Assembly (NCBI GenBank): GCA_947624975.1
Contig: CANQMP010000002.1
Coordinates: 22,878 to 86,877 of the forward strand
Direction: 5' to 3'
Length of the DNA: 64,000 bases
Source: Candidatus Gastranaerophilales bacterium
Lineage (GTDB): Bacteria; Cyanobacteriota; Vampirovibrionia; Gastranaerophilales; Gastranaerophilaceae
In this document: positions 1 through 64,000 of the stretch, piece by piece
Position numbering within the stretch: position 1 is the first letter of the stretch
Layout: every line of letters begins with the position of its first letter
Translations under genes and position numbers: made by a program
The notes under the pieces: generated by a model
What the model was told of the DNA's origin: nothing
Databases searched by the model: none
The model's input: the letters and a program-made list of their open reading frames with translations, nothing else

Positions 1-498
1 TTCCTCCAAATCCTTAGGCAGCCCCAAAAAATACTGCCTCATTAAAAATATCCCGAAACCGCCAAATAATGCAGGTAAAATTAATGCCTGATAAGTGTCT
101 GTAAAATGCAGTTCCCGCATCATAAAAAACAAAGGTATGATATTAACCTGCGGCGGCACAAGCATCGTTATCAAAATAATTAAAAACAGTGCGTCCCTGT
201 ATTTGAAATTCATTCTCGCAAAAGCATAACCAGCCATTGACGCAAAAATTACCTGCCCGAAAGTCGCAATTACCGCTACAACAAGACTGTTGAAAAAATA
301 TAAACTCAAAGGAATTTCCGAAAAAACATTCCCGTAATTTTCAACGGTTAATCCTGAATGGAAAATTTTCCCCGCATTAAGAAAAATTTCGTTATTCGGC
401 GTAAAAGAAAGGTTTACCATGGCAATGAACGGATAAAGCATACTTATCGCAATTAATACCAACGTTAAATACCCGAGAAAAATTCTAAACCTTTTCAT
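1..498 (-). CDS. Carbohydrate ABC transporter permease (runs off window start)
   Basis: Manual translation from ATG at 498: MKRFRIFLGYLTLVLIAISMLYPF...YFFNSLVVA...GYAFARMNF...GFGIFLMRQYFLGLPKDLEE, typical MalG-type permease leading into the EAA loop. Confidence 0.9.
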   Translation of the reverse strand, partial: MKRFRIFLGYLTLVLIAISMLYPFIAMVNLSFTPNNEIFLNAGKIFHSGLTVENYGNVFSEIPLSLYFFNSLVVAVIATFGQVIFASMAGYAFARMNFKYRDALFLIILITMLVPPQVNIIPLFFMMRELHFTDTYQALILPALFGGFGIFLMRQYFLGLPKDLEE

Positions 499-566
499 AA
501 TCCGATTATACCACGTGAAAACTCACAAATCACTAAATCACTTTGTAAAGGATGGGGATGGGGTCA

Positions 567-942
567 GTCATTGCAAGCGTATGCGAAGCAATCCAGCCTA
601 TAATTTTGCACGCAGTGCCGTAATTATTCACCCTCCCCTAACGGGGAGGGCAGGGGTGGGGTACAGTTTTTTCCCCTCCCTTTGTAAGGGAGGGGGAACA
701 GGGGGTGGGTTAATCCCCTCTCCCCCTGCGGGAGAGGGCTAGAGTGAAGGGTAAACCGTCATTGCGAGCGAATGCGAAGCAATCCAGCCTATAATTTCGC
801 ACGCAGTGCCGTAATTATTCACCCTCCCCTAACGGGGAGGGCAGGGGTGGGGTACAGTTTTTTCCCCTCCCTTTTCAAGGGAGGGGGCAAGGGGTGGGTT
901 AATCCCCTCTCCCCTTGCGGGAGAGGGTTAGGGTGAGGGGTC
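567..942. repeat. Tandem duplication of a ~190-bp palindromic REP-like mosaic (units 567-757 and 758-942)
   Basis: Two near-identical units starting gtcattgc-agcg-atgcgaagcaatccagc, each with three GC-rich hairpins (ccctcccc..ggggaggg, cccctccct..agggagggg, ccctctccc..gggagaggg). Confidence 0.9.
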
Positions 943-993
943 AGATTTTATTAAGAATTTTTAAAATTTTTTAAAAATTTTCCATTTCCCCCC

Positions 994-1021
994 TTGCATT
1001 TTTTGAAAAATCGGTTATAAT
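994..1021 (+). promoter_or_regulatory. Putative sigma70 promoter of pilin-like gene 1
   Basis: TTGCAT-16 nt-TATAAT, followed by SD AAAGGA (1041-1046) and ATG at 1055. Confidence 0.6.
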
Positions 1022-1054
1022 GAGAATGTGTAAAGAATAGAAAGGACAAATGAC

Positions 1055-1847
1055 ATGAAGAAGATTACTATTAGCGCACTTAACCCATCGGGGGGGGGGG
1101 GGATTTCCTCATAGCATAGGTTTTAAGAGTATTCTAGCCTCAAAAACCAAGAATTACGCGTTTACCCTTGCCGAAGTGTTGATAACTTTAGCCATAATCG
1201 GTGTTGTTGCAGCGTTGACCATGCCTGTGCTTATAAATAAATATCAGGAAAGAGTCACGATAACTAAAGTTAAAAAGATGTATTCAGTGCTAAATCAAGC
1301 GGTGAAACTGGCAGAAGTAGATAACGGGCCGGTAAATACGTGGAATTTGCCCAAATACTTCAGTGGCGGGAGTCAAGAGCTGTACAGTTATTTAAAACCG
1401 TATTTAAGAGTTGCAAAAGAATGTGTTGAAGATAACTCGGGTAATTGTCTTGATACAAATACAGATTATTACTATTTAAACGGCATGGAATGGGGTAGCC
1501 CAAATTCCGAGTCTGGTTATGGTAATAAATATTATGTAAGACTTATTCTTTCTGATGGAAGTTTAATTTGGTTTAGATCTGCCGGCACAGAAGGTTGTAC
1601 AGATACAGATAGCGGTTATACTGATGTGTGCGGACTGCTCTGGTATGATGTAAACGGTAGTGCAAAACCAAACACGATGGCAAAAGATATTTTTGCTTAT
1701 TTCCTTCGTCCGTCGGGAGTTTATCCATACGCTGCTCAAAACTGTTATTTGAACAGAAGAGGTTGGGGATGTTCAAAATGGATACTTGAGCATGATAACA
1801 TGAATTATCCCGAAACTGCGCCGTCAGAGTCGAGCGAAAATCAGTAA
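1055..1847 (+). CDS. Type IV prepilin-like / type II secretion protein, leader frameshifted at a G13 tract (ORF track starts at 1176)
   Basis: AFTLAEVLITLAIIGVVAALTMP N-methylation motif and DVNG..PN..KDIF motif. No in-frame start between the in-frame TGA at 1056-1058 and the cleavage site; SD-preceded ATG 1055 joins the frame only with G12 or G15. Confidence 0.8.
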
Positions 1848-1857
1848 AATAAATTAT

Positions 1858-2047
1858 TGATGGGTGGAATGACAATTGTTCCACCCATCCTACTTTCTTA
1901 AATATTCCGTACAGGCTCAGCCTGCCACTTTTTAAAAATTCGTTGGGGTAAAACCCCAACTTACATTTTAACCCCTCACCCTAGCCCTCTCCCGCACGAA
2001 GGTCAATTCGATGGGGAGAGGGAACTAGCCCACCCCAGCCATCTCTT
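1858..2047. repeat. REP-like palindrome mosaic downstream of pilin 1
   Basis: gatgggtggaa..ttccacccatcctac (1859-1893), gttggggtaaaaccccaacttac (1942-1964), cccctcaccctagccctctccc..ggggagaggg (1972-2022). Confidence 0.85.
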
Positions 2048-2122
2048 TTAAATTTAGGAAAAGCAGAAAACAAGCTTTTCAAAACTCGTGTATTCCAAGA
2101 TTAATTATGATATAATCTTTTT

Positions 2123-2707
2123 ATGAAACTTTGTATTTTTTCAGGAACTTTTAACCCTATTCATAAAGCTCATTTGCAGGCGGGGCAGTATGTAATTGAT
2201 AATTTCGGGTTTGATAAAATTCTTTTTATTCCCGCTTACAAGCCGCCGCACAAGGATTATGATTTATCAATGTGTAATCATAGGCTTAGGATGGTTGAAC
2301 TTGCTCTGAAAGGTAATAAAAATTTTGCCGTTTCCGATATAGAATACCAAAATGAGGGAAAGTCGTATTCTTATCTTACGGTGCTTGAACTTTACAAAAA
2401 ATATTCACCTGAAGGAAAAATCAGTTTCATCATCGGCACGGATGCTTTTGAAAAAATTGAAAGCTGGTATGAAGCCGAGGAATTAAAAAAAATGGTCGAT
2501 TTTATCGTTTTTGTCAGGAGCGATAAACCCGTAAATCTTGACCGCTTAAAACAAAGGGGATACAATTTTTGTGTGGCGGAAATGAAATTTAATGACATTT
2601 CATCAACAAATCTCAGAAAACTCGTCGCAAACGGCGAAAACATAAGTAAATACGTTACAAAAGAAGTAGAGGAATATATTTTAGAAAATGGATTATACAA
2701 AAATTAA
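2123..2707 (+). CDS. nadD: Nicotinate-nucleotide adenylyltransferase
   Basis: GTFNPIHKAH (HxGH-like), PPHK, SYSYLTV, IIGTD, ISST motifs. Confidence 0.92.
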   Translation: MKLCIFSGTFNPIHKAHLQAGQYVIDNFGFDKILFIPAYKPPHKDYDLSMCNHRLRMVELALKGNKNFAVSDIEYQNEGKSYSYLTVLELYKKYSPEGKISFIIGTDAFEKIESWYEAEELKKMVDFIVFVRSDKPVNLDRLKQRGYNFCVAEMKFNDISSTNLRKLVANGENISKYVTKEVEEYILENGLYKN

Positions 2708-3263
2708 AGAACGATTAAAGAAGGATTTGACGGAAGAAAGGTATTATCACACTTTAGGCACAGCCGAATGTGCAAAAGAACTTGCGGAAAAATACGGACT
2801 TGATTCGGAAAAAGCGTATCTTGCCGGGCTGCTTCACGATTGCGCTAAGTGTTTTCCTACCGAGAAACTTTTGGAAATTATTAACAAAAATCTTGATATT
2901 GACGAAAGCGAAATGCTTAATTACAAAACTTTACACGCACCTGTGAGTGCTTATATCGCACAAAAAGATTTCGGAATAAACGATGAAGATATTTTATCGG
3001 CGGTCAGATGTCATACGCTCGGAAAACTTGATATGAGCGATTTTGAAAAGATAGTTTTTCTCGCCGATAAAATTGAATTAAACACCCGTGACAAGGATTA
3101 CTGTAAGGAGCTGAGAGAAATTCTCAAGGGCAAAAACGGCTTAAACAAGGCTCTTTTAAGGTGTTACAAAGACACAATTAAAAGTCTGGTCAAAAGAGAT
3201 TTAAAAATTTGTTTGAAAACAATTAAAATTTACAATAAACTTCAAGATTTGGTACAAAATTAG
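2688..3263 (+). CDS. yqeK: HD-domain Ap4A hydrolase YqeK
   Basis: RYYHTLG, AGLLHDCAK, LHAPVSA, HTLG, LADKIE; adjacent to nadD. Confidence 0.88.
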   Translation: MDYTKIKERLKKDLTEERYYHTLGTAECAKELAEKYGLDSEKAYLAGLLHDCAKCFPTEKLLEIINKNLDIDESEMLNYKTLHAPVSAYIAQKDFGINDEDILSAVRCHTLGKLDMSDFEKIVFLADKIELNTRDKDYCKELREILKGKNGLNKALLRCYKDTIKSLVKRDLKICLKTIKIYNKLQDLVQN

Positions 3264-3302
3264 CATGTTCATGTTACAATAAATTTGAAGTGAGGGAAAT
3301 TT

Positions 3303-5576
3303 ATGAACGTAGTTGAGATTAAGAATAATTTGGTAAAAATATCGTACGAACCGTCCGATATGCTTGCGTTATCAGGGTTTGTAATTATCGAGGATGAGAA
3401 TACGCCCTATGTTGCACAGGTTATGAACCTTAGAGGCGATGAAAACGGTAATTTTGCCATTGTTAAACTTTTGTTTACGTTTAACTCCGAAGGTATTCTG
3501 AAAAGCTATAACGGTACCGTTCCTTCTTATAACTCGGTTGTTTCTCCGCTTCCCGTAAAAGATTTGCTGGATGTTATTCCGGTTGAAAAACCTGTTATTA
3601 TCGGAAAACTAGCTCAACTGAATACGACTTTGAGAGTCGATAAAAGTATTTTTGAAAATAATTTGTTAATATGTTCGTCTAATTTCGACAACACTTCACT
3701 TTTGATAGATAATTTTATCAAACAGCTCGACGAAAAAATCGTTATAATTGATACCGAAGGAGTTTTCAAATCGGATAGCAAAATTACGTTCCCGAACGAT
3801 TTCAAACTTCCGCTGAATTACGACACAATTAATTATATATACGAAAACGACCTTGAGGATACGGATTCTGTCAGCAAGGCAATAATTCAGGATATTTTCC
3901 TTGAAGTTCAGGAGTACACAAAAACGCTCTCCGAAGGTTATTTGCCGTTTAATTCGTTCTTCAACGTTGTAGATTCGCAGTTTAAAGAAACTCAAATCCC
4001 GCAGTTAGTGCTGTTGAAAAATAAACTTTTGAAATATAAAGAAGAAGAAATTTTTGCAGACGATGATATATCAGCACTTTCAAGGCTTGCTCAGGTTAAT
4101 GACCCTCTTATAATTGATATTTCAGGTGTTCAAGACAGCCTTCAAAAGGAAGTTATCTCTTATATTTACGGTGTTTTGAACAGCTTGAACGTAAAAATGT
4201 ATTCTTTCGTAAAAATTTCAAACGACAATTCCGATAAGAAGCTTTTGCGTCTGCTCACATCGGAGTCAAATATTTATACGACAATTATTTGCCCTCACGA
4301 GTACAAATATGTTAATGAATTAAAAGAAATTTCGCAGAATAAGATTTTGTTCACTCCGCAGACCTTGCAGCATGATTTCTTGAGTTATAACACGTTTTTG
4401 AACAAACTTAACGGTACGGAATTTGTAATATTCGGTGCTCACACTCAGGATATACCGTTAATTATTCAGCTTAGCGAATTTTCACAAACGAATTACGATG
4501 ATGAGCCTGAAAATTCGCAAGAAACGGAAGAAACAAAAAAATCGCAGGAAAATGTTCTCGCTCAGGTTGTAATGCAGGATTTGTTGCCTGAAACGACCGA
4601 AAAATCAGATGAAAACATTGAAGATGAAGTCCCTGAAATTATACCGACAGAGGATATCGCGGAAGAACCTGCCGTTGAGGAGGTTTTGACGGAAAATACT
4701 TTGGAAGAAATTTCAGAAGAACCTGTAGAAATTTCTGATGAACCCGTGTTTGAAAATGTGCTTGATGAACAAGTAATTGACGAACAGACGGTTTATGATG
4801 AACCGATTATCGAACAAATGTCTGATGAACAGCCTATTGAGGAAAGTTCTGATGAGCCTGTTTTTGAAGTATTATCCGATGAACCCGAAGCGAATGAAAC
4901 GGTACAAGAATTTACGGAAGAATTTTCAGCTGATGAGCCTGAAAATGTTCCCGAAATTACCGCTGATGAGCCGATTATTGAAAATATTTCGGATGATAAA
5001 ACGGATGAAAACATTTCCGAATTAGTAACTGAAAATGCTGACGATGTAAATATTTCCGATACATCAGAAAATGTCGATGATGTGAAAGAATTGACGGCAG
5101 AACTTGAAGAAAACGTTATTTTGACCGATGAAGTAAGTGATGATGAACCTGTTATTGCAGAGCAAACCCCCTCGCTTAGCGGTGATGAGCTTGTCGAACA
5201 GGTCGCGAAAGATGTTGATAAAATTTTCTATGAAAAATTGCCCGAAGAACCTGAAATCGTTGATGATGAGCTGAATGAAGATGATTTGAATTTGATAGAG
5301 GATTTGACGGACGCTCAACAGGACTCGGTTAAAGAATTTACCGAAGATGATATTGTTGAAGAAAATCCCGTTCCCGTCTACCCAGCAGATGATATTGAAG
5401 CGGTTGATACACCATCATTTGAACCCGGTGACAGAGTTTCGACTCCCAAATACGGCGAAGGTGTTGTGGAAAAAATGATTAAGTACGGCAATAAAATGCT
5501 CTGCTCGATAGATTTTCCGAATATCGGAAGAAGGCTTCTTGACCCAGCAATGACGGAAATCACAAAATTATCTTAA
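3303..5576 (+). CDS. Hypothetical protein: degenerate HerA/DUF87-like N-domain, long acidic linker, PcrA/UvrD-type C-terminal Tudor-like domain
   Basis: LLICSSNFDNT at Walker A position, IVIIDTEG, E/D/P-rich linker, FEPGDRVSTPKYGEGVV...IDFPNIGRRLL. Confidence 0.6.
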   Translation: MNVVEIKNNLVKISYEPSDMLALSGFVIIEDENTPYVAQVMNLRGDENGNFAIVKLLFTFNSEGILKSYNGTVPSYNSVVSPLPVKDLLDVIPVEKPVIIGKLAQLNTTLRVDKSIFENNLLICSSNFDNTSLLIDNFIKQLDEKIVIIDTEGVFKSDSKITFPNDFKLPLNYDTINYIYENDLEDTDSVSKAIIQDIFLEVQEYTKTLSEGYLPFNSFFNVVDSQFKETQIPQLVLLKNKLLKYKEEEIFADDDISALSRLAQVNDPLIIDISGVQDSLQKEVISYIYGVLNSLNVKMYSFVKISNDNSDKKLLRLLTSESNIYTTIICPHEYKYVNELKEISQNKILFTPQTLQHDFLSYNTFLNKLNGTEFVIFGAHTQDIPLIIQLSEFSQTNYDDEPENSQETEETKKSQENVLAQVVMQDLLPETTEKSDENIEDEVPEIIPTEDIAEEPAVEEVLTENTLEEISEEPVEISDEPVFENVLDEQVIDEQTVYDEPIIEQMSDEQPIEESSDEPVFEVLSDEPEANETVQEFTEEFSADEPENVPEITADEPIIENISDDKTDENISELVTENADDVNISDTSENVDDVKELTAELEENVILTDEVSDDEPVIAEQTPSLSGDELVEQVAKDVDKIFYEKLPEEPEIVDDELNEDDLNLIEDLTDAQQDSVKEFTEDDIVEENPVPVYPADDIEAVDTPSFEPGDRVSTPKYGEGVVEKMIKYGNKMLCSIDFPNIGRRLLDPAMTEITKLS

Positions 5577-5915
5577 ATTTTTTGCACCTTTAAGATACAC
5601 AAATTGCGGGATAAAATCTTCGTTACAGTTGAGAACTATCAGGATGCGAATACACAAATTCAGTGAATTCGGCACGTCAAGTTCGTGAAAACACATCATG
5701 GCAGTGTCTTTCAAGCCAAAGTCTTTTCTTGCGAATTTTGCGGGAAAATCCGCATTCAAATCATTTGTCGTTGTAAAAATTATGTGTGAAATCTTTTCGG
5801 GAGCAATATTATTTTTATCAAATAATTCTCTCAAAAGCTCAAGAGTCCCGTCTTTTATGGCAGAAGGGGTGTTTTCTTCAACTGTTATTGCTCCGCGAAT
5901 TCCTTTTGTAAACAT
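5568..5915 (-). CDS. aroH: Chorismate mutase AroH class
   Basis: KGIRGAIT, IIFTTTNDL.ADFPA, MMCFHELDV, CIRILI, YLKGAKNLR. Confidence 0.92.
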   Translation of the reverse strand: MFTKGIRGAITVEENTPSAIKDGTLELLRELFDKNNIAPEKISHIIFTTTNDLNADFPAKFARKDFGLKDTAMMCFHELDVPNSLNLCIRILIVLNCNEDFIPQFVYLKGAKNLR

Positions 5916-5918
5916 ATT

Positions 5919-6824
5919 TCACCTCAAACCGTTAGCCCAGTCACGGGCAAGCATTTCACCTTTTCCTTCGGGTTTTACTTTGATAAGCATTATGCTGTCT
6001 TTTCCGCACCCGACTTCAATGCCTTCTTTGCAAAACCTGAATTCCCCGCAAGGAGCCGTGTTTTTAACAACACGGGTTTCAAGAACTTTGATAATTTTGT
6101 CGTTGTGAACAAAATACGCAGACGGAAATTTGTAAATACCTCGTACCAAATTGTGAATATCGTCGGCTGATTTTGTCCAATTAATCAGTGTTTCCTCTTT
6201 GGTAAGCTTGTTTGCCATGCAAACGCCGTTTTCACACTGTTTTTCGGGCGTTATGGTGTTCTCAACAAGCCCTGTTAAAGTTTTTTCGATTAATTCGGGA
6301 GATTTTTCGCTGATTATTTCATATAATTCCGCACAATTCATATTATCGGGAATGCGAATTTTTTCTCTCAGACAAATGTCCCCGCAGTCAAGCCCGAGTT
6401 CGGTAATCATTGTACAAATTCCCGTTTCGCTGTCACCGTTAATAATAGCACGTTGTATGGGGTTTGCCCCTCTGTATTTTGGCAAAAGCGAGGCGTGAAG
6501 ATTAATTGTTTCGTATTTCGGGATATCAAGAACTTCTTGCGAGAGAATTTGACCGAAAGCAAAAGTCACAAAAAAATCAGGATTTAGTTTTTTTAATTCT
6601 TGTTGAACTTCAATATCTTTCCTGATAGATTTCGGCTGAAACACGGGAAGTCCTTTTTCCAGTGCAAAGCGTTTTATCGGCGAAAAAGTTAACTTTTGAC
6701 CGCGTCCTGCGGGTTTGTCGGGTTGAGTTACAATGGCAAGAACATTTATTTTATCGGAATTATACAAATATTCAAGCGATTTGAGAACAATGGCAGGAGT
6801 TCCGAAAAAGACAATATTTATCAC
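5919..6824 (-). CDS. fmt: Methionyl-tRNA formyltransferase
   Basis: FFGTP, TQPDKPAGRG, NLHASLLPKYRGANPI; GTG start overlaps the def stop. Confidence 0.95.
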   Translation of the reverse strand: MINIVFFGTPAIVLKSLEYLYNSDKINVLAIVTQPDKPAGRGQKLTFSPIKRFALEKGLPVFQPKSIRKDIEVQQELKKLNPDFFVTFAFGQILSQEVLDIPKYETINLHASLLPKYRGANPIQRAIINGDSETGICTMITELGLDCGDICLREKIRIPDNMNCAELYEIISEKSPELIEKTLTGLVENTITPEKQCENGVCMANKLTKEETLINWTKSADDIHNLVRGIYKFPSAYFVHNDKIIKVLETRVVKNTAPCGEFRFCKEGIEVGCGKDSIMLIKVKPEGKGEMLARDWANGLR

Positions 6825-7381
6825 TTGTTTAACTCCTTGTCCAGCTCGGAATCGTCTGCGAGCATTTCGGGATTAATCGGCGGAAGATTATGCTTTGCCA
6901 AAACTTCATCGGTTTCAAACCTGTTAACACAGTGGTCTATAAATAAAATGCCGTCAAGGTGGTCGTTTTCGTGCTGAATTGCCCGTGATAAAAGCTCTCC
7001 GTCTTTTGCTTCCATAACGAACGCCCTTCCGTTTATGTCAAGAGCTTTGACAGTAACGTTTGCATAACGTTTTACGTCCGTATAGGCTTGGGGGAAACTG
7101 ATACATCCTTCCTGTGCTATGACCGCACCCGATTTTTTAATGATTTTCGGGTTAATGAAAACCAAAGGATTAAGCGGTTCATCGTTTTTAGATACATCAA
7201 CCACAAAAACCCTATAATTTACGCCGATTTGCGGAGCTGCCATACCCACGCCGTTTTTTGCATACATAGTGTCAAGCAAATCCTGTACAAGCTCGTGAAT
7301 TTTTCGTGAAACCTTGTGAACTTCTTTGGAAGGCTCTCTTAAACTCTTTTCTCCGTATTGCAATACTCTTTTTACAGCCAT
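6821..7381 (-). CDS. def: Peptide deformylase
   Basis: GVGMAAPQIG, EGCISFP, QHENDHLDG. Confidence 0.96.
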   Translation of the reverse strand: MAVKRVLQYGEKSLREPSKEVHKVSRKIHELVQDLLDTMYAKNGVGMAAPQIGVNYRVFVVDVSKNDEPLNPLVFINPKIIKKSGAVIAQEGCISFPQAYTDVKRYANVTVKALDINGRAFVMEAKDGELLSRAIQHENDHLDGILFIDHCVNRFETDEVLAKHNLPPINPEMLADDSELDKELNK

Positions 7382-7417
7382 TGAAACCTCTTTCTTAAAA
7401 AAAATTATACTATAAGT

Positions 7418-8080
7418 CTATCTGATATTCAAGAACTTGTGCATTTGTGCAATTAAGCGTACATTTTGGTATTCTTCAAGGAATTTATCAAGAATTTTTG
7501 CGGCAAATTCCGTTGATACCGCCATACTCTCATCCGTCATTTCAGGCTGTAAAATAAGTTCTATATTAAACTTTTTGCCGATTTCAGTGCATTTTTTTAT
7601 TTCATCATCAGTAATTTTTTCGTTAAAAACAATTTTTGCAAAAGTTTCAACCCCTTTACACGCTTCAAAGAATTTTTCGTGGAATTTGAATGTGTCTTTA
7701 ATACCTGTGGCACTTTCCAGTTTGATATCAGCTGAAACGACTGAAATAAAAGGTTTAACCTCCAAAAATTTATCCGCAAGAGTTGCATTTGTTTCAAGAT
7801 AAATTTTTTTGTTCACACGGGGAAGAAAATCTTTCAGAAACTCGCTATGTAAAAGCGGTTCACCTCCTGTCAGCGAAATCGAATGAACTTTTTTGAATTT
7901 GTTAACTTCATCGGCAAGAGTGCAGGGGTCATATTCTTTGTAATCTTTATCGGCAGAAAATTCCGTATCGCAGTAATTACATTTAAGGTTGCAGTTGCAA
8001 AACCTTACAAAAAGCTGTTTATAGCCTACGTATGGGCCTTCTCCCTGAACTGAGTCAAATATTTCTTTTATTTTAACCAT
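7418..8080 (-). CDS. queE: Radical SAM 7-carboxy-7-deazaguanine synthase-like protein
   Basis: [19 protein letters not shown] (CxxxCxxC), TGGEPLL, ETN, QMHK. Confidence 0.8.
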
Positions 8081-9069
8081 ATATTTTCTCTTATGTTTTG
8101 TGATGACAATTTTTTAAGCTTTTCATAAAGCTTTATTTCATCATCCGACAAAACAGAAGGAATTTCAATATGTACAATAACTATAAGGTCGCCTGATTTT
8201 CCGTTTTTGTTAACGCCTTGTCCTGCCAGTCTGAATTTTTGTCCTGTATGGGTTTTCGGAGGAATTTTAAGGCTGATGTTTCCGTCAGATACGGGAATTG
8301 AAATATTACAGCCGAGAACGGCTTCATAAGGGGATATCGGGACGTTATAGGTCATGTTTTCAATTTTTGAATTTTTGTCGGGTTCAATTTTAATTTTCAG
8401 GTACAAATCACCGTTTTTTCCGCCGTTTTCGCCTGTGTTTCCCTCTTGCGGAATTCTCAATTTCGTACCGTTTTTTATGTTTTGCGGAATTTTTACGGTA
8501 ATTTTTCTATGCTCGCTTTTTTCGCCTGTTCCGTTACATTTCGGGCATTTTGTACCGTTTATAAATTTTCTTCCCTTGCAGTGCGGGCATTGAGCGGTAT
8601 GCAAAACATTTATTATCCGCTCACATCCCGTAATACAGTCGTTAACCGTCAGAGTTATTTCTTCATAAATATCAGTTCCTCGTTTGGGAACGGGTTTGGA
8701 CTTTTTGCCGAATTCTTCAAACATTTCATTTATTTTTTTTGAAAATTCTTCTTTTGTTTTTTTGTTAATATCTGAATGAGTCTTTTTTTCGGTTGTTTGA
8801 GTTTTTTTGTATTCGGACTGTGCTTTTTTTGCGGAAGTTTTCTGTTCGGTTTTTGTGTTTGACTTAAAAAATCCGTTTATCGTGTCGTATTGAAGTCGTT
8901 TTTTTGCATCGGAAAGCGTTGCGTAAGCTTCAGAAATATCTTTAAACATTTCTGCCCCCTGCGGGTTCACATCGGGATGATATTTCCGTGCAAGTTTACG
9001 GTAGGCAAGCTTTATTTCCGCGTTTGAACTGTCAGGTGTAACTCCGAGAATTGAATAATAGTTCTTCAT
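8068..9069 (-). CDS. DnaJ-family chaperone with reduced zinc-finger region
   Basis: J-domain with HPD, only two CxxC motifs ([14 protein letters not shown]), DnaJ C-terminal domain GDLY..GDL. Confidence 0.85.
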
Positions 9070-9090
9070 ATTTTTATATATAATGAAGGT

Positions 9091-10323
9091 TTAAAAATTT
9101 TCAACCTGCAAACAAATATCAGTTCGGTATTTTTTCCCTGCAAAATCTATACCGTCAATATCCTCATAGAGTAACGTTCTTGCCCGTGAAAGAGTTTTTG
9201 CAGTTCTGGTTAAAACAAAATTTCTGCCGTTAACGGTTAAATATTCAAGGTACTCGTTCTTTTTTATCGGGAAAAACGTTATATCCGATTCAACATCGTC
9301 CAAACCGTTTATAACGTTGTCTTTTGTTTTGGAAAAAATTACGCATGAAACGGCGGAGTTGTCGGAAATCTTTAAGGTTTCGTAATCGTCTGCGAAAGAG
9401 CCGACGGCACATGCCTCAAAAAGTGTGATAAGATTTTCTTCCGTAATATTTAAAACGGCCTGACAGTCATGGTCTGACAAAAAGCTTTTAAAATCCAAAG
9501 CTATAACTTTATCATCAGCTAAAACGCAGTCCACACCGAGAATTCCTACATACGGCGTTCCTCGTCTTTCAAGTGCGGAAAGAACGTTATTCACAACATT
9601 TTTCATAACACGGGATAGAATATCTTGTGTTATTTTGTAATCAGGAGTGAAAGCACCTGCTCCGGGAGTTAAAATTCCGCCGTCGCCGTCTTCCATGAAT
9701 TTGTAATTTGCCACTGCAGTGAGCGGAATTGCGTTATATCCGTCGGTTATTACATAAAGCGTAAATTCATGACCATAGACGTAATCTTCAAGAACGACTT
9801 TTGTTTCTCCCCTGTTGAATAAGTCCTCAACGAAGGTTTTTGCCGATGAAAACGTTGTGCAAACGAGTCTGTCACAAGAATTTGAACTTTCATCCGTTCT
9901 TATAACCTGCGGCATTTGTGCGTTTTTCAAATAATCAAAAGCCATTTGGGGTTTCTCAAAAACTCCGAAACGAACGGAAGGTATTCTGAGTTTATAGAGA
10001 AATTTTTTGCATGCCGAACGGCTGTAGGTTATTTCGCCTGCCGAAGCTGTCGGTGCAAAAATCATTTGCCCGTTTGACTGAAATAACCCTGCTATGTCGT
10101 TTTTAATCGCGGTTTGCGAAGTCGCAACGGTTAAATCTACCGCATTTTCAAGCACAAATTCAAGAAGTTCTTTCGTGTTTTCTTCTCTAATGTCGACGCA
10201 CTGTGCAATTTGTGCTATACGCTCGTTACCCGGAGCTGCAATAACTTCGCATTCATAAGTCTTTAATTTTTGTATAAGGGCATATTCTTTCGCAGATGAT
10301 CCTACTACTAATATTTTTTTCAT
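9091..10323 (-). CDS. purD: Divergent phosphoribosylamine-glycine ligase (PurD)-like protein
   Basis: Overall GARS layout (APGN, DGD.G, KYRTDI), but most catalytic motifs are substituted. Confidence 0.65.
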   Translation of the reverse strand: MKKILVVGSSAKEYALIQKLKTYECEVIAAPGNERIAQIAQCVDIREENTKELLEFVLENAVDLTVATSQTAIKNDIAGLFQSNGQMIFAPTASAGEITYSRSACKKFLYKLRIPSVRFGVFEKPQMAFDYLKNAQMPQVIRTDESSNSCDRLVCTTFSSAKTFVEDLFNRGETKVVLEDYVYGHEFTLYVITDGYNAIPLTAVANYKFMEDGDGGILTPGAGAFTPDYKITQDILSRVMKNVVNNVLSALERRGTPYVGILGVDCVLADDKVIALDFKSFLSDHDCQAVLNITEENLITLFEACAVGSFADDYETLKISDNSAVSCVIFSKTKDNVINGLDDVESDITFFPIKKNEYLEYLTVNGRNFVLTRTAKTLSRARTLLYEDIDGIDFAGKKYRTDICLQVENF

Positions 10324-10393
10324 AGAAGTATTATAGCAAAAAAAATTATTTATAACATTGATTTAAAAATATCTCATGTGATATAATTTTTTT

Positions 10394-11566
10394 ATGAGCA
10401 TTCCCGTTGTAATTATTTCGGAAGAAAACAGTCTTATCGAGCTTTTGAAGTCGTATGCGGATGAGTCGGAAAATTTTTCATACCTTTCTGCGGCATCTGA
10501 TTTTTCAAAAGCTTATGATGCCGTAAAAGAATTAAAACAGGTTCTTCTCATTGTTGATATCTCAGGATATCAGGAACAGGCTTTAAATTTCGTTTCAAAA
10601 GTTTCCTCGGACTGTCCAAAATGCAGAGTTATAACCCTTTTTGACAAACCCGATACGGATATTGTTATAAGAGCTTTAAGAGTTGGTGCATCGGATTTTG
10701 TTTCTATGCCCGTTATAAAATCGGAGTTTATGAATTCGCTTGAAAAAATTTACAACGATTTGTCGGATAATAATCCTCAAAAATCAAAGTGTCAGGTTAT
10801 TACGGTGTATTCAAACAAGGGCGGAGTCGGAAAAACTTCCGTTGCGGTAAATCTTTCTTATGAACTTGCAAAAATAACAAAAGAAAATGTCGCTCTTATC
10901 GATTTGAACTTTCAGCTCGGCGATGTCGCAACTTTTTTGGATTTGAAACCTTCGTTTAATATATCTTATATGCTTAAAAATCTTGATAAAATAAACGGCG
11001 ATTTTCTCTTATCTACACTTGAAAAATACAAAGACACAAGTCTTTACGTGCTTGCAGACCCGCCTTATATCAAACATACGGAAAAAATTTCATCTAAAGA
11101 TGTTACAAAACTTTTTGATATCTTGAAAGAAACTTTTTCTTACGTGGTTGTTGACACATCGGGCGGTTTTGAAAAAAATGCACTCACTGCCATCGAAAAT
11201 TCCGATTTGGTTTTGCTCGGGGCGATTGTAAATCTTCCTGCGTTAAGAAATTGCCAGAGATGTATTGAATATTTTGAAAAACTCGGTATTGAAAAAGATA
11301 AAATTCAGGTTGTAGTAAACAGATTTTTGGAAAATGATGAAATCAGTTCTGATGATGTAAAAGAGGTTCTCGGCAGAGAGCTTTACTGGAAAATCCCGAA
11401 CAATTATTTTACGATGATGTCGGCGATAAACAAAGGTGTTCCGGTGTCTGATGTAAACCCCGATTCCAATGTCGCTTTGAGCTATAAAAATTTGGCTTTG
11501 AACATTTCTGACAGTATTTATCGCAGAAAAATCGGCAAGGAGGAAAGCTTTGTCAAACAGCAGTAA
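10394..11566 (+). CDS. cpaE: Tad/Flp pilus assembly protein CpaE-like (receiver-like domain plus MinD/ParA ATPase)
   Basis: ALRVGASDF, SNKGGVGKT, LIDLNFQLGD, VVVDT, AINKGVP. Confidence 0.8.
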   Translation: MSIPVVIISEENSLIELLKSYADESENFSYLSAASDFSKAYDAVKELKQVLLIVDISGYQEQALNFVSKVSSDCPKCRVITLFDKPDTDIVIRALRVGASDFVSMPVIKSEFMNSLEKIYNDLSDNNPQKSKCQVITVYSNKGGVGKTSVAVNLSYELAKITKENVALIDLNFQLGDVATFLDLKPSFNISYMLKNLDKINGDFLLSTLEKYKDTSLYVLADPPYIKHTEKISSKDVTKLFDILKETFSYVVVDTSGGFEKNALTAIENSDLVLLGAIVNLPALRNCQRCIEYFEKLGIEKDKIQVVVNRFLENDEISSDDVKEVLGRELYWKIPNNYFTMMSAINKGVPVSDVNPDSNVALSYKNLALNISDSIYRRKIGKEESFVKQQ

Positions 11567-12599
11567 ACTAAGTTCTCGTTTTGCGGATGAAGAAGTTTAT
11601 GAAGAAGTTCCCGAAAGTCGGGAAGAAGTTTCGCCTGCCGTAGAGGATGATATACCCGATGTTATTTTAAAAGATAAATTACTGGAAAAGGTTGAAGGTA
11701 TTCCGATTTGGTTTGATTATTCAGAGCAAAAACAAAAGGAATTGATATCATCTTTTGTTGAAAACAATGCAAAAGATTTTCCGGACAAATCGGAACTTGT
11801 TGAAAAACTTTTTAAGACGGTGAGCGGTTTCGGGTTAATCCAAAATCTTATTGAAAACGATGACGTCCAAAAAATTTATCTTAACGGAACTAAAACGATT
11901 TACGTTCAAAAGGGTTCAGAAGTTGTTACATCAGGGATTAAGCCTAATGAAAAAGAATTTGTGTTTATAAAAAATGCTCTTTCTCAAAAAAGTAAAGGAT
12001 TTTCGGTAAACGTAATTGATGAAAACTGTATAGTTATTGAAAAAATTAAACATTACAATATTGAAACCCTTATAAATGAAAACTTTATCACCTCCGAGCA
12101 GTTTGATTTTCTTGTGAAAACGGTTAAGGACGGTAAAAATATCGTGATATCGGGCGGTATAAGCTCGGGTAAGACGAAATTGACGGACTGTCTGGTTAAT
12201 TGTGCGGACGAAAGATGTGTATTAATCGAGGACAAATCGCAGATAGAGTCGGATTTTGACGGGCTTGTAAAACTTTCTGCAGATAGAAACGGGCTTGAAG
12301 ATACAATTACATCGGCTGTCAGATTATCGCCGAAATTTATTTTTGCTGATTTGAATTTGCCGTGTTTTTGCGAGAGAAAAGGCGTTTTGTTTACGCTCCG
12401 TTCGTATTCGCTTGAAAATACAATTAACAGGCTTTGCGGGTACTATTGTGAAAAATATTCTCTCAAATCTGCGAGAGCGGAAATCCTTGATATTATTGAT
12501 TATGTTGTCTTTATTAAAGATAATCGGGTTACGATAGCACAACTTTCCCCTGCTAAAACATCGACTGCTCAAGTTAAGATATTAAGCGATTACCAATAA
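11550..12599 (+). CDS. cpaF: CpaF/TadA-like secretion ATPase, degenerate
   Basis: GFGLIQNLIE.DDV..I.LNG, ISGGISSGKT Walker A, IED Asp box; Walker B and His box eroded. Confidence 0.6.
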   Translation: MSNSSKLSSRFADEEVYEEVPESREEVSPAVEDDIPDVILKDKLLEKVEGIPIWFDYSEQKQKELISSFVENNAKDFPDKSELVEKLFKTVSGFGLIQNLIENDDVQKIYLNGTKTIYVQKGSEVVTSGIKPNEKEFVFIKNALSQKSKGFSVNVIDENCIVIEKIKHYNIETLINENFITSEQFDFLVKTVKDGKNIVISGGISSGKTKLTDCLVNCADERCVLIEDKSQIESDFDGLVKLSADRNGLEDTITSAVRLSPKFIFADLNLPCFCERKGVLFTLRSYSLENTINRLCGYYCEKYSLKSARAEILDIIDYVVFIKDNRVTIAQLSPAKTSTAQVKILSDYQ

Positions 12600-12625
12600 A
12601 TTTTGTTTTGTTATAAAATACCGTT

Positions 12626-14614
12626 ATGGACAGAAAATTTAAAATTTCTTCAAAATACAAACCTGCGGGCGACCAGCCAAAAGCCATAGATGAACTTGTC
12701 GAAGGGATTAATAACGGCGAAGATTCTCAAACTCTTTTGGGGATAACGGGGTCGGGCAAGACTTTTACGATAGCAAACGTGATAGAACGGGTTCAAAAGC
12801 CGACACTCATTATCGCCCACAACAAAACGCTTGCGGCACAGTTGTATAACGAGTTTAAAGAATTGTTCCCCGATAATGCTGTTGAATATTTCATAAGTTA
12901 TTACGATTACTATCAGCCCGAAGCTTACATTCCGAGAACGGATACATTTATCGAAAAATCCGCCTCGATAAACGAAGAAATTGACAGACTTCGACATAAT
13001 TCTACAAGAAGTCTTTATGAGCGAAATGACGTTATAATTGTCGCCTCTGTAAGCTGTATTTACGGTTTGGGACTGCCTGAAAATTATTTCAGAGGTTCGG
13101 TTGAAATAAATGTCGGGGATGAAATTGCCCGTGATGACTTGCTAAGACATCTTGTAAGTGTCAGATATACCAGAAATGATTTGGTTCTTGAACGTTCGAC
13201 TTTCCGTGCGAGAGGCGATATTGTTGAAATCATGCCAGCGTATGAAAAAATCGTAACGAGAATTTATTTCTTTGGCGATGAGGTGGAAAAAATCGTTAGA
13301 ATTGACAACCTAACGGGCGAAATTCTGGAAATTCCCGATAAAGTCGTCATTTATCCTGCCGTTCACTACATTTCTTACGATGAAAATGTTGATGAAACAA
13401 TAGCTTTAATCCGTCAGGAACTCCAACAGCGTTTAGCCGAGCTTAATTCAGAAAACAAATTGGTGGAAGCTCAAAGGCTTGAACAGCGTGTTAAATATGA
13501 CATTGAGATGATAAAAGAGATGGGTTATTGTTCGGGAATTGAAAATTATTCGAGAATAATAGAAAGACGTCCGATAGGTTCAGCTCCTGCTACGCTTTTA
13601 GACTATTTTCAGGGAGATTTTTTAACGGTTATTGATGAATCTCACGTGACTTTACCTCAGCTTAAAGGTATGTATCACGGCGATTCTTCAAGAAAAAATA
13701 CGCTGATAGAATACGGATTTCGTCTGCCTTGTGCAAGAGATAACAGACCGCTTAAAAATGAAGAATTTTTCAAAAAAGTTCATCAAAAAATTTATATTTC
13801 AGCGACGCCTTCAGAGTTTGAAAGAAGTACGTCATCAAGAATAGTAGAACAAATTATCCGTCCGACAGGGCTTGTCGACCCGAAAATTTCCGTTCGTCCG
13901 ATAATTTCTCAGATAGAAGATTTGAAAAAAGAAATTCAAAAACGTTCCGAAAAGAATGAACGTGTTCTTATTACAACGCTTACCAAAAGAATGGCTGAGG
14001 ATTTGACGGATTATTTTGTGCAGGAAGGAATTCGTGTGAGATACCTTCACAGTGAAATTCAATCTCTTGAACGTGTGGAAATTCTAAGGGATTTACGTTT
14101 GGGAGAATTTGACGTTCTTATCGGAGTAAATTTGTTAAGAGAAGGGCTTGATATCCCCGAAGTTTCTCTCGTCGCTATTATGGATGCGGATAAAGAGGGC
14201 TTTTTGCGTTCCGAAACGAGCCTTATACAAACAATAGGGCGTGCCGCACGTAACGCTTGCGGTGAAGTTATTATGTACGCCGACAGAATGACAGAGTCAA
14301 TGGAAAAAGCTATTTCCGAAACCGAACGCAGACGTACAATTCAGCTTGAATATAACAAAAAATACGGAATTATTCCGCAAACGATTAAAAAACCGATAGA
14401 AAATAATCTTCTCTCGCTTGTTGCAAGTTACAGGGATTTGGAAGATATAGTTGCCGAAGAAATGGTTGAAATGGGAATTGATAAAAAAGATTTGCCCAAA
14501 CTTATCGAACGGCTTGAAAAAGATATGCACAAAGCCGCAAAAATTCTTGATTTTGAACGTGCGGCAGAAATCAGAGATAAGCTCAAAAAACTCAGAGAGA
14601 TGGCGGGAAGTTAA
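12626..14614 (+). CDS. uvrB: Excinuclease ABC subunit B
   Basis: [41 protein letters not shown] region, C-terminal UVR motif. Confidence 0.98.
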
Positions 14615-15662
14615 TCGGGATTTTTACCGTAAAGGTCGTTTCTTCGGGAACACTTTTAACGCTTATTTCGCCGTTGTGCATTTTTACAAGTTCTTTGGTT
14701 ATGGTTAACCCTAAACCCGTTGAGGAATTTTTACTTTCGCCAAGCTGTTCAAATTTTTCAAATATTTTTTCATAATTTTCTTCGGAAATCCCTTTGCCGT
14801 CGTCGTTTACTGATATAACGGCAAAATTATCCTCCTGTTTGAGTTTTATCAGAATTTCCTTTTTAGCGTATTTTATTGCGTTACTCAAAAGATTAAACAA
14901 AATTTGCTGAAATTTTTGATAATCAGCCTTAATTGTACAATTTTTAATCTCGGTTTTTAAATTAATATTTTTGTTTAAAATTAAGGGTTTTAGAGTGTTC
15001 AAAACTTCATACACGGCAGTTTCCGTTTCAAATTCTCTTAAATTCAACGTCATTGAACCAGCCTCAATTTTTGACATGTCCAAAATTTCGTTAACCATTT
15101 CCAAAAGCCTTAACCCTGCTATCTTGATATCATTTATGTATTCGGATTGTTTGCCGTTGAGTTCGCCCGCAAGCCCGACAAGTTCCGTAAAGCCCAAAAT
15201 GGAATTCAGCGGAGTGCGAAGTTCATGCGATACGTGAGATAAAAAATTCGTTTTGATTTCTTCGGCTTTTCTGAGTTTTCCGTTAATTTTTGCCAGAGAT
15301 TTTGAATGAAGATTAATAATATCAAGAATTTCAATATTTTTTATTACGTCTGATATTATTGAGGTGCATAAATCAAAAAGTTCTTCATCCTTTTCGGTAA
15401 AATTTTCTCCTTTTAAAATGATTTCGCCGAATTTTACAGTTCGGTATATTAAATCCCCCCTAAGACAATTCCCTTCGATATCTTGCGGGGTTTTTGCTTT
15501 GGCATTGTAAGAATATTTGAGTTTAACGGGCGGAACGTAAAATATATAGCCCTCCTCAAACGGGATAATTTTTTTAAGCAAATCAAAGATTTCATCGCCT
15601 GCCTGCTCTGAATTGTTTATAAGAAAAAATTCCTTAATGTATTTAAGCTCTTTCAAATTCAT
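14592..15662 (-). CDS. Soluble sensor histidine kinase (HisKA plus HATPase)
   Basis: [28 protein letters not shown]; no obvious transmembrane segment. Confidence 0.9.
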
Positions 15663-16182
15663 CTCCGTCTAAATATCCGATGTAACGCAGATTTCTGTAA
15701 TATCCGTCAAAATCAAGTCCGTATCCCACAAGAAATTTGTCATCGACTTCAAAACAGAAATAATCCGGTTCAATATCCGCTTTGCGTGCAGTTTTTTTGT
15801 CAAGAAGCGAACAAAATTTTGTTGATTTAGTATGGAAATTGCAGTTTAGAAAATCTATAAGAAATTTTGCCGTAAGTCCCGTATCAACGATATCTTCCAC
15901 TATTAAAACATTTTTTCCGTTTAAATCGGGCAGAGAAATGTCAACCGCATTAACTTTTCCCGTCGTACTCGTTCCTCCGTTGTAACTTGAAAGCCTTATA
16001 AATTCCAATTTAACAGGCATGTTAAGATGCTTTACCAAATCAGTGCAAAACATTACCGCACCCTTTAAAACGCATACCACATAAACTTCTTCGTTATTAT
16101 AAAATGCGTTCATTTTTTCCGCAAGAAGTTTTATGTTTAATTGAATTTCTTCTTCGGTGTACAAAACTTTCGGATTTTTCAT
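15643..16182 (-). CDS. hpt: Hypoxanthine phosphoribosyltransferase
   Basis: VLKGA, LIVEDIVDTGLT, FLVGYGLD, YRNL. Confidence 0.95.
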   Translation of the reverse strand: MKNPKVLYTEEEIQLNIKLLAEKMNAFYNNEEVYVVCVLKGAVMFCTDLVKHLNMPVKLEFIRLSSYNGGTSTTGKVNAVDISLPDLNGKNVLIVEDIVDTGLTAKFLIDFLNCNFHTKSTKFCSLLDKKTARKADIEPDYFCFEVDDKFLVGYGLDFDGYYRNLRYIGYLDGDEFERA

Positions 16183-17447
16183 GATTTACCTCTTAAACTG
16201 ATTACGTGTGTCGACTTTTGATTAACTTTTATATTTTCGCTGATACCGACTCCGGCTGCCCAGAGAACTTCGCTGCCTTTACACAAAAATACAAGCTCAT
16301 CTCTTTTGTGGAGCGGAATTTTCTTTTCGTTCAAATATTTTTTAAGCTTTTGAGAACCGTTTGCCCCCAACGGATAAATTTTATCGCCGTCTTTGCGGTG
16401 CCTAAGCACAAAATCAATTTTGCCCGTATTTATGTAAGCTTTGAAATCACTGTCTGCGGGATATGTTTTTACCTCTTTTTCAACGGGAATTATCTCAAAA
16501 ATTTTGTTATCAAACTCATATTTGCCTTCGGATGTGATATGAATTTCCGAGCTGTTTTTTTCTTTTTTTGAAATAATTTCCGTCCCTTTAACGTTTGTAA
16601 ACAGCCATAAATTTGAACTTAAAGACATCTTTTTACCGCATTTTGAATTTTTATTTTCGTTTATAAATTTTTGGATATCCGCAATTTTCTTTTTATCATA
16701 TTCGATATTGTGTTCGCAAAGAATTCTTTGAATAAGTTTCTTTTGTCCTGCGGGTTTTGATTTGTTCAAGTCTTTTGGCAAACAGTCGTTAATAATTTCG
16801 TTATCTTCTTTTGCAAGTTCGCTCAAAGAATTTAAAGCCTCACTGACTTTCGGATTAATTTTTCGCATAAGAGGCAAAATCTCATGTCTGATAAAATTTC
16901 TGTTGTATTTAACATCGTAATTTGAGCTGTCTTTGTTTGGGAAAAGTAAGTTTTTGGCACAATAAGCTTCAATATCTTCTCTTTTTACGGACAAAAGCGG
17001 TCTGTAAAATATGTCACGATTTTCTGCAATCCCTTGCAGTCCGATACTTCCCGTACCTTTGATAATCCTGTATAATACGGTTTCTGCATTGTCATCAAAA
17101 TTATGTGCCGTAAAAACCACGTTGGATTTGAATTTTTCCGCACACCGTTTAAAAAATTCATACCTTGCTTCACGTGCGGCGGTTTCGGTTTTTTCGATAT
17201 CGTCAGGCATGACTTCCGAATAGAATTTTATTTTGCGGGATTTTGCAAAATTTTCGCAATTTTTTGCTTCCGCCAAACTCTCTTGTACCCGCCAGTTGTG
17301 GTTTAAGTGTACTGCAACAAGGTCATATTTGAGCTTGTGCAAAACATCCAACAGACACATTGAGTCGTAACCGCCCGAAAACGCAACGATGAATGTGCCT
17401 GAAAGTTCGTGTTTTTTTATAAAATTCCTGACGGTTTCCTTAATCAA
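16179..17447 (-). CDS. tilS: tRNA(Ile)-lysidine synthetase
   Basis: AFSGGYDS PP-loop, AREARY, TAHNFDD.AET, RNFIRH; adjacent to hpt. Confidence 0.93.
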   Translation of the reverse strand: MIKETVRNFIKKHELSGTFIVAFSGGYDSMCLLDVLHKLKYDLVAVHLNHNWRVQESLAEAKNCENFAKSRKIKFYSEVMPDDIEKTETAAREARYEFFKRCAEKFKSNVVFTAHNFDDNAETVLYRIIKGTGSIGLQGIAENRDIFYRPLLSVKREDIEAYCAKNLLFPNKDSSNYDVKYNRNFIRHEILPLMRKINPKVSEALNSLSELAKEDNEIINDCLPKDLNKSKPAGQKKLIQRILCEHNIEYDKKKIADIQKFINENKNSKCGKKMSLSSNLWLFTNVKGTEIISKKEKNSSEIHITSEGKYEFDNKIFEIIPVEKEVKTYPADSDFKAYINTGKIDFVLRHRKDGDKIYPLGANGSQKLKKYLNEKKIPLHKRDELVFLCKGSEVLWAAGVGISENIKVNQKSTHVISLRGKS

Positions 17448-18814
17448 TTCTGAGCCTCTTGAAATTTTTTAACGCCTTCTCTTATTTCAACGGCATCAAC
17501 ACCGAGCTGCTCAAGAGCTTTCATCGCAAGTGAATTGGGTTCGGTTGTAAGGGCAAGAAGCATGTGAGCCGATTCGATTTTTTGTTTTTTATCTTTTTTG
17601 GCAAGCTCCCAGGCTGTTTCCAGTACACGTTTTGCCCGTTCGGTGAATACAATTTGCTTGTCATAGTATTCGTTTCCGAAACCGATTAAATTTTCGACTT
17701 CCGTGCGGGCATCTTTAATATTTATTTCAAGATCGCTCAATACCTGAGTTCCGATACCCGTACCCTCGCCGATTATGCCGAGCAGAAGCATTTCCGTTCC
17801 GACAATGTTTCTTCCGAGCCTTCTTGCTTCTTCTTTGGCAAGTCTTAGTATCGTAAGTGTTTCAGGCATCTGCTTTTCAATAGGTTTAATTATGCTGTGA
17901 GCCAAATCATCATCCGGAATTTTTAATTCTTTAAGAATTTCGTATGCTATTCCTCGTTTTGTTTTTAAAAGTCCAAGAACTATGTGTTCGGGCAGGACAA
18001 CCGATGAACCGAGTTCTTTTGCCGTTTGAAGTGCCATATTCATCGTTTTGAAGGCGTTAGGAGTGAAAATTATTTGTCTGCCTTCGTATTCAGCCTGACG
18101 GTTTTGTATATTTGCAAGTTTTTCTTCAAAATTTTCGCTCGTAACTCCGAATTTCTCAAATATTTGCGATAATTGAGAATTTTTATCCTCCAAAATAGAA
18201 GATAAAATTTGTTCTGTTCCCAAAATTTCGTAATTAGAAGCACAAAGCTTTGATACTGCACGCTTAAATACGGCGGATGCTTCCTCACTGTCAAATATAT
18301 TGTCGGTTTCCTGAGCTTTGTTGCCTTCTTTATCTTTGTTATCATCAATTTCAGGGTGATAAAGACGTTTTACTTTCTTTTGAACAAGTTTTTCGAGCAA
18401 AATTTTGGATTTATAAATATCAAACCCCAAATTCTCCAGTATTTTCACGTTGTTTGACTTTTTATCGGAAAGTACCGAAAGAAATAAATGTTCGTACAAA
18501 ATTGACGGATTTCCCGATTTGTTTGCCAAATCCAGAGCTTTTTTAAGAATTTCTTTGTATTCAACCTCAAACGGCAAAGGCTGTGTGCTGCCGCTTTTTA
18601 AGGAAGTGTAATGCTGATAATGGCTTATTTCATCGACTAAATCCTCTCTTGTGATATTAAAGGATTTAAAAATTTTCAAAGAAATCCCTTTGGCTTCGTC
18701 AAAAAGTGCCAGCAAAAGATGTTCGGGGGCGACTTTTCTCGCTCCCGTTTCTTTCGCTAAGGTTTGTGATGCACTGACTACGTTTATTGCTTTTTCGGTA
18801 AATTTTTCAAACAA
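17444..18814 (-). CDS. Clp N-terminal repeat protein (six Clp repeats, no AAA+ domain)
   Basis: MFEKFTEKAI..EHLLLAL; EEARRLGRNIVGTEMLLLGIIGEGTG; FTERAKRVLE; no Walker A; TTG start. Confidence 0.85.
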   Translation of the reverse strand: MFEKFTEKAINVVSASQTLAKETGARKVAPEHLLLALFDEAKGISLKIFKSFNITREDLVDEISHYQHYTSLKSGSTQPLPFEVEYKEILKKALDLANKSGNPSILYEHLFLSVLSDKKSNNVKILENLGFDIYKSKILLEKLVQKKVKRLYHPEIDDNKDKEGNKAQETDNIFDSEEASAVFKRAVSKLCASNYEILGTEQILSSILEDKNSQLSQIFEKFGVTSENFEEKLANIQNRQAEYEGRQIIFTPNAFKTMNMALQTAKELGSSVVLPEHIVLGLLKTKRGIAYEILKELKIPDDDLAHSIIKPIEKQMPETLTILRLAKEEARRLGRNIVGTEMLLLGIIGEGTGIGTQVLSDLEINIKDARTEVENLIGFGNEYYDKQIVFTERAKRVLETAWELAKKDKKQKIESAHMLLALTTEPNSLAMKALEQLGVDAVEIREGVKKFQEAQN

Positions 18815-18817
18815 AAC

Positions 18818-19072
18818 TTATTCCTCGTCATCTAAACTTTCTACATACTGTGCGACTCTTTCAAATTCATCGTCATCGTCAATGGTTTCAAACAGGTATT
18901 CATCTCCGTTTTTGGTTAACTTCATCAAAACAAGCTCATTTGAGTCATCTTCATCATCAAGAGGCAAAAGGAGTGCATATTCCTGATTTTCCATTTCTAC
19001 AATGTCGTATAATTCAAATTTTACGACTTCGCCGTTTTCATCAATGGTTTCAATAATTTGGTCGTTCTCCAT
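18818..19072 (-). CDS. DUF1292-like small acidic protein
   Basis: IETIDENGEVVKFE..YALLLP..EFERVAQ; next to ruvX as in many bacteria. Confidence 0.75.
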   Translation of the reverse strand: MENDQIIETIDENGEVVKFELYDIVEMENQEYALLLPLDDEDDSNELVLMKLTKNGDEYLFETIDDDDEFERVAQYVESLDDEE

Positions 19073-19089
19073 AGTTTTTTTCCCTTTCT

Positions 19090-19491
19090 TTAGTTTCTGT
19101 TTAAGTATTGTTCAAGTATAATTCTGGCACTTTCAATATCGACAAGCCCTTTATTTTTGCGAAAATCTATCTTTTTGCTGCGAAGATTTTCTTCTGCCGT
19201 GTCTGATGTCAGTCTTTCATCTTCAAAAATTATTTCATAATCTTCAATTTTTGATGCGAAATTTTTGCAGTCCTGGGCTTGAAAACCTTGCGTTCCGTCC
19301 ATATTGTAAGGTATGCCGATTACAATTTTTTTTACGTTGTTTTCTTTTGCAATTTTTTGAATTTCACCAAGAGCTTTGGTTTCGGGTTCTCTCATAATGC
19401 ATGAATGACCGTTTGCAAGCACAAGAAGATAGTCGCTTAGTGCTACGCCTATTCTTTTTGTGCCTATATCAAGTGCCATTACCTTGTACAT
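19090..19491 (-). CDS. ruvX: Holliday junction resolvase-like / pre-16S rRNA nuclease YqgF
   Basis: ALDIGTKRIGVALSD, IVIGIP, DERLTS, DIESARIILEQY; ATG at 19491 overlaps the upstream TAA. Confidence 0.92.
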   Translation of the reverse strand: MYKVMALDIGTKRIGVALSDYLLVLANGHSCIMREPETKALGEIQKIAKENNVKKIVIGIPYNMDGTQGFQAQDCKNFASKIEDYEIIFEDERLTSDTAEENLRSKKIDFRKNKGLVDIESARIILEQYLNRN

Positions 19492-20984
19492 TACTTCACC
19501 CACATTTCTTCTATTGCATGAACTTTTTCTGCATCTTTATTTGCAAAATAGTATTCATAAATACTTTTGCGGATTATATTTTTGAAAAATTCCCGCACAA
19601 GTTCTTTATCATTATATAAGGAATATAAATTTTGTGCAGTTTTTTCATATCCGGAAAGATGTTTTAAAACGCATGTATTCAATATTCTTTTTGTCCAAAC
19701 GTCGTATTCCTCCGCAAAAAATACTTTTTCAAGGTTTTCGTCAATAATTTTTTCGTAATCCTGTGCGGAAGTCTTGTTAAGAAGTTTTAAAAATTCGTCA
19801 AACTCGTCACTGTAATCACTGTCTAAAAACCAAAAATCAGTGAAATCGGACTTCAAAATTTCTTCAAATTCTTCATTAGAAAGCTTTTTGGCTTTGTAAT
19901 TTGTTTTTAATTCGGCAGGTTCGATGTCTGATAGAAGATTTCGCCAGCAAACGTATTCATAGGGCATCTTTGCTCCCGAAAGCTCGGCGTTTAGTAAAAT
20001 CGCTTTTAAATATTCGGGCTTTAAATCAACAGCCCTTTGTCCCCTGTAAAACCGTTCTATAATGGCATTACATTCAAATTGCGAAATTTCGTTAAACCCG
20101 AAACAGTCCCTTACCCCTTTGTAATCGTCAATTACAACCGCAACAAAACGAACTTTCCCAAACTCGTTTATTCTTGAAAAAATTACCGCCTGACATCCGT
20201 GCCCGTCTGGGTAGGTTATGCAGAATTTATGCGGTTTTGAGCTTTTTAAAAGGTTTTTGTAAAATTCATGGGCATTATCTTCACGAATACCCGAAAGTTT
20301 TAATGTTGAAATATTTTTTTTAATTAACGGTACAAGATTTTCATCCGCATAATTCAAATAATCGTTGAGTGCGTGGAAAGCAAGGTGTGATTTGGAATTC
20401 CCGAGTATATTTAGTGCGTGTTTACCGAGTTCGGTACCGGGTTCGGATAAAAACACGGGGATGAGCATATTTGCAAGCTCGTCGTTTGAATAATCATTTG
20501 CCAATGAGTCTAATAAAACGATTTTATCACTTTCGGGCAGCGAGTTTAAAAAATCCAAAAAATCTATTTGAACTTCGGGGTTAATAATTGCACTGCCGAG
20601 AATTTTTTCGGTATCAGAATTAAGAAATTCATCGGGATTTTCAAGATATTTGTCGCACTCATCGTAAGACCAATTTGTATCAATGTCACGCAGCAGGTCA
20701 AGTGAAAATATTTTTGCCTGATTTGAAGAAAGGTTGTTTTTTATAATTCCCCACAAATGTTCCAATAACTCATCTTTCGGGCAGTACCTTTTGAGCATAA
20801 ACTTTATAAGTTCGGGCGAGGAGCAGTTAATCTCTTTCAAAAGCAGCTTGACGATAATTTTTTTATCGCTTTGCAAATCAAGAGTTCTGAAATGAACTTC
20901 AAAATTATCAAAATTTTTCTCATCTTTGAGAGCATTGATAATTCTTGCGATTTCCGCTTTTATCTCAAAAGGATTAAGTTCCAT
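19491..20984 (-). CDS. Hypothetical protein, helical/HEAT-like
   Basis: 497-aa ORF in the gene run with coupled start/stop; no family recognised. Confidence 0.75.
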   Translation of the reverse strand: MELNPFEIKAEIARIINALKDEKNFDNFEVHFRTLDLQSDKKIIVKLLLKEINCSSPELIKFMLKRYCPKDELLEHLWGIIKNNLSSNQAKIFSLDLLRDIDTNWSYDECDKYLENPDEFLNSDTEKILGSAIINPEVQIDFLDFLNSLPESDKIVLLDSLANDYSNDELANMLIPVFLSEPGTELGKHALNILGNSKSHLAFHALNDYLNYADENLVPLIKKNISTLKLSGIREDNAHEFYKNLLKSSKPHKFCITYPDGHGCQAVIFSRINEFGKVRFVAVVIDDYKGVRDCFGFNEISQFECNAIIERFYRGQRAVDLKPEYLKAILLNAELSGAKMPYEYVCWRNLLSDIEPAELKTNYKAKKLSNEEFEEILKSDFTDFWFLDSDYSDEFDEFLKLLNKTSAQDYEKIIDENLEKVFFAEEYDVWTKRILNTCVLKHLSGYEKTAQNLYSLYNDKELVREFFKNIIRKSIYEYYFANKDAEKVHAIEEMWVK

Positions 20985-21232
20985 TATCTTGCTTTCCCCC
21001 AGAAGGCATCCAGAATTTGTTGAGCTTCTGCAGAAGGCATTCTGTCATTCAGAATAAGATATTGTACGGCAATCATTGCACATTCGGAACAAATATTTAC
21101 CCCCGGACCTTGAACCATTTTTAAAACTTGTGTGTTCGGACGTCCGCAAAAACTGCAATAAACAAGTTCCTGCTTTTCATCGCTTTTCTTTTCCCGTTTT
21201 GAACCTAATTTTACGACTTTGTCTTTTGACAT
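20984..21232 (-). CDS. Stand-alone ClpX C4-type zinc-binding domain protein
   Basis: [33 protein letters not shown]. Confidence 0.85.
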
Positions 21233-21331
21233 ATTTACCTCGCATTGTAACTTTTTTTTACCGAATTTGCCTTATATAATTTATTATCATATAATTGAAT
21301 TCAACGGTAATCTTATGAGGATAATTATAGC

Positions 21332-21895
21332 ATGAAAAAAGCTTTTTTACTAGCGAGTATATTATTAATTTCCGTATTAACCACGGCATGTATAAATAAC
21401 TTTGCCGTACAGGAACTTAACAATAAAGCAAAAGAGTTCATGGACAAAGGTGATTACGTATCTGCAATAGAACGCCTTAAATCAAGTGTTGATTTGGACG
21501 GAAGTATTTTTGAAACCCAATATAATCTTGCAGTCGCTTATACAAAGGCGGAAGATTACGCTAACGCCGTAAAAACTTATGGTGATGCGATAAAGCTTAA
21601 CCCTGATTTCGCGGACGCATATTATTCGTTGGCGGTTTGTGAAGAAAATCTTGCAAAAGATATTTTGTCGGGTAATGTAAAAGTTTTGGCTGACGGCTCT
21701 TATGAAAAAGTTGAAGAAACTTCGGATGATGAAGAAAATGTTCTTGATGATAACGCAAAATCCGCCCTGACAACACTTTTGGATAACTCAATTTCCGATT
21801 ACAAAATTTATATGGAAAAATCCTCCGATAATTCCGAAGAATTAAATGAAAAAATAAAAGAATTGGAAGAACTGTTGGAAAAGCATGCCGTTTAG
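21332..21895 (+). CDS. TPR-repeat lipoprotein
   Basis: Lipobox-like LTTAC; YNLAVAY, AIKLNPDFADAYYSLAV. Confidence 0.8.
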   Translation: MKKAFLLASILLISVLTTACINNFAVQELNNKAKEFMDKGDYVSAIERLKSSVDLDGSIFETQYNLAVAYTKAEDYANAVKTYGDAIKLNPDFADAYYSLAVCEENLAKDILSGNVKVLADGSYEKVEETSDDEENVLDDNAKSALTTLLDNSISDYKIYMEKSSDNSEELNEKIKELEELLEKHAV

Positions 21896-22661
21896 TCCGC
21901 CATCAGATGTAGCATTTAGTATTTTGGGTATGCCGGTTTATTATTACGGTATTATCCTTGCTACGGCAATATCTACGGGGATTTATTGCGCTTATTGCTT
22001 TTATAAAAAGTTTTATGATCCGATAAAGGCTGATAACATTATCGAATTTTCACCATATCTTATAATTTTTGGGATAATCGGGGCAAGACTGTATTACTGT
22101 GCGGTGAATTTTTCTTATTACTTTGCACATCCGTCGCAAATTTTAAACATAAGACAGGGCGGACTGTCTGTTCACGGAATGATTATTGTCGGAATTTTGT
22201 TTTTGTATTTGGCTTCACGGAAATACAAGATGCCGTTTTTGGCTTTATCTGATGTTTTCACCTGTTCAACAGCACTCGCTCAAAGTATCGGCAGATGGGG
22301 AAATTTCTTTAATTCGGAAGCTTTCGGAACTCCGACAGACCTGCCGTGGAAACTCTTTGTTCCCGTTTCGCAAAGACCCGTTCAATATTTGAATTATGAA
22401 TACTTTCATCCGACTTTTTTGTATGAAAGCATTTTGGATTTGATGGTTTTTGTAATTCTTTTTTGCATCATGAAAAAACACCCCGAAAAAACAGGTGTTA
22501 CGACGGCATTTTATTTAATTTTGTATGCGACTGTAAGGTTTTTTGTGGAAAGTATAAGAATTGACAGCGTATTAAATATTTCGGGAATTCCTATTGCACA
22601 AATTGTATCCGTTGTCATGCTAATTTTTGGGGGAATCCTTTTGTGGTATCGTCGGGCTTGA
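21885..22661 (+). CDS. lgt: Prolipoprotein diacylglyceryl transferase
   Basis: GARLYY, GGLSVHG, QSIGRWGNFFN.EAFG, HPTFLYES. Confidence 0.96.
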   Translation: MPFSPPSDVAFSILGMPVYYYGIILATAISTGIYCAYCFYKKFYDPIKADNIIEFSPYLIIFGIIGARLYYCAVNFSYYFAHPSQILNIRQGGLSVHGMIIVGILFLYLASRKYKMPFLALSDVFTCSTALAQSIGRWGNFFNSEAFGTPTDLPWKLFVPVSQRPVQYLNYEYFHPTFLYESILDLMVFVILFCIMKKHPEKTGVTTAFYLILYATVRFFVESIRIDSVLNISGIPIAQIVSVVMLIFGGILLWYRRA

Positions 22662-22706
22662 CCGAATGACTTGTTCGGAATATTATAGAGTTTGTGGGAG
22701 ATTTAT

Positions 22707-24080
22707 ATGGAGAGAAATGAATTGTTAAAAAAATTTAGTACGGTGCAGTTTTTGAATTTTGCACTAGGTTTTTTCGGACTTCAGTTTGCATGGCAGATGA
22801 GGATAATACTGTCAGGTCCCGTTACGGAAGGTTTGGGGGCATCACCGTTTATTTACGGTTTAATCTGGTTGGCAGGTCCTTTTACTGGCATGGTTGTTCA
22901 GCCTTTGGTCGGTGCTTTGAGTGATAAAACGGTATCACCGTTTGGCAGACGCCGTCCTTATTTGCTCGGCGGTGCATTGTTGGCATCTCTTGCATTGTGG
23001 ATTTTCCCGAATTCGGCTAATGTTGCGGATTTCTTACATAATATTACGGGATTAAATCTTCCTCCTCTTACGGCACTTGTAATTGCCGCAATAATGATAT
23101 GGATTATTGATGCTTGTGTCAATGTAGCTCAAGGACCTTACAGGGCTTTAGTTCCCGATGTAGTTCCCGAAGAACAATACTCTTTGGCTAATTCTTATAT
23201 AAGTCTTGCAATAGGATTAGGTTCTGTTGTGGCTGCGGGTACAGCACCGTTTTTGAAATGGGCTTTCGGATATCAGATGTCTATTCCAGCTCAATTCATC
23301 ATGGCGGCTATTGCGTTTACGCTTGCGATGCTCTGGACTTGTATAAAGATTAAAGAGCCTGAGTGCGTAAAAGTAAAAACTCAGGAAAATGTAAAATCGG
23401 AAAGTTTTATAAAATCCGTACAAGGCTTTTTTGCACTTTCTCCCGAGGTCGGAAAAATTTGTACAATGCAATTTTTCACATGGATAGGGACAATGTGTAT
23501 GATGATATTTTTTACTCAATATGCAATTCATACGATATTTGCCGTTCCTGATTTAACCACAGCCGATGAAACGGTCAAAACGTTATTTTCTCAGGCTGTT
23601 TTGGACGGTACGAATTTTTCGTCCGTATGCTTTGCGATTTTTAATCTTGTATGTTTTCTCGTTGCAATTCCTATAGGAATTTTGTCGGCTAAATATTCAA
23701 ACAAAAAAGTTCATATTGTGTCGCTATTCACGATGATAATTGCGTATTTGGGATTATTTTTAACAAGAGATACAAAAATTGCGGCATTAATGATGGGATT
23801 AGCGGGCATTGGCTGGGCAAGTATTTGTGCTTTGCCTTTTGCAATGCTTTCACAGTTTATAAAAAAAGGAACGGAAGGCTCGGTAATGGGTATATTTAAC
23901 ATCTTTATCGCAGGCCCGCAGGTTTTTGTTTGTACGCTTGTTGCGTGGTATATTTCCAAATGTGCCTTCTCAATAGGTGCGGGATTTGTGAATTACCATT
24001 GGGAATACACATTCATAATCGGTGCTATCTGTCTTTTAATCGCATCGGTTATCGCAAATAAGGTCGAAGAAAAAATCTAG
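22707..24080 (+). CDS. MFS sugar transporter (sucrose/maltose, SLC45/GPH-like)
   Basis: IWLAGPFTGMVVQPLVGALSD, GRRRPY, QGPYRALVPD, QFFTWIG, MGIFNIFI..PQ. Confidence 0.88.
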   Translation: MERNELLKKFSTVQFLNFALGFFGLQFAWQMRIILSGPVTEGLGASPFIYGLIWLAGPFTGMVVQPLVGALSDKTVSPFGRRRPYLLGGALLASLALWIFPNSANVADFLHNITGLNLPPLTALVIAAIMIWIIDACVNVAQGPYRALVPDVVPEEQYSLANSYISLAIGLGSVVAAGTAPFLKWAFGYQMSIPAQFIMAAIAFTLAMLWTCIKIKEPECVKVKTQENVKSESFIKSVQGFFALSPEVGKICTMQFFTWIGTMCMMIFFTQYAIHTIFAVPDLTTADETVKTLFSQAVLDGTNFSSVCFAIFNLVCFLVAIPIGILSAKYSNKKVHIVSLFTMIIAYLGLFLTRDTKIAALMMGLAGIGWASICALPFAMLSQFIKKGTEGSVMGIFNIFIAGPQVFVCTLVAWYISKCAFSIGAGFVNYHWEYTFIIGAICLLIASVIANKVEEKI

Positions 24081-24934
24081 TTTTTACACCTTGCAAGCCA
24101 AACATCACTTTGAACATTTTCGATGGTGCGTTTGCTTACAGACCCGCTCAAAAACCTGTCAAGCTGTGACTTGTTGCGTGAACCCATTACGATTAAATCA
24201 ATTTTTCTGCTGTTTGCAAAATCTATGATTTTTTGTGCCGGAATTCCGCTCATAATGGAAGTTTCTACTATGTTTGCATTGTAACATGCGAAAATTTCTT
24301 TTATTTCATCAACAGCTTTTGAGGCAAAAATTTGCTGGCGTCTTTCAATATCAAGAAGCCAATTTGTATCAACCATGCCGTCAAGAAAGAGAAAATCAGG
24401 TTCTTCATTCACCATACATATATAAATTTCTTTGTTTTCAAGATTAATTGAGGGAAGAATTTCCTTAATAATTCCCGATGAACAGTTTGTTCCGTCGGTT
24501 GTGACGAGCATTCGTTCACAGTTGTTTTGAACTTTTGAAATGTAATCGGAAATCTTACTGCTGTGAATAATTTCTCCGGAAACCGAACCGAGCCACTTTT
24601 GTAAACCTTTTTTGCCGTGCGAACCCATTAGAATTAAGTCGTAATCCTTTTTCTGAGCCTGTTCAAGAATGCTTTCAACGGCATTTCCGCAGTAGCGAAT
24701 TTTTTCGTTACAGGTTAAATTAAGTCTGTTGATTTCCTCTTGTGCGTAATTCAGTATGCTCTGTGCGATATCGGGACATGATGCAGAAAACTCTGCCACG
24801 GTTATTTCCGACGGTAAAAATGTTAAATCCGCAACGCAAATTACGTCAATAACCGCCTCCCTTACCCAGCATGAAATGTTCTTTAACGCATTAAAGCTTA
24901 TTTGCGAACCGTCGGTACAAAATAATATTTTCAT
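24077..24934 (-). CDS. Tandem universal stress protein
   Basis: Two USP domains: TDGS...DLILMGSHG...LGSVS and TDGT...DLIVMGSR...GSVS. Confidence 0.88.
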   Translation of the reverse strand: MKILFCTDGSQISFNALKNISCWVREAVIDVICVADLTFLPSEITVAEFSASCPDIAQSILNYAQEEINRLNLTCNEKIRYCGNAVESILEQAQKKDYDLILMGSHGKKGLQKWLGSVSGEIIHSSKISDYISKVQNNCERMLVTTDGTNCSSGIIKEILPSINLENKEIYICMVNEEPDFLFLDGMVDTNWLLDIERRQQIFASKAVDEIKEIFACYNANIVETSIMSGIPAQKIIDFANSRKIDLIVMGSRNKSQLDRFLSGSVSKRTIENVQSDVWLARCKN

Positions 24935-25043
24935 AAAAATTTTTCTCCCTATCGCATATATAAGATATGTTAAGCAAAATTACATTGTCTGGTAATCTAT
25001 ATTTTTTTCTGATATCATAAAGGGGAGGGATATTGTTGAAGTC

Positions 25044-25640
25044 ATGGCGTCGAAACAAAAAATAAATTTGAATGATTATAAAAGTTTAATTGAAACTATC
25101 GCCAAAGTGGAATATCAGAAGTATTCTTCTTCCCATATAGCCGATTTGTCGGAGTTGATAAATATCGGAACGCACACGCTCTATATTCTTTTCAAAAATC
25201 ATTCCCCCGAAGAATACAACAATACATATCTTTCAACCGCTATAAAGTGGGCTATCAGAAACGAAATCCGAAGAAGATATAAATGGTATTCGCTAAAAAA
25301 CAGAAAAGACGAACCCGAAGAAAATCTCAGGGAAGAAGTTTATAAAACAATTCTGTCGATAGACGAACTTCAGGAAGCGGAAGTCCCTGCTCAAATAAAA
25401 TCCGAGGACAGAACGCCTGAAGAAAGCATTGAATTAATTGAGTTGAAAGATGAAATTGTAGAATGTATAAAAAAACTTCCGCCGAGAGAAAGAGAATTAA
25501 TTGAGGCAAAATTCTTTCACGATAAAAAACTTAGAGAAATTGCCGAAGAATTCAACATTTCTCAGTCAAGAATTTCAAGAATTATTCAAACGGGTTTGGA
25601 TAAGGTTAAACGGGATTTGAAAAGGCAGGGGATAATTTAA
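25044..25640 (+). CDS. Sigma-70 family RNA polymerase sigma factor, FliA/WhiG-like
   Basis: Region 2 (LINIG...[16 protein letters not shown]) and region 4 ([27 protein letters not shown]). Confidence 0.8.
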
Positions 25641-27067
25641 TGAAAACAATTTTTGAAAAGAAAAGCGGTGCAAGCGGAATAAGACTCACGGATGAAAAGC
25701 CTGATTTGAGTTTTATTGATAAAAGTTTTTTGAGAACTTCGCCTTTGGGACTGCCTGAGGTTAGCGAACTTGAAGCCATGAGGCATTATAAAGAGCTTTC
25801 CGATAAAAATTTCTGCATAGAAAAAGGTTTTTATCCGCTCGGTTCTTGCACAATGAAATATAACCCGAAAGTCAATGAACTTCTTGCTGGATTAGAGGGA
25901 TTTACCTCACTTCATCCGCTCAGTGACGATAGCGACTGTCAGGGTGCATTGGAGTTGATGTATAAGCTTCAGGAGTCGCTAAAAACCGTTACGGGTATGG
26001 ATGCGGTTACTTTACAGCCCGCTGCGGGTGCTCACGGTGAGTTGACGGGCATGATGATTATAAAAAAATACTTTGAGTCAAAAGGCGATAATCGTACAAA
26101 AGTCATAATTCCCGATTCCGCTCACGGTACAAACCCTGCAAGTGCAAGTTTGTGCGGGTTTGAGATAGTTCATGTTAAATCAAATTCCAAAGGTCAGGTT
26201 GATATTGATGAACTTAAAACTCTTATAAATTCCGATGTTGCGGCAATTATGATGACAAACCCCAATACACTCGGAATTTTTGAAGAAAATGTTCTTGAAA
26301 TTTCAAAGTTGATGCACGATAACGGTTCACTGCTTTACTATGACGGTGCAAATTTCAATGCAATTATGGGTTATACAAACCCGAAACTTATGGGATTTGA
26401 CGTTGTTCATATAAATCTTCACAAGACTTTTTCAACACCTCATGGCGGCGGCGGCCCGGGAGCGGGGCCTGTCTGTGTTGTTGAAAAACTGAAAGACTTT
26501 TTGCCAGCTCCTGTTGTGGATTTTGACGGACAAAAATATTTCAGAAATTACGATATAAAAAACTCAATAGGAAGCGTGAAAGGTTTTTACGGTAACTTTG
26601 GGGTGCTTGTGAGGGCGTATGCTTACATCCTTATGATGGGCAAAAACCTTAAAGAGGCGAGTGAAAACGCAGTTTTAAACGCAAATTACCTGAAAGAAAA
26701 ACTGAAATCAGCCTACCTTTTACCTTATGATGAGCCTTGTATGCACGAATTTGTTCTTTCGGGAGAAAAACAGAAGGAAGAAAGCGGAGTTTCAACATTA
26801 AATATCGCAAAAGCTTTGATGGATGAAAACACTCATCCGCCGACGGTTTATTTCCCACTAATCGTTCATGAAGCGATAATGATTGAGCCGACCGAATCTG
26901 AAACCAAAGAGGTTTTGGATGACTTTGTCGATGTGATGTTAAAGATAGCGGATGAAGCCCGAACAAATCCCGAAAAAATCAAGTCCGCTCCGCACACAAC
27001 CCCTGTTAAAAAACTCGATGAAACCCTTGCGGCACGCCATCCAAACCTTAAACAGAATTATGAATAA
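25640..27067 (+). CDS. gcvPB: Glycine dehydrogenase (decarboxylating) subunit 2
   Basis: [51 protein letters not shown]. Confidence 0.95.
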
Positions 27068-28184
27068 AGAAACAAAAAAATTAAAAGTAGCATTTCCCCA
27101 CATGGGAACGGTAAGTATAGCATGGGCTTCGGCTTTAAAAAAAATCGGAGCCGAACCTTTTGTTCCGCCTTACACAAGCAAAAAAACCTTGTCGCTCGGA
27201 ACAAAACATTCGCCTGAAGCAATTTGTCTGCCTTACAAATTGATTTTGGGAAATTTTATCGAGGCTATTGAAGGCGGAACGGATTACGTTGCAATGATTT
27301 CTTCTCCGGGGTGCTGCCGTTTGGGTGAGTACGGAAACTGTATCTATAACGCACTTAAAGATATGGGGTATGATGCAAAGTATATTGAGTTAACGCTTTA
27401 TGACGGATTAAAAGGCATGTACAATTTTCTCAAAGAAATCAGCGGTAAAAATAATCCCGTTTTGTTCGCAAGAGCAATAAATATAGCCATAAGAAAAATG
27501 TTTGTTCTGGACGATTTGGAAAATGCTCTTTCGTATTACAGAGCAAGAGAAGTAAAGTTTGGCGATGCGGAAAAACATTTCAATAAAGCTTTGAAATACA
27601 TTAAAGATGCCGACAACACAAGAAGTTTAAAAAAGGCTAAAAAGCTTGCGTTCGACGAAATGAAACTTACCAAAATCGACACGAAAAGAGAAGTTTTATA
27701 TGTTGATTTAACGGGGGAAATTTATCTTGTTTGTGATGAATTTTCCAACCAGAATATTGCCCGTGAGCTTGGCAAAATGGGTGTTCAGACACGCAGAAGT
27801 CTTACGATAAGCAGTTTTATAAAGGATGCGATTATCCCGAAAGTGTTCCGCAAAGGAGAAACACACCTTCAAAGAGCTTACAGGCTCGCTAAACCTTATC
27901 TGATGAGAGATATCGGCGGAGATTCTCTTGAGTGCGTATCTGATGTGGCTTACGCTGATGAACGTGGAATTGACGGTATTATCCATATAAGCCCGTTTAC
28001 ATGCATGCCTGAGATTATGTCGCAGAATATTTTCCCTGCAATGAGAGAAAATTGCGATATTCCGATTTTACCGCTTATTATGGATGAGCAAACGGGAAAA
28101 GCGGGTTATCTCACCAGATTGGAAGCCTTTACGGATTTGATGAGAAGAAGAAAGCGAAAAAGATTAAGTAAATCAGTTGATTAA
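27060..28184 (+). CDS. 2-hydroxyacyl-CoA dehydratase subunit-like (DUF2229-type) protein
   Basis: [50 protein letters not shown]; ATG at 27060. Confidence 0.75.
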
Positions 28185-28214
28185 ATTTTTTAAAAAATGA
28201 GGATAAAATTTATT

Positions 28215-29036
28215 ATGCTTGAATTATTTAGAGATGCGTTTAAAATTACTAACAGAAACATCGTTTTAGCTATACCGCTTGTAATTTTCGTTCAAATTTT
28301 TGAACTTTATTCTCTATATTCAAGACGGCATGTTGATTCTACCGCCAAACTCGTTCTTGCATCGGTAACAATATTATTTATGTTCGGCGTATTTTGTGCG
28401 GGTTGGTTTTATATGGTAAAAAAAGCCGTCGAGCTTTCAAAAAGAACGTTTGAGGCAGGCAGATTACATGTTTCATCAGAACTTTTCAAGGCTATTCCCG
28501 ACGGTATCGGAAAGTATTTTCTTTCTTTTGCGGGAGTTTACGTTTTGTTTTTTGTAATGCAAATAATATTAACTCCTCTTGTTTTTTTGCTTGGTGTAAG
28601 ATTAATCGGACCTATAGATGAAGCATCACTTCAAAGTTTGCATGCTGTTGCGGGAAATACCGCTGCCGTTGCATCTTTTGCCGACAGCTTAACCCCCGAA
28701 CAGATTATCTTCTTTGGAAAATGGAGTTTGCTTTTTATGCTTGCAACGACCGTAATAATGTATGTTTTGATGTTATGGATTCCCGAAATAATTTATAAAA
28801 CGCCCGATGCGTTTACGGCTTTGGGCAAGTCGGTTGTAAAGGTTTTTAAAAACTTCTCTCAAACGGCGGGAATTTTTATTCTGTTGTGGTTAACGGGATT
28901 TGTACTATTGTTTTTAAACACTTTTGCCGTCGGATATCCGTTGTTGTATTTTCTGATGGCTGTTGTGATGTTTTATTTTACTGTTTATTTTGTTGTGTTA
29001 ATATTTTTATATTATGACAAAAAGTATTATGAATAG
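28215..29036 (+). CDS. Hypothetical integral membrane protein
   Basis: Several hydrophobic helices; long ORF in operon. Confidence 0.75.
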   Translation: MLELFRDAFKITNRNIVLAIPLVIFVQIFELYSLYSRRHVDSTAKLVLASVTILFMFGVFCAGWFYMVKKAVELSKRTFEAGRLHVSSELFKAIPDGIGKYFLSFAGVYVLFFVMQIILTPLVFLLGVRLIGPIDEASLQSLHAVAGNTAAVASFADSLTPEQIIFFGKWSLLFMLATTVIMYVLMLWIPEIIYKTPDAFTALGKSVVKVFKNFSQTAGIFILLWLTGFVLLFLNTFAVGYPLLYFLMAVVMFYFTVYFVVLIFLYYDKKYYE

Positions 29037-29892
29037 AGTAATAGCTGTTGCAGGTGCGACGGCAAGCGGAAAAAGTGCTTATGCGGTTGAACTTGCAAAA
29101 AAAATTGACGGTGAAATAGTTTCCGCCGATTCTCGTCTTGTGTATAAGGGAATGGATATCGGCACTGCAAAGCCGACCAAAATTGAGCAGGGGGAAATTC
29201 CGCATTATATGATAGATGTTGTCGAACCTGATTTCAACTATTCTGCGGGTGTTTATGCAAAAGAGGCGAAAAAATGTGTTGATGATATACTTTCTCGAGG
29301 GAAAGTCCCTATAGTTACGGGCGGAACGGGGCTTTACTATAAAGTTTTACTTGAAAACTACGATTTACCAAAAATTGAGCCGGATAAAAAATTGCGGGAA
29401 GAACTTTCAAAGCTTCCGTTTGAAAAGTTGTACGATATACTTGAAAAAATCGACAAAGAGGCGGTCAAATCCCTTGAACTTAACGACAAGAAAAAAGTGA
29501 TAAGGTATATAGAAATTGTCAAGTCAACTGGAAAACCTTTGAATGAGTCAAGAGGGTTAAGGGAAAATGCTTACGAAGTCGAATGGATAGGGTTAAATTT
29601 TCCGAGAGATGTGCTTTACGAGAGGATTAACAAACGTGTGGATTTAATGCTCGAGCAAGGTTTGGTTGATGAAACAAAAAATTTGCTGAAACGTTACGGA
29701 AGAATAAGCAACATCGTTGATACGATAGGTTATCGAGAGATTATACAGGCACTTGACGGTTTGATTTCGTTTGACGAGGCTGTGGAAAAATTAAAGCAGA
29801 ATACCAGACATTACGCAAAACGCCAGCTCACGTGGTTTAGACGCTATCCGCAGATTAAGTGGGATTATTATCCTGAAAAATTAAAAAAATAA
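29029..29892 (+). CDS. miaA: tRNA dimethylallyltransferase
   Basis: GATASGKS, SADSRLVYKGMDIGTAKP, GGTGLY, TRHYAKRQLTWFR. Confidence 0.97.
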   Translation: MNRVIAVAGATASGKSAYAVELAKKIDGEIVSADSRLVYKGMDIGTAKPTKIEQGEIPHYMIDVVEPDFNYSAGVYAKEAKKCVDDILSRGKVPIVTGGTGLYYKVLLENYDLPKIEPDKKLREELSKLPFEKLYDILEKIDKEAVKSLELNDKKKVIRYIEIVKSTGKPLNESRGLRENAYEVEWIGLNFPRDVLYERINKRVDLMLEQGLVDETKNLLKRYGRISNIVDTIGYREIIQALDGLISFDEAVEKLKQNTRHYAKRQLTWFRRYPQIKWDYYPEKLKK

Positions 29893-29937
29893 TTGTGTTT
29901 TAAATAGTATGTGGTATGATGTATTTGGAGGGATATT

Positions 29938-32900
29938 ATGTGGAAAAAGTTTGGTATAGGGTTAGGTATTTTTGTTATAGCAATTTACGCTTTGTTTTTA
30001 ATAGTACCGTTTTTCCTTACGGGAATTGCAAATGCGTACAGTCCTAAGCTTTCTCAAATGATAGAGGAGATGTCGGGATTTAAAGTTAAATTGGAGAAGA
30101 TAAGCGTTGTTACAACTCCGAAACTCACTGTCGGGGCAAAAGTCGGTCATATTGATGCCGCACTTCCGACGGGCGAAAGCTTTTTTACCGCTGATAACGT
30201 GCAGGGTAAACTTTCTCTGCTCCCCGTTTTAATGAAAAAAATTGAAATTGATATGGTTGGTGCGGATAATGTTAACCTTAATTTGAAGGTTAAAAAAGAC
30301 GGGAAATTCCTCATAGAAGATTATATCCCGAAAAATGAAGAACAAAAAAACGAACAACAACCCGAAAAATTTGAAATGCCTTTCAATATCAAGCTTTCAA
30401 ATAAATTACCAAACATTGTTATAAAGAATTACAATATCACATTTGTTGACATGCCATCCGATAAATCCTATTCAATATACGGAAATAAGGCTTCGGTCAA
30501 AGATTTTGTTCTTAATAAGAAGGTCAAAATCTCGGCGGACGGCAAGTTTATGCTGCAAGATAAGGTTCAATTCAATTATGATGTAAAGCTTTTCAACAAA
30601 GTAATGCCTGATGTTGAATTGAATGATTTGGTATTTAATCCGTCCGAAACGGACGAACAGCCCGCAGAACCTATGAATATCAACGTAATTGATATTTTTA
30701 AAGCTATATATAATAATCAATTAACCGCAGATGTTACGGCAAATGTTTCAACATCGGGAACTTTTGAGGATATGAATTTCAACGGCTTTTGCAATATCTC
30801 AAATTTGGGTATTGCCGTTGACGGAAAAAAGCTTCCCGCAAGTAATGCGGACTTAACATTAAAAGGTAATAAAATTGACTTATATTCAAAACTTTACTCG
30901 GCAGAAAACGAAATAACCGAGATTATAGGTAAATTTAAAACGGGAAAACATCCAAAAATCGCCTTGAACTGCAAATCCAACGCGAAATTTAAAAGCATAA
31001 TCGACTTAATTGACAGTTTGGCACAGTCATTCGGGTATAACGATTTAGCCACTTTGACTGCTACTGGCGGAATTGACGCAGATTTCAGCTTGAAATCGGA
31101 TATGAAAACCGTTCAATCTTCGGGATTTTTGAAAGTTCCCTCTGCATCTTTATCTTACGGACTTTACAACATTGCGATAAATAACATAAATGCAGACATT
31201 GATTTTTCAAATAATATGCTGAATATTAAAAATGCAGGACTTTCAGTGTTAAATCAGCCTTTAAACATAAAAGGAACAATTACTCAAAAGGCTGATGCAA
31301 ATATTTCAGTCAGTGCAAAAAATTTACAGTTGAAAGGATTACTTTTGGCACTCGGTCAAATGTCGCTTTTAAAAGAAAACAATATTTCCAGCGGTGCTTT
31401 AACATTAAATGTCGATGTGAAAGGCAGATTAGATAAAATTCAACCGAGAGTTAATTTAAGTATTGATAACGTCAATGTTAAAAATATTCCGTCAAACACT
31501 TCATTAACGCTTGCAAACGCAGGAGCAAACGTTTACACGGACGGCAAAATAGCGGGCGGAACGGTCAATATTAACAACGCAAAAGTCATAAATCCCGCAG
31601 TGGTGCTTACCGCTCCGAAAGCCGAAATGGTTATCGGCGAAAAAGATATTGATATCAAAAACGCTTACGTTCTCTATGAAAACACGCGAATTGACATTGC
31701 GGGTAAAATTTCCGATTATCTTGCAAAAAATATAAAACTTAATTTAACGGCAAACGGTTTGGGAACAATTAACCTTACGGGAACACTTATTGACGGGGCT
31801 AAAAAGCTTGATTTGAGGTTATTTACAACCAAAACGATTTCAATGGCAATTCCCGGCATGAAAAAGTCGAACCTGAAAGCCGATGCGGATATCTCGATTA
31901 CGGGAGCTTGTGCTAATCCTTATCTGAAAGGAAAAGTTAACATTCCCACGCTCACTATGCCCGATATGGCGATGGCTGTTGAAAACTTGAATATCTTACT
32001 TAACGGTTATATTGCATCAGGCAGCGGAACGCTCAAAAAATTCACCTCAGGCGGAATTGTTGCGGAAAACTTATCCTCCGATTTCAATTTGAAAAACAAC
32101 GTTTTTTATCTGAATAATATTGCAGGCGATGCTTTCTCGGGTAAAATCGGCGGAAATGTTTCTTACAACCTGCAAAACGGTCATATAAAAGTTAATTTTA
32201 AAGGCTCTGATATGGATGCCGAAAAAGCAATAGCAGGTGCGGCTGGTATAAAAAACGCTCTGTCGGGCAAATTGGGCTTTAATGCCGATGTGACTTTGCA
32301 CGGGGCAACCGATGTTGAGATGATAAAAAATCTTAAAGGAAATGTGTCGTTTAATATTGCAGACGGAACTCTGGGAAATATCGGGCGGTTTGAAAACTTT
32401 CTTTTTGCCGATAATATTTCCTCAAATGCGATATTAAAGTCCGCAATGAATTCGATTTCGGCACTTCCCGCAATAAAAAACACCGCCGAATTCAAAACGA
32501 TAAGCGGCGATTTAACTTTTGACAACGGCTGGGCAAGGTTAAACCCCGTAAAAACAACAGGCCCATCCATGGCTTATTACATTACGGGAAGGTATAATAT
32601 CTTGAACGGTACGGCAAATGTCATTGTTTTAGGTCGTTTGTCGGCTGAAATTATAAAATTATTAGGACCTCTCGGAGATTTATCGGTTGATAAATTAACC
32701 TCTTATATCCCGAAATTCGGTGCTTTGACGGGTAATTTGATTAACATGATGACCTCTGATCCAAAATCCGAAAATATTTCGGCAATACCCGCTCTATCTT
32801 CGGGAAATACAAATTATAAAGATTTTAAAGTCGTCTTTAACGGCGGTGTTGAAAGCAGAAGTTCCGTTAAATCTTTCAAATGGCTTTCAAATTGTGATAC

Positions 32901-33087
32901 ATCAGCTATAGACAGCCTAGGAACTCAAATCGACAAAGCGAAAGAAACAGTTCAACAGGCTAAACAACAAGCTGTTCAACAAATAACCGATACCATTCAA
33001 GAACATAAACAAAAAGCTCAAGAGGCTAAACAAAAGTTCCAAGATGCAAAAGAAGGCTTGAAAAATTTAAAAAATCTTTTGAACTAA
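29938..33087 (+). CDS. AsmA-family protein
   Basis: N-terminal TM anchor, long beta-repeat body, AsmA-like C-terminal motifs (LSGKL...GNVSF.I.DG; F..I.GD..FDNG). Confidence 0.75.
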   Translation: MWKKFGIGLGIFVIAIYALFLIVPFFLTGIANAYSPKLSQMIEEMSGFKVKLEKISVVTTPKLTVGAKVGHIDAALPTGESFFTADNVQGKLSLLPVLMKKIEIDMVGADNVNLNLKVKKDGKFLIEDYIPKNEEQKNEQQPEKFEMPFNIKLSNKLPNIVIKNYNITFVDMPSDKSYSIYGNKASVKDFVLNKKVKISADGKFMLQDKVQFNYDVKLFNKVMPDVELNDLVFNPSETDEQPAEPMNINVIDIFKAIYNNQLTADVTANVSTSGTFEDMNFNGFCNISNLGIAVDGKKLPASNADLTLKGNKIDLYSKLYSAENEITEIIGKFKTGKHPKIALNCKSNAKFKSIIDLIDSLAQSFGYNDLATLTATGGIDADFSLKSDMKTVQSSGFLKVPSASLSYGLYNIAINNINADIDFSNNMLNIKNAGLSVLNQPLNIKGTITQKADANISVSAKNLQLKGLLLALGQMSLLKENNISSGALTLNVDVKGRLDKIQPRVNLSIDNVNVKNIPSNTSLTLANAGANVYTDGKIAGGTVNINNAKVINPAVVLTAPKAEMVIGEKDIDIKNAYVLYENTRIDIAGKISDYLAKNIKLNLTANGLGTINLTGTLIDGAKKLDLRLFTTKTISMAIPGMKKSNLKADADISITGACANPYLKGKVNIPTLTMPDMAMAVENLNILLNGYIASGSGTLKKFTSGGIVAENLSSDFNLKNNVFYLNNIAGDAFSGKIGGNVSYNLQNGHIKVNFKGSDMDAEKAIAGAAGIKNALSGKLGFNADVTLHGATDVEMIKNLKGNVSFNIADGTLGNIGRFENFLFADNISSNAILKSAMNSISALPAIKNTAEFKTISGDLTFDNGWARLNPVKTTGPSMAYYITGRYNILNGTANVIVLGRLSAEIIKLLGPLGDLSVDKLTSYIPKFGALTGNLINMMTSDPKSENISAIPALSSGNTNYKDFKVVFNGGVESRSSVKSFKWLSNCDTSAIDSLGTQIDKAKETVQQAKQQAVQQITDTIQEHKQKAQEAKQKFQDAKEGLKNLKNLLN

Positions 33088-33187
33088 AACTTAACAATTA
33101 TTAAAAAATAAATATTAGGCTTGTAATTAAACCTTCACTTGATATAATAAGTGTATAAAGTGTACTTATTATGAAATGAGGGCAGAT

Positions 33188-34576
33188 ATGATTAAACTAA
33201 ACTTTAAAAACACTGATGAAATGGTAATCGGTAAGGAAAACGGATTAAATGTCGAACAGGAATTTTCCGATTACAAAGACACCATTGCACAAATTATTTC
33301 TGATTTAAACAAACGGAAAGACAAACCCGGTCAATGGCTTCAGTGGATGAATTTGGGTTATAATGAAGAAACCCTTTGGTACGTAAAAGAATTTGCATCA
33401 CAAGTTAAAGGCAAATTCGATAACATTTTGGTTTTGGGTATCGGCGGTTCGGCACTCGGCGGAATAGCTGTTACCGAAGCACTTTTGAAACCTTACTGGA
33501 ATTTGTTATCAAAAGAACAGAGAAACGGTATGCCGAGAATTTTCTTCCTTGATAACATCGACCCTGATTCGATTACGGGTCTGTTAAGTATTCTCGATTT
33601 GAAGAAAACACTTGTAAACGTTATTACAAAATCAGGTTCTACCGCCGAAACGATGTCACAGTTCATGATAGTCAAAAATATTCTTGAAAATGAGCTTGGC
33701 ACGGAATACAGAAACAACATCGTCGCTACAACCGATAAGAAAACAGGAATTTTAAGACAAATTTCTGAACAGGAAGGATACAAAACATTTGTTGTTCCCG
33801 ATGATGTCGGCGGAAGATTTTCGGTATTCTCTGCCGTAGGTTTATTGCCTTTTGCACTTGTCGGACTTGATATTGACGAAATTATCAACGGTATAAAAGA
33901 TATGGATTTGGCTTTGAAAAATACCGATATTCACCAAAATATCGCCGCACAAAACGCCTTAATCCATTACCTTATGGACACTAAAAAAGGCAAGAATTTA
34001 TCTGTTATGATGCCTTATTCAAGCCGCTTGAAATATGTTTCTGATTGGTATGTTCAACTTTGGGCGGAATCTTTGGGTAAAAACAAAGACATCGACGGAA
34101 ACGACGTTCACATCGGGCCGACACCGATTAAGGCACTCGGTGCAACGGATCAGCATTCACAAATTCAACTTTACAACGAAGGTCCGAATGACAAAGTTAT
34201 TAACTTTATCAGGGTAGCCGAATTTGATAACACTCTTGAAATTCCGAGTATATTTGAATATACGGGTATTGGTTATCTCGGCGGAAAAACCATTAACCAG
34301 TTGATAAATGCCGAGGCTGATTCAACGAGAGTTGCACTTTCCGATTACAACAGACCGACCGTAACGATTACGCTTGAAAAAGTTGACGGATACAATGTCG
34401 CACAATTACTTTATATGCTTGAAGTTCAAACGGCTATTGCGGGTGAATTGTATCACATTAATACTTTTAATCAGCCGGGTGTTGAACAGGCAAAGAATTA
34501 CACATATGCACTGATGGGCAGAGCAGGATACGAAGAATCCGCTCAGGTTCTTCAGGACAAAATGGCGGCAGTGTAG
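33188..34576 (+). CDS. pgi: Glucose-6-phosphate isomerase
   Basis: LGIGGSALG, TKSGSTAET, VGGRFSV, QLWAESLGK, GATDQHS, FNQPGVE. Confidence 0.96.
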   Translation: MIKLNFKNTDEMVIGKENGLNVEQEFSDYKDTIAQIISDLNKRKDKPGQWLQWMNLGYNEETLWYVKEFASQVKGKFDNILVLGIGGSALGGIAVTEALLKPYWNLLSKEQRNGMPRIFFLDNIDPDSITGLLSILDLKKTLVNVITKSGSTAETMSQFMIVKNILENELGTEYRNNIVATTDKKTGILRQISEQEGYKTFVVPDDVGGRFSVFSAVGLLPFALVGLDIDEIINGIKDMDLALKNTDIHQNIAAQNALIHYLMDTKKGKNLSVMMPYSSRLKYVSDWYVQLWAESLGKNKDIDGNDVHIGPTPIKALGATDQHSQIQLYNEGPNDKVINFIRVAEFDNTLEIPSIFEYTGIGYLGGKTINQLINAEADSTRVALSDYNRPTVTITLEKVDGYNVAQLLYMLEVQTAIAGELYHINTFNQPGVEQAKNYTYALMGRAGYEESAQVLQDKMAAV

Positions 34577-34597
34577 ATGAAATAATAAATTCTCCAT

Positions 34598-34623
34598 AGG
34601 CGGTCGAAAGACCGCTTTTTTAT
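34598..34623 (+). terminator. Intrinsic terminator after pgi
   Basis: GGCGGTC-GAAA-GACCGCT followed by a T-run. Confidence 0.8.
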
Positions 34624-34648
34624 TGCTTGTTTAGGTTTGAATATAAAT

Positions 34649-34851
34649 TTCCCTATCCCCGTCGAATTGACCTTCGTGCGGGAGAGTGTGAGGGTGAGGG
34701 GTCAACTCCCTCCCTTTTTAAGGGAGGGCAGGGGTGGGTTCAATTCTCAGCATGAAACGTAAAAATCAGTCAGTCGTTGCGAAAATTGTTTCACCCATCC
34801 TACTTTTGGAAAATTGTCCGTCATTGCAAGCGAATGCGAAGCAATCCAGCT
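34649..34851. repeat. REP-like mosaic downstream of pilin 2
   Basis: Reverse complement of the 1971-2024 module, a ccctccct..agggaggg hairpin, ttcacccatcctac, and gtcattgcaagcgaatgcgaagcaatccagc abutting the pilin stop codon. Confidence 0.85.
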
Positions 34852-35602
34852 AATTATACGGGTAATCATCAGAAATTTTCCAGCCGTCGAATTGGATTAG
34901 TCCTCCGCAAAAACTTCCTCGGTTTTCCATACAGCCAAATTGTGGGTTAGATACTAAATCTTCTCTTGTTGATTCGGGTATCCAGCCCAAACCAAACATC
35001 CAGTATCCTGATTTTTTAGCTGATTCGGAACCTGCTTTTCTTTGTTCGCCAAAAAAGATTGATGATAGAAATAAGTCATATCCAAGACGGTTTTGTCCTT
35101 TATGCGGACCGTCAATATCTATAACTATATGCATGTGAGGCGAATATAGATCACTACTCCCAAGTCCGCCGGGCTGCAAAATAAGCCCGTATCCTGATGC
35201 GGTTAAGATATAATAAAACGGAGTAAAATTGGTGCTAATTTCCCCAACTCTGGGATCAATAACTCCGGAAAAATTACATTTGCTAAATTCATCTTTAGAA
35301 CAAACTTTTTGTACTTTAAAATATTTTAAAAAATAGTTATCAAGAAAATATTTTGTATTATCTTCCGAATTGTCATAAGGAAATGACCAACTGTCAAGCA
35401 TTCCGTTTTCCGCTTCCGAAAGTTTTATAGCCTGCGAAACTTCGGCATAAGCTTTTTTGAGCCTGTTCACCGTGACGGTTTTCCGATATTTCCCGATAAG
35501 CGTCGGCATGGTCATTGCGGCAACTACACCGATTATTGTGAGGGTGATTAAGACCTCAGCTAATGTAAAGGCTGTTTTAGATTTAACATTTTTTTTATAC
35601 AT
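34850..35602 (-). CDS. Type IV prepilin-like / type II secretion protein (pilin 2, intact)
   Basis: MYKKNVKSKTAFTLAEVLITLTIIGVVAAMTMP; DIDG...NRLGYDLF; C-terminal Cys pair; SD AAGGAGA. Confidence 0.9.
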   Translation of the reverse strand: MYKKNVKSKTAFTLAEVLITLTIIGVVAAMTMPTLIGKYRKTVTVNRLKKAYAEVSQAIKLSEAENGMLDSWSFPYDNSEDNTKYFLDNYFLKYFKVQKVCSKDEFSKCNFSGVIDPRVGEISTNFTPFYYILTASGYGLILQPGGLGSSDLYSPHMHIVIDIDGPHKGQNRLGYDLFLSSIFFGEQRKAGSESAKKSGYWMFGLGWIPESTREDLVSNPQFGCMENRGSFCGGLIQFDGWKISDDYPYN

Positions 35603-35656
35603 GATTTCTCCTTTAAATTACTATTTTTTAATAAATAGTGTAATATTATAGATATT

Positions 35657-35685
35657 ATTATATTTAATATGCATACTTTTGTCAA
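35657..35685 (-). promoter_or_regulatory. Consensus sigma70 promoter of pilin 2
   Basis: TTGACA-17 nt-TATAAT on the minus strand. Confidence 0.8.
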
Positions 35686-35740
35686 TATGTAGTAAAATTA
35701 TGTTGTTTAATTTTTTGTAATAATTTCGTACCATAAGTCT

Positions 35741-36058
35741 ATGACTGATACAAAAAAATATCTCGGTGCAAGAATTCAGGAAATTCGTAAAAGTAAGAAT
35801 ATTAAACAATCCGAACTTGCGGAAATGGTCGGAATTGATCCGAAGCACATGAGCAAAATTGAATGTGGCAGGTGTTTTCCTTCGTTTGAGTTACTTGACA
35901 AAATCGCATTGAAATTAGATATGCCTGTGTCTGTATTTTTGAGTACCGAACATTTACACAGCAGAGAAGAACTTCTTGAAATAATTACGGAAAAGCTTAA
36001 AAGAACATCAGATGAAAAATTTCGTCTTGTATATAAACTCTTAAATGAAATTATTTGA
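35741..36058 (+). CDS. XRE-family helix-turn-helix regulator
   Basis: LGARIQEIRK...QSELAEMVGIDPKHMSKIECGR.FPS. Confidence 0.9.
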   Translation: MTDTKKYLGARIQEIRKSKNIKQSELAEMVGIDPKHMSKIECGRCFPSFELLDKIALKLDMPVSVFLSTEHLHSREELLEIITEKLKRTSDEKFRLVYKLLNEII

Positions 36059-36093
36059 TTTTTTATGAACCTGCGGATTTCGGAATTTCGGCA

Positions 36094-36445
36094 GGGGGGG
36101 GCCTCTCCCTTAAAAAGAGGACTGTCATTGCGAGTGAATATCTCAGCTAATTATTCCGCACGCAGAAAGTAGGATGGGTGAAACGATTATCATTTCACCC
36201 ATCAACCATCTGATATAATATAACCCCTAACCCGAATTTGTAAATTCGCTCTGCTCATTAACAAATTCTTCCCTCTCCCGCAGGGGGAGAGGGAACAAAC
36301 CCACCCCTAGCCCTTCCCTTGAAAAGGGAGGGGGAAAACTACACCCCATCCCTCCCCATCAGGGGAGGAGGAATAACCCACCCTAACCGAAATTTCTAAA
36401 TTCGCCTAGCTCGTAACGAACCTTTCATCTCTCACTTTTCACCCT
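36094..36445. repeat. REP-like mosaic between the XRE gene and RND operon
   Basis: gtcattgcgag, gtaggatgggtg..cacccatc (36169-36203), ccctctcccgcagggggagaggg, and the reverse complement of the 567-942 hairpin block. Confidence 0.85.
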
Positions 36446-36478
36446 TATTAAAAATGATTTCCCTTGCTCATAAACCTA

Positions 36479-36507
36479 TTGACATCATATCCAGTTGATA
36501 ATAAAAT
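36479..36507 (+). promoter_or_regulatory. Putative sigma70 promoter of RND operon
   Basis: TTGACA-17 nt-TAAAAT; SD GGGAGAG before ATG 36536. Confidence 0.65.
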
Positions 36508-36535
36508 TGTTGTAAAAACAACATAGGGAGAGCTA

Positions 36536-37741
36536 ATGAAAAAAAATATCATAATCATATTGTCTGTAATTGTTGCGGCAATACTTATTCGCTACGGAAT
36601 TTCGATTTTCGGTAACATTATGCAGGGTAAAGCCATGAAAAACCGTCCCGCACCTACCGTTTCCGTGCAGGAAATTTCTGAGGAAAGCGTTATCAGAAAC
36701 TTTGAAGCACCGGGCAGAGTCGTTTCAATTTACAGAGTCGATGTTCTTGCTCGTATTTCAGGCTATCTGTTGAAAAGTTATTTTAAAGAAGGCGATACGG
36801 TTAAGGCAGGTCAGGTTTTGTTCCAAATTGAACCCACAGAATACGCCAATGCAGCTAATGCCGCTGCCGCAAACGTTAAAAACCTGCGAGCTCAGCTTGA
36901 TTACGCCGAAAAACAACTCGCACGTGCAGTTGAACTCGTAAAAAAAGATTATATCGCAAAAGCTCAGTACGATCAGATGCTTTCTAACCGAGATGCATTG
37001 AGAGCTCAGCTTTCTGCAGCTCAGGCTCAGTCAAGCGACGCAAACAGAAATTTGGGTTATACAAACGTAAAATCACCCGTTAACGGTAAAGTCGGCATCA
37101 TAAACGTTACTGTCGGAAACTATGTTTCCCCAACATCAGGTGCGTTGACTACAATAAATTCAACCAACCCGATTTATGTGACTTTCCCGATAGATTCAAG
37201 TGATTTTCAACTGCTTGCACACTCCGACGGCGAAGAAAATTCTTCACGTAAAGTCGAACTTCTTTTATCGGGCGGTAAAAAATACAAATTTGACGGTGTT
37301 CAGGACTTTCAGGATAACAAAGTCGACATTTCAACAGGTACGGTCACAATGAGAGCGACTTTCCAAAACCCCAACAACGAACTTATTCACGGCGAGTTTG
37401 TAACGGTTAAACTTTACGCAAATAAGCCGGTTGACGTTCCCGTTGCCCCAGTAACGGCTGTGCTTGAAAATCAGGCGGGTAAGTACGTTTATAAAATTGA
37501 TGAAAACGGTTTGCCCCAGCTTGTTTACGTCAAGACAGGAGAGCAAAACGGTGATAATTGGGTTATTACTGAAGGTTTGAAGAAAGGTGACAAAATTGTA
37601 GTTGACGGTTTGCAAAAAGTTACACCCGGAAAACCTGTTAAAATCGTTTCTCAAGAGGAAATGGACAAAATTAAAAAAGAACAGGTTACGGAAAACAAAA
37701 AAACGGACGAAAAGGCTAAAAAACAACAGGGAAATAACTGA
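36536..37741 (+). CDS. RND efflux periplasmic adaptor (MFP)
   Basis: DVLARISGYL, VKAGQVLFQI, TNVKSPVNG, GTVTMRATF, GL..GD.IVV.GLQK. Confidence 0.93.
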   Translation: MKKNIIIILSVIVAAILIRYGISIFGNIMQGKAMKNRPAPTVSVQEISEESVIRNFEAPGRVVSIYRVDVLARISGYLLKSYFKEGDTVKAGQVLFQIEPTEYANAANAAAANVKNLRAQLDYAEKQLARAVELVKKDYIAKAQYDQMLSNRDALRAQLSAAQAQSSDANRNLGYTNVKSPVNGKVGIINVTVGNYVSPTSGALTTINSTNPIYVTFPIDSSDFQLLAHSDGEENSSRKVELLLSGGKKYKFDGVQDFQDNKVDISTGTVTMRATFQNPNNELIHGEFVTVKLYANKPVDVPVAPVTAVLENQAGKYVYKIDENGLPQLVYVKTGEQNGDNWVITEGLKKGDKIVVDGLQKVTPGKPVKIVSQEEMDKIKKEQVTENKKTDEKAKKQQGNN

Positions 37742-37780
37742 TATTAAATCGTTGATTTAAAACAGGATAAAGGGATAAAA

Positions 37781-40700
37781 ATGTCTAACGAAAAATCGGG
37801 AAATTTATTTATAAAACGACCAAAACTCGCTATAGTAATATCTTTGGCGATAATGCTTGCGGGAATTTTGATGATTAATGCACTTCCGCTGGAAGAATAC
37901 CCTTCGATTACCCCGCCGCAGGTTATAGTTTCGGCAACTTATGCGGGTGCAAGCTCCGATGTAATTGAAGATACAATAGCCGCACCGGTTGAAGCACAGT
38001 TAAACGGGGTTGAGGACATGATTTATATGTCGTCGACTTCTCAAAACGGCTCTTATAAGCTTACGTTGTATTTCAACATCGGTTCAGACCCCGATATGGC
38101 GGTTGTAAACGTGCAAAACCAGTTACAGCTTGTTACGCCCCGTTTGCCCGAAGAAGTTCGGCGTTACGGCTTGTCGGTAAAAAAATCAACGGGCGGTCCT
38201 GGTGTTATGATGATAGCCGTAAACTCACCCACGCACACTTACGATTCTTTGTACATTGCAAACTATGCCTCAATATATATCAAGGATGAATTGGCACGTA
38301 TCAAAGGTGTAGGTCAGGTAATGGTTTTCGGTTCATCGGATTATTCAATGAGAATTTGGCTTGATGCTGCAAAAATGGCAAATTTAGGCGTGTCGGTTTC
38401 AGAGGTTAATGCGGCAATTCAGTCACAGAACACACAAGTTCCAGCTGGAGATTTGGGTGTTGAACCTATGAAAAATAAGCAAATGATAAAGCTTACGATG
38501 AGGACGAAAGGTCGTTTAAAGGATACAAAAGAGTTTGAGGACATAATTATCCGTTCAAAACCCGACGGTTCGCAAATTAGGCTTAAAGATATCGCAAGAA
38601 TCGAACTCGGAGCGGAAAGTTATTCGTACTTTTCACGTATCGGCGGCAGAGATTCGGCAGTTATTTCGGTCAGCCAGCTTCCCGAGGCGAATGCGATTGA
38701 TTTGTCTAACAAAATCAGCAAAAAAATGAAAGAATTGAGTAAAAGTTTTCCGCCCGGAATTGAGTATAAAATTCAGCGTGATGAGACTTTGTTTGTTCGT
38801 GAATCTATCAAAGAGGTTATAAACGCCATCGGGCTTGCGATTGTTCTTGTAGGACTTGTTACATACATGTTTTTGGGCAGCGGTCGTGCCGCATTAATAC
38901 CTTTTGCCGCAATTCCGGTTTCATTAATAGGTGTATTCATTTTCATGAATATTTTCGGATTTTCGATAAACCTTTTAATCTTGTTCGGGTTGGTATTGGC
39001 GGTCGGTTTGGTTGTTGACGATGCTATTGTTGTTCTTGAAAATACGCAAAGACATATTCAGGAAGGCAAAGCTCCGCCCGAGGCAACCGAAATTACCATG
39101 GAAGAAGTTTTTAGTGCCGTTCTGGCAACATCACTGGTTTTGATGGCGGTATTTGTGCCTGTTTCGTTTATGTCGGGAATTACGGGACAAATGTTCAGAC
39201 AGTTCGCACTGTGTATCGCATCTTCTATCGGGCTTTCCACGCTCGTTGCACTTACTCTCGCTCCCGCACTTTGTGCGATGATTTTAAAAAGCGGCGAGGA
39301 CAAAGCTGATTTTGAATTTATCCAAAAATTTGATAATTGGTTTAATAAAGTCAGAGATAAGTACCTTGAAGGTGTAAAAATCTTTATTAACTCTCCGAAA
39401 CTCACATTGAGCGTGTTTACGGTAATTATTTTGTTTATTTCGCTTATGTTTTGGCTAATTCCGAAAGGATTTTTGCCGACGGAAGATAAGGGGGCGGTGT
39501 TTGCTCAAATTCAGCTTCCTGACGGTTCATCGGCATCAAGAACAAATATTGTCGCAACCGAAGTTGAAGAACGCATTTTGAATATTGACGGTGTGGAAAA
39601 CACGATTACGCTTGTCGGTTATTCGGGTGAAAACACTGCTCTTATTGTTGCAGAGCTTAAAGATTGGTCAAAACGTAAGAGCAAAGCACTTTCCATGCAA
39701 ACTATTCTGAAAAAAATTCAAACAGAATTTGCAAACTATCCGTCTGCAACGATTGCGGCATTCTCACCGCCTTCTATTTCGGGTTTGGGTATGTTCGGCG
39801 GATTTGAGTACCAATTACTTGATAAAGGCGACAGATCGCCGCAGGAGCTTTATGATGAAGCGGTAAAACTTATTGCCGAGGCGAATAAAGATTCTTCGTT
39901 CCAGCTTGTTTACACATCGTTCACGGCTAATTTACCGCAGTTGATGATAGTTGTGGATGAGGCAAAAGCTCTTGCGCAAGGCGTTGACATATCCGAAATT
40001 TACTCGGCACTGTCAGGATATTTCGGAAAATCTTATGTAAATGACTTTAACAAATACGGACGTGTTTATCGTGTATATTTGCAGGCTGATTCGGAATTCA
40101 GGGAAAAACCGTCCGATATTGACAAAATATTCGTGAAAAACAGAGCGGGAACGATGGTTCCTTTGTCTGCTGTCGTTACGGTCAAAAACCTTGTCGGGCC
40201 TTACAGTTTGACAAGATTTAACATGTATCCGTCAATTACGATTAACGGTCAGGCACGCAACGGAGTAAGTTCAGGCGATGCAATTTTGGCTATGGAAAAT
40301 ATCTCGGACAGAGTATTACCCAAAGACATGGGTTATGCCTGGTCGGGCAGCTCGTTGCAGGAAAAGGAATCAAGCGGACAAATCGGCCCGATTTTGGCTA
40401 TGTCACTTGTGTTTATTTACTTGTTCCTTGTCGGTTTGTATGAAAGCTGGATGCTACCTATTGCCGTGCTTTTGATTTCGCCTGTTGCATTGGTTGGAGC
40501 GTTGTTGTTCCAATATGTTGCGGGGTATTCGCTTGACTTGTACTCTCAAATCGGGCTTGTAATGCTTATCGGTTTGTCAACCAAGCAGGCAATTTTGATT
40601 ATCGAGTTTGCAAAAGATGCCCATCAAACGGGCATGGAAATTAAAGAAGCTGCCATGCAGGCTGCAAGGCTTAGATTTAGAGCGGTTATGATGACTAATA

Positions 40701-40909
40701 TTGCGTTTATTTTAGGGCTTTTGCCGTTGGTATTCGCAAAAGGTGCCGGTGCGGCAAGCCGTAATTCGGTCGGTATGACCGTGTTTGGCGGAATGATTGC
40801 CGTAGCCTTTATCGGAACTTTCCTCGTTCCGGCTTTTTACGTAATTGTCGAGCAATTAAAGATTTATACTGCCCAAAAAGCAAAACGGCTCAAGAAAAAG
40901 GATGATTAA
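37781..40909 (+). CDS. RND efflux permease (AcrB/HAE1 family)
   Basis: FIKRP, YPSITPP, GLVVDDAIVVLEN, ARLRFRAVMMT. Confidence 0.96.
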   Translation: MSNEKSGNLFIKRPKLAIVISLAIMLAGILMINALPLEEYPSITPPQVIVSATYAGASSDVIEDTIAAPVEAQLNGVEDMIYMSSTSQNGSYKLTLYFNIGSDPDMAVVNVQNQLQLVTPRLPEEVRRYGLSVKKSTGGPGVMMIAVNSPTHTYDSLYIANYASIYIKDELARIKGVGQVMVFGSSDYSMRIWLDAAKMANLGVSVSEVNAAIQSQNTQVPAGDLGVEPMKNKQMIKLTMRTKGRLKDTKEFEDIIIRSKPDGSQIRLKDIARIELGAESYSYFSRIGGRDSAVISVSQLPEANAIDLSNKISKKMKELSKSFPPGIEYKIQRDETLFVRESIKEVINAIGLAIVLVGLVTYMFLGSGRAALIPFAAIPVSLIGVFIFMNIFGFSINLLILFGLVLAVGLVVDDAIVVLENTQRHIQEGKAPPEATEITMEEVFSAVLATSLVLMAVFVPVSFMSGITGQMFRQFALCIASSIGLSTLVALTLAPALCAMILKSGEDKADFEFIQKFDNWFNKVRDKYLEGVKIFINSPKLTLSVFTVIILFISLMFWLIPKGFLPTEDKGAVFAQIQLPDGSSASRTNIVATEVEERILNIDGVENTITLVGYSGENTALIVAELKDWSKRKSKALSMQTILKKIQTEFANYPSATIAAFSPPSISGLGMFGGFEYQLLDKGDRSPQELYDEAVKLIAEANKDSSFQLVYTSFTANLPQLMIVVDEAKALAQGVDISEIYSALSGYFGKSYVNDFNKYGRVYRVYLQADSEFREKPSDIDKIFVKNRAGTMVPLSAVVTVKNLVGPYSLTRFNMYPSITINGQARNGVSSGDAILAMENISDRVLPKDMGYAWSGSSLQEKESSGQIGPILAMSLVFIYLFLVGLYESWMLPIAVLLISPVALVGALLFQYVAGYSLDLYSQIGLVMLIGLSTKQAILIIEFAKDAHQTGMEIKEAAMQAARLRFRAVMMTNIAFILGLLPLVFAKGAGAASRNSVGMTVFGGMIAVAFIGTFLVPAFYVIVEQLKIYTAQKAKRLKKKDD

Positions 40910-42316
40910 ATGTTCAGAAAAATATTGATATTATGTTTTATATTTTCAGGTTTAGCTGTATTCGCCGATGATTTCGGGAACACGGTTAACGAAAAAGAGT
41001 ACCCCGATGCGAATTCGGTACTTCCGAAAGCAGAGGACAGGACGGATTTTATTATTGAGGGTTCTGTTGAAAAAAATATTGATATGACACTTGATAAGTG
41101 TATTGAGCTTGCACTGGGTAACAACCCGCAAATTAATGCGGCTTTCCACGATATTTTGGCATCGGATACAAGAATTAAGCAGGTTTGGTCAAATTATTTC
41201 CCGCAAATAAGCTGGCAAACAGGTTATACAAGAATTCGTCAATTACAATTATCTGATGCATTGGGAAGAAACCTTACTTTTAATTACTATATTTTGGGTC
41301 AAGTTACTTTACAGCAAATGCTTTACGACTTTGGAGTTACTCAAAATCAGGCTACGATAAGACGTTTGGATTATGAGGCTTACAAATCGACTTTAGGAGC
41401 AACGATTAACGAGGTAATCTATCAGACAAAAGACGCTTATTACAACCTTTTGTATGCATTTGAAAACAAAAAAGTTGCGGAAGATACAGTTAACAAGTTT
41501 GAAATGTTCTATAATCAGGCAAAAGCATTTTATGAAATCGGTATGAACCCGAAAGTTGACGTAACTATTGCCGAGGTTAACCTGAGTAATGCGAAATTAC
41601 AGCTTATTCAGACGGATAATGCCGTAAATCTTGCGATAGCGAGATTAAATAATGTTATGGGTGTGCCTTTTATTGATAAATACAATGTTCAGGAACGATT
41701 AAAGTATCAACCCGTTGATATAACCTTTAAAGAATCGATAGAAATTGCGAGAGAGGCAAGACCCGAGCTTAAAACAGCCGAATTGAAAGTTGAAAGTGCA
41801 AGACAGACATTAAATCTTGTGAAAAAGTCTTATTTCCCGACACTTTCGGTCGAAGGTCAGGCACAACTCGGCGGTAAAAGCTGGACTTCAAATCACGGTT
41901 ATAACATCGGCGGATATTTGAATTTCCCGACTATTAACGGCATGCTTATTAAAAATGAAATAAAAGAAGCACGTTATCTGTATGACAAAGAAATCGCAAA
42001 TGCAAAAAACACCCAAAATCAAATATATTTGGAAATTCAAAATGCGTTTTTAAAACTTGAGGAAAAGAAAAACCAAATGCCCGTTGCACTTTTAAACGTC
42101 AAGCAGTCAAAAGAAAATTACGAACTTTCATACGGCAGATATCGTGTGGGCGAAGCCAGCCCGACAGAGCTAAAAGACGCACAAATAAACTATCAGCAGG
42201 CGCAGTTGAGTTATTATAATGCGTTATATCAATATAATTCCTCCAAAGCGGAACTTGAAAAAGCCATCGGGAAAAATATCGCCGCGGATACTGATATCAT
42301 TGAACTTGGCGAATAG
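40910..42316 (+). CDS. TolC-family outer membrane efflux protein
   Basis: LTLDK-like..ALGNNP, YFPQIS, RPEL, YRVGEAS..ELKDAQ. Confidence 0.9.
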   Translation: MFRKILILCFIFSGLAVFADDFGNTVNEKEYPDANSVLPKAEDRTDFIIEGSVEKNIDMTLDKCIELALGNNPQINAAFHDILASDTRIKQVWSNYFPQISWQTGYTRIRQLQLSDALGRNLTFNYYILGQVTLQQMLYDFGVTQNQATIRRLDYEAYKSTLGATINEVIYQTKDAYYNLLYAFENKKVAEDTVNKFEMFYNQAKAFYEIGMNPKVDVTIAEVNLSNAKLQLIQTDNAVNLAIARLNNVMGVPFIDKYNVQERLKYQPVDITFKESIEIAREARPELKTAELKVESARQTLNLVKKSYFPTLSVEGQAQLGGKSWTSNHGYNIGGYLNFPTINGMLIKNEIKEARYLYDKEIANAKNTQNQIYLEIQNAFLKLEEKKNQMPVALLNVKQSKENYELSYGRYRVGEASPTELKDAQINYQQAQLSYYNALYQYNSSKAELEKAIGKNIAADTDIIELGE

Positions 42317-42336
42317 ATGATTTCCAAAATAATAGC

Positions 42337-42523
42337 CAGCCCTTTTCTAGGGAGGGTTTAGGAGGGTAAAATGTAAGTTGGGGTGGAAACCCCAACTTAC
42401 GATTTCTTCCCTCTCCCGCAGGGGGAGAGGGAATTTATATTTTTTGCACGAAGTGCCTAAACGAACCTTTCACTTTTCACTTTTTAATTATGGTGTTGGT
42501 GTGGAAACTCCAACTTACGGTTT
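42337..42523. repeat. REP-like mosaic; left copy of a ~120-bp direct repeat (42404-42523)
   Basis: Perfect palindrome GTAAGTTGGGGT-GGAA-ACCCCAACTTAC (42373-42400), then the block repeated at 43997-44115. Confidence 0.9.
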
Positions 42524-42636
42524 AAGTCAACGATTTTGCCTGAATTTTCGTTAGAATGGAAAGTTTTTTTAAATAATTCTTTACAATTAAGCAATTTTTG
42601 ATAAGAATAATACTTTATATAAGTAGTATATAATTC

Positions 42637-43842
42637 ATGGGGAAAATTATGATATCACGTCTAGCCGGTTTAGGTATAGAACTTGTTAAAAAGTCTGTAT
42701 CATCAGGCGTAATCAAAAATGCACAAAGTTTTACAAAAACTGTGAGCGGCACGATGTGCGATTCGATTACGTTGTTGTCGCAAAGAGTAAAAAATTTAAA
42801 TTTATTTTATTCACGGGGAACTCGTAACCACTTATTTAATTTTTCAAAAAAAGGTGAAATTACTGTTCGAACCAGAACTTACGGTTCCGATGATTTAAAA
42901 TTTTTATCACACATTAAAAACGGTCATTACGAAAAACCGATCATATATCCTCACGGAAGTTATCCTTGCACCAAAAACAGTGCGGAATACAGCAATAAAC
43001 TTGCAAAAGAAATTATTAATGAAAATGAACATTTTATTGACGGTTACAGATATTGCGGTCCGAATGCAAAATTTGATGAAACGGGTAAAAACATATCAAG
43101 GTTTAGTAATAGCGGGCAAGAGATTGTAGTAATTGACAGAATGCTTGATAAAACATTGGTAAAAACAATAGAAACTTTCAAAAACCGAATAAATAATAAA
43201 AATTTAACGGATGAGCAAAAAATGGATAAATTAATGAGTTATGTGGATGAAATTTTTTCGGTTGATAAATCAGGCAGTAAAATTGAAGAATTGGTTTCAA
43301 TAATGCATGCCAACAACGGACTGCAAAAAGAAGTTCTTTTAGGCGATATAATAAACAGTGGAGCGGGTGTTTGTCGTCATAGAAGTATTTTGACAAAACT
43401 TCTTGCGGATGAAGTAGGTTTAAAAAGCCGAATGGTACAAGGGTACTTTGGTGGCGGCGGACATGCTTGGAACGAAATAATAACGAAAAATGAAACTTAT
43501 TTATTCGATGCAATGCACGGTAATATTTTCAATGTGACTTCGCCTGCCAAAAATATTGTTCCGCAAACCTTTGATTATAAAATTACCAATCCCTTAAATG
43601 CTGATAAAATTATCCCGAAATATTTTGACGTAAATAGTACAACGGGGGTTATTTACAGAAGTTTACGGCATAAAATTCCGATTAAAACAAGTGAAGCGAT
43701 TGTAATTCCAAGCGGTAACGGTTATTTGGCGGAACCTTTATCTGATAAAGTTATGGTTAACGGTAAAAAAATATTTGAAAAAACGGTTTTAAATGTGGGA
43801 GATTTTGTTAATATAAAAGATATAGGATTTCAAATAATCTAA
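42637..43842 (+). CDS. Hypothetical protein with EDR1/transglutaminase-like Cys-His-Asp domain and possible degenerate FHA tail
   Basis: GVCRHRSILTKLLADEVGLKSRMVQG, GHAWN, YLFDAM; C-terminal VMVNGKKI...LNVGDFVNI. Confidence 0.7.
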   Translation: MGKIMISRLAGLGIELVKKSVSSGVIKNAQSFTKTVSGTMCDSITLLSQRVKNLNLFYSRGTRNHLFNFSKKGEITVRTRTYGSDDLKFLSHIKNGHYEKPIIYPHGSYPCTKNSAEYSNKLAKEIINENEHFIDGYRYCGPNAKFDETGKNISRFSNSGQEIVVIDRMLDKTLVKTIETFKNRINNKNLTDEQKMDKLMSYVDEIFSVDKSGSKIEELVSIMHANNGLQKEVLLGDIINSGAGVCRHRSILTKLLADEVGLKSRMVQGYFGGGGHAWNEIITKNETYLFDAMHGNIFNVTSPAKNIVPQTFDYKITNPLNADKIIPKYFDVNSTTGVIYRSLRHKIPIKTSEAIVIPSGNGYLAEPLSDKVMVNGKKIFEKTVLNVGDFVNIKDIGFQII

Positions 43843-43879
43843 AGCAGACTGAGTCTGCACGCAATATTTAAGTGAAAAA

Positions 43880-44200
43880 TAGCTCTCTCCCTTTACAAGT
43901 GAGGGGGAAAAATTAGTCCCTTCCCTTTTCAAGGTTAGGATGGGTTTTATTAGACCCCTCACCCGAATTTCTAAGTTCCCTACGTTCACTAAGAAATTCT
44001 TCCCTCTCCCGCAGGGGGAGAGGGAATTTATATTTTTTGCACGAAGTGCCTAAACGAACCTTTCACTTTTCACTTTTAATTATGGTGTTGGGGTAGAAAC
44101 CCCAACTTACGGTTTTCGGCACTGCGTGCGAAAATAGCTCCCTCCCTTAAAAAGGGAGGGTAGGGGTGGGTTAATCCCCTCTCCCGCAGGGGAGCGGGAA
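43880..44200. repeat. REP-like mosaic; right copy of the ~120-bp direct repeat (43997-44115)
   Basis: ttcttccctctcccgcagggggagagggaatttatattttttgcacgaagtgcctaaacgaacctttcacttttcac... matching 42404 onward. Confidence 0.9.
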
Positions 44201-44245
44201 AATCCCCATGTTACTACCAAAAGGCTTTCAGGTACTTGCGGAATA

Positions 44246-45061
44246 TCAGTTCTTGCCCAGTTCGTTAGCTTTTTTAGCCGTCTGTGAAATCACATCGTAA
44301 AACAGTTTGTCGGAATTTTCTTCATTCATTACGGAAATTCCAACAAATGTACATCCGCCTTTCGTTGCTACGTTGTCTATAAGAGTTTGCACAGGTGTTT
44401 CACCCCTTTGTAGAACCATTTTTGCCGAACCTATTGCCGTTTGAACCGCTAACTGCAACGATTTTTCATAATCAAGTCCGAGTTTTTCCCCCGCACGTGC
44501 CATATCTTCAATAACTTTATAGAAAAACGCAGGCCCTGAACCCGATATTGCGGTTACAATGTCAATTTGTTCCTCCGTAACCTCAACTGCTTTACCGATG
44601 TTTGAGAGAAGTTCGACAACAAATTTTATATCCTCATCTTTTGCACCCGAACCCTTGCAAACTCCGCTCATCCCCTCCAGAACAAGAGCGGGAGTGTTCG
44701 GCATAACACGAATTACACGGGCTTTGCCGATGATATTTTCTATCTTTGATGTCGAAACCCCTGCAGCTATTGATACTATCAATTTATCCGAGGTTATTAA
44801 ATCCTTTATTTCTTCAAGAACTTCGCAAACATAATTCGGCTTTGTTGCGATAAATATCACGTCATTTTCTTTTACAAGTCTTCTGTTATCAGATATTACA
44901 CGAACGGAAAGCCTTTCTTCGGCAGCTTGGGCAATTTTTGAGCTTATTTCCGAACCCGTTATATTTTCAGCAGGTAAAAAGCCCGATTTTACAATTCCGT
45001 TTATTATTGCGCCTGCCATTTTTCCGCATCCGATGAAACCCGTTTTACAATTTTTGTTCAT
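44246..45061 (-). CDS. proC: Pyrroline-5-carboxylate reductase
   Basis: FIGCGKM, SIAAGV, RVMPNTP, TAISGSGPA, VATKGGCT. Confidence 0.95.
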   Translation of the reverse strand: MNKNCKTGFIGCGKMAGAIINGIVKSGFLPAENITGSEISSKIAQAAEERLSVRVISDNRRLVKENDVIFIATKPNYVCEVLEEIKDLITSDKLIVSIAAGVSTSKIENIIGKARVIRVMPNTPALVLEGMSGVCKGSGAKDEDIKFVVELLSNIGKAVEVTEEQIDIVTAISGSGPAFFYKVIEDMARAGEKLGLDYEKSLQLAVQTAIGSAKMVLQRGETPVQTLIDNVATKGGCTFVGISVMNEENSDKLFYDVISQTAKKANELGKN

Positions 45062-45150
45062 ATTATTTAACCTGCCTTATAAATTATATTGACTTAGAAA
45101 TGTTTTTCGTTTATATTGGTATCATACGACAAACAAAAAGGAATTAAAAT

Positions 45151-45303
45151 ATGCGACGTACACTAGAAGGAACAAAATTAAAAAGACAACACGTAAGCGG
45201 ATTCAGAGCAAGAATGTCTACCCCCGGCGGTCAGGAAGTATTGAACAGACGCCGTGCAAAAGGTCGTCATAAACTCGCTGTTACCGCTAAAAAACGTGCA
45301 TAA
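45151..45303 (+). CDS. rpmH: 50S ribosomal protein L34 (not in the ORF track)
   Basis: Manual translation [50 protein letters not shown]; upstream TTGACT-17-TATATT. Confidence 0.95.
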
Positions 45304-45305
45304 AA

Positions 45306-45665
45306 ATGTTACCGAAACAATTTCGATTAAAAAATAAATCTGCATTTAATGCAACTTACCGTGCGAGAAACACTTTTCATAAAGACGGAGTTACGTTGTT
45401 TGCAGGATTTAGAAAAAAACAGCCCGACACTCCAACCCGTGTCGGTTTTGTTGTGAGTAAAAAAACTCACAAAAGAGCAGTCAGGCGAAACAGACTGAAA
45501 AGGTTAATGCGGGAAGCTTACAGACTTTTTTTGAAATCCGATGACGTCGGAAATTCAAACGAGTTTATGTCCTTAATCTTCGTCGGCAAAGAAAAAGCAC
45601 TTGATAAAAATTTTGCCCAAATCCAAAATATAATTAAAACTCTTTTGGAAGAATTAAAGGTATAA
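45306..45665 (+). CDS. rnpA: Ribonuclease P protein component
   Basis: MLPKQFRLK, RVGFVVSKK, AVRRNRLKRLMREAYR; follows rpmH. Confidence 0.95.
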   Translation: MLPKQFRLKNKSAFNATYRARNTFHKDGVTLFAGFRKKQPDTPTRVGFVVSKKTHKRAVRRNRLKRLMREAYRLFLKSDDVGNSNEFMSLIFVGKEKALDKNFAQIQNIIKTLLEELKV

Positions 45666-45667
45666 CA

Positions 45668-46189
45668 ATGCTTGAAGGAATTTTTGTTGAAAAAGTCTTA
45701 ACACATCCTAATATACGTCCGTATCCTATTGAACCTCAGGAAACATCCGGTTATTTTGTCGGGTCTCAAGGGATTTTCAGATATTCATTGAAAGATTCGG
45801 ATTATCCTGTTGTGATTTTCCCTGAACCCGTTTATGACAGTGAAGGCGGGATAATCAATCAGGGATATTATGAGCTTGCACTGTCGGATTCGCGGGAATT
45901 TTTAATTCTTTTGGAGTCCAAAAATCCGATAGCCGTAATCCCCGTGATAAAAGTTGAGGAAGATGCATCGGAGCCTGAACGTCTGAATAATAAAACGGTT
46001 AAAAAAGAGCAAAAAAAAGAGGCAAAAGCTCGTGAAACCACAAATAAAAAGCGTTCACGCGTCGGAATGAGTCCTGACGAACCTCAAATATATATGGAAG
46101 CCGAACTTGAATATAACCCGAAAGGTCAGTATTATTTAATAAAATACCAACGCGGAACAATTAAAGCATGGGGTGTTTTTAAAGGTTAA
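45668..46189 (+). CDS. Hypothetical protein
   Basis: 173-aa ORF directly after rnpA; no family recognised. Confidence 0.7.
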   Translation: MLEGIFVEKVLTHPNIRPYPIEPQETSGYFVGSQGIFRYSLKDSDYPVVIFPEPVYDSEGGIINQGYYELALSDSREFLILLESKNPIAVIPVIKVEEDASEPERLNNKTVKKEQKKEAKARETTNKKRSRVGMSPDEPQIYMEAELEYNPKGQYYLIKYQRGTIKAWGVFKG

Positions 46190-46201
46190 ACGAAAGTCTT
46201 T

Positions 46202-47335
46202 TTAACCAACAGGCTTTGCGTCAAACATTTTTTCATTGTTAATCAGTACGGAAAAAGCCAATATTGTATAATTTAATTTCAACACCAGCGGATAAATTTC
46301 ACATATCGCTTGCAAAATTGTTATTATCAACAAAACCAATAATGCCTTGTCTTTATGCTCAAGAGCTTTTTTAATCGTCATCCCGAAACCGTACAGCACG
46401 AGCATGAAAAAGAAAATCCCGTAGTCTAAATATATCCGTCCCCATAAATTACCGACAATATCCATGTCGTTTGTTATATTATATCTTTTCCCGAAAAGCG
46501 AAATAGGATTTTTTGCAAGGCTGTAACACAAATTTCTAAACCTGTATGAAATCATTTCATCTGCCAGTATAACAATATTTACTCCTGCTCCGTAAAGCTT
46601 TGCCATAATCAATGATAATATCGGACTTCCTGCAAACGCACCGTATGATACAATTTTTAATTTATTCGGGGATATTTTCTTAAACAAATCTATCAAAATC
46701 ATTAACGCTAAGATAAGTATTGCCGAAGTTCTTGAATTGGTAAATAAAAGCACAAAAACAAAAATAGTAAACAAGAAAGCATAATCAAACTTTTTGAACT
46801 TATCCCATCTTATATAAGTAAATGCCATACATATTTGCAGTAACATCCCCGCAAATACATTCGGATCCGTAAACCCGAGTGAATATCTGTAAAGTTTAAA
46901 TATGCCGAAATCTCTAACAAACACAAAATTATACAGATGATGCGTCAAAGTGAGAAGAATTATTGTCGGTACCATAATTGAACAGACCGTCAAAACCGTT
47001 TTTGAAATGCTTTTAAAACTCACATTCGCCGTGCAAAGCAGTATAAACCACAAATAACTTATGCTGTAATCTTTTACATGATAAGAAACTCCCAATATAA
47101 AAAGTGTTATAATCAAATGTATAATAAACTTTTTGAGATTATACAAGCGATAGACAAATATATTGAAAAACAAACTCAAAACGACAAAAAATTTGAAATA
47201 GAGCTTATGTATCGGAATGAATTTCAACCCCGTAAAATACCATGTCGTTACAAGCATAATGCCAAAAACTACCCATAATATATATACTATGTTGAAAAAT
47301 ACCGCAGGATTAATTTTTTTAAAAGTATCAAACAA
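46202..47335 (-). CDS. Wzy/O-antigen polymerase- or ligase-like polytopic membrane protein
   Basis: About ten hydrophobic segments, RYSLGFTDPN..AG, TNSRTS, SYRF motifs. Confidence 0.6.
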   Translation of the reverse strand: MFDTFKKINPAVFFNIVYILWVVFGIMLVTTWYFTGLKFIPIHKLYFKFFVVLSLFFNIFVYRLYNLKKFIIHLIITLFILGVSYHVKDYSISYLWFILLCTANVSFKSISKTVLTVCSIMVPTIILLTLTHHLYNFVFVRDFGIFKLYRYSLGFTDPNVFAGMLLQICMAFTYIRWDKFKKFDYAFLFTIFVFVLLFTNSRTSAILILALMILIDLFKKISPNKLKIVSYGAFAGSPILSLIMAKLYGAGVNIVILADEMISYRFRNLCYSLAKNPISLFGKRYNITNDMDIVGNLWGRIYLDYGIFFFMLVLYGFGMTIKKALEHKDKALLVLLIITILQAICEIYPLVLKLNYTILAFSVLINNEKMFDAKPVG

Positions 47336-47349
47336 TTTTATTCCTTTTT

Positions 47350-47374
47350 AAAAAAGCCGACATAGTCGGCTTTT
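47350..47374. terminator. Intrinsic terminator after pilin 3
   Basis: AAAAAAGCCGAC-ATA-GTCGGCTTTT. Confidence 0.8.
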
Positions 47375-47375
47375 A

Positions 47376-48295
47376 TTAATCTAAAACACACTCATCAGGC
47401 TTAGAGGTATGATTTGTTTTACAGTATTCTTCTACATCTTTCAGGCTGTTAAAATAACTATAATTACAAGTACCAAATTGGAATTCTAAACGACATCCAT
47501 TATAATAATAAGCATGACCAGCAAGATTGGAGTTAAACATATTTTGAATACGATTACCATATGGCGAAACTACAGTATTTAATTCATTACATTCTTCTTC
47601 ACTACATCCCGATACATCATCCAGTGAGCAGTTTGAACCGTCCAATTCGCCCGATACATCCGCTAACACTCCCGTAGGAGATGCAAGGAACTTGTACAAA
47701 TCTTTTTTAACCCTATTTGGCTTTGTATTGCCGTTAGTATCGACATAAAAGCTTATATTCCGCTCTGCGCTGTCATAGTCAACACCGACCAGTATACCGT
47801 CCGGAGTTTGAAATATATAACCGATATCATTCCAGCTGAAATTTGCCTTATCATCCGCTGCGTATGCAGGCATCGCAAACAAAGACAAGGCAGCTTCGGA
47901 TTTGAAATATTCCTTGGCTAAGTTGTTTTTATTCAACCCGCTTGTGCTGTCTGCAACTATCTTGAACACCTGTGAATGTTCTTTTGCATAGCAAGCCTCA
48001 TCTTCACATGACCATACGGGCAAATTTCTTATGTCAAATACGCTGTAATGTGCCATCATGAGCTTGTAACCGTTTGTGATGACGGCTTTGGCTTTTTGAT
48101 ATCGTGTTTCGTACACCTTGTCTTTGTAGTGATTCATAAGAACAGGTACTGTCATCACCGCAACAACACCAATTACCGCCAGTGTGATAAGCACTTCGGC
48201 TAACGTAAAACCGAAATGATTCTGCTGACTTGACGATTGAGCTTTGTTTTTGAAAATTTTCTTAATTTTTTTCCCTTTCTTTTTTTGTTGTTCAT
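47376..48295 (-). CDS. Type IV prepilin-like protein (pilin 3), leader frameshifted at an A7 tract (ORF track starts at 48194)
   Basis: HFGFTLAEVLITLAVIGVVAVMTVP; DTNG..KPNRV.KDLY. In-frame TAG at 48302-48300 and no in-frame start before the cleavage site; ATG 48295 needs one more A. Confidence 0.75.
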
Positions 48296-48478
48296 CTTTC
48301 TATATCTTCCACAATACTAAATTTTTGCAACACAAAAGCACCTCTGACAAAAACGTCACAGGTGTAACAGGCTGAAACCCTTACGGAGTCTAGATTACAT
48401 TGGGAGGGGGGAGGCACATGCGCTTAGTTATTAAATTTGAATACATTTACCGAACTCCGTTTGAGTAACAATGTGATA

Positions 48479-48507
48479 ATACTATAGCAATTTATAATTT
48501 TTGTCAA
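48479..48507 (-). promoter_or_regulatory. Putative sigma70 promoter of the pilin 3 transcript
   Basis: TTGACA-17 nt-TAGTAT, then SD GGAG and uORF ATG at 48446. Confidence 0.65.
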
Positions 48508-48601
48508 GAAATTACAAAAAAGAAACATAACATGGAAAAGGGTTGATTTTTAATTTTTAGCGTAACATAATATAGATGTTACGATATTAACGAAAAATTA
48601 T

Positions 48602-48678
<77 letters not shown>

Positions 48679-48686
48679 ATTAATAT

Positions 48687-48721
48687 AAGAGAGTTTCAGC
48701 GATTTTGAAGCTCTCTTTTTT
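48687..48721 (+). terminator. Intrinsic terminator after tRNA-fMet
   Basis: AAGAGAG(T)TTCA...TGAA(G)CTCTCTT plus T-run. Confidence 0.7.
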
Positions 48722-48835
48722 AGTGCTTAAATAGGGCAATAATTCAACTATAATTCAACAATCTTAAATTTTTGATATAAATTTGATAAATAAAATATTT
48801 GCCTATTTTTGATTTAATAAAATGTTTTCTAAAAT

Positions 48836-49131
48836 GTAAGTTGGGGTTTCTACCCCAACAAATCTTTAAAAAGTGAGAAGTGAAAAGACCTTTACGGGTG
48901 CTAAAGCACCGAAATAATTGCACCCCACCCCATCTGAAATTTCTAAATTCGCATGGCTCATTAAGAAATTTCCCTCTCGCAAAACGATACTTAATCGTTT
49001 TGCTCGGCAGAGTCCATCTGGGGAGGGAGTTGACCCATCACCCTAACTCTCTCCCGCAAGGGGAGAGGGAAGTTATATTTTTTTTTGGCACGAAGTGCCG
49101 AAAAGGTCTTCTCACTTTTCACTTTTCACCT
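48836..49131. repeat. REP-like mosaic between tRNA-fMet and leuC
   Basis: gtaagttggggtttctaccccaac, aaagtgagaagtgaaaag, ctctcccgcaaggggagaggg, ggcacgaagtgcc, ctcacttttcac modules. Confidence 0.85.
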
Positions 49132-49182
49132 TACGGTGTCATTATAAATTGCCCTTATTTTAGTTTAATTGCTTTTCTTAAA

Positions 49183-50442
49183 TTATAACATGTTTTTATT
49201 ATAATTTGCACTTATGCAGCCGTTGATAGCACTACATGCTGCCACGTATGGCGATGAAAGATAAATAAAACCTTTAACGTTTCCCATTCTTCCGCAAAAG
49301 TTTCTGTTTTGTGTTGCAAGACAAACTTCGCCGTCGGCTAATATTCCGGCATGAACCCCGACGCAAGGCCCGCAGCCCGGAGGTAATATCGCAGCTCCTG
49401 ATTCGACAAAAGTTTCAATTAAACCTTCTTTTAAAGCTTGCAGATATATTGATTTTGATGCGGGACAAATTAACAGTCTGACATCTTTGTGAACTTTTTT
49501 ACCTTTTAAAATTTCCGATGCAACCCGTAAATCTTCAATTCTTCCGTTTGTACAAGTTCCGATGTAAACCTGATTAACTTTTATATTTTCCAATTCATCA
49601 ACGGTTTTTGTGTTATCTACTGTGTGCGGGCATGAAACTGTATGTTTTACATCTCCCGCATTAATTTTAATAATTCTTTCATAAACTGCATCGTCATCGG
49701 GTTTAAGGGTTTTAAATTTATCTTCACGACCGTGCTGTTTCAAAAATTCTTTTGTCTTTTCATCCGCAACAAAAAGCCCCGCCTTTGCACCTGCTTCAAC
49801 AGCCATGTTCGCAAGGGTAAAACGTTCTGACATTTCCATATTGTTAATTGTTTCACCGCAAAATTCCAAAGCTTTGTATGTCGCACCGTCAGCACCTATC
49901 ATGCCGATAAGATGGAGCATTAAATCTTTTGAACAAATTCCTTTATTAAATTTTCCGTTAACTTCAATTTTAAATGTGGCGGGAACTTTCAACCAGGTTT
50001 TGCCTAATGCCATGGCAACTGCTATATCTGTTGAACCCATACCTGTTGCAAAAGCCCCCAAAGCACCTGACGTGCAGGTGTGAGAATCCGCGCCGAGCAA
50101 GATTTCACAAGGGTTTACGAAAGATTCTACAAGCCTTTGATGACAAACGCCTTCGCCGACATCCGATAAAATTGCGCCGTAATCCTTTGCAAATTCGCGC
50201 AAAACCTTGTGGGTGTCGGAGAGTTCTTTTCTGGGACTCGGTGCTGCATGGTCTATAAAAAGTATGGTTCGTTTCGGATTAAACAGCTTTTCTTTACCGA
50301 GTTTTTTGAACTCTTGAACGGTTAATGGTCCTGTACCGTCTTGAACAGCCGTTACATCAACATTTGCAATGACAAGTTCGCCAGCCTTAACACTTTTACC
50401 TGAATGTTCCGAAATGATTTTTTCCGCAAGAGTTTGTCCCAT
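49183..50442 (-). CDS. leuC: 3-isopropylmalate dehydratase / homoaconitase large subunit (short archaeal-type)
   Basis: MGQTLAEKI, DHAAP, GVCHQ, GADSHTCT.GA.GAFATG.GSTD, GTCTNGR, PGCGPC, NRNF.GRMG. Confidence 0.88.
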   Translation of the reverse strand: MGQTLAEKIISEHSGKSVKAGELVIANVDVTAVQDGTGPLTVQEFKKLGKEKLFNPKRTILFIDHAAPSPRKELSDTHKVLREFAKDYGAILSDVGEGVCHQRLVESFVNPCEILLGADSHTCTSGALGAFATGMGSTDIAVAMALGKTWLKVPATFKIEVNGKFNKGICSKDLMLHLIGMIGADGATYKALEFCGETINNMEMSERFTLANMAVEAGAKAGLFVADEKTKEFLKQHGREDKFKTLKPDDDAVYERIIKINAGDVKHTVSCPHTVDNTKTVDELENIKVNQVYIGTCTNGRIEDLRVASEILKGKKVHKDVRLLICPASKSIYLQALKEGLIETFVESGAAILPPGCGPCVGVHAGILADGEVCLATQNRNFCGRMGNVKGFIYLSSPYVAACSAINGCISANYNKNML

Positions 50443-50494
50443 AAAAAATCTCCTTTTTCACTTTGATTTTATCATGAAAAAGGAAATTGATATA

Positions 50495-51823
50495 TTATGA
50501 GAAGATTTTGAAAGTTGTTTCGACGTTTTTGTCAACGACCGATTTAACCGAATCATATTCCGTTTGTAATGCACGGTGTTCGGTATCAAGTTTGTTTAAT
50601 TCCAAATCAAGTCTTTTATCTTTTCTTTCTATGTCAGCCATATCCTGATTATATTTTGTTTCGGCTTCTGCGATTTTTCTTTCGTCTTTAACTTCCTGAA
50701 TACAGTTGTCATCGGAAATTGAAGTTGATTTAAAGGTTTTATCCGCTGTCGAATAGTATTCAATTCTTAATGTTCCGTTTTTCAGAGCTGATTCAAATGT
50801 GAAGTTATCTTTGAGCGGGTTTTTCGCGATTTTGTTTGTGCCTTTTGTATTTTCGGAGTAAATATAGTTGTCATTTGCTTTTGCGGCTGTGTCGGTGTAG
50901 GTAAAGAATCCCGAAGACATGATTTTGTTGAAAATATTTCTGTAATATTTTATTGCGGAATTGTTTGCCGAATCATTTGCGGATTTTAATCCGGATATAT
51001 TGTATCTCGGGCTTAAATATGCTTCGGTTAATGCCATTGCATAATCGTATAATTCTCTTGATTCTTGTGTTGTACCTTCGTAATTTATCGGGTCATAAAT
51101 GTAGTTGCCACTTCCGTCCTGAATGTATCTTGGATTTTCTATATCATCAATAGTAATTTGGTTACCGTTTTCATCAAGTTCGGGGTTTCCTTCTTCATCC
51201 AGTAATGTTTTCTTATTATAAACGACATTACCGCTTGCATCTGTTTCAACTCTTTTGTATCCTGCATAACCGTAACCGTCATTTGTGGTTGTCCATCCGT
51301 AGCCGAAGTTGTGAGGTGCCGTATAATCTATATCATCACCGATGGATTCATAATATTTATCCCAGGCATCATGGATTTTCTTTTCAGCTGCCGCTTGTTC
51401 ATCAGTTCTGTTATCTAAATTTGTGTAATTCATTTTAACATTAATATCGGCTTGCGAATATCCCAGTATTGTCAAAAATTGGTTAAAGTTTCCGTGAGAT
51501 TGACGGAACGCATCGGCGACATTTTCCGTTAAAAGAATTCTGCCTTTTGTATCCGTAATTGCGTATTGTTTGTTTGTTTCCGACATTTGAAGTCCGGTCA
51601 TAAGGTTGTAGGAAATATCTTCATAGTTTGCAATAGCGCCGTTAAAGCCTGTCAAAACCGTTAACTTTGTTGTACTAAGGGCTTCATTGTACTCGTTTGT
51701 CAGCTGTTCTGTTTGATCTGCAAGCCTTTGTTTGGAATAAGAAATATCCTGTCCTGAATTTTCGTTATTCGTCAGTCTGGCTGTAATGCTTAATAATCTC
51801 GCTTGTGATGCTGCCATTCCCAT
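50495..51823 (-). CDS. Hypothetical 'MGMAASQARLL' protein with helical termini and variable core
   Basis: 442-aa ORF; heptad-like N- and C-termini, no Sec signal, one Cys. Confidence 0.8.
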   Translation of the reverse strand: MGMAASQARLLSITARLTNNENSGQDISYSKQRLADQTEQLTNEYNEALSTTKLTVLTGFNGAIANYEDISYNLMTGLQMSETNKQYAITDTKGRILLTENVADAFRQSHGNFNQFLTILGYSQADINVKMNYTNLDNRTDEQAAAEKKIHDAWDKYYESIGDDIDYTAPHNFGYGWTTTNDGYGYAGYKRVETDASGNVVYNKKTLLDEEGNPELDENGNQITIDDIENPRYIQDGSGNYIYDPINYEGTTQESRELYDYAMALTEAYLSPRYNISGLKSANDSANNSAIKYYRNIFNKIMSSGFFTYTDTAAKANDNYIYSENTKGTNKIAKNPLKDNFTFESALKNGTLRIEYYSTADKTFKSTSISDDNCIQEVKDERKIAEAETKYNQDMADIERKDKRLDLELNKLDTEHRALQTEYDSVKSVVDKNVETTFKIFS

Positions 51824-51857
51824 GATAGTTTTTCCTTATAATAGTACCTGTAATCTT

Positions 51858-51886
51858 ATCTACGGTCTTTTTGTGCAAAAACTTTA
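51858..51886 (-). promoter_or_regulatory. Putative sigma28-like promoter
   Basis: TAAAGTTT-N12-ACCGTAGA about 35 nt before ATG 51823; same spacing as 60235-60262. Confidence 0.5.
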
Positions 51887-52012
51887 ATAATTCGCGGATA
51901 TTATTAAGAACTTGTAACAATTTTTAAGCTTAATCTTAACAAAAACTTCATAAAGTATTTAAAAATTTGTTTGTTTAAGTTAATCTAATATGTTGTTGAA
52001 TGGAGATGTAAA

Positions 52013-53389
52013 ATGTATAACGTAGCGATAATAGGAGCAGGCCCCGCAGGAATTTTTGCGGCTTTGGAAATAATGAAATTAAAACCTGACTGGAAAGTGG
52101 TTTTGATAGAAAAAGGACAGCGTATTGAAAAACGTAAATGTCTGCTTCGTGAGGGTTGGGACAAGTGTCCGACTTGCAAAAAATGCGGTTTGCTTTGCGG
52201 TTGGGGCGGTGCAGGTGCTTTTTCAGACGGTAAATTAACATTAACCCCCGATGTCGGCGGTCATCTTGTGGATTATATGAACAGAGATAAGGTCGAAGAT
52301 TTAATCGCTTACGCAGACAAATTATATCTTGATTTCGGTGCAACGGATGAAGTTTTCGGAACTGATGTAAATACTTTCAGAGAACTTGAAAGACAGGCAT
52401 CACTTGCGGAGTTGAAACTCGTTTATTCACCCGTCAGACATTTGGGGACGGAAAGAAGTTTGAATGTCTTAAAAAGCATGCAGGATTATCTTGATAAGAA
52501 AATTACGATAATCAACGATGTTTCCGCCCGTTCGCTTATCGTTGAATGTAATCAGGTCAAAGGTATTGAGCTTGATAACGGTGAAACGATTTGTGCGGAA
52601 TATACAATAATAGCCCCCGGCAGAGAGGGTGCTGACTGGCTTACGCAGGAATTTTCAAAAAACAAAATCGGAATGGTTAATAATGCGGTCGATGTCGGTG
52701 TTCGTGTAGAGCTTCCCGCTCCCGTTTTTGAGCCGTTGACGGACAAATTGTATGAATCGAAATTGATTTATCATTCGCCGACTTTCGGAGATGAGGTAAG
52801 AACTTTCTGTATGAACCCGAACGGTGAAGTCGTTCAAGAGAATTATAACGGAATTTCAACGGTTAACGGTCACAGCTATGCCGAAAAAACTACAAATAAC
52901 ACAAATTTTGCACTGCTTGTCAGCGAAAAATTTACCGAACCTTTTAAAGAACCCATTCAATACGGTCAGCATATTGCAAGGCTTGCGAACATGCTTGCGG
53001 GCGGAATTTTAGTTCAGCGTTTCGGCGATTTGCTTGACGGACGGCGTTCTACACCAGACAGAATTAAAGCAAGCATAATTAAACCGACGCTCACAAGTGC
53101 GACCCCCGGAGATTTGAGCCTTGTTATTCCTTACAGACAGATGACAAGTATTATTGAAATGCTTTACGCTCTGGATAAAATTTGCCCCGGAGCGGCTTCA
53201 AGATACACGCTTCTTTACGGTATAGAGGTTAAATTCTACTCAGCACGCGTAAAACTTACCGACAAACTTGAAACCGAAGGCGTTAAAAACCTGTTTGCTA
53301 TCGGAGATGGTGCGGGTGTAACCAGAGGACTTATACAGGCTTCCGCATCGGGTGTTTATGCCGCAAGAACGATTTGCGAAAGAGGTTAG
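52013..53389 (+). CDS. NAD(P)/FAD-dependent oxidoreductase (uncharacterised family) with Cys cluster
   Basis: [51 protein letters not shown]. Confidence 0.88.
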
Positions 53390-54261
53390 AGTAAATTCCT
53401 CAAATATGTATAATACTCGTTATTTTTGTACTGTTCAATATTTTTGAGCAGAGTTTCTGCCGATAAAAATCCCATTCTGTAAGCAATTTCTTCAAGGCAG
53501 GCAATTTTTATACCCTGATTTTCCTCTATTGTTTTTACATACTGACTTGCTTGCAAAAGTGAATGGTGTGTCCCCGTATCGAGCCATGCAAAACCGCGTC
53601 CGAGAAGTTCTACGTTTAACGAATTATTTTTGAGATAAATATTGTTCAAATCCGTTATTTCAAGTTCGCCTCTGGCTGAGGGTTTCAAGCTCTTTGCATA
53701 TTTAACGGCTTTGTTATCGTAAAAATATAATCCCGTAACCGCATATTTTGATTTCGGATTTTGCGGTTTTTCTTCAAGTGATACGACTTTTCCGTTATCA
53801 TCAAATTCAACGACACCGAATCTTTGCGGATCTTTTACGGGGTATCCGAAAACGGTCGCTCCTCCTTTTGTTTCAATTCTTTTTACCACATTTTTCAAAA
53901 TACCCGAAAATCCTCCGCCGTAAAAAATGTTATCGCCGAGGATTAGTGCGGAATTGTCGTTTCCGATGAAATCTTCCCCGAGAATAAATGCTTGTGCAAG
54001 TCCGTCCGGTGAAGGCTGAACTTTATATGAAAACTTTACGCCAAATTGACTTCCGTCTTTTAAAAGTCTTTCAAAATTAGGTAAATCCTCGGGAGTTGAG
54101 ATGATAAGAATTTCTTTTATCCCCGCAAGCATGAGAACCGAAATCGGATGATAAATCATCGGTTTATCGTAAATCGGTAAAAGTTGTTTTGAAACCGAAA
54201 TTGTACTCGGGTAAAGTCTTGTGCCCGCTCCGCCTGCTAATACTATTCCTTTCATAATCAC
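53386..54261 (-). CDS. rfbA: Glucose-1-phosphate thymidylyltransferase
   Basis: [52 protein letters not shown]. Confidence 0.97.
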
Positions 54262-54307
54262 TCCTTTTTATTTGATTATATTGTAAAAATAGTATTTTGC
54301 AAGGAGC

Positions 54308-54832
54308 TTATTCTATTTCAAATTTTTCTGCTTCTTTGTTAACGAGTTCCATGTATTTTTTGTTATTTTGTTCGGCAAATTCAACCGCATTTTTCCTTGT
54401 ATCTTCTCGTGTTGCGTTTTCAGATACGTAAAATCTTTTTGCAAACCCGAATTTTTCAAGTTCGTTTTTACCTTTTTTAAAAACTATTGCAGAGTATTCG
54501 TAATAATCGTTTGCGGGTTTGAGATATCCGACAACACCCGCATCAGGGTACACAAGCACCGAGGCTGAAGGGTTTTCCGATTGAATTTCGTGTGCAAATT
54601 CGGCTGCGGCTTCCGTTGCACTCTGCATATCCGTTACCTCTTTTAAGTTCAATTTTGTGTGCCAATTTCCGATATTTTCATCTTTTAAAAGATAATCGTA
54701 ATCCTTTGTTATGCTGTCAGGATTTGATAAATGATAAGTTTCTCCGTCAAATTTAATTTTGTTTTCCATAGCCTCTCCCGTTTGTGCCAAAACCATAAAA
54801 TTCAGCAATAATATCAGCAATATTTTTTTCAT
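54308..54832 (-). CDS. Hypothetical exported protein
   Basis: Signal peptide MKKILLILLLNFMVLAQTGEA. Confidence 0.7.
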   Translation of the reverse strand: MKKILLILLLNFMVLAQTGEAMENKIKFDGETYHLSNPDSITKDYDYLLKDENIGNWHTKLNLKEVTDMQSATEAAAEFAHEIQSENPSASVLVYPDAGVVGYLKPANDYYEYSAIVFKKGKNELEKFGFAKRFYVSENATREDTRKNAVEFAEQNNKKYMELVNKEAEKFEIE

Positions 54833-54937
54833 TTGTTCTCACCTCTGATATATTATTTTATGATATTTGTTAATAATTCTATTGCCCATATTGTTAGTAA
54901 ATGTATTTTTATGTATAATTATAGCGGGAGGTAAATT

Positions 54938-55483
54938 ATGCCGTTTGAATTTGAAAAACAAGCAATAGAGGATGTAATTCTTGTAAAACCCAAATTAATG
55001 GGAGATAATCGCGGTTTTTTTATGGAAACTTATAAAAAATCGGATTTTTTCGCAAACGGTATAAATGTAGAGTTTGTTCAGGATAATCATTCAAAATCAT
55101 GCTCTCATGTTTTACGCGGACTGCATTTTCAAAAACCTCCTTACGCTCAGGCAAAGCTTGTAAGATGTTCAAAGGGTAAAATTTACGATGTTGCGGTTGA
55201 TTTGAGAAAGAATTCAAAGACTTTTGCAAAATACGTGAGAATTGAGTTATCCGAAGAAAACAAACATTTACTCTATATTCCTGAAGGTTTTGCACACGGG
55301 TTTGTTGTACTGTCTGATTTTGCGGAAATTATCTATAAAACGAGCAGTGAGTATAATCCTAATGCGGACTGCGGGATTTTTTGGCGTGATAAAGATTTGA
55401 ATGTTGACTGGGGAATTGATTTTGAACCGATATTGTCGGAAAAAGACAAATGTCAACCCGAATTTAAGGAGATTATATTATGA
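54938..55483 (+). CDS. rfbC: dTDP-4-dehydrorhamnose 3,5-epimerase
   Basis: DNRGFF, FVQDNHS.S..VLRGLHFQ, QAKLVRC, GFAHGF. Confidence 0.96.
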   Translation: MPFEFEKQAIEDVILVKPKLMGDNRGFFMETYKKSDFFANGINVEFVQDNHSKSCSHVLRGLHFQKPPYAQAKLVRCSKGKIYDVAVDLRKNSKTFAKYVRIELSEENKHLLYIPEGFAHGFVVLSDFAEIIYKTSSEYNPNADCGIFWRDKDLNVDWGIDFEPILSEKDKCQPEFKEIIL

Positions 55484-56460
55484 AAATACTTGTAACAGGC
55501 GGTGCAGGATTTATCGGAAGCTGTTTTGTAAGGAGAATGCTTAAAGAGCATCCTCAATACAAAATTATAAATCTTGATGCATTGACTTATGCGGGAAATA
55601 TCGAAAATCTTAATGATGTTAAAGATAATCCGAATTATACGTTTGTTCACGGGAATATTTGCGACAAAAAACTAGTTCCGCAGTTGGTTGAAGGGGTTGA
55701 TGCGGTTGTGAATTTTGCGGCAGAAAGTCACGTTGACCGCTCGATTACGGGGCCTGAAATATTTATTGAAACAAATGTTAAAGGGACTTTAAATCTTTTG
55801 CAGGCTGCAAAACAGTTTAATATTGAAAGATATTTGCAGGTTTCAACCGATGAAGTTTACGGAACTTTAGGAAAAACGGGCTATTTCACGGAAACGACAC
55901 CGCTTGCACCAAACAGTCCTTATTCTGCTTCAAAAGCTTCTGCCGATATGCTTGTCAGAGCTTATTATGAAACTTATAAAATGCCTGTGTTAACGACAAG
56001 ATGTTCCAACAATTACGGACCTTATCAATATCCCGAAAAACTTATTCCGTTTTTCATTTCAAAACTTTTGCGAGGTGAAAAAGTTCCCGTATACGGCGAC
56101 GGTTTAAATGTTCGTGACTGGTTATTTGTTTATGACCATTGTGCGGCTATCGATACGGTCTTACATAAAGGCAGAACGGGCGAAGTCTACAATATCGGCG
56201 GTCATAACGAAAAAACAAATATCGAGATTACAAAATTAATTCTTGAGGCTATGGGTAAAGACGAAACCTCTATCGAATACGTTAAAGACAGGCTCGGGCA
56301 TGACAGACGTTACGCCATCAGCAACGACAAAATTCAATCGGAACTCGGCTGGAAACCGTCTTTGACTTTTGAAGAAGGTATTAAGCTCACTATTGATTGG
56401 TATTTGAATAATCAGGACTGGATTAAAAAAATAGAGGCTAAAAAAGAGGTGCTTGTATGA
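55480..56460 (+). CDS. rfbB: dTDP-glucose 4,6-dehydratase
   Basis: TGGAGFIGS, NFAAESHVDRSI, STDEVYG, SPYSASKAS, RCSNNYGPYQ.PEK. Confidence 0.97.
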   Translation: MKILVTGGAGFIGSCFVRRMLKEHPQYKIINLDALTYAGNIENLNDVKDNPNYTFVHGNICDKKLVPQLVEGVDAVVNFAAESHVDRSITGPEIFIETNVKGTLNLLQAAKQFNIERYLQVSTDEVYGTLGKTGYFTETTPLAPNSPYSASKASADMLVRAYYETYKMPVLTTRCSNNYGPYQYPEKLIPFFISKLLRGEKVPVYGDGLNVRDWLFVYDHCAAIDTVLHKGRTGEVYNIGGHNEKTNIEITKLILEAMGKDETSIEYVKDRLGHDRRYAISNDKIQSELGWKPSLTFEEGIKLTIDWYLNNQDWIKKIEAKKEVLV

Positions 56461-57275
56461 AGGTTCTTGTAACCGGTGCAAACGGCATGCTGGGTCAGGA
56501 TTTATGCCCTGTTTTTGAAGATGCCGGTGCTTTTGTTATTGAAACTGATGCAGATACGCTTGATATTACGGATAAAGAAACGGTTGATAAAGTTTTAAAT
56601 GACATTCATCCCGATTTGGTTGTGCATTGTGCCGCTTATACCAACGTTGATAAGGCTGAGGAAGATTTAAAAACGGCAAGACTTATAAATTCCAACGGCA
56701 CGGAAAATATTGCCAAAGCTTGCGGAAAGCTCGGGATTACTCCGGTTTATATTTCAACGGATTACGTGTTTGACGGCACGAAAAATGAACCTTACATGCC
56801 TGATGACAAGCCAAATCCCCTAAACAATTACGGTTTGACAAAGCTTGAAGGTGAAAACGCAGTCAAAAAATATTGTGAAAAATATTATATTGCAAGGACT
56901 TCGTGGCTTTACGGTCATCACGGTAAAAATTTTGTTGAAACTATGCTTTCATTAGCCGATAGACCTGAAATTAAAGTCGTTGACGACCAGATAGGCTGTC
57001 CGACATGGACTGTAGAGCTTGCAAACGGTATTTTGAAACTTCTTTCAAAACCTTACGGAACTTACCATGTTTGCGGGTCGGGATTTGTGAGCTGGTTTGG
57101 GTTTGCAAAAGAAATCTTTGAACGCAGCGGGTTAAAAGTAAACCTTTTGCCATGCAAAACGGATGAATTCCCACGTCCTGCAAAACGCCCGCATTACAGC
57201 GTTATGGAAAACAATTCCCTATGCAGAAACTGGCAGAGTGCATTGCAAGATTATTTAAAACTCAGGGATTTTTAA
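56457..57275 (+). CDS. rfbD: dTDP-4-dehydrorhamnose reductase
   Basis: TGANGMLG, CAAYTNVD.AE, STDYVFDG, YG.TK..GE, VDDQIGCPT. Confidence 0.96.
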   Translation: MKVLVTGANGMLGQDLCPVFEDAGAFVIETDADTLDITDKETVDKVLNDIHPDLVVHCAAYTNVDKAEEDLKTARLINSNGTENIAKACGKLGITPVYISTDYVFDGTKNEPYMPDDKPNPLNNYGLTKLEGENAVKKYCEKYYIARTSWLYGHHGKNFVETMLSLADRPEIKVVDDQIGCPTWTVELANGILKLLSKPYGTYHVCGSGFVSWFGFAKEIFERSGLKVNLLPCKTDEFPRPAKRPHYSVMENNSLCRNWQSALQDYLKLRDF

Positions 57276-58219
57276 TTTTCTATCAAAAGGCTTGCCCCTA
57301 TAACGCCTGCCGTGTTGCCCAACTGAGCGGGAACGATTTGAACGGCTTCGCCTGCAATTTTCATCGCACGTTTTTTGAGCGTATCTGCAAGCGGTTTCAA
57401 AAGCCATTCGCCTGCATCTGCAACACCGCCGCCGACAATTATTCTTTCGGGGTTCAAAAGATTAACCACGCCTGCCATACCTATTCCGATGTATTCTCCG
57501 ATTATGGCAAAAATCCTTTGAGCAACGGGGTCGCCTGATTTTGCGGCTTCACATACTATGTAAGGTGTTATCGGATCACGATTAGCCATTTCTCTGAATT
57601 TTGCGGATTTACCGCCTTTTATATAAGTTTCAGCCATTGCAACTATTGAGGGGCCTGATGCAAAAGCTTCCATACAACCCGTATCTCCGCATCCGCAAAT
57701 CGGGCCGTCATGCATTTGTAATTTGATATGACCGATTTCTCCTGCTGCGTTTGATGCTCCGCGAACGAGTTTTCCGTTTATTATGAGTCCCGAACCTATT
57801 CCTGTTCCGACGGTTATACAAATCAGATTTTCACAGCCTTTGCCCGCTCCGTAGTTAAGTTCGCCGAGTGCCGCACATCTTACGTCGTTATCCACTCTTG
57901 TCGGAATGTGAAATTCATCTTCAATTAATTTCGCAATAGGAATTTCTACCCAGCCGGGGATGTTCGGGGCATTTCTAACAATTCCCGCTTTATAATCCAC
58001 CTGTCCCGGGAATCCGAAACCTATTCCTTCAACATCTTTATTTTTTAATTTTGTGTCTTTTAAAAGGTCATATATAGCCTGTTTGATATTGCTTATCGTG
58101 TATTCATACCCCATCTCGGCACGTGTGGGTGTGGAATTTGAATATAAAATACTTCCTTTTTCATCGACCAGTGCTATTTTTACGTTTGTTCCGCCAACGT
58201 CTATTCCTATTCTGTTCAT
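57272..58219 (-). CDS. ROK-family sugar kinase (glucokinase)
   Basis: GIDVGGT, DNDVRCAALGE, VGTGIGSG, AGEIGH, CGCG..GCMEA.ASG. Confidence 0.92.
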   Translation of the reverse strand: MNRIGIDVGGTNVKIALVDEKGSILYSNSTPTRAEMGYEYTISNIKQAIYDLLKDTKLKNKDVEGIGFGFPGQVDYKAGIVRNAPNIPGWVEIPIAKLIEDEFHIPTRVDNDVRCAALGELNYGAGKGCENLICITVGTGIGSGLIINGKLVRGASNAAGEIGHIKLQMHDGPICGCGDTGCMEAFASGPSIVAMAETYIKGGKSAKFREMANRDPITPYIVCEAAKSGDPVAQRIFAIIGEYIGIGMAGVVNLLNPERIIVGGGVADAGEWLLKPLADTLKKRAMKIAGEAVQIVPAQLGNTAGVIGASLLIEN

Positions 58220-58315
58220 TTATTTTCTCCCTTATATTTCTAATTTTATAACAAAAATTACAATAAACAATTATTAAATTGAAATTATCATTAAAAAGTG
58301 TGGTATAATATAAAT

Positions 58316-58792
58316 ATGTACAGGATAGGATTAGGGTACGACATACATAAATTGACACAGGGTCGGGATTTAATAATCGGTGGTGTAAAAATTACTCATG
58401 AAAAAGGGCTTTTGGGACACTCTGATGCCGATGTTTTAATTCATGCCATAATTGATGCGATGCTCGGGGCGTTGTGTATGTCTGACATCGGAACACTTTT
58501 CCCCGACAGCGATAAACTTTACAAAGACATAGACAGCACAATTCTTCTGAAAAAAGTTTATGCTCTGGTAAAAGAAAAAAAATTTGTAATAGAAAATATT
58601 GACAGTAATATTATTGCTCAAAAACCTAAAATGATGCCTTACATTCCGAAAATGAAAGAAGTTTTATGTTCAATACTAGAGCTTGAGCAGGACAAACTTT
58701 CTATTAAGGCAAAAACGAATGAAAAAATGGATGCGGTGGGACAGGAACTTGCTATCGAAGCCCATGCCGTTGTGCTTTTGAAAAATGATTAA
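58316..58792 (+). CDS. ispF: 2-C-methyl-D-erythritol 2,4-cyclodiphosphate synthase
   Basis: RIGLGYDIH, GHSDADV..HAIIDAMLGA, DIG..FPD, KAKTNE. Confidence 0.96.
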   Translation: MYRIGLGYDIHKLTQGRDLIIGGVKITHEKGLLGHSDADVLIHAIIDAMLGALCMSDIGTLFPDSDKLYKDIDSTILLKKVYALVKEKKFVIENIDSNIIAQKPKMMPYIPKMKEVLCSILELEQDKLSIKAKTNEKMDAVGQELAIEAHAVVLLKND

Positions 58793-59450
58793 AAATCTCA
58801 GACAAAGACTTGTTAATATATCCGAGGAAGGTTACAAAAGATTTTCTTCATCACTTTTGCCGAACGTTGATAATGTTTTGGGCGTAAGACTTCCGATTTT
58901 AAGAAAAATTGCCAAAGAAATATATAAAAGCGGCTGTTTTGAGGAATTCGTAAAAAATTATGATTGCAAATATATGGAAGAAACTATGCTTCAAGGGATG
59001 GTTATCGGGCTAATAAAATCATCCGACTGGCTTGATTATGTAAAATTATTTATCCCGAAAATCAATAACTGGTCTGTTTGTGACAGTTTTTGCTCGTGCT
59101 TAAAAATGACACTGCAAAATAAGAAATGCGTTTGGAATTTTATTCAGCCGTATTTTAAATCGGATGAATTTGGCAAACGATTTGCGTTTGTAATGCTTTT
59201 GACATATTTTATCGAAGATGAATTTATTGATGAAGTATTTAAACGTATTGATGAGTTTGATGACAAGCGTTATTATGCACAGATGGCTTGTGCGTGGGCA
59301 GTTTCCGTGTGTTTTGCAAAATATCCGCAAAAAACTCTTAACTACATGAAAAATTCTAAGCTCAACAGTACAGCTTATAAAAAATCCGTTCAAAAAATCC
59401 GTGAATCTTTACGTGTGGATTTAAAAACGAAAGAGATGTTAAAGTCTTAA
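58785..59450 (+). CDS. DNA alkylation repair (AlkD-like) protein
   Basis: LGVRLP.LRKIAK, INNW.VCD, YYAQMACAWA.S. Confidence 0.85.
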   Translation: MIKNLRQRLVNISEEGYKRFSSSLLPNVDNVLGVRLPILRKIAKEIYKSGCFEEFVKNYDCKYMEETMLQGMVIGLIKSSDWLDYVKLFIPKINNWSVCDSFCSCLKMTLQNKKCVWNFIQPYFKSDEFGKRFAFVMLLTYFIEDEFIDEVFKRIDEFDDKRYYAQMACAWAVSVCFAKYPQKTLNYMKNSKLNSTAYKKSVQKIRESLRVDLKTKEMLKS

Positions 59451-60181
59451 AGGCTAAAGTTAAAATTCAGGATAATAACGAGTTCATCGTTAAAATAATT
59501 TTCGGGAAAAGGTTTAAACGGTACCGCAGAATTGATAGCGTTTCCCGCATTGTTATCCAATTCTTTTATTTTTGAGGATTTTAGGACTCTGCATTTTTTA
59601 ACCGTTCCGTCTGAAGCGACAGTCAGGGCAATTTGTACGAGCAAATCTTTTTTACCTTTGGCAAGTACGTCGATTTGTTTTCTCGGCGGAACTTTCCAGG
59701 CTTTATAAACTTTTTCTCTGACTTCTTTTGCGTAAGGTTCATAATCAACGTATTTTCCGTCAGCCCCGAAGATAAACGACCGATTATCCGACACGAATAT
59801 TTGTACCGCACGAAGGTTTCCTGACGGGTAGTCGTACATTATACGGCATTTTTGCAGTTCGGGCTTGCGAAATGCGATGTATTTAAGTTCGTTTGTATCG
59901 TTGTCATAAATAAGCTCAGCACCGCTCATTTTAACGTAATGATAAGCTTTGCTCTGCGTGCCGTCATCGGGAATAAGCGTAAAATCGTGGTAATATTTCG
60001 GATACTTATATGTTTTAATACTCGGTTTAACCGTGTTAAATATTACCGATAAAGTTTCGTTAACCTTTTCATACTCGGCACTTTGTGATTCCTTTAATAA
60101 TTGCGGTTTAATTTTTTCCGCACAAAGCGACGGCATACCCGTAAATATCAATAATAAACACAGTAAAAGGATTTTCTTCAT
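59447..60181 (-). CDS. Exported protein with TonB C-terminal domain
   Basis: Signal peptide; W..P, V..DG.V....V.KSS...LD..A..AI..A.PF.PFP. Confidence 0.75.
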   Translation of the reverse strand: MKKILLLCLLLIFTGMPSLCAEKIKPQLLKESQSAEYEKVNETLSVIFNTVKPSIKTYKYPKYYHDFTLIPDDGTQSKAYHYVKMSGAELIYDNDTNELKYIAFRKPELQKCRIMYDYPSGNLRAVQIFVSDNRSFIFGADGKYVDYEPYAKEVREKVYKAWKVPPRKQIDVLAKGKKDLLVQIALTVASDGTVKKCRVLKSSKIKELDNNAGNAINSAVPFKPFPENYFNDELVIILNFNFSL

Positions 60182-60234
60182 AGAGAAATTGTACCATAAA
60201 AATTACAATATGTAAAAAATCGCCCCCAAAAGTT

Positions 60235-60262
60235 TAAAGTTTTTGGTATTAAATGCCGTTAT
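60235..60262 (+). promoter_or_regulatory. Putative sigma28-like promoter
   Basis: TAAAGTTT-N12-GCCGTTAT, versus sigma28 consensus TAAAGTTT-N11-GCCGATAA. Confidence 0.55.
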
Positions 60263-60312
60263 TTGACTTATTCATAAAAAACATTAAAAAAAATCATGAG
60301 AGGTCTAGGGAT

Positions 60313-60798
60313 ATGTCGTCAATAAGTTCAATACATGTTCAATCGTCGGCGTTTTCATCCTGCAAGGGTGAAGAACTTAGTGTTACGACAAAAATGCGTC
60401 TTGAAGCACTGGGTATAGACCCGTCATCGGTTACATCGGAGGCACAGGCACAAATTATAATTGCACAAGCCGAAGCTTCTCAACGTCAGAATAATTCAGG
60501 TAAACAGCAAGGAGGTAATACATCACAACAGCAGTTGATCTTTGAGGCAAAAGAACTTGCACGAAAAACAGGCACTTTTGTTTCAGAGCAGGATACGTTA
60601 GATGATATGCTGGACAAAATTTCTAAAAAATTAAATTCGCTTGCACAAAATCCGCAAAACGCAGAAAAGGTTCAAAGCTATCAATCGGAACTGTTAAGCC
60701 TCGCTCAAAGAGCCAATGTCGCTGTACAAATACAAGAGAATATTTTTAACACGATGGATATGATATCTGTCAGCAATAAACTTATATTGGGTTTATAA
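60313..60798 (+). CDS. Hypothetical Ser/Gln-rich helical protein
   Basis: MSSISSIHVQSSAF...LEALGIDPSSVTSEAQAQ; start at 60313 preferred over 60253 because of the purine-rich SD-like stretch before it. Confidence 0.7.
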   Translation: MSSISSIHVQSSAFSSCKGEELSVTTKMRLEALGIDPSSVTSEAQAQIIIAQAEASQRQNNSGKQQGGNTSQQQLIFEAKELARKTGTFVSEQDTLDDMLDKISKKLNSLAQNPQNAEKVQSYQSELLSLAQRANVAVQIQENIFNTMDMISVSNKLILGL

Positions 60799-60810
60799 AT
60801 TTTATCAGAC

Positions 60811-60850
60811 AAAAAAATGCAGACCTTCAAATTTGAGGGTCTGATTTTTT
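60811..60850 (+). terminator. Intrinsic terminator
   Basis: CAGACCTTCAA-AT-TTGAGGGTCTG flanked by A- and T-runs. Confidence 0.75.
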
Positions 60851-60933
60851 ATAAATAATTCTCATAAATATCCTCACGGGCAGTAAAATTTCTCTTTATA
60901 TTCAAAAAGAATATTTTTGAAAAGAGGATTTTT

Positions 60934-63090
60934 ATGAGAAAAATTTTTATATTATCGGGAATTTTGCTTTATTTAATCAGCCCCGTATTATCGGAAGAAC
61001 TTTTAAAACAGCAGTCAAAGTATCCTGATTACGGCTATATGTACCTCGGTGCGGATAAATATGAAAAGTTAAACAGAAAAATGTTTAATTTTAATTTGGG
61101 TTTAAACAAATATGCCATTAGACCCGTTCATATTCTCTGGGCGTCTGTTATGCCCGAATACGGAATAGAACGAATTCAAAGTGCTTACCGAAATATTGAA
61201 TATCCGAAAAGACTTATGAGCAGCCTTATTCAAAAGGATTTCAAAACTTCAAAAAATGAAACGATAAGGTTTTTAACGAACACAACTCTCGGACTTGGCG
61301 GAATGTTTGACCCTGCAAAGAGATTTTTAAAAATTGAACCGTCAAGTGAGGATATGGAGCAGGCTTTGACAAAATGCAAATGTAATCAAGGACCTTATAT
61401 CGTACTTCCCGTAATGTCAGGTACTACAACCCGTGCTATTGCGGGAAAACTCCTCGATACTTCACTAAATCCGACAACTTACGTTGCAACACCTGTTCTT
61501 GCGATGGTAAAGGCGGGTTTGACGGTTAACAGAACTTCTTACATTCAGCCGTTAATCAAAATGATTGAATCGACTTACGCAGACCCTTACGAAATCGCCC
61601 GCAAAATGTACGGACTTAACAATTACATTAAATCCGAAAACTATGACAGAAAAGAGATTTTTGATACATCAGAAAGTACCGATTTGCCTGATAATCCCGA
61701 ACTTGTCGAAAACAATTTGAATAACAGGGAAGAAAGTTCCGACAATGACGATTTAACCGTGGCAGATATTATCAAGGGCGGAGCTAATATTGATAACATT
61801 TTATTAAAAAGTTATAACGCAAACAATTCACGACTTATGGCGGATATGATTTTGTACGATTATAATCCGCAGTCGCCCGTTGTTGATTCAATGAGAACGG
61901 CTCTTTTCGACCTGCCTGAAATAGATAAATCTTTTTGGAACGAACTCTCAATTTGGAACAGAAGTTTTGCAAAACAAATAAAAACGTCCTCGGTATCGGT
62001 AACGCCTGATAAAGAGGAATATAAATTCAGATACATAATGCAAAAGGATAAAAATTCTCCGCTTGCGATAATTTATCCCTCAATAGGTGAAGGTATTCAA
62101 TCACATCATTCCGTTGTTATGGCAAAACTCTTTTACGATGCGGGATATTCGGTCGTAATTCAGGGAAGTCATTTTCAGTGGGAATTTGTGAAAAGTATGC
62201 CCGATGATTACAAACCCGGAATTCCGTCCCGTGATGCGGATTATCTGCTATCCGTTACATCGAAAATTATTTCTCAGCTTGAAGATAAATACGGTTGCAA
62301 ATTTCCGTCAAAGACATTTTTGGGGACTTCTTTCGGTGCAATGGCGGCACTGTTTGTTGCAGATAAAGAATACAAAAATAATACGCTCGGAAATACAAAA
62401 TATATCTCAATTTGCCCGCCCATAAATCTTTTGTACGCTATGGAGCAGGTTGATAAAAACAGTGAAGAATGGAGTCATCTGGATAATTTAAAAGAGCAGG
62501 CGGCACAAACTGCCTCAAAAGTCGTTCAGCTCACCGATATGAAAGATGAAAACAAAGATTTTCATATCGGTACTTTACCTTTCACGGATGAAGAAGGTAA
62601 ACTTATAACCGGATTTATTATGCACCAAAAACTTTCTGATTTAATTTTTACGCTTGAAAAAACTCCGAAAAATAAGTCAACCGATATTTACCAGACGATT
62701 AATAACATGAATTACAAAGACTATGCACAAAAATACCTGCTCTCCGACGGAAATAAAACATTCGATGAGCTTGAGGATGAAACGAATCTTTTATCGGTTT
62801 CGGATTATTTGAAAAATGCTTCAAATTATAAAATTTACCATTCACTTGACGATTATTTGGTAAATCAAAATTTGCTCAAAAAACTTAAAATCTGCACGGG
62901 TAAAAAGACGACTTTGCTGAGTAACGGTGCACATTTAGGGTTTATGTACACACCAGAATTTCTTGAAGATTTCAAAAAAGAAATTTCGCTCACAAAAGAA
63001 ACTGATTTACAGCAGAATTTGAGTTCCGATGATAATTCTGTGGCTGTCCTGCCCGTTTTCCCTGTCGCAGAAAACGTAATTAAGGATTAA
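60934..63090 (+). CDS. mlaA: MlaA/VacJ-family protein fused to an alpha/beta hydrolase domain
   Basis: D.YEKLNRKMFNFN, RFLTNTTLGLGGMFDPA, GPYIVLPV.G.TT.R (MlaA); GTSFG, DDYL, GAHLG (hydrolase triad). Confidence 0.75.
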   Translation: MRKIFILSGILLYLISPVLSEELLKQQSKYPDYGYMYLGADKYEKLNRKMFNFNLGLNKYAIRPVHILWASVMPEYGIERIQSAYRNIEYPKRLMSSLIQKDFKTSKNETIRFLTNTTLGLGGMFDPAKRFLKIEPSSEDMEQALTKCKCNQGPYIVLPVMSGTTTRAIAGKLLDTSLNPTTYVATPVLAMVKAGLTVNRTSYIQPLIKMIESTYADPYEIARKMYGLNNYIKSENYDRKEIFDTSESTDLPDNPELVENNLNNREESSDNDDLTVADIIKGGANIDNILLKSYNANNSRLMADMILYDYNPQSPVVDSMRTALFDLPEIDKSFWNELSIWNRSFAKQIKTSSVSVTPDKEEYKFRYIMQKDKNSPLAIIYPSIGEGIQSHHSVVMAKLFYDAGYSVVIQGSHFQWEFVKSMPDDYKPGIPSRDADYLLSVTSKIISQLEDKYGCKFPSKTFLGTSFGAMAALFVADKEYKNNTLGNTKYISICPPINLLYAMEQVDKNSEEWSHLDNLKEQAAQTASKVVQLTDMKDENKDFHIGTLPFTDEEGKLITGFIMHQKLSDLIFTLEKTPKNKSTDIYQTINNMNYKDYAQKYLLSDGNKTFDELEDETNLLSVSDYLKNASNYKIYHSLDDYLVNQNLLKKLKICTGKKTTLLSNGAHLGFMYTPEFLEDFKKEISLTKETDLQQNLSSDDNSVAVLPVFPVAENVIKD

Positions 63091-64000
63091 ACGCAAAGCC
63101 TGACCTTTGAGAAAGTAATTTAATCCGACAGTGTATTCTCTGCTTTTGTTGTTTGCTATATCTCTGTTCGGGTCAAATTGGTCGTAGCGTGCGAGAATAT
63201 GAAGTCTTTTGGTTAATCGGTAAGAAAGTGTCGTATAAAAGCCCGCTGCTTTGTCGGTACTTCTGTATGTGCCGTTGTAACCGTCTGCAATTTGATATTC
63301 AAAATCAGCTTTAAATTTTTTGTAGGCGTAACTTGCATAAGCACTTGCGACAGTGTAATCAGTTTTGTTATGACCTGCGTTTAACCCGCCTCCGATAACA
63401 AAGTTTCCGTATTTGCCGTCCGTTTTTCCTAGCGGTTTAAGGTTTACCCAGCCCGTAAATTCAACTCCGGGGAAGAAATCTTTAAAATATCTTTGCGAAC
63501 TGTTAAACGCCAAACTGTAATCGGCAAGCGAGTAATCGCCCACGACTCTTACGCCTAAAGCCCTTGTGTTTCCGAAATTACGGGCAATTTGCGAACGCAT
63601 TGCAAACGGCAATACAAAAGAACTCATTCCTCCTTCAAAACCGATCTGATTACGTGAATTTCCGATTATAACTTTGTGATGCGGAATTTTCGTGGACATT
63701 ATGTAGGCATCAGTTACCAAACCTTGCAGATAACTTCTGTTTTCACCTTTTTTAAAGTTTAATTGCAGCTTAAAATCAGTGTCTTTGTCATTAAAATCAC
63801 CGATAACACCTGCGGTTAAAAATCCCGTGTCGTAAGCCGTATCATAATCACTTCCTGTGAAATCGAATTTCATATTGCCTTGATAGCCTGCATAGAATTG
63901 CATTCTGTCGATCGGGCCTTTTTTAAAATCGTGTGTTAGTTCTTCTTTCAGCAAAAACGAAGGTATGGAAGTTCTTTCGAGTTTTTTTTGATAAATCCGT
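63007..64000 (-). CDS. Outer-membrane porin-like protein (OprO/OprP-like; 5' end beyond window)
   Basis: Alternating beta-strand pattern, [25 protein letters not shown]; frame stays open to the window edge. Confidence 0.75.
   Translation of the reverse strand, partial: RIYQKKLERTSIPSFLLKEELTHDFKKGPIDRMQFYAGYQGNMKFDFTGSDYDTAYDTGFLTAGVIGDFNDKDTDFKLQLNFKKGENRSYLQGLVTDAYIMSTKIPHHKVIIGNSRNQIGFEGGMSSFVLPFAMRSQIARNFGNTRALGVRVVGDYSLADYSLAFNSSQRYFKDFFPGVEFTGWVNLKPLGKTDGKYGNFVIGGGLNAGHNKTDYTVASAYASYAYKKFKADFEYQIADGYNGTYRSTDKAAGFYTTLSYRLTKRLHILARYDQFDPNRDIANNKSREYTVGLNYFLKGQALRLILNYVFCDRENGQDSHRIIIGTQILL

Follow-up and report, generated by a model that had tools for sequence, protein, structure and literature searches.

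The pilin-like gene at positions 1055-1847 of the window (the whole stretch of 64,000 nucleotides that was analysed) is likely one of about 40 slipped-strand ON/OFF switches within a family of pilin-like genes in the 1.9 Mb genome (36.6% GC) of an uncultured gut bacterium of the Gastranaerophilales, a cyanobacterial relative. A tract of 13 G in this gene (gene 1) is situated between the sole start codon preceded by a Shine-Dalgarno sequence and the pilin frame, where a change in unit number would toggle translation. The initial annotation had proposed a repertoire of pilin-like genes switched by homopolymers in their leaders, exemplified by gene 1 and two further genes of the window (genes 2 and 3). 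The proposal is well supported for the poly-G genes, on the strength of their number, their frame states and differences among samples, whereas the inclusion of the A8 and A7 tracts of genes 2 and 3 is not supported.

The features of the three genes are compiled in Table 1; the positions and states described earlier for the leader tracts (G13 out of frame, A8 in frame, A7 out of frame) were confirmed. In gene 1 as assembled, the ATG frame ends at the TAG 1112-1114, ten bases past the tract, and the remaining out-of-frame reading also meets a stop (inspected by eye); no stop interrupts the pilin frame between the tract and its end at 1847, a stretch that includes A↓FTLAEVLITL (predicted cleavage 1160/1161). 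The C-run in front of the promoter measures C9 and C8 in the cassette copies on contigs C5 and C58, respectively. Concerning the sigma70-like promoters formerly ascribed to each gene, that of gene 2 is perfect; that of gene 1 was not listed by the consensus scan because its -35 hexamer contains just three of six consensus bases, but it is preserved among the cassette copies, and that of gene 3 is a weak match (9/12).

Table 1. Position of features in and around the three pilin-like genes of the window (↓, predicted cleavage site).
Feature	Position	Strand	Remarks
C6 run adjoining the -35 hexamer of the cassette	988..993	+	C5 to C9 in other copies
Cassette promoter TTGCAT-16 nt-TATAAT	994..1021	+	Kept in 37 copies genome-wide
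Shine-Dalgarno AAAGGA (1041-1046) and leader ATG (1055-1057) of gene 1	1041..1057	+	
5' leader MKKITISALNP(S)	1055..1089	+	Common to cassettes
Poly-G tract G13, putative switch	1090..1102	+	OFF as assembled (one G surplus); ON at G12 or G15
3' leader in pilin frame, FPHSIGFKSILASKTKNYA, up to the predicted A↓F site	1103..1160	+	
Mature pilin-like protein 1: FTLAEVLITL helix, then DUF6613 body	1161..1847	+	N_methyl, DUF6613, TIGR02532
Terminator-like hairpin past gene 1, 14-bp stem	1859..1889	+	
Pilin-like gene 2, conventional 11-residue leader MYKKNVKSKTA↓F	34850..35602	-	Intact, without poly-G
A8 run, Lys codons in the leader of gene 2	35589..35596	-	In frame
Gene 2 promoter TTGACA-17-TATAAT	35657..35685	-	12/12 consensus match
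Pilin-like gene 3; leader ATG (48295) one base out of the pilin ORF frame	47376..48295	-	G↓FTLAEV at 48210/48209
Two A7 runs (48280-48286 and 48266-48272) in the leader of gene 3	48266..48286	-	

The prepilin-like character attributed to all three genes is supported by two profiles, which each of them passes, namely Pfam N_methyl (25.6, 22.9 and 25.9 bits for genes 1, 2 and 3; cut-off 21.2) and TIGR02532 (23.8, 20.9 and 23.9; cut-off 16.3). Genes 1 and 2 also exceed the gathering threshold of the Pfam profile DUF6613 (29.6 and 43.0 bits vs 24.3), to which gene 3 gave no match. The D.NG..PN-like motif pointed out before proved nearly invariant in an alignment of 46 sequences, in the form D.NG..PN..G.D.F, and a profile of the family matches the N-termini of PilA, geopilin and GspG in the PDB. 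An AF2 model of gene 2 (pLDDT 74.6) exhibits a helix at 14-66 and four to five strands; Foldseek found no match of this model in the PDB at E <= 0.001. The canonical Gly at -1 is replaced by Ala in genes 1 and 2 and in most family members, and is present in gene 3. Ala at this position is tolerated by some prepilin peptidases. Given the prevalence of Ala at -1 and the unusual length of the leaders (35-90 aa), processing at A/G↓F is an assumption of our model. A prepilin peptidase (Peptidase_A24, 30.5 bits, exceeding the cut-off) is encoded in the genome, as are four T2SSE ATPases, T2SSF, a secretin and PilT-like genes, with the PilB, PilC and secretin matches clustering at 92-96 kb of contig C3; the products of the family would presumably be assembled or exported by this single type IV pilus machinery.

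The G13 tract of gene 1 lies well above chance and in the length range at which a contingency locus is hypermutable. Across the genome, G/C runs of 4, 5, 6 and 7 bp number 3973, 582, 59 and 8, and those of at least 8 bp number 87, with a second peak at 12-13 bp, where the decay extrapolated from the shorter lengths predicts about 1. No such excess over the genome-wide A/T-run background was found for the A8 of gene 2 and the A7 of gene 3. A/T runs of at least 7 bp occur 2272 times (1.19 per kb); their higher density in pilin leaders (3.8 per kb) is attributable to the Lys-rich leaders, and 612 such runs are contained in intact ORFs, so that the special role once given to A/T tracts in leaders is not upheld. 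Among pilin leaders with A/T runs, only that of gene 3 is out of frame. MutS and MutL are both encoded, and the instability of the tracts would thus not stem from a loss of mismatch repair.

Altogether 97 pilin-like N-termini of the FTLAEV type were found in the genome, 37 of them with poly-G upstream, and 39 of the 87 G/C tracts fit one common cassette strictly, about four others being variants of it. The cassette (around 200 nt) consists of an A/T-rich stretch, the C-run, TTGCAT-16-TATAAT, a Shine-Dalgarno sequence, the ATG, 33 nt of coding sequence (MKKITISALNPS) and a poly-G tract of 8-19; past the tract it continues with 52-250 nt of further leader, fused to the (A/G)↓FTLAEVLITL of otherwise divergent pilin-like proteins. 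Nucleotide diversity in the 5' leader amounts to 0.115, 0.143 and 0.302 at codon positions 1, 2 and 3 (17 copies), a third-position excess such as a translated peptide would produce, and in all 22 short-leader copies the pilin frame runs through the 3' leader without a stop. When tract frames were tabulated across the 30 scorable cassette genes, as the initial annotation had recommended, 6 were in frame (ON) and 24 out of frame (OFF), and each of the latter retained an open body (206-487 aa). The OFF genes are skewed, 19 with one surplus G and 5 with two, contrary to the expectation from a simple random walk. Truncated members, with bodies of 28, 84 and 133 aa, also exist, and 16 cassette tracts are situated less than 300 nt from contig ends.

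According to the mechanism that we propose, replication slippage would add or remove one G, by which the start codon would join or leave the pilin frame. Because the tract is confined to the leader, which prepilin peptidase is expected to remove, its length would not affect the mature protein. Each cassette gene would flip on its own, and a population would therefore consist of cells with different small subsets of the roughly 100-gene repertoire. We infer that this switching is heritable and reversible within a clone; the repertoire may serve adhesion, antigen variation or phage-receptor variation.

Differences in tract length among samples were found at two loci. The poly-G gene on contig C27 possesses G12 (ON) here and G13 (OFF) in assembly ERZ27248994, and in that on contig C35 the G11 (ON) of this genome is replaced by G12 (OFF) in three further assemblies, the compared contigs being 99.65-100% identical over 40.6 kb; both are selected cases, found via shorter cluster members and not at gene 1, and in the other-sample assemblies of about 3x coverage the length calls at G11-13 are noisy. 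In the same contigs, all 48 A/T runs of at least 7 bp are unchanged in length. Poly-G is also found in about 27 non-pilin ORFs, of which 9 are ON, 7 need -1 and 11 need +1. All ten that were tested encode glycosyltransferases (of the GT8, GT2, GT6, GT10 FucT, GT61 and polysialyltransferase-like types), the classic gene class of contingency loci, and surface glycans therefore look switched in the same manner. Within the genus, G10 runs are present in 58 of 60 species and the arrangement G8-N40-70-FTLAEV in 34 of 60 (reversed-pattern control: 0), with leaders that differ from those described here and are internally uniform.

Gene 2 is an ordinary member of the family without a switch. Its A8, formerly counted in the switch system, is in frame, its protein is identical in three other assemblies, and a relative in its 90% cluster reads MYKKKV, with a different residue and the frame kept. 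In gene 3 the ATG frame runs into a stop after 31 codons, and the open pilin frame (..NHFG↓FTLAEV) lacks a start codon; one more A would unite the two. This frameshift is identical in three assemblies (the present one and two others) and is thus genuine, but it is an isolated case, which together with the constancy of the A/T runs speaks against the switch attributed to the A7. Gene 3 belongs to the family but carries a fixed -1 frameshift at an A7 run, and is most likely silent or weakly rescued by slippage.

An unlikely alternative is that expression is set mainly at the level of RNA or ribosome, where either the polymerase would slip on the G run or frameshifting would be programmed, with all copies expressed at a low level regardless of the tract in the DNA and gene 3 read via -1 frameshifting at A_AAA_AAA or polymerase slippage on A7. 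Long homopolymers are known slippage sites of RNA polymerase, the skew among the OFF genes could mirror a preferred direction of rescue, and the second A7 of gene 3, phased A_AAA_AAA relative to the ATG frame, constitutes a perfect X_XXY_YYZ heptamer that places the pilin frame at -1. However, no stimulatory hairpin is within reach of this heptamer, the closest starting about 47 nt downstream (fold z-score -1.55), G runs slip less than A/T runs as templates, and the lengths of the tracts differ among samples in the DNA itself.

Very improbable, in our judgement, is that the genes are truly in frame and the out-of-frame lengths are errors of sequencing or assembly at long homopolymers. Length calls from Illumina reads are error-prone at G11-16, the other-sample assemblies are shallow, most OFF genes are exactly one G over, and the assembler evidently struggled at the cassettes, as the nearby contig ends suggest. 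A systematic miscall is nevertheless not indicated by the frames of the non-pilin poly-G genes, which show no bias towards +1, nor by the 612 A/T runs that lie within intact ORFs. The tracts themselves are real, since SPAdes and Logan assemblies, made independently, both contain them between conserved flanks and they recur across the genus, and the G12 at the C35 locus is agreed upon by three assemblies; errors could explain neither G runs of at least 8 bp at such a low GC content nor their placement in leaders and glycosyltransferase genes. No less improbable is that the out-of-frame genes are irreversibly decaying pseudogenes of an over-expanded family, for although OFF states make up 80% of the scorable cassette genes, a few members are truncated and the frameshift of gene 3 is shared, the lesion in all 24 OFF genes is at the tract with no second one in the body, promoter, Shine-Dalgarno sequence and 5' leader are conserved with visible coding constraint, and loci found ON in one sample are OFF in another.

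We tentatively consider, without rating it as probable, that the evolving unit is the switch itself. Recombination at the near-invariant coding segment FTLAEVLITL..IGVVAA would copy or homogenise the cassette among pilin paralogues that have diverged, which would have placed species-specific cassettes on shared ancient bodies. This reading is based on four observations: matches to the cassette DNA are found inside this genome only (76-83% identity over 135-261 nt), the leaders of other species being different and uniform within each; identity among the pilin bodies has a median of about 31%; leader type appears to be independent of body relatedness (a poly-G gene has another poly-G gene as its nearest paralogue in 18 cases and a non-poly-G gene in 17); and in one contig of another sample the cassette in front of the same gene bears different substitutions (L046 vs L047).

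The mechanism is a textbook slipped-strand ON/OFF switch; novelty lies in the lineage, in its scale and in the cassette as a module. In the neisserial pilC genes, the tract lies in the part coding for the signal peptide and the mature protein is left unchanged. An intragenic poly-G of 9-20 switches pilC1/pilC2, a type IV pilus gene, by frameshift in Neisseria gonorrhoeae and N. meningitidis (Jonsson et al. 1991, as reported in PMC5953494). Here, too, a G tract within the frame would toggle a pilus-type gene between ON and OFF, but the pilC product is a pilus-associated protein that has a Sec signal and is encoded by one or two genes, whereas about 40 pilin-like genes with a class III leader and a shared cassette are involved in the present genome. 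The repeats of the neisserial Opa genes lie in the leader-coding region. These genes, a dispersed family of independently switching surface proteins, possess CTTCT/CTCTT pentamer repeats (PMC5953494). Both systems have a repeat of their own near each gene start, and the independent switching and combinatorial expression of the Opa genes are also what we propose here; the two differ in that Opa uses pentamers in 4-12 genes for outer-membrane beta-barrels, and the present family homopolymers in about 40 genes for pilins. In Bifidobacterium breve UCC2003, expression of sortase-dependent pili depends on replication slippage at an intragenic G tract that is mostly of OFF length (Penno et al. 2022, PMC9187656). 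This case resembles ours in being a gut commensal with a G tract controlling pilus expression and a predominance of OFF, whereas it concerns two loci of Gram-positive sortase pili whose tract is part of the structural gene, not of a leader predicted to be cleaved.

The run-length pattern of the whole genome resembles that of the poly-G/C contingency loci of Campylobacter jejuni and Helicobacter pylori, which likewise combine a low GC content with a second peak of G/C runs (at about 9 and above), concentrated in glycosyltransferase genes, including fucosyltransferases. These genomes have about 30 tracts and lack MutS/MutL mismatch repair, whereas 87 tracts coexist with both proteins here, and neither species is known to control a large pilin family by poly-G.

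The surface biology of the Gastranaerophilales, a widespread and uncultured group of gut bacteria, is essentially unexplored. About 100 pilin-like genes, some 40 of them individually switchable, suggest strong fluctuating selection on the cell surface, with which the poly-G glycosyltransferases concur; host immunity, phages and attachment sites are possible sources of it. If the cassette is indeed a module, the roughly 40 pilin switches and 27 others in 1.9 Mb would be among the densest sets of homopolymer phase-variable genes known. Gene callers will miss or shorten most of these genes, and assemblies break at the cassettes; ON/OFF profiles drawn from metagenomes could serve as a record of selection on the surface of these bacteria.

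All three prepilin-like genes of the window are real, with tracts and frames as in the initial annotation (see table): each scores above the Pfam N_methyl and TIGR02532 cut-offs, as do genes 1 and 2 for DUF6613, and the D.NG..PN..G.D.F motif, of a type already pointed out in that annotation, is almost invariant in an alignment of 46 sequences of relatives. As assembled, the ATG frame of gene 1 is closed by a TAG (1112-1114); the pilin frame, shifted by one base, gives GGGGFPHSIGFKSILASKTKNYA/FTLAEVLITLAIIGVVAA and stays open to the stop at 1847. G12 or G15 would unite both frames. Inspected by eye, the conserved post-tract sequence closes the other out-of-frame reading as well, with a stop no more than about 35 nt on. 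In gene 3, the pilin frame (..QQNHFG/FTLAEV) is open yet lacks a start codon; with one A more, it would be continuous with the ATG frame.

Coordinates of the pilin-like genes and tract features (C4, C5 etc. before a colon are contigs of the genome of the window)
Feature	Position	Strand	Details
Gene 1	window 1055-1847	+	SD (AAAGGA); ATG at 1055; 33 nt; G13 run at 1090-1102
Gene 2	window 34850-35602	-	intact; short leader MYKKNVKSKTA/F; A8 run forms in-frame Lys codons
Gene 3	window 47376-48295	-	ATG at 48295; two A7 runs; ATG frame ends after 31 codons
Long-leader gene	C9:917-1120
Long-leader gene	C11:55915-56118
Long-leader gene	C11:9544	-
C-run variant	C5:17540		nine C (C9)
C-run variant	C58:83		eight C (C8)
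C-run variant	C27		seven C (C7)
Non-pilin poly-G/C tracts	C4:51.8-78.1 kb
Non-pilin poly-G/C tracts	C29:10.4-13.8 kb
Non-pilin poly-G/C tracts	C13:39.4-42.5 kb
Non-pilin poly-G/C tract	C18:27403		G26

In the genome of the window (1.909 Mb in 59 contigs, 36.6% GC), G/C homopolymers number 3973, 582, 59 and 8 at lengths of 4, 5, 6 and 7, respectively, and a second population of 87 tracts has lengths of 8-26 with a mode of 12-13. Homologues with a named source belong to Candidatus Gastranaerophilales. A six-frame scan yielded 97 N-termini of the (A/G/S)FTLAEV type, 37 of them with a poly-G tract upstream. The conserved 5' module of these tracts, hereafter the cassette, comprises in order an A/T-rich stretch, a run of five to nine C, TTGCAT-16-TATAAT, the SD AAAGGA, ATGAAGAAGATTACTATTAGCGCATTAAACCCATC, Gn and ATTTTCTCCTAGCAAGGGTTTTGAGGGTAT..; it is strictly matched by 39 of the 87 tracts, with about four more as variants. 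The C-run (window 988-993) adjoins the -35 hexamer and varies between C5 and C9 across copies; being situated upstream, it would leave the -35/-10 spacing unaffected. One further pilin-like gene (C16:11918), with a non-cassette leader, carries C10 on the coding strand (Pro codons) and is OFF, its ATG being one base out of the pilin frame; the switch design thus extends beyond this one cassette.

The tally of leader-tract frames proposed in the initial annotation, when run on the 30 cassette genes with ATG and pilin motif on one contig, gave six genes in frame (ON) and 24 out of frame, 19 of the latter with one base too many and five with two. All 24 OFF bodies (206-487 aa) are uninterrupted, such that the tract is their sole lesion. 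Within the 33 nt between ATG and tract, diversity is 0.115, 0.143 and 0.302 at codon positions 1, 2 and 3 (17 copies), and this third-position excess is as expected of a translated, constrained peptide; the segment 3' of the tract exhibits no third-position bias, yet its pilin frame is open in 22 of 22 copies. The skew among the frame states (19 plus-one against five plus-two and six ON) is absent from glycosyltransferase tracts and could stem from common descent of the cassettes, from counter-selection of the ON state or from a frame preferred for rescue.

Some cassette copies have a leader extended by 120-250 nt up to the pilin N-terminus, part of which looks, by its sequence, like translated REP-like repeat. 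In long-leader genes, a REP-like palindromic repeat seemingly lies inside the leader-coding region and is read through in frame (..NLFKGEGNKYIPFLKKG.., ..PRPLRERARVRG..), and in some long leaders a decoy AFTLAEGATHVA.. segment is situated ahead of the true AFTLAEVLITL; repeat insertions are apparently tolerated in the cleaved leader. REP-like palindromes are also found 5' of cassettes, at window 850-950 and 1890-2000 and at contig ends. Contig ends are no more than 300 nt away from 16 of the cassette tracts; the repeat family is therefore a major source of assembly breaks, and cassette copy number is probably undercounted owing to these breaks.

About 27 non-pilin ORFs of the genome, all outside the window, contain internal poly-G/C tracts: nine are in frame, seven need -1 and 11 need +1, i.e., around two thirds are OFF. 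All ten of those tested are glycosyltransferases (types seen: GT8, GT61, GT6, GT2, GT10 fucosyltransferase, polysialyltransferase-like, GT-D, and DUF4422), and the ORFs look like a phase-variable surface-glycan set. In Campylobacter, Helicobacter, Haemophilus, and Neisseria, poly-G/C contingency tracts are found in these same gene classes. For Neisseria, gene classes with such tracts are treated in PMC5953494.

Concerning the A tracts, which the initial annotation had joined with G13 of gene 1 in one switch system, the picture is different. A/T runs of at least 7 number 2272 in the genome (1.19 per kb), and 11 occur in 2.9 kb of the 61 pilin leaders without poly-G (3.8 per kb). This modest excess of the leaders over the genome as a whole fits their Lys-rich composition. 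In all, 612 such runs lie within intact ORFs. In 40.6 kb of contigs from other samples, compared with the genome at 99.65-100% identity, A/T runs of at least 7 kept their length in 48 of 48 observations. The gene 2 protein is identical in three other assemblies, and a member of its 90% cluster reading MYKKKV differs by a residue, with the frame unchanged. Among the 61 leaders, gene 3 alone is out of frame at an A/T run; its leader has the same bases throughout in two other assemblies, in an exact-match look-up able to find OFF forms only, so that the frameshift is a real one and is fixed. With A8 in frame, A/T lengths constant and gene 3 a lone fixed case, the A tracts drop out of the proposed system. 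No close orthologue of gene 3 was found in the genus, the relatives there having 33-47% identity and mixed leader types, so that its A7 runs are not comparable across orthologues.

At its second A7 run (48266-48272, minus strand), gene 3 has the phasing GGA_AAA_AAA, a perfect slippery heptamer for a -1 shift to the pilin frame; AAGGGA lies shortly before it. Programmed -1 frameshifting at A_AAA_AAA agrees with this phasing and with the position of the pilin frame, but folding of the downstream sequence gave no hairpin close to the heptamer, and such frameshifting is therefore only a minor alternative for the expression of gene 3. Gene 3 is taken for a family member that is silent or weakly rescued, and not for evidence of an A-tract switch system.

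Assembly error as the source of the poly-G frame states is argued against by the good behaviour of A/T homopolymers within intact ORFs, by the lack of directional bias in the non-pilin poly-G ORFs, and by differences at the tracts between assemblies made independently from one population. For each of three genes ON in this genome, the 90% cluster holds a shorter member; two of the three shorter members lack exactly the 37-residue N-terminal part, and their contigs were compared. The gene on C27 has G12 here vs. G13 in ERZ27248994, and that on C35 has G11 here vs. G12 in ERZ27249265, ERZ27249483, and ERZ27249481, both loci having been selected for a shorter product and the other assemblies having around 3x coverage. 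Five gaps are counted in the 40.6 kb, four of them being these poly-G indels; the remainder are one base at a short G run (contig L046) and a 7-nt indel (contig L026). The latter contig lacks GGAACTT of the region at window 33021-33080 (C2:55900-55959), the sole indel outside G runs. In two samples (L046 and L047), the same C35 gene has cassettes differing at several promoter positions, which could reflect conversion of one cassette copy by another or a chimeric assembly in the repeat. An exact look-up found no truncated gene 1 product elsewhere. Gene 1 is followed by a repeat-rich spacer, and it is in this spacer, around 146-306 nt ahead of the neighbouring nadD, that the nadD contigs of other samples begin, hence without covering the gene 1 tract. 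Poly-G read tails of two-colour Illumina sequencing are ruled out, as the tracts are internal, have both flanks conserved and recur in independent assemblies, and missing mismatch repair is ruled out as the source of tract instability by the presence of MutS, MutS2, and MutL.

Cassette DNA (promoter and leader) was found at 25 places with 76-83% identity, all within this genome, whereas in 18 congeners the match is confined to the part coding for the pilin N-terminus. In contigs of other genomes, the promoter pattern occurs at 16 single-match loci, one of them a Gastranaerophilales MAG; the leader plus G8 pattern had no match in JGI metagenomes. Tracts of G10 are present in 58 of 60 species of the genus, and the pattern G8-N40-70-TTYACNYTNGCNGARGT in 34 of 60 (reversed control: 0); judged by these patterns, the poly-G-leader design is genus-wide. 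The leader sequence itself is species-specific, with about a dozen near-identical leaders in each of two other species (G034 and G040). Nine of 11 sampled loci of other species are OFF from the likeliest upstream ATG, an approximate count, as each locus offers several possible ATGs. Within the genome, poly-G genes have another poly-G gene as their nearest paralogue 18 times and a gene without poly-G 17 times, and the similarity of cassettes is uncorrelated with that of bodies (r = 0.06). This independence of leader type from body relatedness suggests that the 5' module is exchanged, probably via the near-identical segment coding for the N-terminal helix.

The genome encodes a prepilin peptidase, a PilB-like ATPase of 670 aa, further ATPases (two of them PilT-sized), PilC, and a secretin. 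The AF2 model of gene 2 (pLDDT 74.6) has an N-terminal helix of 53 residues followed by four to five strands; Foldseek gave no PDB match to it, and the family sequence profile matches solved pilins and GspG over the N-terminal helix only.

The switching interpretation of the initial annotation accordingly stands, as the likely reading, for the G tract, by cassette frame states and between-sample differences, and falls for the A tracts. Jonsson et al. reportedly located, in 1991, the tract of Neisseria pilC in the signal-peptide part. Close precedents are this gene, with G9-20 within the reading frame (PMC5953494), the Opa family, with its own repeat per copy in the leader-coding part, and the G-tract switch of Bifidobacterium breve pilus loci (PMC9187656). 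Full-text searches on phase variation, homopolymeric tracts or pilins in Melainabacteria/Gastranaerophilales turned up no description of poly-G pilin switching. Slipped-strand phase variation of the ordinary type is the likely mechanism, and the kind of system is already known; what is notable is its scale and its modular cassette.

Follow-up and report, generated by a model that had tools for sequence, protein, structure and literature searches.

Organization of the pilin-like locus

Near the start of the window, as we call the whole 64,000-nt stretch of DNA that was analysed, a solitary pilin-like gene is flanked by an ABC permease gene on the opposite strand and by nadD. All of its features lie on the forward strand. 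A promoter-like element (994–1021) is formed by TTGCAT (994–999) and TATAAT (1016–1021), separated by a spacer of 16 nt. Its conservation suggests that it functions as a promoter; a simple sigma-70 scan made no call at 994–1021 because the −35 hexamer matches at just 3 of 6 positions. Downstream of it lies a Shine-Dalgarno-like AAAGGA (1041–1046), located 8 nt 5′ of the ATG at 1055–1057 and kept as gAAAGGA in the paralogous cassettes. This ATG is the sole usable start, and 12 codons past it the sequence runs into a homopolymer of 13 G residues (G13, 1090–1102), the candidate switch. At this tract length, the leader ORF (1055–1114) reads MKKITISALNPSGGGGISS and is closed by a TAG at 1112–1114. 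The pilin frame, which is open from 1059 to 1847, continues past the tract as the post-tract leader FPHSIGFKSILASKTKNYA (1103–1160), whose 3′ end is the predicted cleavage site between Ala(−1) and Phe(+1). The mature pilin-like protein (1161–1847) comprises 228 aa followed by a TAA at 1845–1847; its N-terminal helix is FTLAEVLITLAIIGVVAAL, and its globular domain is DUF6613. A terminator-like hairpin of 14 pairs followed by a T-rich tail (1859–1889) is shared, in its hairpin, with a paralogue on contig C10. With its own promoter-like block and terminator hairpin, the pilin-like gene is a monocistronic unit.

The preliminary description of this DNA had placed the Shine-Dalgarno-like motif, the start codon and the G13 tract at these positions, and direct reading of the sequence bears this out, together with the premature TAG. 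It had also considered the only upstream in-frame ATG a dead end, and the ATG at 1050–1052 indeed runs through a single ACA into a TGA at 1056–1058. In the pilin frame from 1059 onward, the first ATG, GTG or TTG is GTG 1176, which encodes Val6 of the mature FTLAEV sequence (ORF list 1176–1847) and, as had been claimed, lies downstream of the cleavage site. Removing one G in silico joins ATG 1055 to the pilin frame as MKKITISALNPSGGGGFPHSIGFKSILASKTKNYA/FTLAEVLITL..., confirming the proposed 35-aa leader before FTLAEV at G12 or G15, with ...KNYA/FTLAEV at its end. The predicted product is 19 aa at G13 versus 263 aa, leader included, at G12. The pilin frame offers no other canonical start, and the ORF is otherwise intact. 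The gene is OFF in the present assembly, in agreement with the earlier claim.

Several other elements accompany the unit. A run of six C residues (988–993) adjoins the −35-like TTGCAT, and in paralogues it is interrupted or extends up to C9; this second homopolymer at the cassette promoter might modulate transcription. The pilin unit is bordered on either side (567–942 and 1858–2047) by GC-rich palindromic REP-like modules, which also lie 5′ of many further cassettes. Gene callers turn these modules, in some homologues, into false N-terminal extensions such as ...PSPQPSPARGEG.... No known RNA element scored near its gathering threshold in an Rfam search of window positions 400–2200.

Features of the predicted protein

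The in-frame product carries the Pfam N_methyl domain at residues 32–54 (25.6 bits, cut-off 21.2), and it is also matched by TIGR02532 (23.8 bits, cut-off 16.3) and DUF6613 (29.5 bits, cut-off 24.3). The class III motif, (Gly or Ala)/F-x-x-x-E, is present as FTLAE with Glu at +5 and a hydrophobic helix after it. The residue at −1 is Ala and not the canonical Gly; across the 103 prepilin-type genes of the genome and their homologues this position is occupied by Ala or Gly, so Ala is normal for the family. Cleavage would probably take place after Ala(−1), and the processed product may be assembled into a pilus. The AlphaFold2 model (pLDDT 81, pTM 0.79) shows a helix from residue 2 to 50, followed by a beta-rich domain. 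When the head domain was compared with the PDB by Foldseek, no match reached E < 0.5, and gonococcal pilin (1ay2) ranked sixth with a TM-score of 0.31. The assignment as a pilin is therefore founded on the motif at the N-terminus and on the general layout. A homologue with 45% identity was found in a record named 'Brachyspira sp. CAG:484'.

Components expected of a pilus or pseudopilus system are encoded in the same genome. These include a prepilin peptidase (Peptidase_A24, 30.5 bits, cut-off 26.5; C12:14738–15124), four T2SSE ATPases, namely a PilB-like one and three more (best score 427 bits), and a secretin (136.8 bits).

Constraint on the leader downstream of the tract

We compared the 23 cassette copies of the window's type, defined as those with 55–60 nt between the tract and Phe+1. 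In all 23, the pilin frame downstream of the tract contains neither a stop codon nor an ATG, GTG or TTG. Each of the remaining two frames is closed by a conserved stop, one after 19 codons and the other after about 27. The first of these is the TAG, kept in the paralogues within CCTAGC or CATAGC, which closes the one-G-too-long frame at codon 19–20. Homologues that have no tract possess short leaders with their own ATG (MKNSA/FTLAEV and MKDRA/FTLAEV). The window's counterpart of these codons reads ...T-K-N-Y-A, with ACC at the position of the ATG.

Among the paralogues, substitution entropy at the three codon positions of the post-tract leader is 0.60, 0.56 and 0.62, with no periodicity, while in the mature region it is 0.65, 0.31 and 1.40, with a clear codon periodicity. 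Taken from these alignments, the leader downstream of the tract appears to be required to stay open, and its amino-acid sequence seems to matter little. Unconstrained residues are as expected of a leader that would be cut off.

A subfamily of cassettes has a much longer leader of about 80 aa (C37:65, C9:917, C11:55915, C38:9489 and others). These copies insert about 45–65 extra stop-free codons (KFSKIFRVEGN..NKYIPFLKKGIF..KKAA) between the tract and FTLAEV, and some of them contain an incomplete second copy of the cleavage motif (FTLAEGATHVA..RKIA) ahead of the real one.

A shared poly-G cassette in one genome

The genome (1.909 Mb in 59 contigs) has a GC content of 36.6%, and the window one of 37%. 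Overlapping G9 matches occur five times in the window against a shuffle mean of 0.13, and none of 100 shuffles reached five. Genome-wide, the lengths of G/C homopolymers follow a bimodal distribution (length 7, 8 runs; length 8 or more, 87 runs; peak at 11–13), while A/T homopolymer lengths fall off smoothly.

Prepilin-type genes with the FTLAEVLITL... motif number 103, about 5% of all genes, and most of them have the DUF6613 head. Poly-G leaders are found in 36 of these genes, ordinary short leaders with their own ATG in 54 and other kinds in 13; the count of 36 is a lower bound, as several further cassettes are cut at contig ends. All 36 tracts begin exactly 35 nt past a conserved MKK start (ATGAAGAAGATTACTATTAGYGC..AACCCATC) and range in length from 8 to 19. 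Nearly all of these copies share one cassette, consisting of the promoter, the Shine-Dalgarno sequence, MKKITISALNPS, G(n) and about 19 codons. The upstream block, ...CCCCCC-TTGCAT-16 nt-TATAAT...gAAAGGA...ATG, is nearly invariant in 14 of 15 full paralogous cassettes.

By frame, 8 of the 36 cassettes are ON and 28 are OFF, 21 of the latter being one G too long and 7 one G too short. Every full-length OFF copy gives an ORF of 240–543 aa after a one-base change of the tract. The G13 of the window is thus in the state of most cassettes of the genome, one G longer than ON. This skew counts against pure neutral switching, which does not predict it, and our simplest guess is a mutational bias combined with selection for the OFF state.

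Coding constraint and recombination were both evident in the window's gene. Its dN/dS values against the three closest paralogues are 0.11, 0.26 and 0.11, so the gene is under purifying selection and is not decaying. Window positions 1401–1870 (470 bp, hairpin included) are 100% identical to the paralogue on the minus strand at the end of C10, near 60.9–61.3 kb. The 5′ third is a mosaic relative to this paralogue (70–85% identity), and the downstream flanks differ, which together point to recent gene conversion between pilin copies. A search within the genome for near-identical locus pairs whose tract lengths could be compared found none.

Tracts also lie in non-pilin genes, which encode GT8, GT2, GT-D, polysialyltransferase-like and CgtA-like proteins, polysaccharide deacetylase and NAD epimerase. 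Phasomes usually comprise genes of these kinds. Of the 27 non-pilin tracts located within genes, 9 leave the gene in frame, 7 have one G too many and 11 one too few. Such tracts cluster in surface-polysaccharide loci (C4:51891–79943, C29:10485–13729 and C13:39493–42470). The C4 locus has, besides a pilin cassette, 10 tracts in 28 kb, in GT2, polysialyltransferase-like, CgtA-like and deacetylase genes. Each of three tandem paralogues at C13 carries its tract at codon 9; C13:41450, the one tested, combines GT8 and FkbM methyltransferase domains. The longest tract of the genome, G26 (C18:27403–27428), is in frame in a GT-D glycosyltransferase gene, where it encodes eight glycines.

At two loci, C2:92826–92960 and C5:1–100, the same leader–poly-G cassette is found 5′ of GT2 genes as an upstream ORF and not as a fusion. 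These transferase genes have their own Shine-Dalgarno sequence and GTG. In one phase, a TAA located two bases past the transferase GTG start closes the upstream ORF (GTGACTAA), and in the remaining two phases this ORF stops 36–50 nt earlier. This arrangement suggests that the GT2-linked cassettes switch by translational coupling.

Tract-length polymorphism in related species

An exact-protein look-up with the 223-aa ORF returned nothing, the nearest protein outside the genome being 67% identical. In a metagenome scan, the pre-tract leader ATGAAGAAGATKAYTATTAG matched at 34 loci, each of them a chance match lacking the cassette. Tract lengths were compared at two loci of related species, chosen from pilin clusters of at least 90% identity whose members differ solely at the N-terminus.

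The first locus lies between a CbiA-like gene and pyrG, and the 110 nt 5′ of Phe+1 are identical across assemblies. Here, the tract is G12 in L127 and L128 (ON, MKHLKNKWGGGAARLKLKA/FTLAEV), G13 in L126 (OFF, with the corresponding 214-aa gene call in about 51 contigs), G14 in L130–L133 and G15 in L129 (ON, with one extra Gly). At the second locus, between dtd and rlmN, the flanks are likewise identical among independent assemblies. The tract is G11 in L137–L140 (ON), G12, the commonest length, in L134–L136 and L143, and G13 in L141, L142 and L145. The length found most often is one G above ON at each of the two loci. Length differences at these two loci of the same design are the signature of slipped-strand phase variation, observed in the relatives only.

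In the G14 copies of the first locus (L130–L133), AAATG formed with the first G of the tract supplies an ATG in frame with the pilin (MGGGGAARLKLKA/FTLAEV), so that two of the three phases could yield a product there. The cassette of the window (CATC-G13) forms no such ATG at the edge of its tract.

Distribution in the lineage and mismatch repair

Of 60 genomes sampled from the genus, 58 have tracts of at least 10 G residues, in numbers that range from a few to 176. Across the order, such tracts were present in 57 of the 61 sampled genomes belonging to family f1, two genera of which have almost none; sampled members of sister families have 0–6 per genome. Poly-G richness is thus a family trait, with tens to 176 tracts per genome. 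The linked pattern G9-N{46,76}-TTYACNYTNGCNGARGT, in which the last element encodes FTLAE, was found in 35 of the 61 family genomes; all 20 genomes from outside the family lacked it, and so did the backwards controls.

Each species has its own consensus for the post-tract leader, repeated at many loci. Such a consensus, with tracts of G9 to G13, is present at no fewer than 14 loci of the single-contig genome G034 and at no fewer than 12 of G086. When the leader DNA of the window's cassette was searched against 18 other species of the genus, it had no match, and the FTLAEV-coding part alone was matched. The species-own consensus, together with this lack of a leader match among congeners, points to concerted evolution of species-specific cassettes. 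The poly-G switch is part of a genome-wide and family-wide system on a shared leader cassette, reaching beyond the one gene.

Loss of mismatch repair as a cause of the poly-G richness is ruled out: MutL was found in all 81 sampled genomes of the order, and MutS1 is encoded in the window's genome. Both proteins being present, the genome lacks the low-repair background usual in Campylobacter and Helicobacter, which counts against the switch.

Discussion

Most likely, G13 is a reversible, slipped-strand translational on/off switch within a removable class III leader, caught in its OFF state in this assembly. Initiation would be possible at ATG 1055 alone, and the ribosome would meet the G run twelve codons on. 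The length of the tract modulo 3 would then set the outcome. G12 or G15 would let the ribosome read 19 further leader codons into A/FTLAEV and complete the prepilin; G13 would lead it to the stop at TAG 1112, and G14 to a stop a few codons later. In the ON state, the leader with its run of Gly would remain cytoplasmic and be removed by the prepilin peptidase, and the mature protein would therefore never be altered by the tract. Gain or loss of a single G through replication slippage would flip the state reversibly, and the window's own copy probably switches in this way. With the cassette of promoter, Shine-Dalgarno sequence, leader and tract common to at least 36 of the 103 prepilin-type genes, the copies would switch independently and thereby produce changing combinations of pilus or pseudopilus subunits in the population. 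The benefit is likely to be an escape from host immunity or from phages, or varied adhesion, in the gut.

Some features count against a switch. The post-tract leader shows no constraint at the amino-acid level, 35 aa is long for a prepilin leader and the −1 residue is Ala rather than the canonical Gly. In addition, Foldseek gave no solved pilin resembling the head domain.

One alternative is that sequencing or assembly miscounted the homopolymer, whose true length would be G12 or G15, and that the gene is simply ON and does not switch. We consider this improbable. Long G runs are hard to sequence, contigs of this assembly break exactly at tracts (C5:1, C8:1, C39:1 and the end of C10), and a systematic +1 error could produce 21 of 36 cassettes that are exactly one G too long. 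Against this, the 27 non-pilin intragenic tracts are spread over the frames without bias, which speaks against a general +1 error. The lengths of A/T homopolymers fall off smoothly and ordinary genes are intact. Moreover, the relatives show all three frame states in many independent assemblies from different studies, and there, too, the +1 state is the commonest.

Frame restoration at the RNA level is comparably improbable. Here, RNA polymerase slippage or ribosomal frameshifting would restore the frame in some molecules, making every copy leaky with constitutively low expression. Transcriptional slippage is possible on long homopolymers, and a predominant out-of-frame state would be tolerable if it still gave some product. 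However, slippage is best documented for A/T runs. Because the cassette copies are distributed over the three frames, a shift in one direction could not restore all of them, and length differences between the assemblies of relatives are seen directly in the DNA. RNA-level slippage could add leakiness to the proposed switch, but it does not replace switching of the DNA.

A dead or silent copy, whether a decaying pseudogene or a promoter-less recombination donor like Neisseria pilS, is very improbable. The gene is out of frame, and both its complete identity with the C10 paralogue over 1401–1870 and its mosaic 5′ part attest to recombination between copies. Nevertheless, it has its own conserved promoter-like element, Shine-Dalgarno sequence, start codon and terminator. 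The tract is its sole lesion, its dN/dS values are those of a gene under selection, and all 28 OFF copies of the genome have the same single lesion in the same place.

Least credible of all is a non-canonical start 3′ of the tract (e.g. ATT 1131 or ATA 1116), with the tract then belonging to a 5′ UTR or an upstream ORF. A leader beginning at ATT 1131 would have a normal length (10 aa), and the cassette does act as an upstream ORF before the GT2 genes at two loci outside the window, but there is no Shine-Dalgarno sequence at a usable distance, and the frame from tract to FTLAEV is open in 23 of 23 copies as well as through the extra codons of the long-leader subfamily. ATT 1131 was rejected as a start since its position is unconserved in the paralogues, which have ATC, AAT, AGC or GTT.

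Phase variation through poly-G tracts is a classic mechanism, and nearly all work on it concerns a handful of pathogens with small genomes (Neisseria, Haemophilus, Campylobacter and Helicobacter). In Neisseria gonorrhoeae and N. meningitidis, pilC1 and pilC2 reportedly vary in phase through a G tract in the region coding for the signal peptide. As in pilC, the G run of the window's gene falls in the stretch that codes for the cleaved leader of a pilus-associated protein, where tract length modulo 3 would set on or off and leave the mature protein unaffected. Unlike pilC, which has two copies and encodes a Sec-exported tip or assembly protein, this gene belongs to a set of 36 copies in which a class III prepilin leader is extended by a shared cassette. 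The opa family of Neisseria comprises about 11 copies with CTCTT repeats in the region coding for the leader peptide. It resembles the present system as a dispersed multigene family with a leader repeat in each copy, independent switching, combinatorial surface variation and recombination between copies. It differs in that the opa repeat is a pentamer and the Opa proteins are outer-membrane proteins with Sec signals. Type IVb pilins such as TcpA, BfpA and CofA have leaders much longer than the 5–10 aa of type IVa pilins. They share with the window's gene a long leader before the hydrophobic helix and its removal by prepilin peptidase, which is predicted here. Unlike in the window's gene, their leaders contain no repeat and are not switches; moreover, the DUF6613 head matched no solved pilin and is preceded by a leader with Ala at −1.

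For Campylobacter jejuni NCTC11168, 29 polyG/polyC tracts of at least 7 are reported (PMC4965091). The two phasomes are alike in low GC content and in an excess of long G/C runs, concentrated in genes for glycosyltransferases and other surface structures and in paralogous families. The genome studied here has about three times as many tracts (87 of at least 8 in 1.9 Mb), and congeners have up to 176 of at least 10. In addition, the main target here is the pilin-like genes, and MutS1 and MutL are both present. To our knowledge, C. jejuni has neither MutS1 nor MutL.

Our literature search found no paper tying Gastranaerophilales or Melainabacteria to phase variation, homopolymers or poly-G. The principle is already known; what differs here is the carrier, a prepilin leader on a portable cassette, together with the larger scale, the presence of MutS1 and MutL and a lineage for which no report was found. 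We also favour, with less confidence than the switch itself, a broader reading for the family. According to this reading, the gut Gastranaerophilaceae would have among the densest homopolymer phasomes yet seen despite MutS and MutL, with tens to 176 G/C tracts of at least 10 in genomes of about 2 Mb and with about 100 pilin-like genes per genome as the main target. A species-specific promoter–leader–poly-G cassette would have spread over many pilin and some glycosyltransferase genes and been kept uniform by gene conversion. Removal by the prepilin peptidase would make the class III leader a portable switch module. Switching and recombination together would then give these never-cultured commensals combinatorial pili.

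The mechanism appears here as a lineage-wide trait of uncultured gut Melainabacteria. In the genome of the window, a third of the pilin-like genes carry the switch. If confirmed, it would explain why gene callers mis-annotate many such genes, with truncated proteins and false starts, and it would represent a natural case of contingency loci alongside MutS and MutL. It would also provide a concrete picture of surface variation in common, unstudied commensals.

Follow-up and report, generated by a model that had tools for sequence, protein, structure and literature searches.

A conserved ATPase-less protein of three tandem ClpC-type N-domains in gut non-photosynthetic cyanobacteria

The locus and its domain architecture

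We analysed a 64,000-nucleotide stretch of DNA (the window) from a Candidatus Gastranaerophilales bacterium. Its minus strand carries a run of eight co-directional genes in the order stand-alone ClpX zinc finger, 497-aa unknown, ruvX, DUF1292, triple N-domain gene, tilS, hpt and histidine kinase. The sole terminator-like site on this strand (14379..14363) lies after the run. The features of the locus are as follows.

14592..21232, minus strand: eight-gene co-directional run with overlapping or near-abutting junctions
18822..18826, minus strand: GAGGA ribosome-binding site inside the end of the DUF1292 gene, read from the sequence
17444..18814, minus strand: triple Clp N-domain gene (P0001), 456 aa, with TTG start at 18814..18812 and TGA stop at 17446..17444
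18371..18814, minus strand: first N-domain (ND1), residues 1-148, Clp_N repeats 1 and 2
18626-18769, minus strand: Clp_N repeat 1 (ND1), Pfam stretch
18386-18538, minus strand: Clp_N repeat 2 (ND1), Pfam stretch
18290..18370, minus strand: linker 1, residues 149-175
18350..18358, minus strand: H153-P154-E155 (HPE) motif of linker 1
17876..18289, minus strand: second N-domain (ND2), residues 176-313, Clp_N repeats 3 and 4
18116-18235, minus strand: Clp_N repeat 3 (ND2), Pfam stretch
17891-18034, minus strand: Clp_N repeat 4 (ND2), Pfam stretch
17447..17875, minus strand: third N-domain (ND3), residues 314-456, Clp_N repeats 5 and 6
17681-17839, minus strand: Clp_N repeat 5 (ND3), Pfam stretch
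17465-17608, minus strand: Clp_N repeat 6 (ND3), Pfam stretch
16179..17447, minus strand: tilS, tRNA lysidine synthetase, identified as TilS through PF01171 and TilS_C

The TTG start of the triple N-domain gene is supported by the GAGGA site, which sits 7 nt upstream, and in the orthologue alignment the other proteins begin there with an ATG (MFE[KR]FTEKA). At the other end, the start/stop overlap with tilS described in the sequence-only reading is present, as the TGA stop and the TTG start of tilS share the 4 nt TTGA.

The encoded protein (~51.5 kDa) contains nothing but Clp_N, with three N-domains filling it except for a 27-residue linker. The six Clp repeats previously counted as three N-domain equivalents are recovered as six stretches of Pfam Clp_N (E 7e-58). 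The family is defined by pairs of ~53-residue repeats above the curated Pfam cut-off, and all six repeats individually exceeded the cut-off of PF02861 in a six-frame search of the genome. The reported lack of Walker motifs was borne out as well, both the GxxxxGK[ST] and the hhhhDE pattern being absent from the 456 residues. Pfam returned no match to AAA, AAA_2, AAA_lid_9 or ClpB_D2-small in the protein, which thus falls outside the ClpC/class I Hsp100 proteins. A PF00808 histone-fold match at residues 391-422 was treated as spurious, since no stretch of it passes alone.

In an AF2 model (mean pLDDT 78.5), the protein comprises 24 helices in three groups of eight. Foldseek superimposed these on ClpC N-domains with target TM-scores of 0.86-0.93 and rmsd of 1.2-1.5 Å, and each repeat pair therefore forms the 8-helix pseudo-twofold N-domain expected of Clp_N. 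The pTM of 0.44 means that the model says nothing on a fixed arrangement of the three domains.

ND1 evolves fastest of the three domains and is basic (pI 8.9). Its N-terminus is still ClpC-like, MFEKFTEKA (F2, T6, K8), and F82 is invariant; F2, T6 and F82 are conserved. Linker 1 is acidic, disordered in the model (pLDDT <50 at residues 158-173) and variable apart from the HPE motif, which is identical in 18/18 aligned orthologues. A J-domain reading of the invariant K..K...HPE motif was rejected, as no DnaJ match was found even at E 10. ND2 carries strongly conserved family motifs, namely NYEILGTEQ (T200, E201), SR..EY (R239, E242), IIFTPNAF (T251, P252) and LK.K.GIAY, and has F255 in place of the Lys85 equivalent. 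ND3 is the most conserved domain, with G339-T340-E341 and F390-T391 kept and K395 invariant.

Kinship with ClpC and conservation of the family

ND3 is indeed the domain closest to ClpC, as had been proposed, and its best solved relative is the N-domain of Arabidopsis chloroplast ClpC1 (5gui; E 1.1e-33). It is 47-52% identical to ClpC N-domains. Identity to the N-domain of the genome's own ClpC is 47% for ND3, 33% for ND1 and 24% for ND2, the most diverged of the three. Both BLAST and hhalign place all three domains nearer to ClpC than to ClpB. A maximum-likelihood tree groups ND1 with ClpB N-domains (support 100/99), which is probably a long-branch effect because both search methods put ND1 closer to ClpC. 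A chimeric ClpB and ClpC origin was rejected, given that ND1 shares 33-42% identity with ClpC versus 18-31% with ClpB (hhalign 3e-35 versus 9e-25).

The protein shares the double Clp_N repeat of eight helices with the N-domains of cyanobacterial and plastid ClpC1, Bacillus subtilis and Staphylococcus aureus ClpC, and Mycobacterium tuberculosis ClpC1. ND3 carries the pocket motifs G-T-E and F-T-P as well as a Lys85 equivalent, and ND1 has the MFEKFTEKA N-terminus. Unlike ClpC, it lacks AAA+ modules, an M-domain and a ClpP-binding loop, has three tandem domains instead of one, and shows changes at half of the pocket positions (P-E-H, Y-E-H, S-A-H).

That ND3 resembles the N-domain of ClpC is the one observation that would fit a piece of clpC, split or frameshifted or else produced by misassembly, whose AAA+ half lies elsewhere. 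This was the outcome named in advance as fatal to the sequence-only reading, and the genome refutes it. The assembly, which is 99.95% complete, encodes, elsewhere, an intact ClpC of 830 aa (own N-domain, AAA, AAA_lid_9, AAA_2 and D2-small) and an intact ClpB of 866 aa, in addition to ClpX and two ClpP paralogues. In a search of this genome, AAA_2 was confined to ClpB, ClpC and ClpX, and AAA_lid_9 to ClpB and ClpC, with no orphan Hsp100 ATPase. A true ClpC also has one N-domain rather than three, and the 450-aa architecture recurs in >150 independently assembled genomes. A broken clpC is accordingly so improbable that it can be set aside.

All genomes of the same family (123/123) carry a full-length orthologue, as do 14 of 16 genomes drawn from nine other families in the order and both genomes (2/2) of one further family. 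None were found in other Vampirovibrionia families or in ~177 other Cyanobacteriota. One genome of the order that is 99% complete (G032) is without the gene. All three domains are under purifying selection (dN ~0.1, with dS saturated). The gene is real and, among gut non-photosynthetic cyanobacteria (Melainabacteria), strongly conserved. Its DNA occurs in metagenome runs from rabbit gut, perhaps the sample of origin, and no RNA run containing it was listed.

The gene neighbourhood is far less conserved. The complete run from the ClpX-type zinc finger to the kinase occurs only in family f1, as does tilS as a neighbour, and a functional link through synteny was rejected. In nine families outside f1, the neighbours are unrelated to the f1 run and to each other (LysRS, Mur ligase, SmpB, NIF3 and others), and no conserved Clp gene lies beside the triple N-domain gene outside one family. 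In family f11, the 514-aa upstream gene is not homologous to the 497-aa gene found here. The tilS overlap is thus without functional weight, since the synteny is confined to one family. Open frames of 872-884 aa spanning both genes were reported in eight congeners; a fusion to TilS was rejected, as the five congener loci inspected contain two same-frame ORFs with a TAG stop between them, the stop being followed immediately by GTG or TTG, which under table 11 is no fusion.

These observations bear on a function outside the Clp system, in which Clp_N repeats serve as generic peptide-binding modules, for example in tRNA or rRNA maturation with TilS, RuvX or DUF1292. An overlap of the translational-coupling type, the run of ruvX and DUF1292 through tilS to hpt, and the tilS start lying in frame directly after the stop in some congeners would all suit such a role, and in conflict systems ClpN repeats are also known as fusions to vWA domains (PMC7159879). 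We nevertheless regard it as quite unlikely: the synteny does not extend beyond f1, no fusion to TilS or another domain was seen among the best 150 relatives, and ten longer relatives that were scanned consist of Clp_N only.

ATPase-less relatives, ligand pockets and the host Clp system

ATPase-less Clp_N proteins are a kind already known, including ClpT, ClpC2/ClpC3 and many multi-repeat database proteins. Database entries named 'Clp protease N-terminal domain-containing protein' carry 2 to 12 Clp_N repeats and are likewise ATPase-less and tandem. They occur in Nostoc, Actinoplanes, Acidobacteriota, Papaver and metagenomes, and 10/10 scanned were Clp_N only. Unlike the family described here, with its fixed three-domain order, domain-specific motifs and clade-restricted, near-universal distribution, they are not orthologous (aligning domain by domain) and none is characterised. 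Among the papers searched, none combines Melainabacteria with ClpC; single-head relatives are known, and the triple form is so far unstudied.

The plastid proteins ClpT1 and ClpT2 are N-domain-only accessories of a Clp system of cyanobacterial descent. ClpT binds the ClpP ring and Hsp100 partners, and ClpT1 has a modulating effect on ATPase activity (PMC4243950). A comparable accessory, docking on the ClpP ring and controlling core assembly or chaperone access instead of binding ClpC ligands, could be suggested by the descent of the plastid from the same phylum (PMC7966870), by the two ClpP paralogues, and by the ClpT structures 4y0b (E 3e-8) and 4y0c (E 2.2e-7), which are detectable relatives and Foldseek matches at 23-29% identity. 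However, ClpT is a single-domain protein against three domains here and is said to be restricted to algae and plants (PMC7966870), ClpC N-domains are far nearer in sequence (E 1e-33) than ClpT is, and there is no synteny with clpP. We consider a ClpT-like role unlikely.

Mycobacterial ClpC2 and ClpC3 resemble the protein in being ATPase-less with a ClpC-type N-domain and in keeping one of two phospho-arginine pockets. They are described as competing with ClpC1 for ligands (PMC10030653; PMC10864484). ClpC2- and ClpC3-type PDB chains were matched (9p2p, E 5.8e-9; 8ad9, E 8.4e-7; 8b9o, E 1e-7), the ClpC2 chains being weak partial matches. ClpC2 has one C-terminal N-domain-like module and an N-terminal oligomerisation and operator-DNA-binding domain, an architecture not found in our protein with its three modules only. 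ClpC2/ClpC3 come from a different phylum and are not orthologous, and the triple N-domain protein is much closer to ClpC itself.

Pockets were read by alignment to ClpC, in which each domain has two, centred on the Thr-Glu pairs T31/E32 and T105/E106 with the helix-start threonines T81 and T7. ClpC E32 and E106 are crucial determinants of phospho-arginine recognition, M-domains and MecA are also contacted by these pockets, and the N-domain is anchored to AAA1 chiefly through K85-D356 (PMC12583610). ND2 (T200, E201, T251) and ND3 (T340, E341, T391) each have a complete E32-type pocket, whose residues vary little or not at all. None of the three domains has an intact E106-type pocket: it reads P/Y-E in ND1, P-E in ND2, where the Thr7 equivalent is missing, and S-A in ND3 of this genus. 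Pocket positions in ND1 are P-E-H or Y-E-H, not G-T-E-H, with both Glu present and no pocket Thr. ND3 is without Thr7 and Arg9 equivalents and has K395 as its Lys85 equivalent; its Glu106 equivalent is A416 in this genus, and most other families have Glu there. ND1 alone retains the two groove phenylalanines, equivalent to F2 and F80, which are cyclomarin-site residues (PDB titles 3wdd, 3wde). The polar pockets of ND2 and ND3, rather than the groove, show the highest conservation.

Peptide antibiotics are abundant in the gut, a setting that would suit a sponge soaking up N-domain-directed natural products or toxins that would otherwise deregulate ClpC, as proposed for ClpC2/ClpC3. The cyclomarin groove residues of ND1 are in keeping with this, and ClpC2 is described as binding cyclomarin and rufomycin and shielding ClpC1 (PMC10030653; preprint 10.64898/2026.06.30.735635). 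Such a role is nonetheless rather doubtful here, as the groove pair is confined to ND1, conservation peaks away from it, and the gene lies in a housekeeping-type run without its own regulator, as opposed to the strongly inducible clpC2.

The phospho-arginine route invoked in the sequence-only reading is weakened. No McsB-type arginine kinase (PF00217) was found in the genome itself or in any of 61 genomes of the order (0/61), and one intact pocket of two survives, in ND2 and ND3 only. MecA and ClpS were also not found, so that the usual N-domain ligands are missing together with McsB, and the classical phospho-arginine pathway is unlikely for this reason. In mycobacteria, phospho-arginine is present though no kinase is known (preprint 10.64898/2026.06.30.735635). 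Replacement of ClpS by the triple N-domain protein was rejected: ClpS was found in 0/32 genomes of f1 and in 2/2 of f11, which also has the gene, and it is absent too from several families without it. The two therefore show no complementary pattern, because they co-occur in f11 and are both missing from several families.

A candidate role in Clp proteostasis

The most reasonable reading is a non-catalytic binding role in Clp proteostasis. More specifically, and tentatively, we favour a motor-less, multivalent mimic of the ClpC N-domain that would compete for or hold ClpC ligands and so tune degradation by ClpC-ClpP. With three ClpC docking heads and no motor, any such tuning would occur by binding and not by unfolding, and a soluble protein of this composition would act through binding alone. 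ND1 could offer a free ClpC-like N-terminus and two phenylalanines lining a hydrophobic groove. ND2 and ND3 could each offer one intact Thr/Glu pocket, whose ClpC counterpart binds phospho-arginine, MecA and ClpC's own M-domain, and ND3 retains the lysine that anchors the ClpC N-domain to the AAA1 ring. The protein might thus bind whatever the ClpC head binds, such as short acidic or phosphorylated tags, unfolded segments and the M-domain/AAA1 surface of ClpC, at up to three sites per molecule. Clients held or diverted in this manner would alter the amount degraded by ClpC-ClpP. We infer these binding events and the link to ClpC, and the effect may be that of a buffer or holdase or, alternatively, of an activator. 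Of the adaptor or decoy for Clp proteolysis first suggested, the stand-alone, conserved protein stands and a non-catalytic binding role is probable; adaptor, decoy and regulator would look alike in sequence.

A broader scenario, which we think fairly unlikely, is that the triple N-domain protein and the stand-alone ClpX zinc-finger protein arose together, with the same clade distribution, as a new layer of control in a lineage without MecA, McsB and ClpS. In this layer, unattached versions of the docking domains of ClpC and ClpX, neither with a motor, would act on the two unfoldases in trans. The triple N-domain protein might then occupy the M-domain and AAA1 sites through which the ClpC N-domain locks the resting state. 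Alternatively, a tag other than phospho-arginine could potentially be read through the ND2 and ND3 pockets and the invariant HPE motif.

It is only of late that ClpT of plastids and ClpC2/ClpC3 of mycobacteria, each with a single domain, have come to be seen as proteins that regulate or protect Clp proteases. The fixed three-domain version belongs to the near-universal core genes of an entire order of uncultured, cyanobacteria-related gut bacteria, in which none of the known ClpC adaptors was found. Should the proposed regulation of ClpC be true, it would reveal how a central protease is controlled in this lineage. It would also provide a natural case of multivalent N-domain mimicry, bearing on release of the ClpC resting state and on ClpC-directed antibacterial strategies, and an initial way into the function of the many multi-Clp_N database proteins that await study.

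The triple N-domain gene and its product

The sequence-only reading had described a protein of six Clp repeats, equivalent to three N-domains, that lacks Walker motifs and overlaps tilS, and our analyses bear out each of these features. Two genes are central to what follows:

17444..18814, minus strand: triple N-domain gene, a 456-aa ORF with a TTG start
20984-21232, minus strand: stand-alone ClpX zinc-binding domain (ZBD) protein of 82 aa (PF06689, E 4.9e-14)

GAGGA lies 7 nt before the TTG start of the triple N-domain gene, within the end of the DUF1292 gene. The start is considered sound, since aligned orthologues begin with ATG at the same residue and share the ClpC-like N-terminus MFE[KR]FTEKA. 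Pfam assigned Clp_N to the protein in six stretches (E 7e-58) and detected no other real domain, and all six repeats individually passed the Pfam cut-off in a six-frame genome scan. NCBIfam returned only N-terminal pieces of ClpB, ClpA, ClpV, ClpK, and ClpG models, far under their cut-offs. A pattern search found neither Walker A nor Walker B, and the TGA stop overlaps the TTG start of tilS in the sequence TTGA. A histone-fold match (PF00808, E 2.8e-6; residues 391-422, window positions 17549-17644), with no stretch passing alone, is probably a chance likeness to the helix-loop-helix of Clp_N repeat 6; the same label is also precomputed on many orthologues.

That the gene might be a fragment of a split clpC, with the AAA+ part elsewhere, can be excluded. 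The source genome (1.9 Mb, 59 contigs, 99.95% complete) encodes elsewhere an intact ClpC of 830 aa (Clp_N x2 + AAA + AAA_lid_9 + AAA_2 + D2-small) and an intact ClpB of 866 aa. AAA_2 is confined in this genome to ClpB, ClpC, and ClpX, and AAA_lid_9 to ClpB and ClpC, and these searches revealed no Hsp100 half lacking an N-domain and awaiting a partner.

Clp_N proteins without an ATPase are not new, and databases contain many multi-repeat forms, which reach 1762 aa and 12 repeats and come from Nostoc, Actinoplanes, Acidobacteriota, Papaver, and metagenomes. ClpN repeats are also fused to vWA domains (PMC7159879). Our literature search turned up no characterised tandem N-domain protein, and nothing treating Melainabacteria together with ClpC.

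Distribution and gene neighbourhood

Near-identical database proteins carry the names 'Fusobacterium sp. CAG:439' and 'Clostridium sp. CAG:768', and the ESM Atlas clusters are mostly 'Candidatus Melainabacteria', as would suit a gut bacterium of the Gastranaerophilales. A survey across the clade, which the sequence-only reading had proposed, recovered orthologues of ~450 aa in 24/24 congeners searched (73-88% identity); in three of these the gene is present only in fragments, cut at contig ends or by a stop codon. Full-length orthologues are present in 123/123 genomes (26 genera) of the same family, f1, in 14/16 genomes spread over nine other families of the order (39-46% identity), and in both genomes of f11, a further family of the class outside the order (37-39% identity). 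The nine remaining families of the class yielded no orthologue at E 1e-30 or better, nor did ~177 other Cyanobacteriota genomes at E 1e-38 or better. In genome G032 of the same order (99% complete) the gene was not found, the best match being its own ClpC only; G032 retains the ZBD gene, and its congener G038 has the triple N-domain gene (41% identity).

Comparisons with congeners gave dN of ~0.10-0.19 and saturated dS for all three domains (ND1, ND2, and ND3). Across 16 divergent orthologues, mean pairwise identity rises from 0.24 in the linker and 0.32 in ND1 to 0.42 in ND2 and 0.50 in ND3. Judged from sequence comparison, the gene is maintained and functional. A genome of the same genus has an extra single N-domain-like frame (G011:C2:50729-51136) of 253 aa, 35% identical to ND3 and with one in-frame TAG; it could be an additional copy, either in decay or of recent acquisition.

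In f1, the gene lies within a co-directional run of eight genes with overlapping junctions: the ZBD gene at its head, a 497-aa unknown, ruvX, DUF1292, the triple N-domain gene, tilS, hpt, and a histidine kinase. The sole terminator-like site on this strand follows the last gene. Beyond f1, the triple N-domain gene keeps none of these neighbours and is flanked by LysRS, Mur ligase, amidohydrolase, SmpB, NIF3, PHP protein, and other genes. Its overlap with tilS is therefore a local feature that offers no functional clue. In five congeners (L021-L025, from G009, G018, G023, G017, and G008), the TAG of the triple N-domain gene is followed directly and in frame by a GTG or TTG start of tilS, and the genome search scored each of these loci as one open frame, 875-883 aa long. 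Read-through of the TAG would yield a TilS fusion protein, for which we found no support.

The 497-aa protein (19491-20984, minus strand), whose start shares 1 nt with the stop of the ZBD gene, has no Pfam or NCBIfam match and is conserved beside the ZBD gene in f1 (35-64% identity). In both f11 genomes, the gene immediately 5' of the triple N-domain gene encodes a conserved hydrophobic, membrane-protein-like product of 514 aa (L039:3038-4582 and L040:3363-4907; 48% identical to each other, no Pfam match), which is unrelated to the 497-aa protein.

The ZBD gene occurs in 60/61 genomes of the order. Across the class sample, its counts (f1 32/32, f11 2/2, others 0/116) reproduce exactly the family distribution seen for the triple N-domain gene. 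As related genomes are not independent, one or two ancestral events may be all that this match records, yet it is still a suggestive pointer. The source genome also has an ordinary ClpX adjoining clpP.

Fold, origin, and pocket residues of the three domains

An AlphaFold2 model built on an 18-sequence alignment (mean pLDDT 78.5) arranges 24 helices as three sets of eight and leaves residues 158-173 disordered; its pTM of 0.44 is in keeping with beads on a string. Each domain-sized unit matched ClpC N-domains in Foldseek with target TM of 0.86-0.93 and rmsd of 1.2-1.5 Å, and ClpT1/T2, the ClpD N-domain, and the ClpC2 C-terminal domain ranked below these. As first read, the third domain resembles ClpC most closely. 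Among solved structures, its best match is the N-domain of Arabidopsis chloroplast ClpC1 (5gui, E 1.1e-33), and it shares 47% identity with the organism's own ClpC N-domain, vs 33% for ND1 and 24% for ND2.

In the domain tree, ND2 (100/100) and ND3 (99/91) are each monophyletic and stand beside ClpC N-domains, and the three-domain order is therefore older than the divergence of these families. ND1 clusters with ClpB N-domains in the tree. Because BLAST and profile-profile scores nevertheless place it nearer ClpC than ClpB, a chimera appears less likely than triplication of a ClpC-type domain. Linker 1, variable elsewhere, contains H153-P154-E155, invariant in 18/18 aligned sequences; the motif is not part of a J-domain.

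Residues were compared using S. aureus and B. subtilis ClpC numbering. In ClpC, E32 and E106 are crucial phospho-arginine determinants, the N-domain pockets also contact M-domains and MecA, T7 and R9 touch the neighbouring M-domain, and K85-D356 is the main N-domain/AAA1 anchor (PMC12583610). In ClpC2, the pocket Thr is essential for pArg binding (preprint 10.64898/2026.06.30.735635).

Pocket and groove residues from the alignment
ND1, kept: F2, T6, K8, and F82 (F2, T7, R9, and F80 equivalents) and both Glu
ND1, changed: Thr beside each Glu to Pro or Tyr (P-E-H, Y-E-H)
ND2, kept: complete E32-type pocket, G-T200-E201-Q and F-T251-P252, all invariant or nearly so
ND2, changed or lost: T7 and K85 equivalents (K85 to F255)
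ND3, kept: G339-T340-E341 and F390-T391; invariant K395 (K85 equivalent)
ND3, changed or lost: E106 equivalent (S415-A416 in this genus, S-E in most other families); T7 and R9 equivalents

By this alignment, one pocket of the phospho-arginine type is complete in ND2 and one in ND3, the pocket Thr of ND1 is replaced, and the other pockets are altered.

Possible role in the Clp system

McsB, MecA, and ClpS were not found in the source genome, and McsB was found in 0/61 genomes of the order. ClpS and the triple N-domain gene do not show complementary distributions. The missing McsB and the half-degraded pockets both weaken the case for a strict phospho-arginine role.

Of the adaptor or decoy first suggested, the evidence supports a putative multivalent binding protein that stems from the ClpC head and has no motor; it may act as adaptor or decoy. 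Known analogues are single-domain, whereas this protein has three domains. ClpC2/ClpC3 compete with ClpC1 (PMC10030653; PMC10864484; preprint 10.64898/2026.06.30.735635), and ClpT1 attaches to the ClpP ring as well as to Hsp100 partners (PMC7966870; PMC4243950). That the protein is a ClpT-like accessory of the ClpP core is improbable; service as an antibiotic sponge is similarly doubtful, and a role outside Clp would be equally surprising.

We tentatively favour mimicry of the ClpC N-domain, since ND3 is the most constrained domain and stays ClpC-like, including K395, exactly one pocket is preserved in each of ND2 and ND3, ND1 retains a free ClpC N-terminus and the groove phenylalanines, and the single-domain analogues work in this way. 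Such a mimic would compete for, or hold, ligands of the ClpC N-domain in this lineage, or alternatively may dock on ClpC itself.

Follow-up and report, generated by a model that had tools for sequence, protein, structure and literature searches.

Predicted sigma-28-type promoters before two orphan genes and across a flagellin-less Gastranaerophilaceae genome

Two orphan genes of a Gastranaerophilaceae genome are preceded by closely matching sites which, compared with a consensus established in distant phyla, are probably sigma-28 promoters, as are the other sites of a regulon that we put at roughly 30–35 promoters. In E. coli the sigma-28 consensus is TAAAGTTT-n11-GCCGATAA (PMC2859248), and FliA/sigma-28 reads the class 3 (late) flagellar promoters of both E. 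coli and Salmonella (PMC2859248, PMC4183435). By analogy, RNA polymerase carrying the single FliA/sigma-28 of the present genome would read both sites. The predicted promoter turns a guess at secretion into a testable list of approximately 30 co-regulated genes with a family-wide motif, in a family where every genome retains the flagellar sigma factor (81/81) and only some have flagellin (42/81). If the products are exported, they would be the substrates of an as yet undescribed secretion route, in a lineage that is widespread in human and animal guts; if they are not, the regulon would remain a plain example of sigma-28 control redirected to non-flagellar genes.

Two matching sites and their genes

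The window, that is, the whole 64,000-nucleotide stretch of DNA that was analysed, reads TAAAGTTTTTG-N10-CCGT at 51886-51862 on the minus strand and again at 60235-60259 on the plus strand (Table 1). The two sites share 15 identical specified positions and identical spacing, which confirms the pair described in an earlier sequence-only reading, and 38 nt separate CCGT from the ATG of the MGMAASQ gene, compared with 53 nt for the 60313 gene. Divided into octamers, both sites match the -35 box TAAAGTTT at 8/8 positions, and the octamers are 12 nt apart in both, where approximately 11 nt is expected for sigma-28. At the -10 box, GCCGTTAT before the 60313 gene matches GCCGATAA at 6/8 positions and ACCGTAGA before the MGMAASQ gene at 4/8, with the CCG core intact, which makes the latter the weaker site (14.5 versus 26.4 bits). 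Outside the 25-nt motif the two loci are 33% identical, compared with approximately 27% by chance, so the two upstream regions are not copies of one segment.

Table 1 Features of the two loci in window coordinates
Feature	Position	Strand	Details
P0001 (MGMAASQ gene)	50495..51823	-	442 aa; ATG at 51823; one of 10 MGMAASQARLL-type paralogues
Predicted sigma-28-type promoter, MGMAASQ gene	51859..51886	-	sequence and matrix score (14.5 bits)
-35 box	51886-51879	-	TAAAGTTT
Spacer	51878-51867	-	12 nt
-10 box	51866-51859	-	ACCGTAGA
Shared motif, first part	51886-51876	-	TAAAGTTTTTG, then ten bases cacaaaaaga
Shared motif, second part	51865-51862	-	CCGT
Predicted transcript start	near 51853-51850	-	
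Likely ribosome-binding site	51837-51833	-	AAGGA
P0002 (60313 gene)	60313..60798	+	161 aa; ATG at 60313; orphan all-helical protein
Predicted sigma-28-type promoter, 60313 gene	60235..60262	+	sequence and matrix score (26.4 bits)
-35 box	60235-60242	+	TAAAGTTT
Spacer	60243-60254	+	12 nt
-10 box	60255-60262	+	GCCGTTAT
Shared motif, first part	60235-60245	+	TAAAGTTTTTG, then ten bases gtattaaatg
Shared motif, second part	60256-60259	+	CCGT
Predicted transcript start	near 60268-60271	+	
Likely ribosome-binding site	60298-60303	+	GAGAGG
Intrinsic terminator-like hairpin	60820..60853	+	10-bp stem, then T-run; ends the single-gene transcription unit of P0002

The product of the MGMAASQ gene, P0001, is helical and conserved at both termini and variable in between, and it has no signal peptide. 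P0002, the product of the 60313 gene, is all-helical in an AlphaFold2 model of moderate quality (pLDDT 65), in which its Ser-rich first 20 residues are disordered; a Q/N/G-rich linker spans residues 57-69, and the C-terminus is conserved, with the sequence NIFN.MDMISVSNK..LGL. We favour the start codon at 60313 over an ATG at 60253 because homologues of P0002 are mostly 155–167 aa long; the ATG at 60253, if used as the start, would place the -10 element within the reading frame. Both genes are indeed orphans, as had been proposed, in that profile searches matched neither to a Pfam or NCBIfam family and their homologues, which number from hundreds to thousands, are named 'hypothetical protein' at most. 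Searched against PDB sequences, the P0002 profile retrieved designed helical proteins only (E ~0.01), and a Foldseek search of the model against the PDB returned nothing below E = 1.

Two identities were considered and rejected. P0001 is not a divergent flagellin by any comparison made (Pfam, PDB profile search, hhalign): its family profile retrieved no flagellin among PDB sequences, hhalign against the flagellins of the Gastranaerophilaceae themselves gave a probability of 0.1%, and the family occurs alongside true flagellins in 41/42 flagellated relatives. P0002 as the anti-sigma-28 factor FlgM has no Pfam or NCBIfam match, and its family is present in 36/81 genomes, compared with 81/81 for FliA. 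No FlgM was found elsewhere in the genome either, the best candidate being a weak match (17.5 bits) in an unrelated 96-aa ORF on contig C14.

A genome-wide motif conserved across the family

Across the 1.9-Mb genome the exact pattern TAAAGTTTTTG-N10-CCGT has three matches, compared with approximately 0.01 expected from base composition and 0 in the reversed whole-genome control. The local consensus is TTAAAGTTT-N12-GCCG(A/T)TA(T/A), with a spacer of 11 also used; these two spacers predominate genome-wide and 12 is the commonest. A strict regular expression gives 25 matches in the genome versus 1 in the reversed genome. With a fixed matrix built from 25 seed sites, 39 sites score at least 18 bits, where the reversed genome gives 6 and a Markov-chain shuffle gives 2 (a 6- to 19-fold enrichment), and 34 score at least 20 bits, compared with 4 and 2, respectively. 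Eighteen of the 39 lie 5–150 nt upstream of a co-oriented longest-ORF start (7.8% expected, p = 1.6e-10), rising to 26 once in-frame internal starts are counted. When the matrix was re-estimated iteratively, the count drifted from 58 to 201 matches, and this approach was dropped; a 17.5-bit site within the rmlA coding sequence, at approximately window position 53729, was treated as spurious.

All 10/10 MGMAASQARLL-type paralogues have a site 31–45 nt upstream, and an unbiased dyad count recovers TAAAG-N15-GCCG before 8/10 of them, compared with at most 4 in any control set. Besides these paralogues and the P0002 family, the regulon includes an SLT transglycosylase gene adjoining flhA, an amidase (Amidase_3) with LysM domains, an HD-GYP-type protein, giant RHS, LysM and EF-hand proteins, and many small orphan ORFs, with the -10 end approximately 17–61 nt before the start codon. 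The motif was not found upstream of fliA or of the fliE-fliF-fliH-flhA operon, and because the machine genes do not carry it, the arrangement corresponds to the classical layout of machine first and sigma-28-dependent late genes second. FliA is the only FliA-family sigma factor in the genome (contig C40:4074-4901) and scores above the cut-off for both TIGR02479 (233.7 bits, cut-off 189.6) and NF005413 (219.6 bits, cut-off 201).

Conservation extends well beyond the genome. The strict motif has 297 matches across 81 family genomes, compared with 10 in the reversed control. Among P0001-family loci in other genera, 18/27 score at least 12 bits within 150 nt upstream, compared with 1.2% of random windows, and P0001 orthologues there have TAAAGTTT-N12-GCCGTAA(T/A) at the same distance. 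The motif is also kept 38–74 nt upstream at approximately 15 of the 27 P0002 orthologous loci scored in other genera, and orthologues with a conserved site are only 30–60% identical as proteins. In three relatives (G002, G003 and G062) the spacer is mostly 11, and the flagellated G003 carries the motif before its own orthologues of these regulon genes. The canonical flagellin genes of flagellated relatives, an expected positive control, performed weakly, with a recognisable site in approximately 4/20, at 34–39 nt. The MGMAASQARLL family is expanded in flagellin-less genomes. The suggestion of a shared sigma-28 regulon made in the sequence-only reading is well supported by the genome-wide enrichment, the FliA gene, the complete set of paralogues and the cross-genus conservation.

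A flagellar-type machine and its possible cargo

This genome has no Pfam flagellin (Flagellin_N) but encodes the genes of a flagellar-type export apparatus: FlhA, FliE, FliF, FliH, four rod proteins, FliP and a FliN-like protein. The FlhA falls into a second class (class B) that is present in nearly all of the 81 sampled genomes, and the 42 flagellated genomes have a canonical flagellum in addition to the class-B-FlhA set. All 30 regulon products examined lack a hydrophobic segment at the N-terminus, a feature present in 24% genome-wide. The cell-wall hydrolases among the 30 (SLT, Amidase_3 and LysM proteins) also do not have one, and must nonetheless cross the membrane because they act on the cell wall. 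Such a pattern would fit export through the flagellar-type machine, and the regulon products may be late substrates or accessories of its type III export apparatus. We regard their export by this route as a substantial possibility, if somewhat short of an even one. The description of the products as secreted structural proteins, made when the motif was noticed, is a plausible prediction, given the absence of Sec-type N-termini and the presence of an apparatus. Non-structural genes also belong to the regulon, namely those for the HD-GYP-type protein, the cell-wall hydrolases and the giant RHS or LysM proteins. An MGMAASQ-family gene lies next to the machine operon in 2/21 genomes (G038 and 1/20 further), and linkage to the operon was rejected as a general rule.

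More tentatively, the regulon could supply the cargo and accessories of a second flagellar-type type III secretion machine, one not used for motility, built around class B FlhA and conserved across gut Gastranaerophilaceae with or without a true flagellum. FliA would then have been kept mainly to drive this machine, and what the machine secretes or assembles at the surface would be the MGMAASQARLL family together with P0002 and the giant RHS and LysM proteins. The same promoters might instead be genuine sigma-28 promoters of a cell-cycle, cell-separation or envelope programme, in which the MGMAASQ coiled-coil proteins and P0002 stay inside the cell. In favour of such a programme, the regulon contains the SLT transglycosylase, the LysM-bearing amidase and the HD-GYP-type signalling protein, FliA is present in the family whether or not flagellin is, and P0001 and P0002 are unlike known exported axial proteins; indeed, profile, structure and hhalign comparisons found no similarity of either to any known export substrate. 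We nevertheless think it rather unlikely, since it leaves unexplained how cell-wall enzymes without a signal peptide would exit the cytoplasm, why a flagellar-type export apparatus is conserved without a filament gene, and why the SLT gene, itself a regulon member, directly adjoins flhA.

Both of these readings take the motif to be a sigma-28 promoter, and two others dispute this. The genome also encodes a SigF-type group-3 sigma factor (contig C12, 258 aa; 186.6 bits for NF005644, below the cut-off), and if this factor or a DNA-binding regulator read the motif, the likeness to sigma-28 would be a partial convergence, in keeping with a commonest spacer of 12, not 11, and with the absence of the motif from most flagellin genes of flagellated relatives. 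The boxes of known SigB/SigF-type promoters are different, however (GTTTAA...GGGTAT and similar), which counts against a SigF-like reader, and the two boxes seen here fit the sigma-28 consensus almost letter for letter, in a strand orientation and at a start-codon distance typical of a promoter, in a family where a single FliA-family sigma factor is universal. We therefore consider another reader very improbable. Even less can be said for chance similarity in AT-rich intergenic DNA or inheritance from a duplicated upstream segment. At 36.6% G+C, the genome has many T/A-rich strings that resemble a -35 box, but the exact-match count, the enrichment over controls, the unrelated flanks and spacers of the two sites and the retention of the site before such divergent orthologues all speak against this reading; the statistics and the cross-genus comparison have already refuted it.

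Relation to known systems

Sigma-28-family regulons are found in bacteria without flagella, as with Chlamydia sigma-28 and Streptomyces WhiG (developmental genes), and SigD of Bacillus subtilis controls autolysin genes. As in these systems, a FliA/WhiG-type sigma factor here appears to serve genes other than filament genes, and the cell-wall hydrolases in the regulon recall SigD in particular. The present case differs in that the export gate, MS-ring and rod of a flagellar-type apparatus are retained complete, and in that the dominant component of the regulon is a multi-copy family whose members have no signal peptide. Compared with the class 3 promoters of E. coli and Salmonella, the -35 octamer and the CCGATA-type -10 core are the same, as is the placement upstream of monocistronic late genes, and in both the machine genes are without the site. 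Here, however, the commonest spacer is 12 rather than 11, the -10 box is often GCCGTTAT or GCCGTAAT, with GCCGTAAT-type boxes also before orthologues, and the regulon consists mostly of lineage-specific orphans, without flagellin, chemotaxis genes or a recognisable flgM.

A precedent for the proposed export is Campylobacter jejuni, in which non-flagellar proteins have been shown experimentally to leave through the flagellar type III system (PMC2764114, PMC5223770). The likeness lies in the absence of a Sec signal, the tie to the flagellar regulon and the proposed exit via the flagellar export gate; in C. jejuni, however, the flagellum is complete and motile, whereas here flagellin is absent and export is deduced from the genes present. 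For the Gastranaerophilales, the available portions of two earlier reports describe many genomes that keep only a subset of the flagellar genes, for which the authors postulate secretion (PMC4040986; preprint 10.64898/2026.04.24.720558). Those portions mention neither promoters, a sigma-28 regulon, candidate cargo nor two FlhA classes. Relative to that account, the set of genes kept here includes a second FlhA class, found in nearly all 81 genomes.

Sigma-28-type sites in the source genome

The pairing of TAAAGTTTTTG with CCGT that the sequence-only reading had placed before the MGMAASQ gene (product P0001) and before the orphan gene that starts at 60313 (product P0002) was exact at both positions upon re-reading of the sequence. 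In the 1.909 Mb genome (36.6% G+C), all 15 specified positions are matched at three places, where approximately 0.01 matches would be expected from composition; the reversed control has none. Beyond the 25-nt span the flanks of the two sites are 33% identical, which is near chance, hence the two upstream regions are not copies of one segment. Read as octamers, the sites are TAAAGTTT-N12-ACCGTAGA (P0001) and TAAAGTTT-N12-GCCGTTAT (P0002), and the sigma-28 consensus from E. coli is TAAAGTTT-n11-GCCGATAA (PMC2859248). On a fixed matrix built on 25 seed sites from a strict regular expression, the P0002 site is strong (26.4 bits) and the P0001 site is weak (14.5 bits), owing to its -10 element.

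Coordinates of the two sites and of the start codons behind them, in window positions
Feature	Position	Strand	Basis
MGMAASQ gene site, TAAAGTTTTTG	51886-51876	minus	sequence read
MGMAASQ gene site, CCGT	51865-51862	minus	sequence read
MGMAASQ gene (P0001), ATG	51823	minus	
60313 gene site, TAAAGTTTTTG	60235-60245	plus	sequence read
60313 gene site, CCGT	60256-60259	plus	sequence read
60313 gene (P0002), ATG	60313	plus	

The same two boxes stand upstream of dozens of genes in a relaxed genome scan. The strict regular expression has 25 matches in the genome compared with one in the reversed genome, and the fixed matrix gives 39 matches at ≥18 bits (reversed genome, 6; third-order Markov shuffle, 2) and 34 at ≥20 bits (4 and 2, respectively). 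Eighteen of the 39 lie 5-150 nt 5' of a co-oriented longest-ORF start, compared with 7.8% expected (p = 1.6e-10), and 26 are upstream of a start once in-frame internal starts are permitted. The -10 end is mostly 17-61 nt from the ATG, and a spacer of 12 is dominant, with 11 in the minority. Spacer preference varies by genus: N12 predominates in the source genome and G018, and N11 in the flagellated relatives G002, G003 and G062.

The expectation that the motif would be enriched upstream of MGMAASQ paralogues was borne out. All ten MGMAASQARLL-type paralogues recovered by an N-terminal signature search are preceded at 31-45 nt by a site, strong in seven cases and degenerate in three, and TAAAG-N15-GCCG was the top dyad (8 of 10 regions) in an unbiased 5-mer/gap/4-mer count over their 100-nt upstream regions; in random sets of ten upstream regions no dyad was common to more than four. 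The genome has eight sigma-70-family genes. One of them, at C40:4074-4901, encodes FliA (sigma-28), a protein of 275 aa whose scores exceed the cut-offs of both TIGR02479 FliA/WhiG (233.7 against 189.6 bits) and NF005413 FliA (219.6 against 201 bits). A SigF-like group-3 sigma factor is also encoded and scores under its family cut-offs.

Conservation across the family

Among 81 genomes of the family, source genome included, FliA is present in all 81, the P0001 family in 80, Pfam flagellin in 42 and the P0002 family in 36. The median number of P0001-family matches per genome is 4 in flagellin-positive and 11 in flagellin-negative genomes. Over the 81 genomes the strict motif is found 297 times, compared with 10 for the reversed control. 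In other genera, 18 of 27 P0001-family loci score at least 12 bits within 150 nt upstream (random windows, 1.2%), mostly at 34-56 nt, and approximately 15 of the 27 scored P0002 loci retain the motif 38-74 nt upstream at a protein identity of only 30-50%. The flagellated G003 has 15 strict sites, located before other orphans and before orthologues of regulon members (an HD-GYP protein, a 90-aa ORF, a 52-aa peptide and an EF-hand + RHS protein); none of the 15 precedes classical late flagellar genes. Together with the excess of matrix matches over both controls and the encoded FliA, this cross-genus conservation upholds the earlier claim of a shared regulon, and we consider it probable that the motif-bearing genes form a sigma-28 regulon.

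Of 20 canonical flagellin genes examined in flagellated relatives, only about 4 have a recognisable sigma-28 site, which makes the standard positive control for such motifs a weak one in this family. The flagellin genes at L113 (G052), L114 (G044) and L119 (G039) lack a sigma-28 -10 box and have in common (T/A)AAAGT(A/T)(T/C)-N11-AACTTT, approximately 90-130 nt upstream, which represents either another conserved promoter or upstream sequence retained by descent.

Products of the predicted regulon

In P0001 the helical N- and C-terminal regions are conserved and the middle varies; neither flagellin nor any PDB sequence is detectably similar to it. Its family is found alongside true flagellins in flagellated relatives, which rules it out, by sequence, as a replacement flagellin. 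P0002 is modelled (pLDDT 65) as all-helical, with a Ser-rich disordered N-terminus and a Q/N/G-rich linker; no fold or sequence relatives were found, and its gene is closed by a good terminator. Given its patchy distribution, P0002 is unlikely to be FlgM. The 60313 start, which gives 161 aa, is favoured because homologues are mostly 155-167 aa. The longest ORF opens at ATG 60253 (window 60253-60312), and the resulting 181-aa form is on record in a protein collection; the -10 box falls inside its N-terminal extension, and the start of this form was probably wrongly called. Downstream, window 60934-63090 (+) encodes a 718-aa protein with an MlaA lipoprotein domain restricted to residues 40-226 and approximately 490 further residues without a family match.

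Beyond the paralogues and P0002, the predicted regulon includes an HD_5 + GAF protein of HD-GYP type, an MgtE_N-domain protein, an SLT transglycosylase whose gene immediately adjoins flhA, an Amidase_3 protein with LysM domains, giant products (2503-aa LysM; 940-aa RHS + EF-hand; 1658 aa without known family) and many ORFs of 46-165 aa without family. Sites of 26-28 bits precede tiny ORFs with good ribosome-binding sites at C15:22565, C10:15023 and C3:7527 (52, 57 and 48 aa, respectively; all outside the window), and the 52-aa peptide is conserved with the same promoter in G003 (L142).

An N-terminal hydrophobic segment was found in none of 30 regulon products, compared with 24% of the genome's ORFs of at least 100 aa. 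Cell-wall enzymes act only after leaving the cytoplasm, which gives the missing segments their weight. That the products are secreted structural proteins, as also proposed by the sequence-only reading, is plausible but tentative; the case for export combines the missing Sec signals, the presence of an apparatus and the precedent of the Campylobacter flagellar system, which exports non-flagellar proteins (PMC2764114, PMC5223770).

The flagellar-type machine

Neither Pfam Flagellin_N nor FliG_C has a match in the source genome. One operon encodes FliE, FliF, a 337-aa protein at the FliG position, FliH and FlhA, and four rod proteins, FliP, a FliN-like protein and one MotA/ExbB homologue are encoded in addition. 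No sigma-28 site was found upstream of fliA or of the fliE operon, matching the classical order in which the machine comes first and the sigma-28 late genes after.

Full-length FlhA in the 81 genomes splits into two score classes, of which class A (855-885 bits) is confined to exactly the 42 flagellin-positive genomes, whereas almost every one of the 81 has a class B copy (about 696-736 bits). Flagellated relatives thus have two flagellar-type export gates. The source genome's sole full-length FlhA (C16:4804-6897; 729 bits) is class B. Since that class is near-universal and class A restricted, the apparatus here is, on this sequence comparison, a conserved second flagellar-type system and more than just a decayed flagellum. 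In the accessible text of PMC4040986 and of a preprint (10.64898/2026.04.24.720558), partial sets in this lineage are treated as flagellar gene subsets, possibly for secretion, and the promoters, the regulon and the two FlhA classes are not described there.

Outside the window, C8:23623-25074 (L038:5624-7075) encodes a stand-alone 483-aa protein that corresponds only to the C-terminal cytoplasmic portion of FlhA (FHIPEP positions 307-653), without the membrane domain; its gene has no sigma-28 site upstream, and many genomes of the family encode equivalents 485-505 aa long. An MGMAASQ-family gene adjoins the machine operon in only 2 of 21 genomes. In the relative G038, a short 246-aa member (L147:8659-9399) lies behind an 18.3-bit sigma-28 site and is divergent from a class B fliE-fliF-fliH-flhA operon, a layout seen in 1 of 20 other genomes checked.
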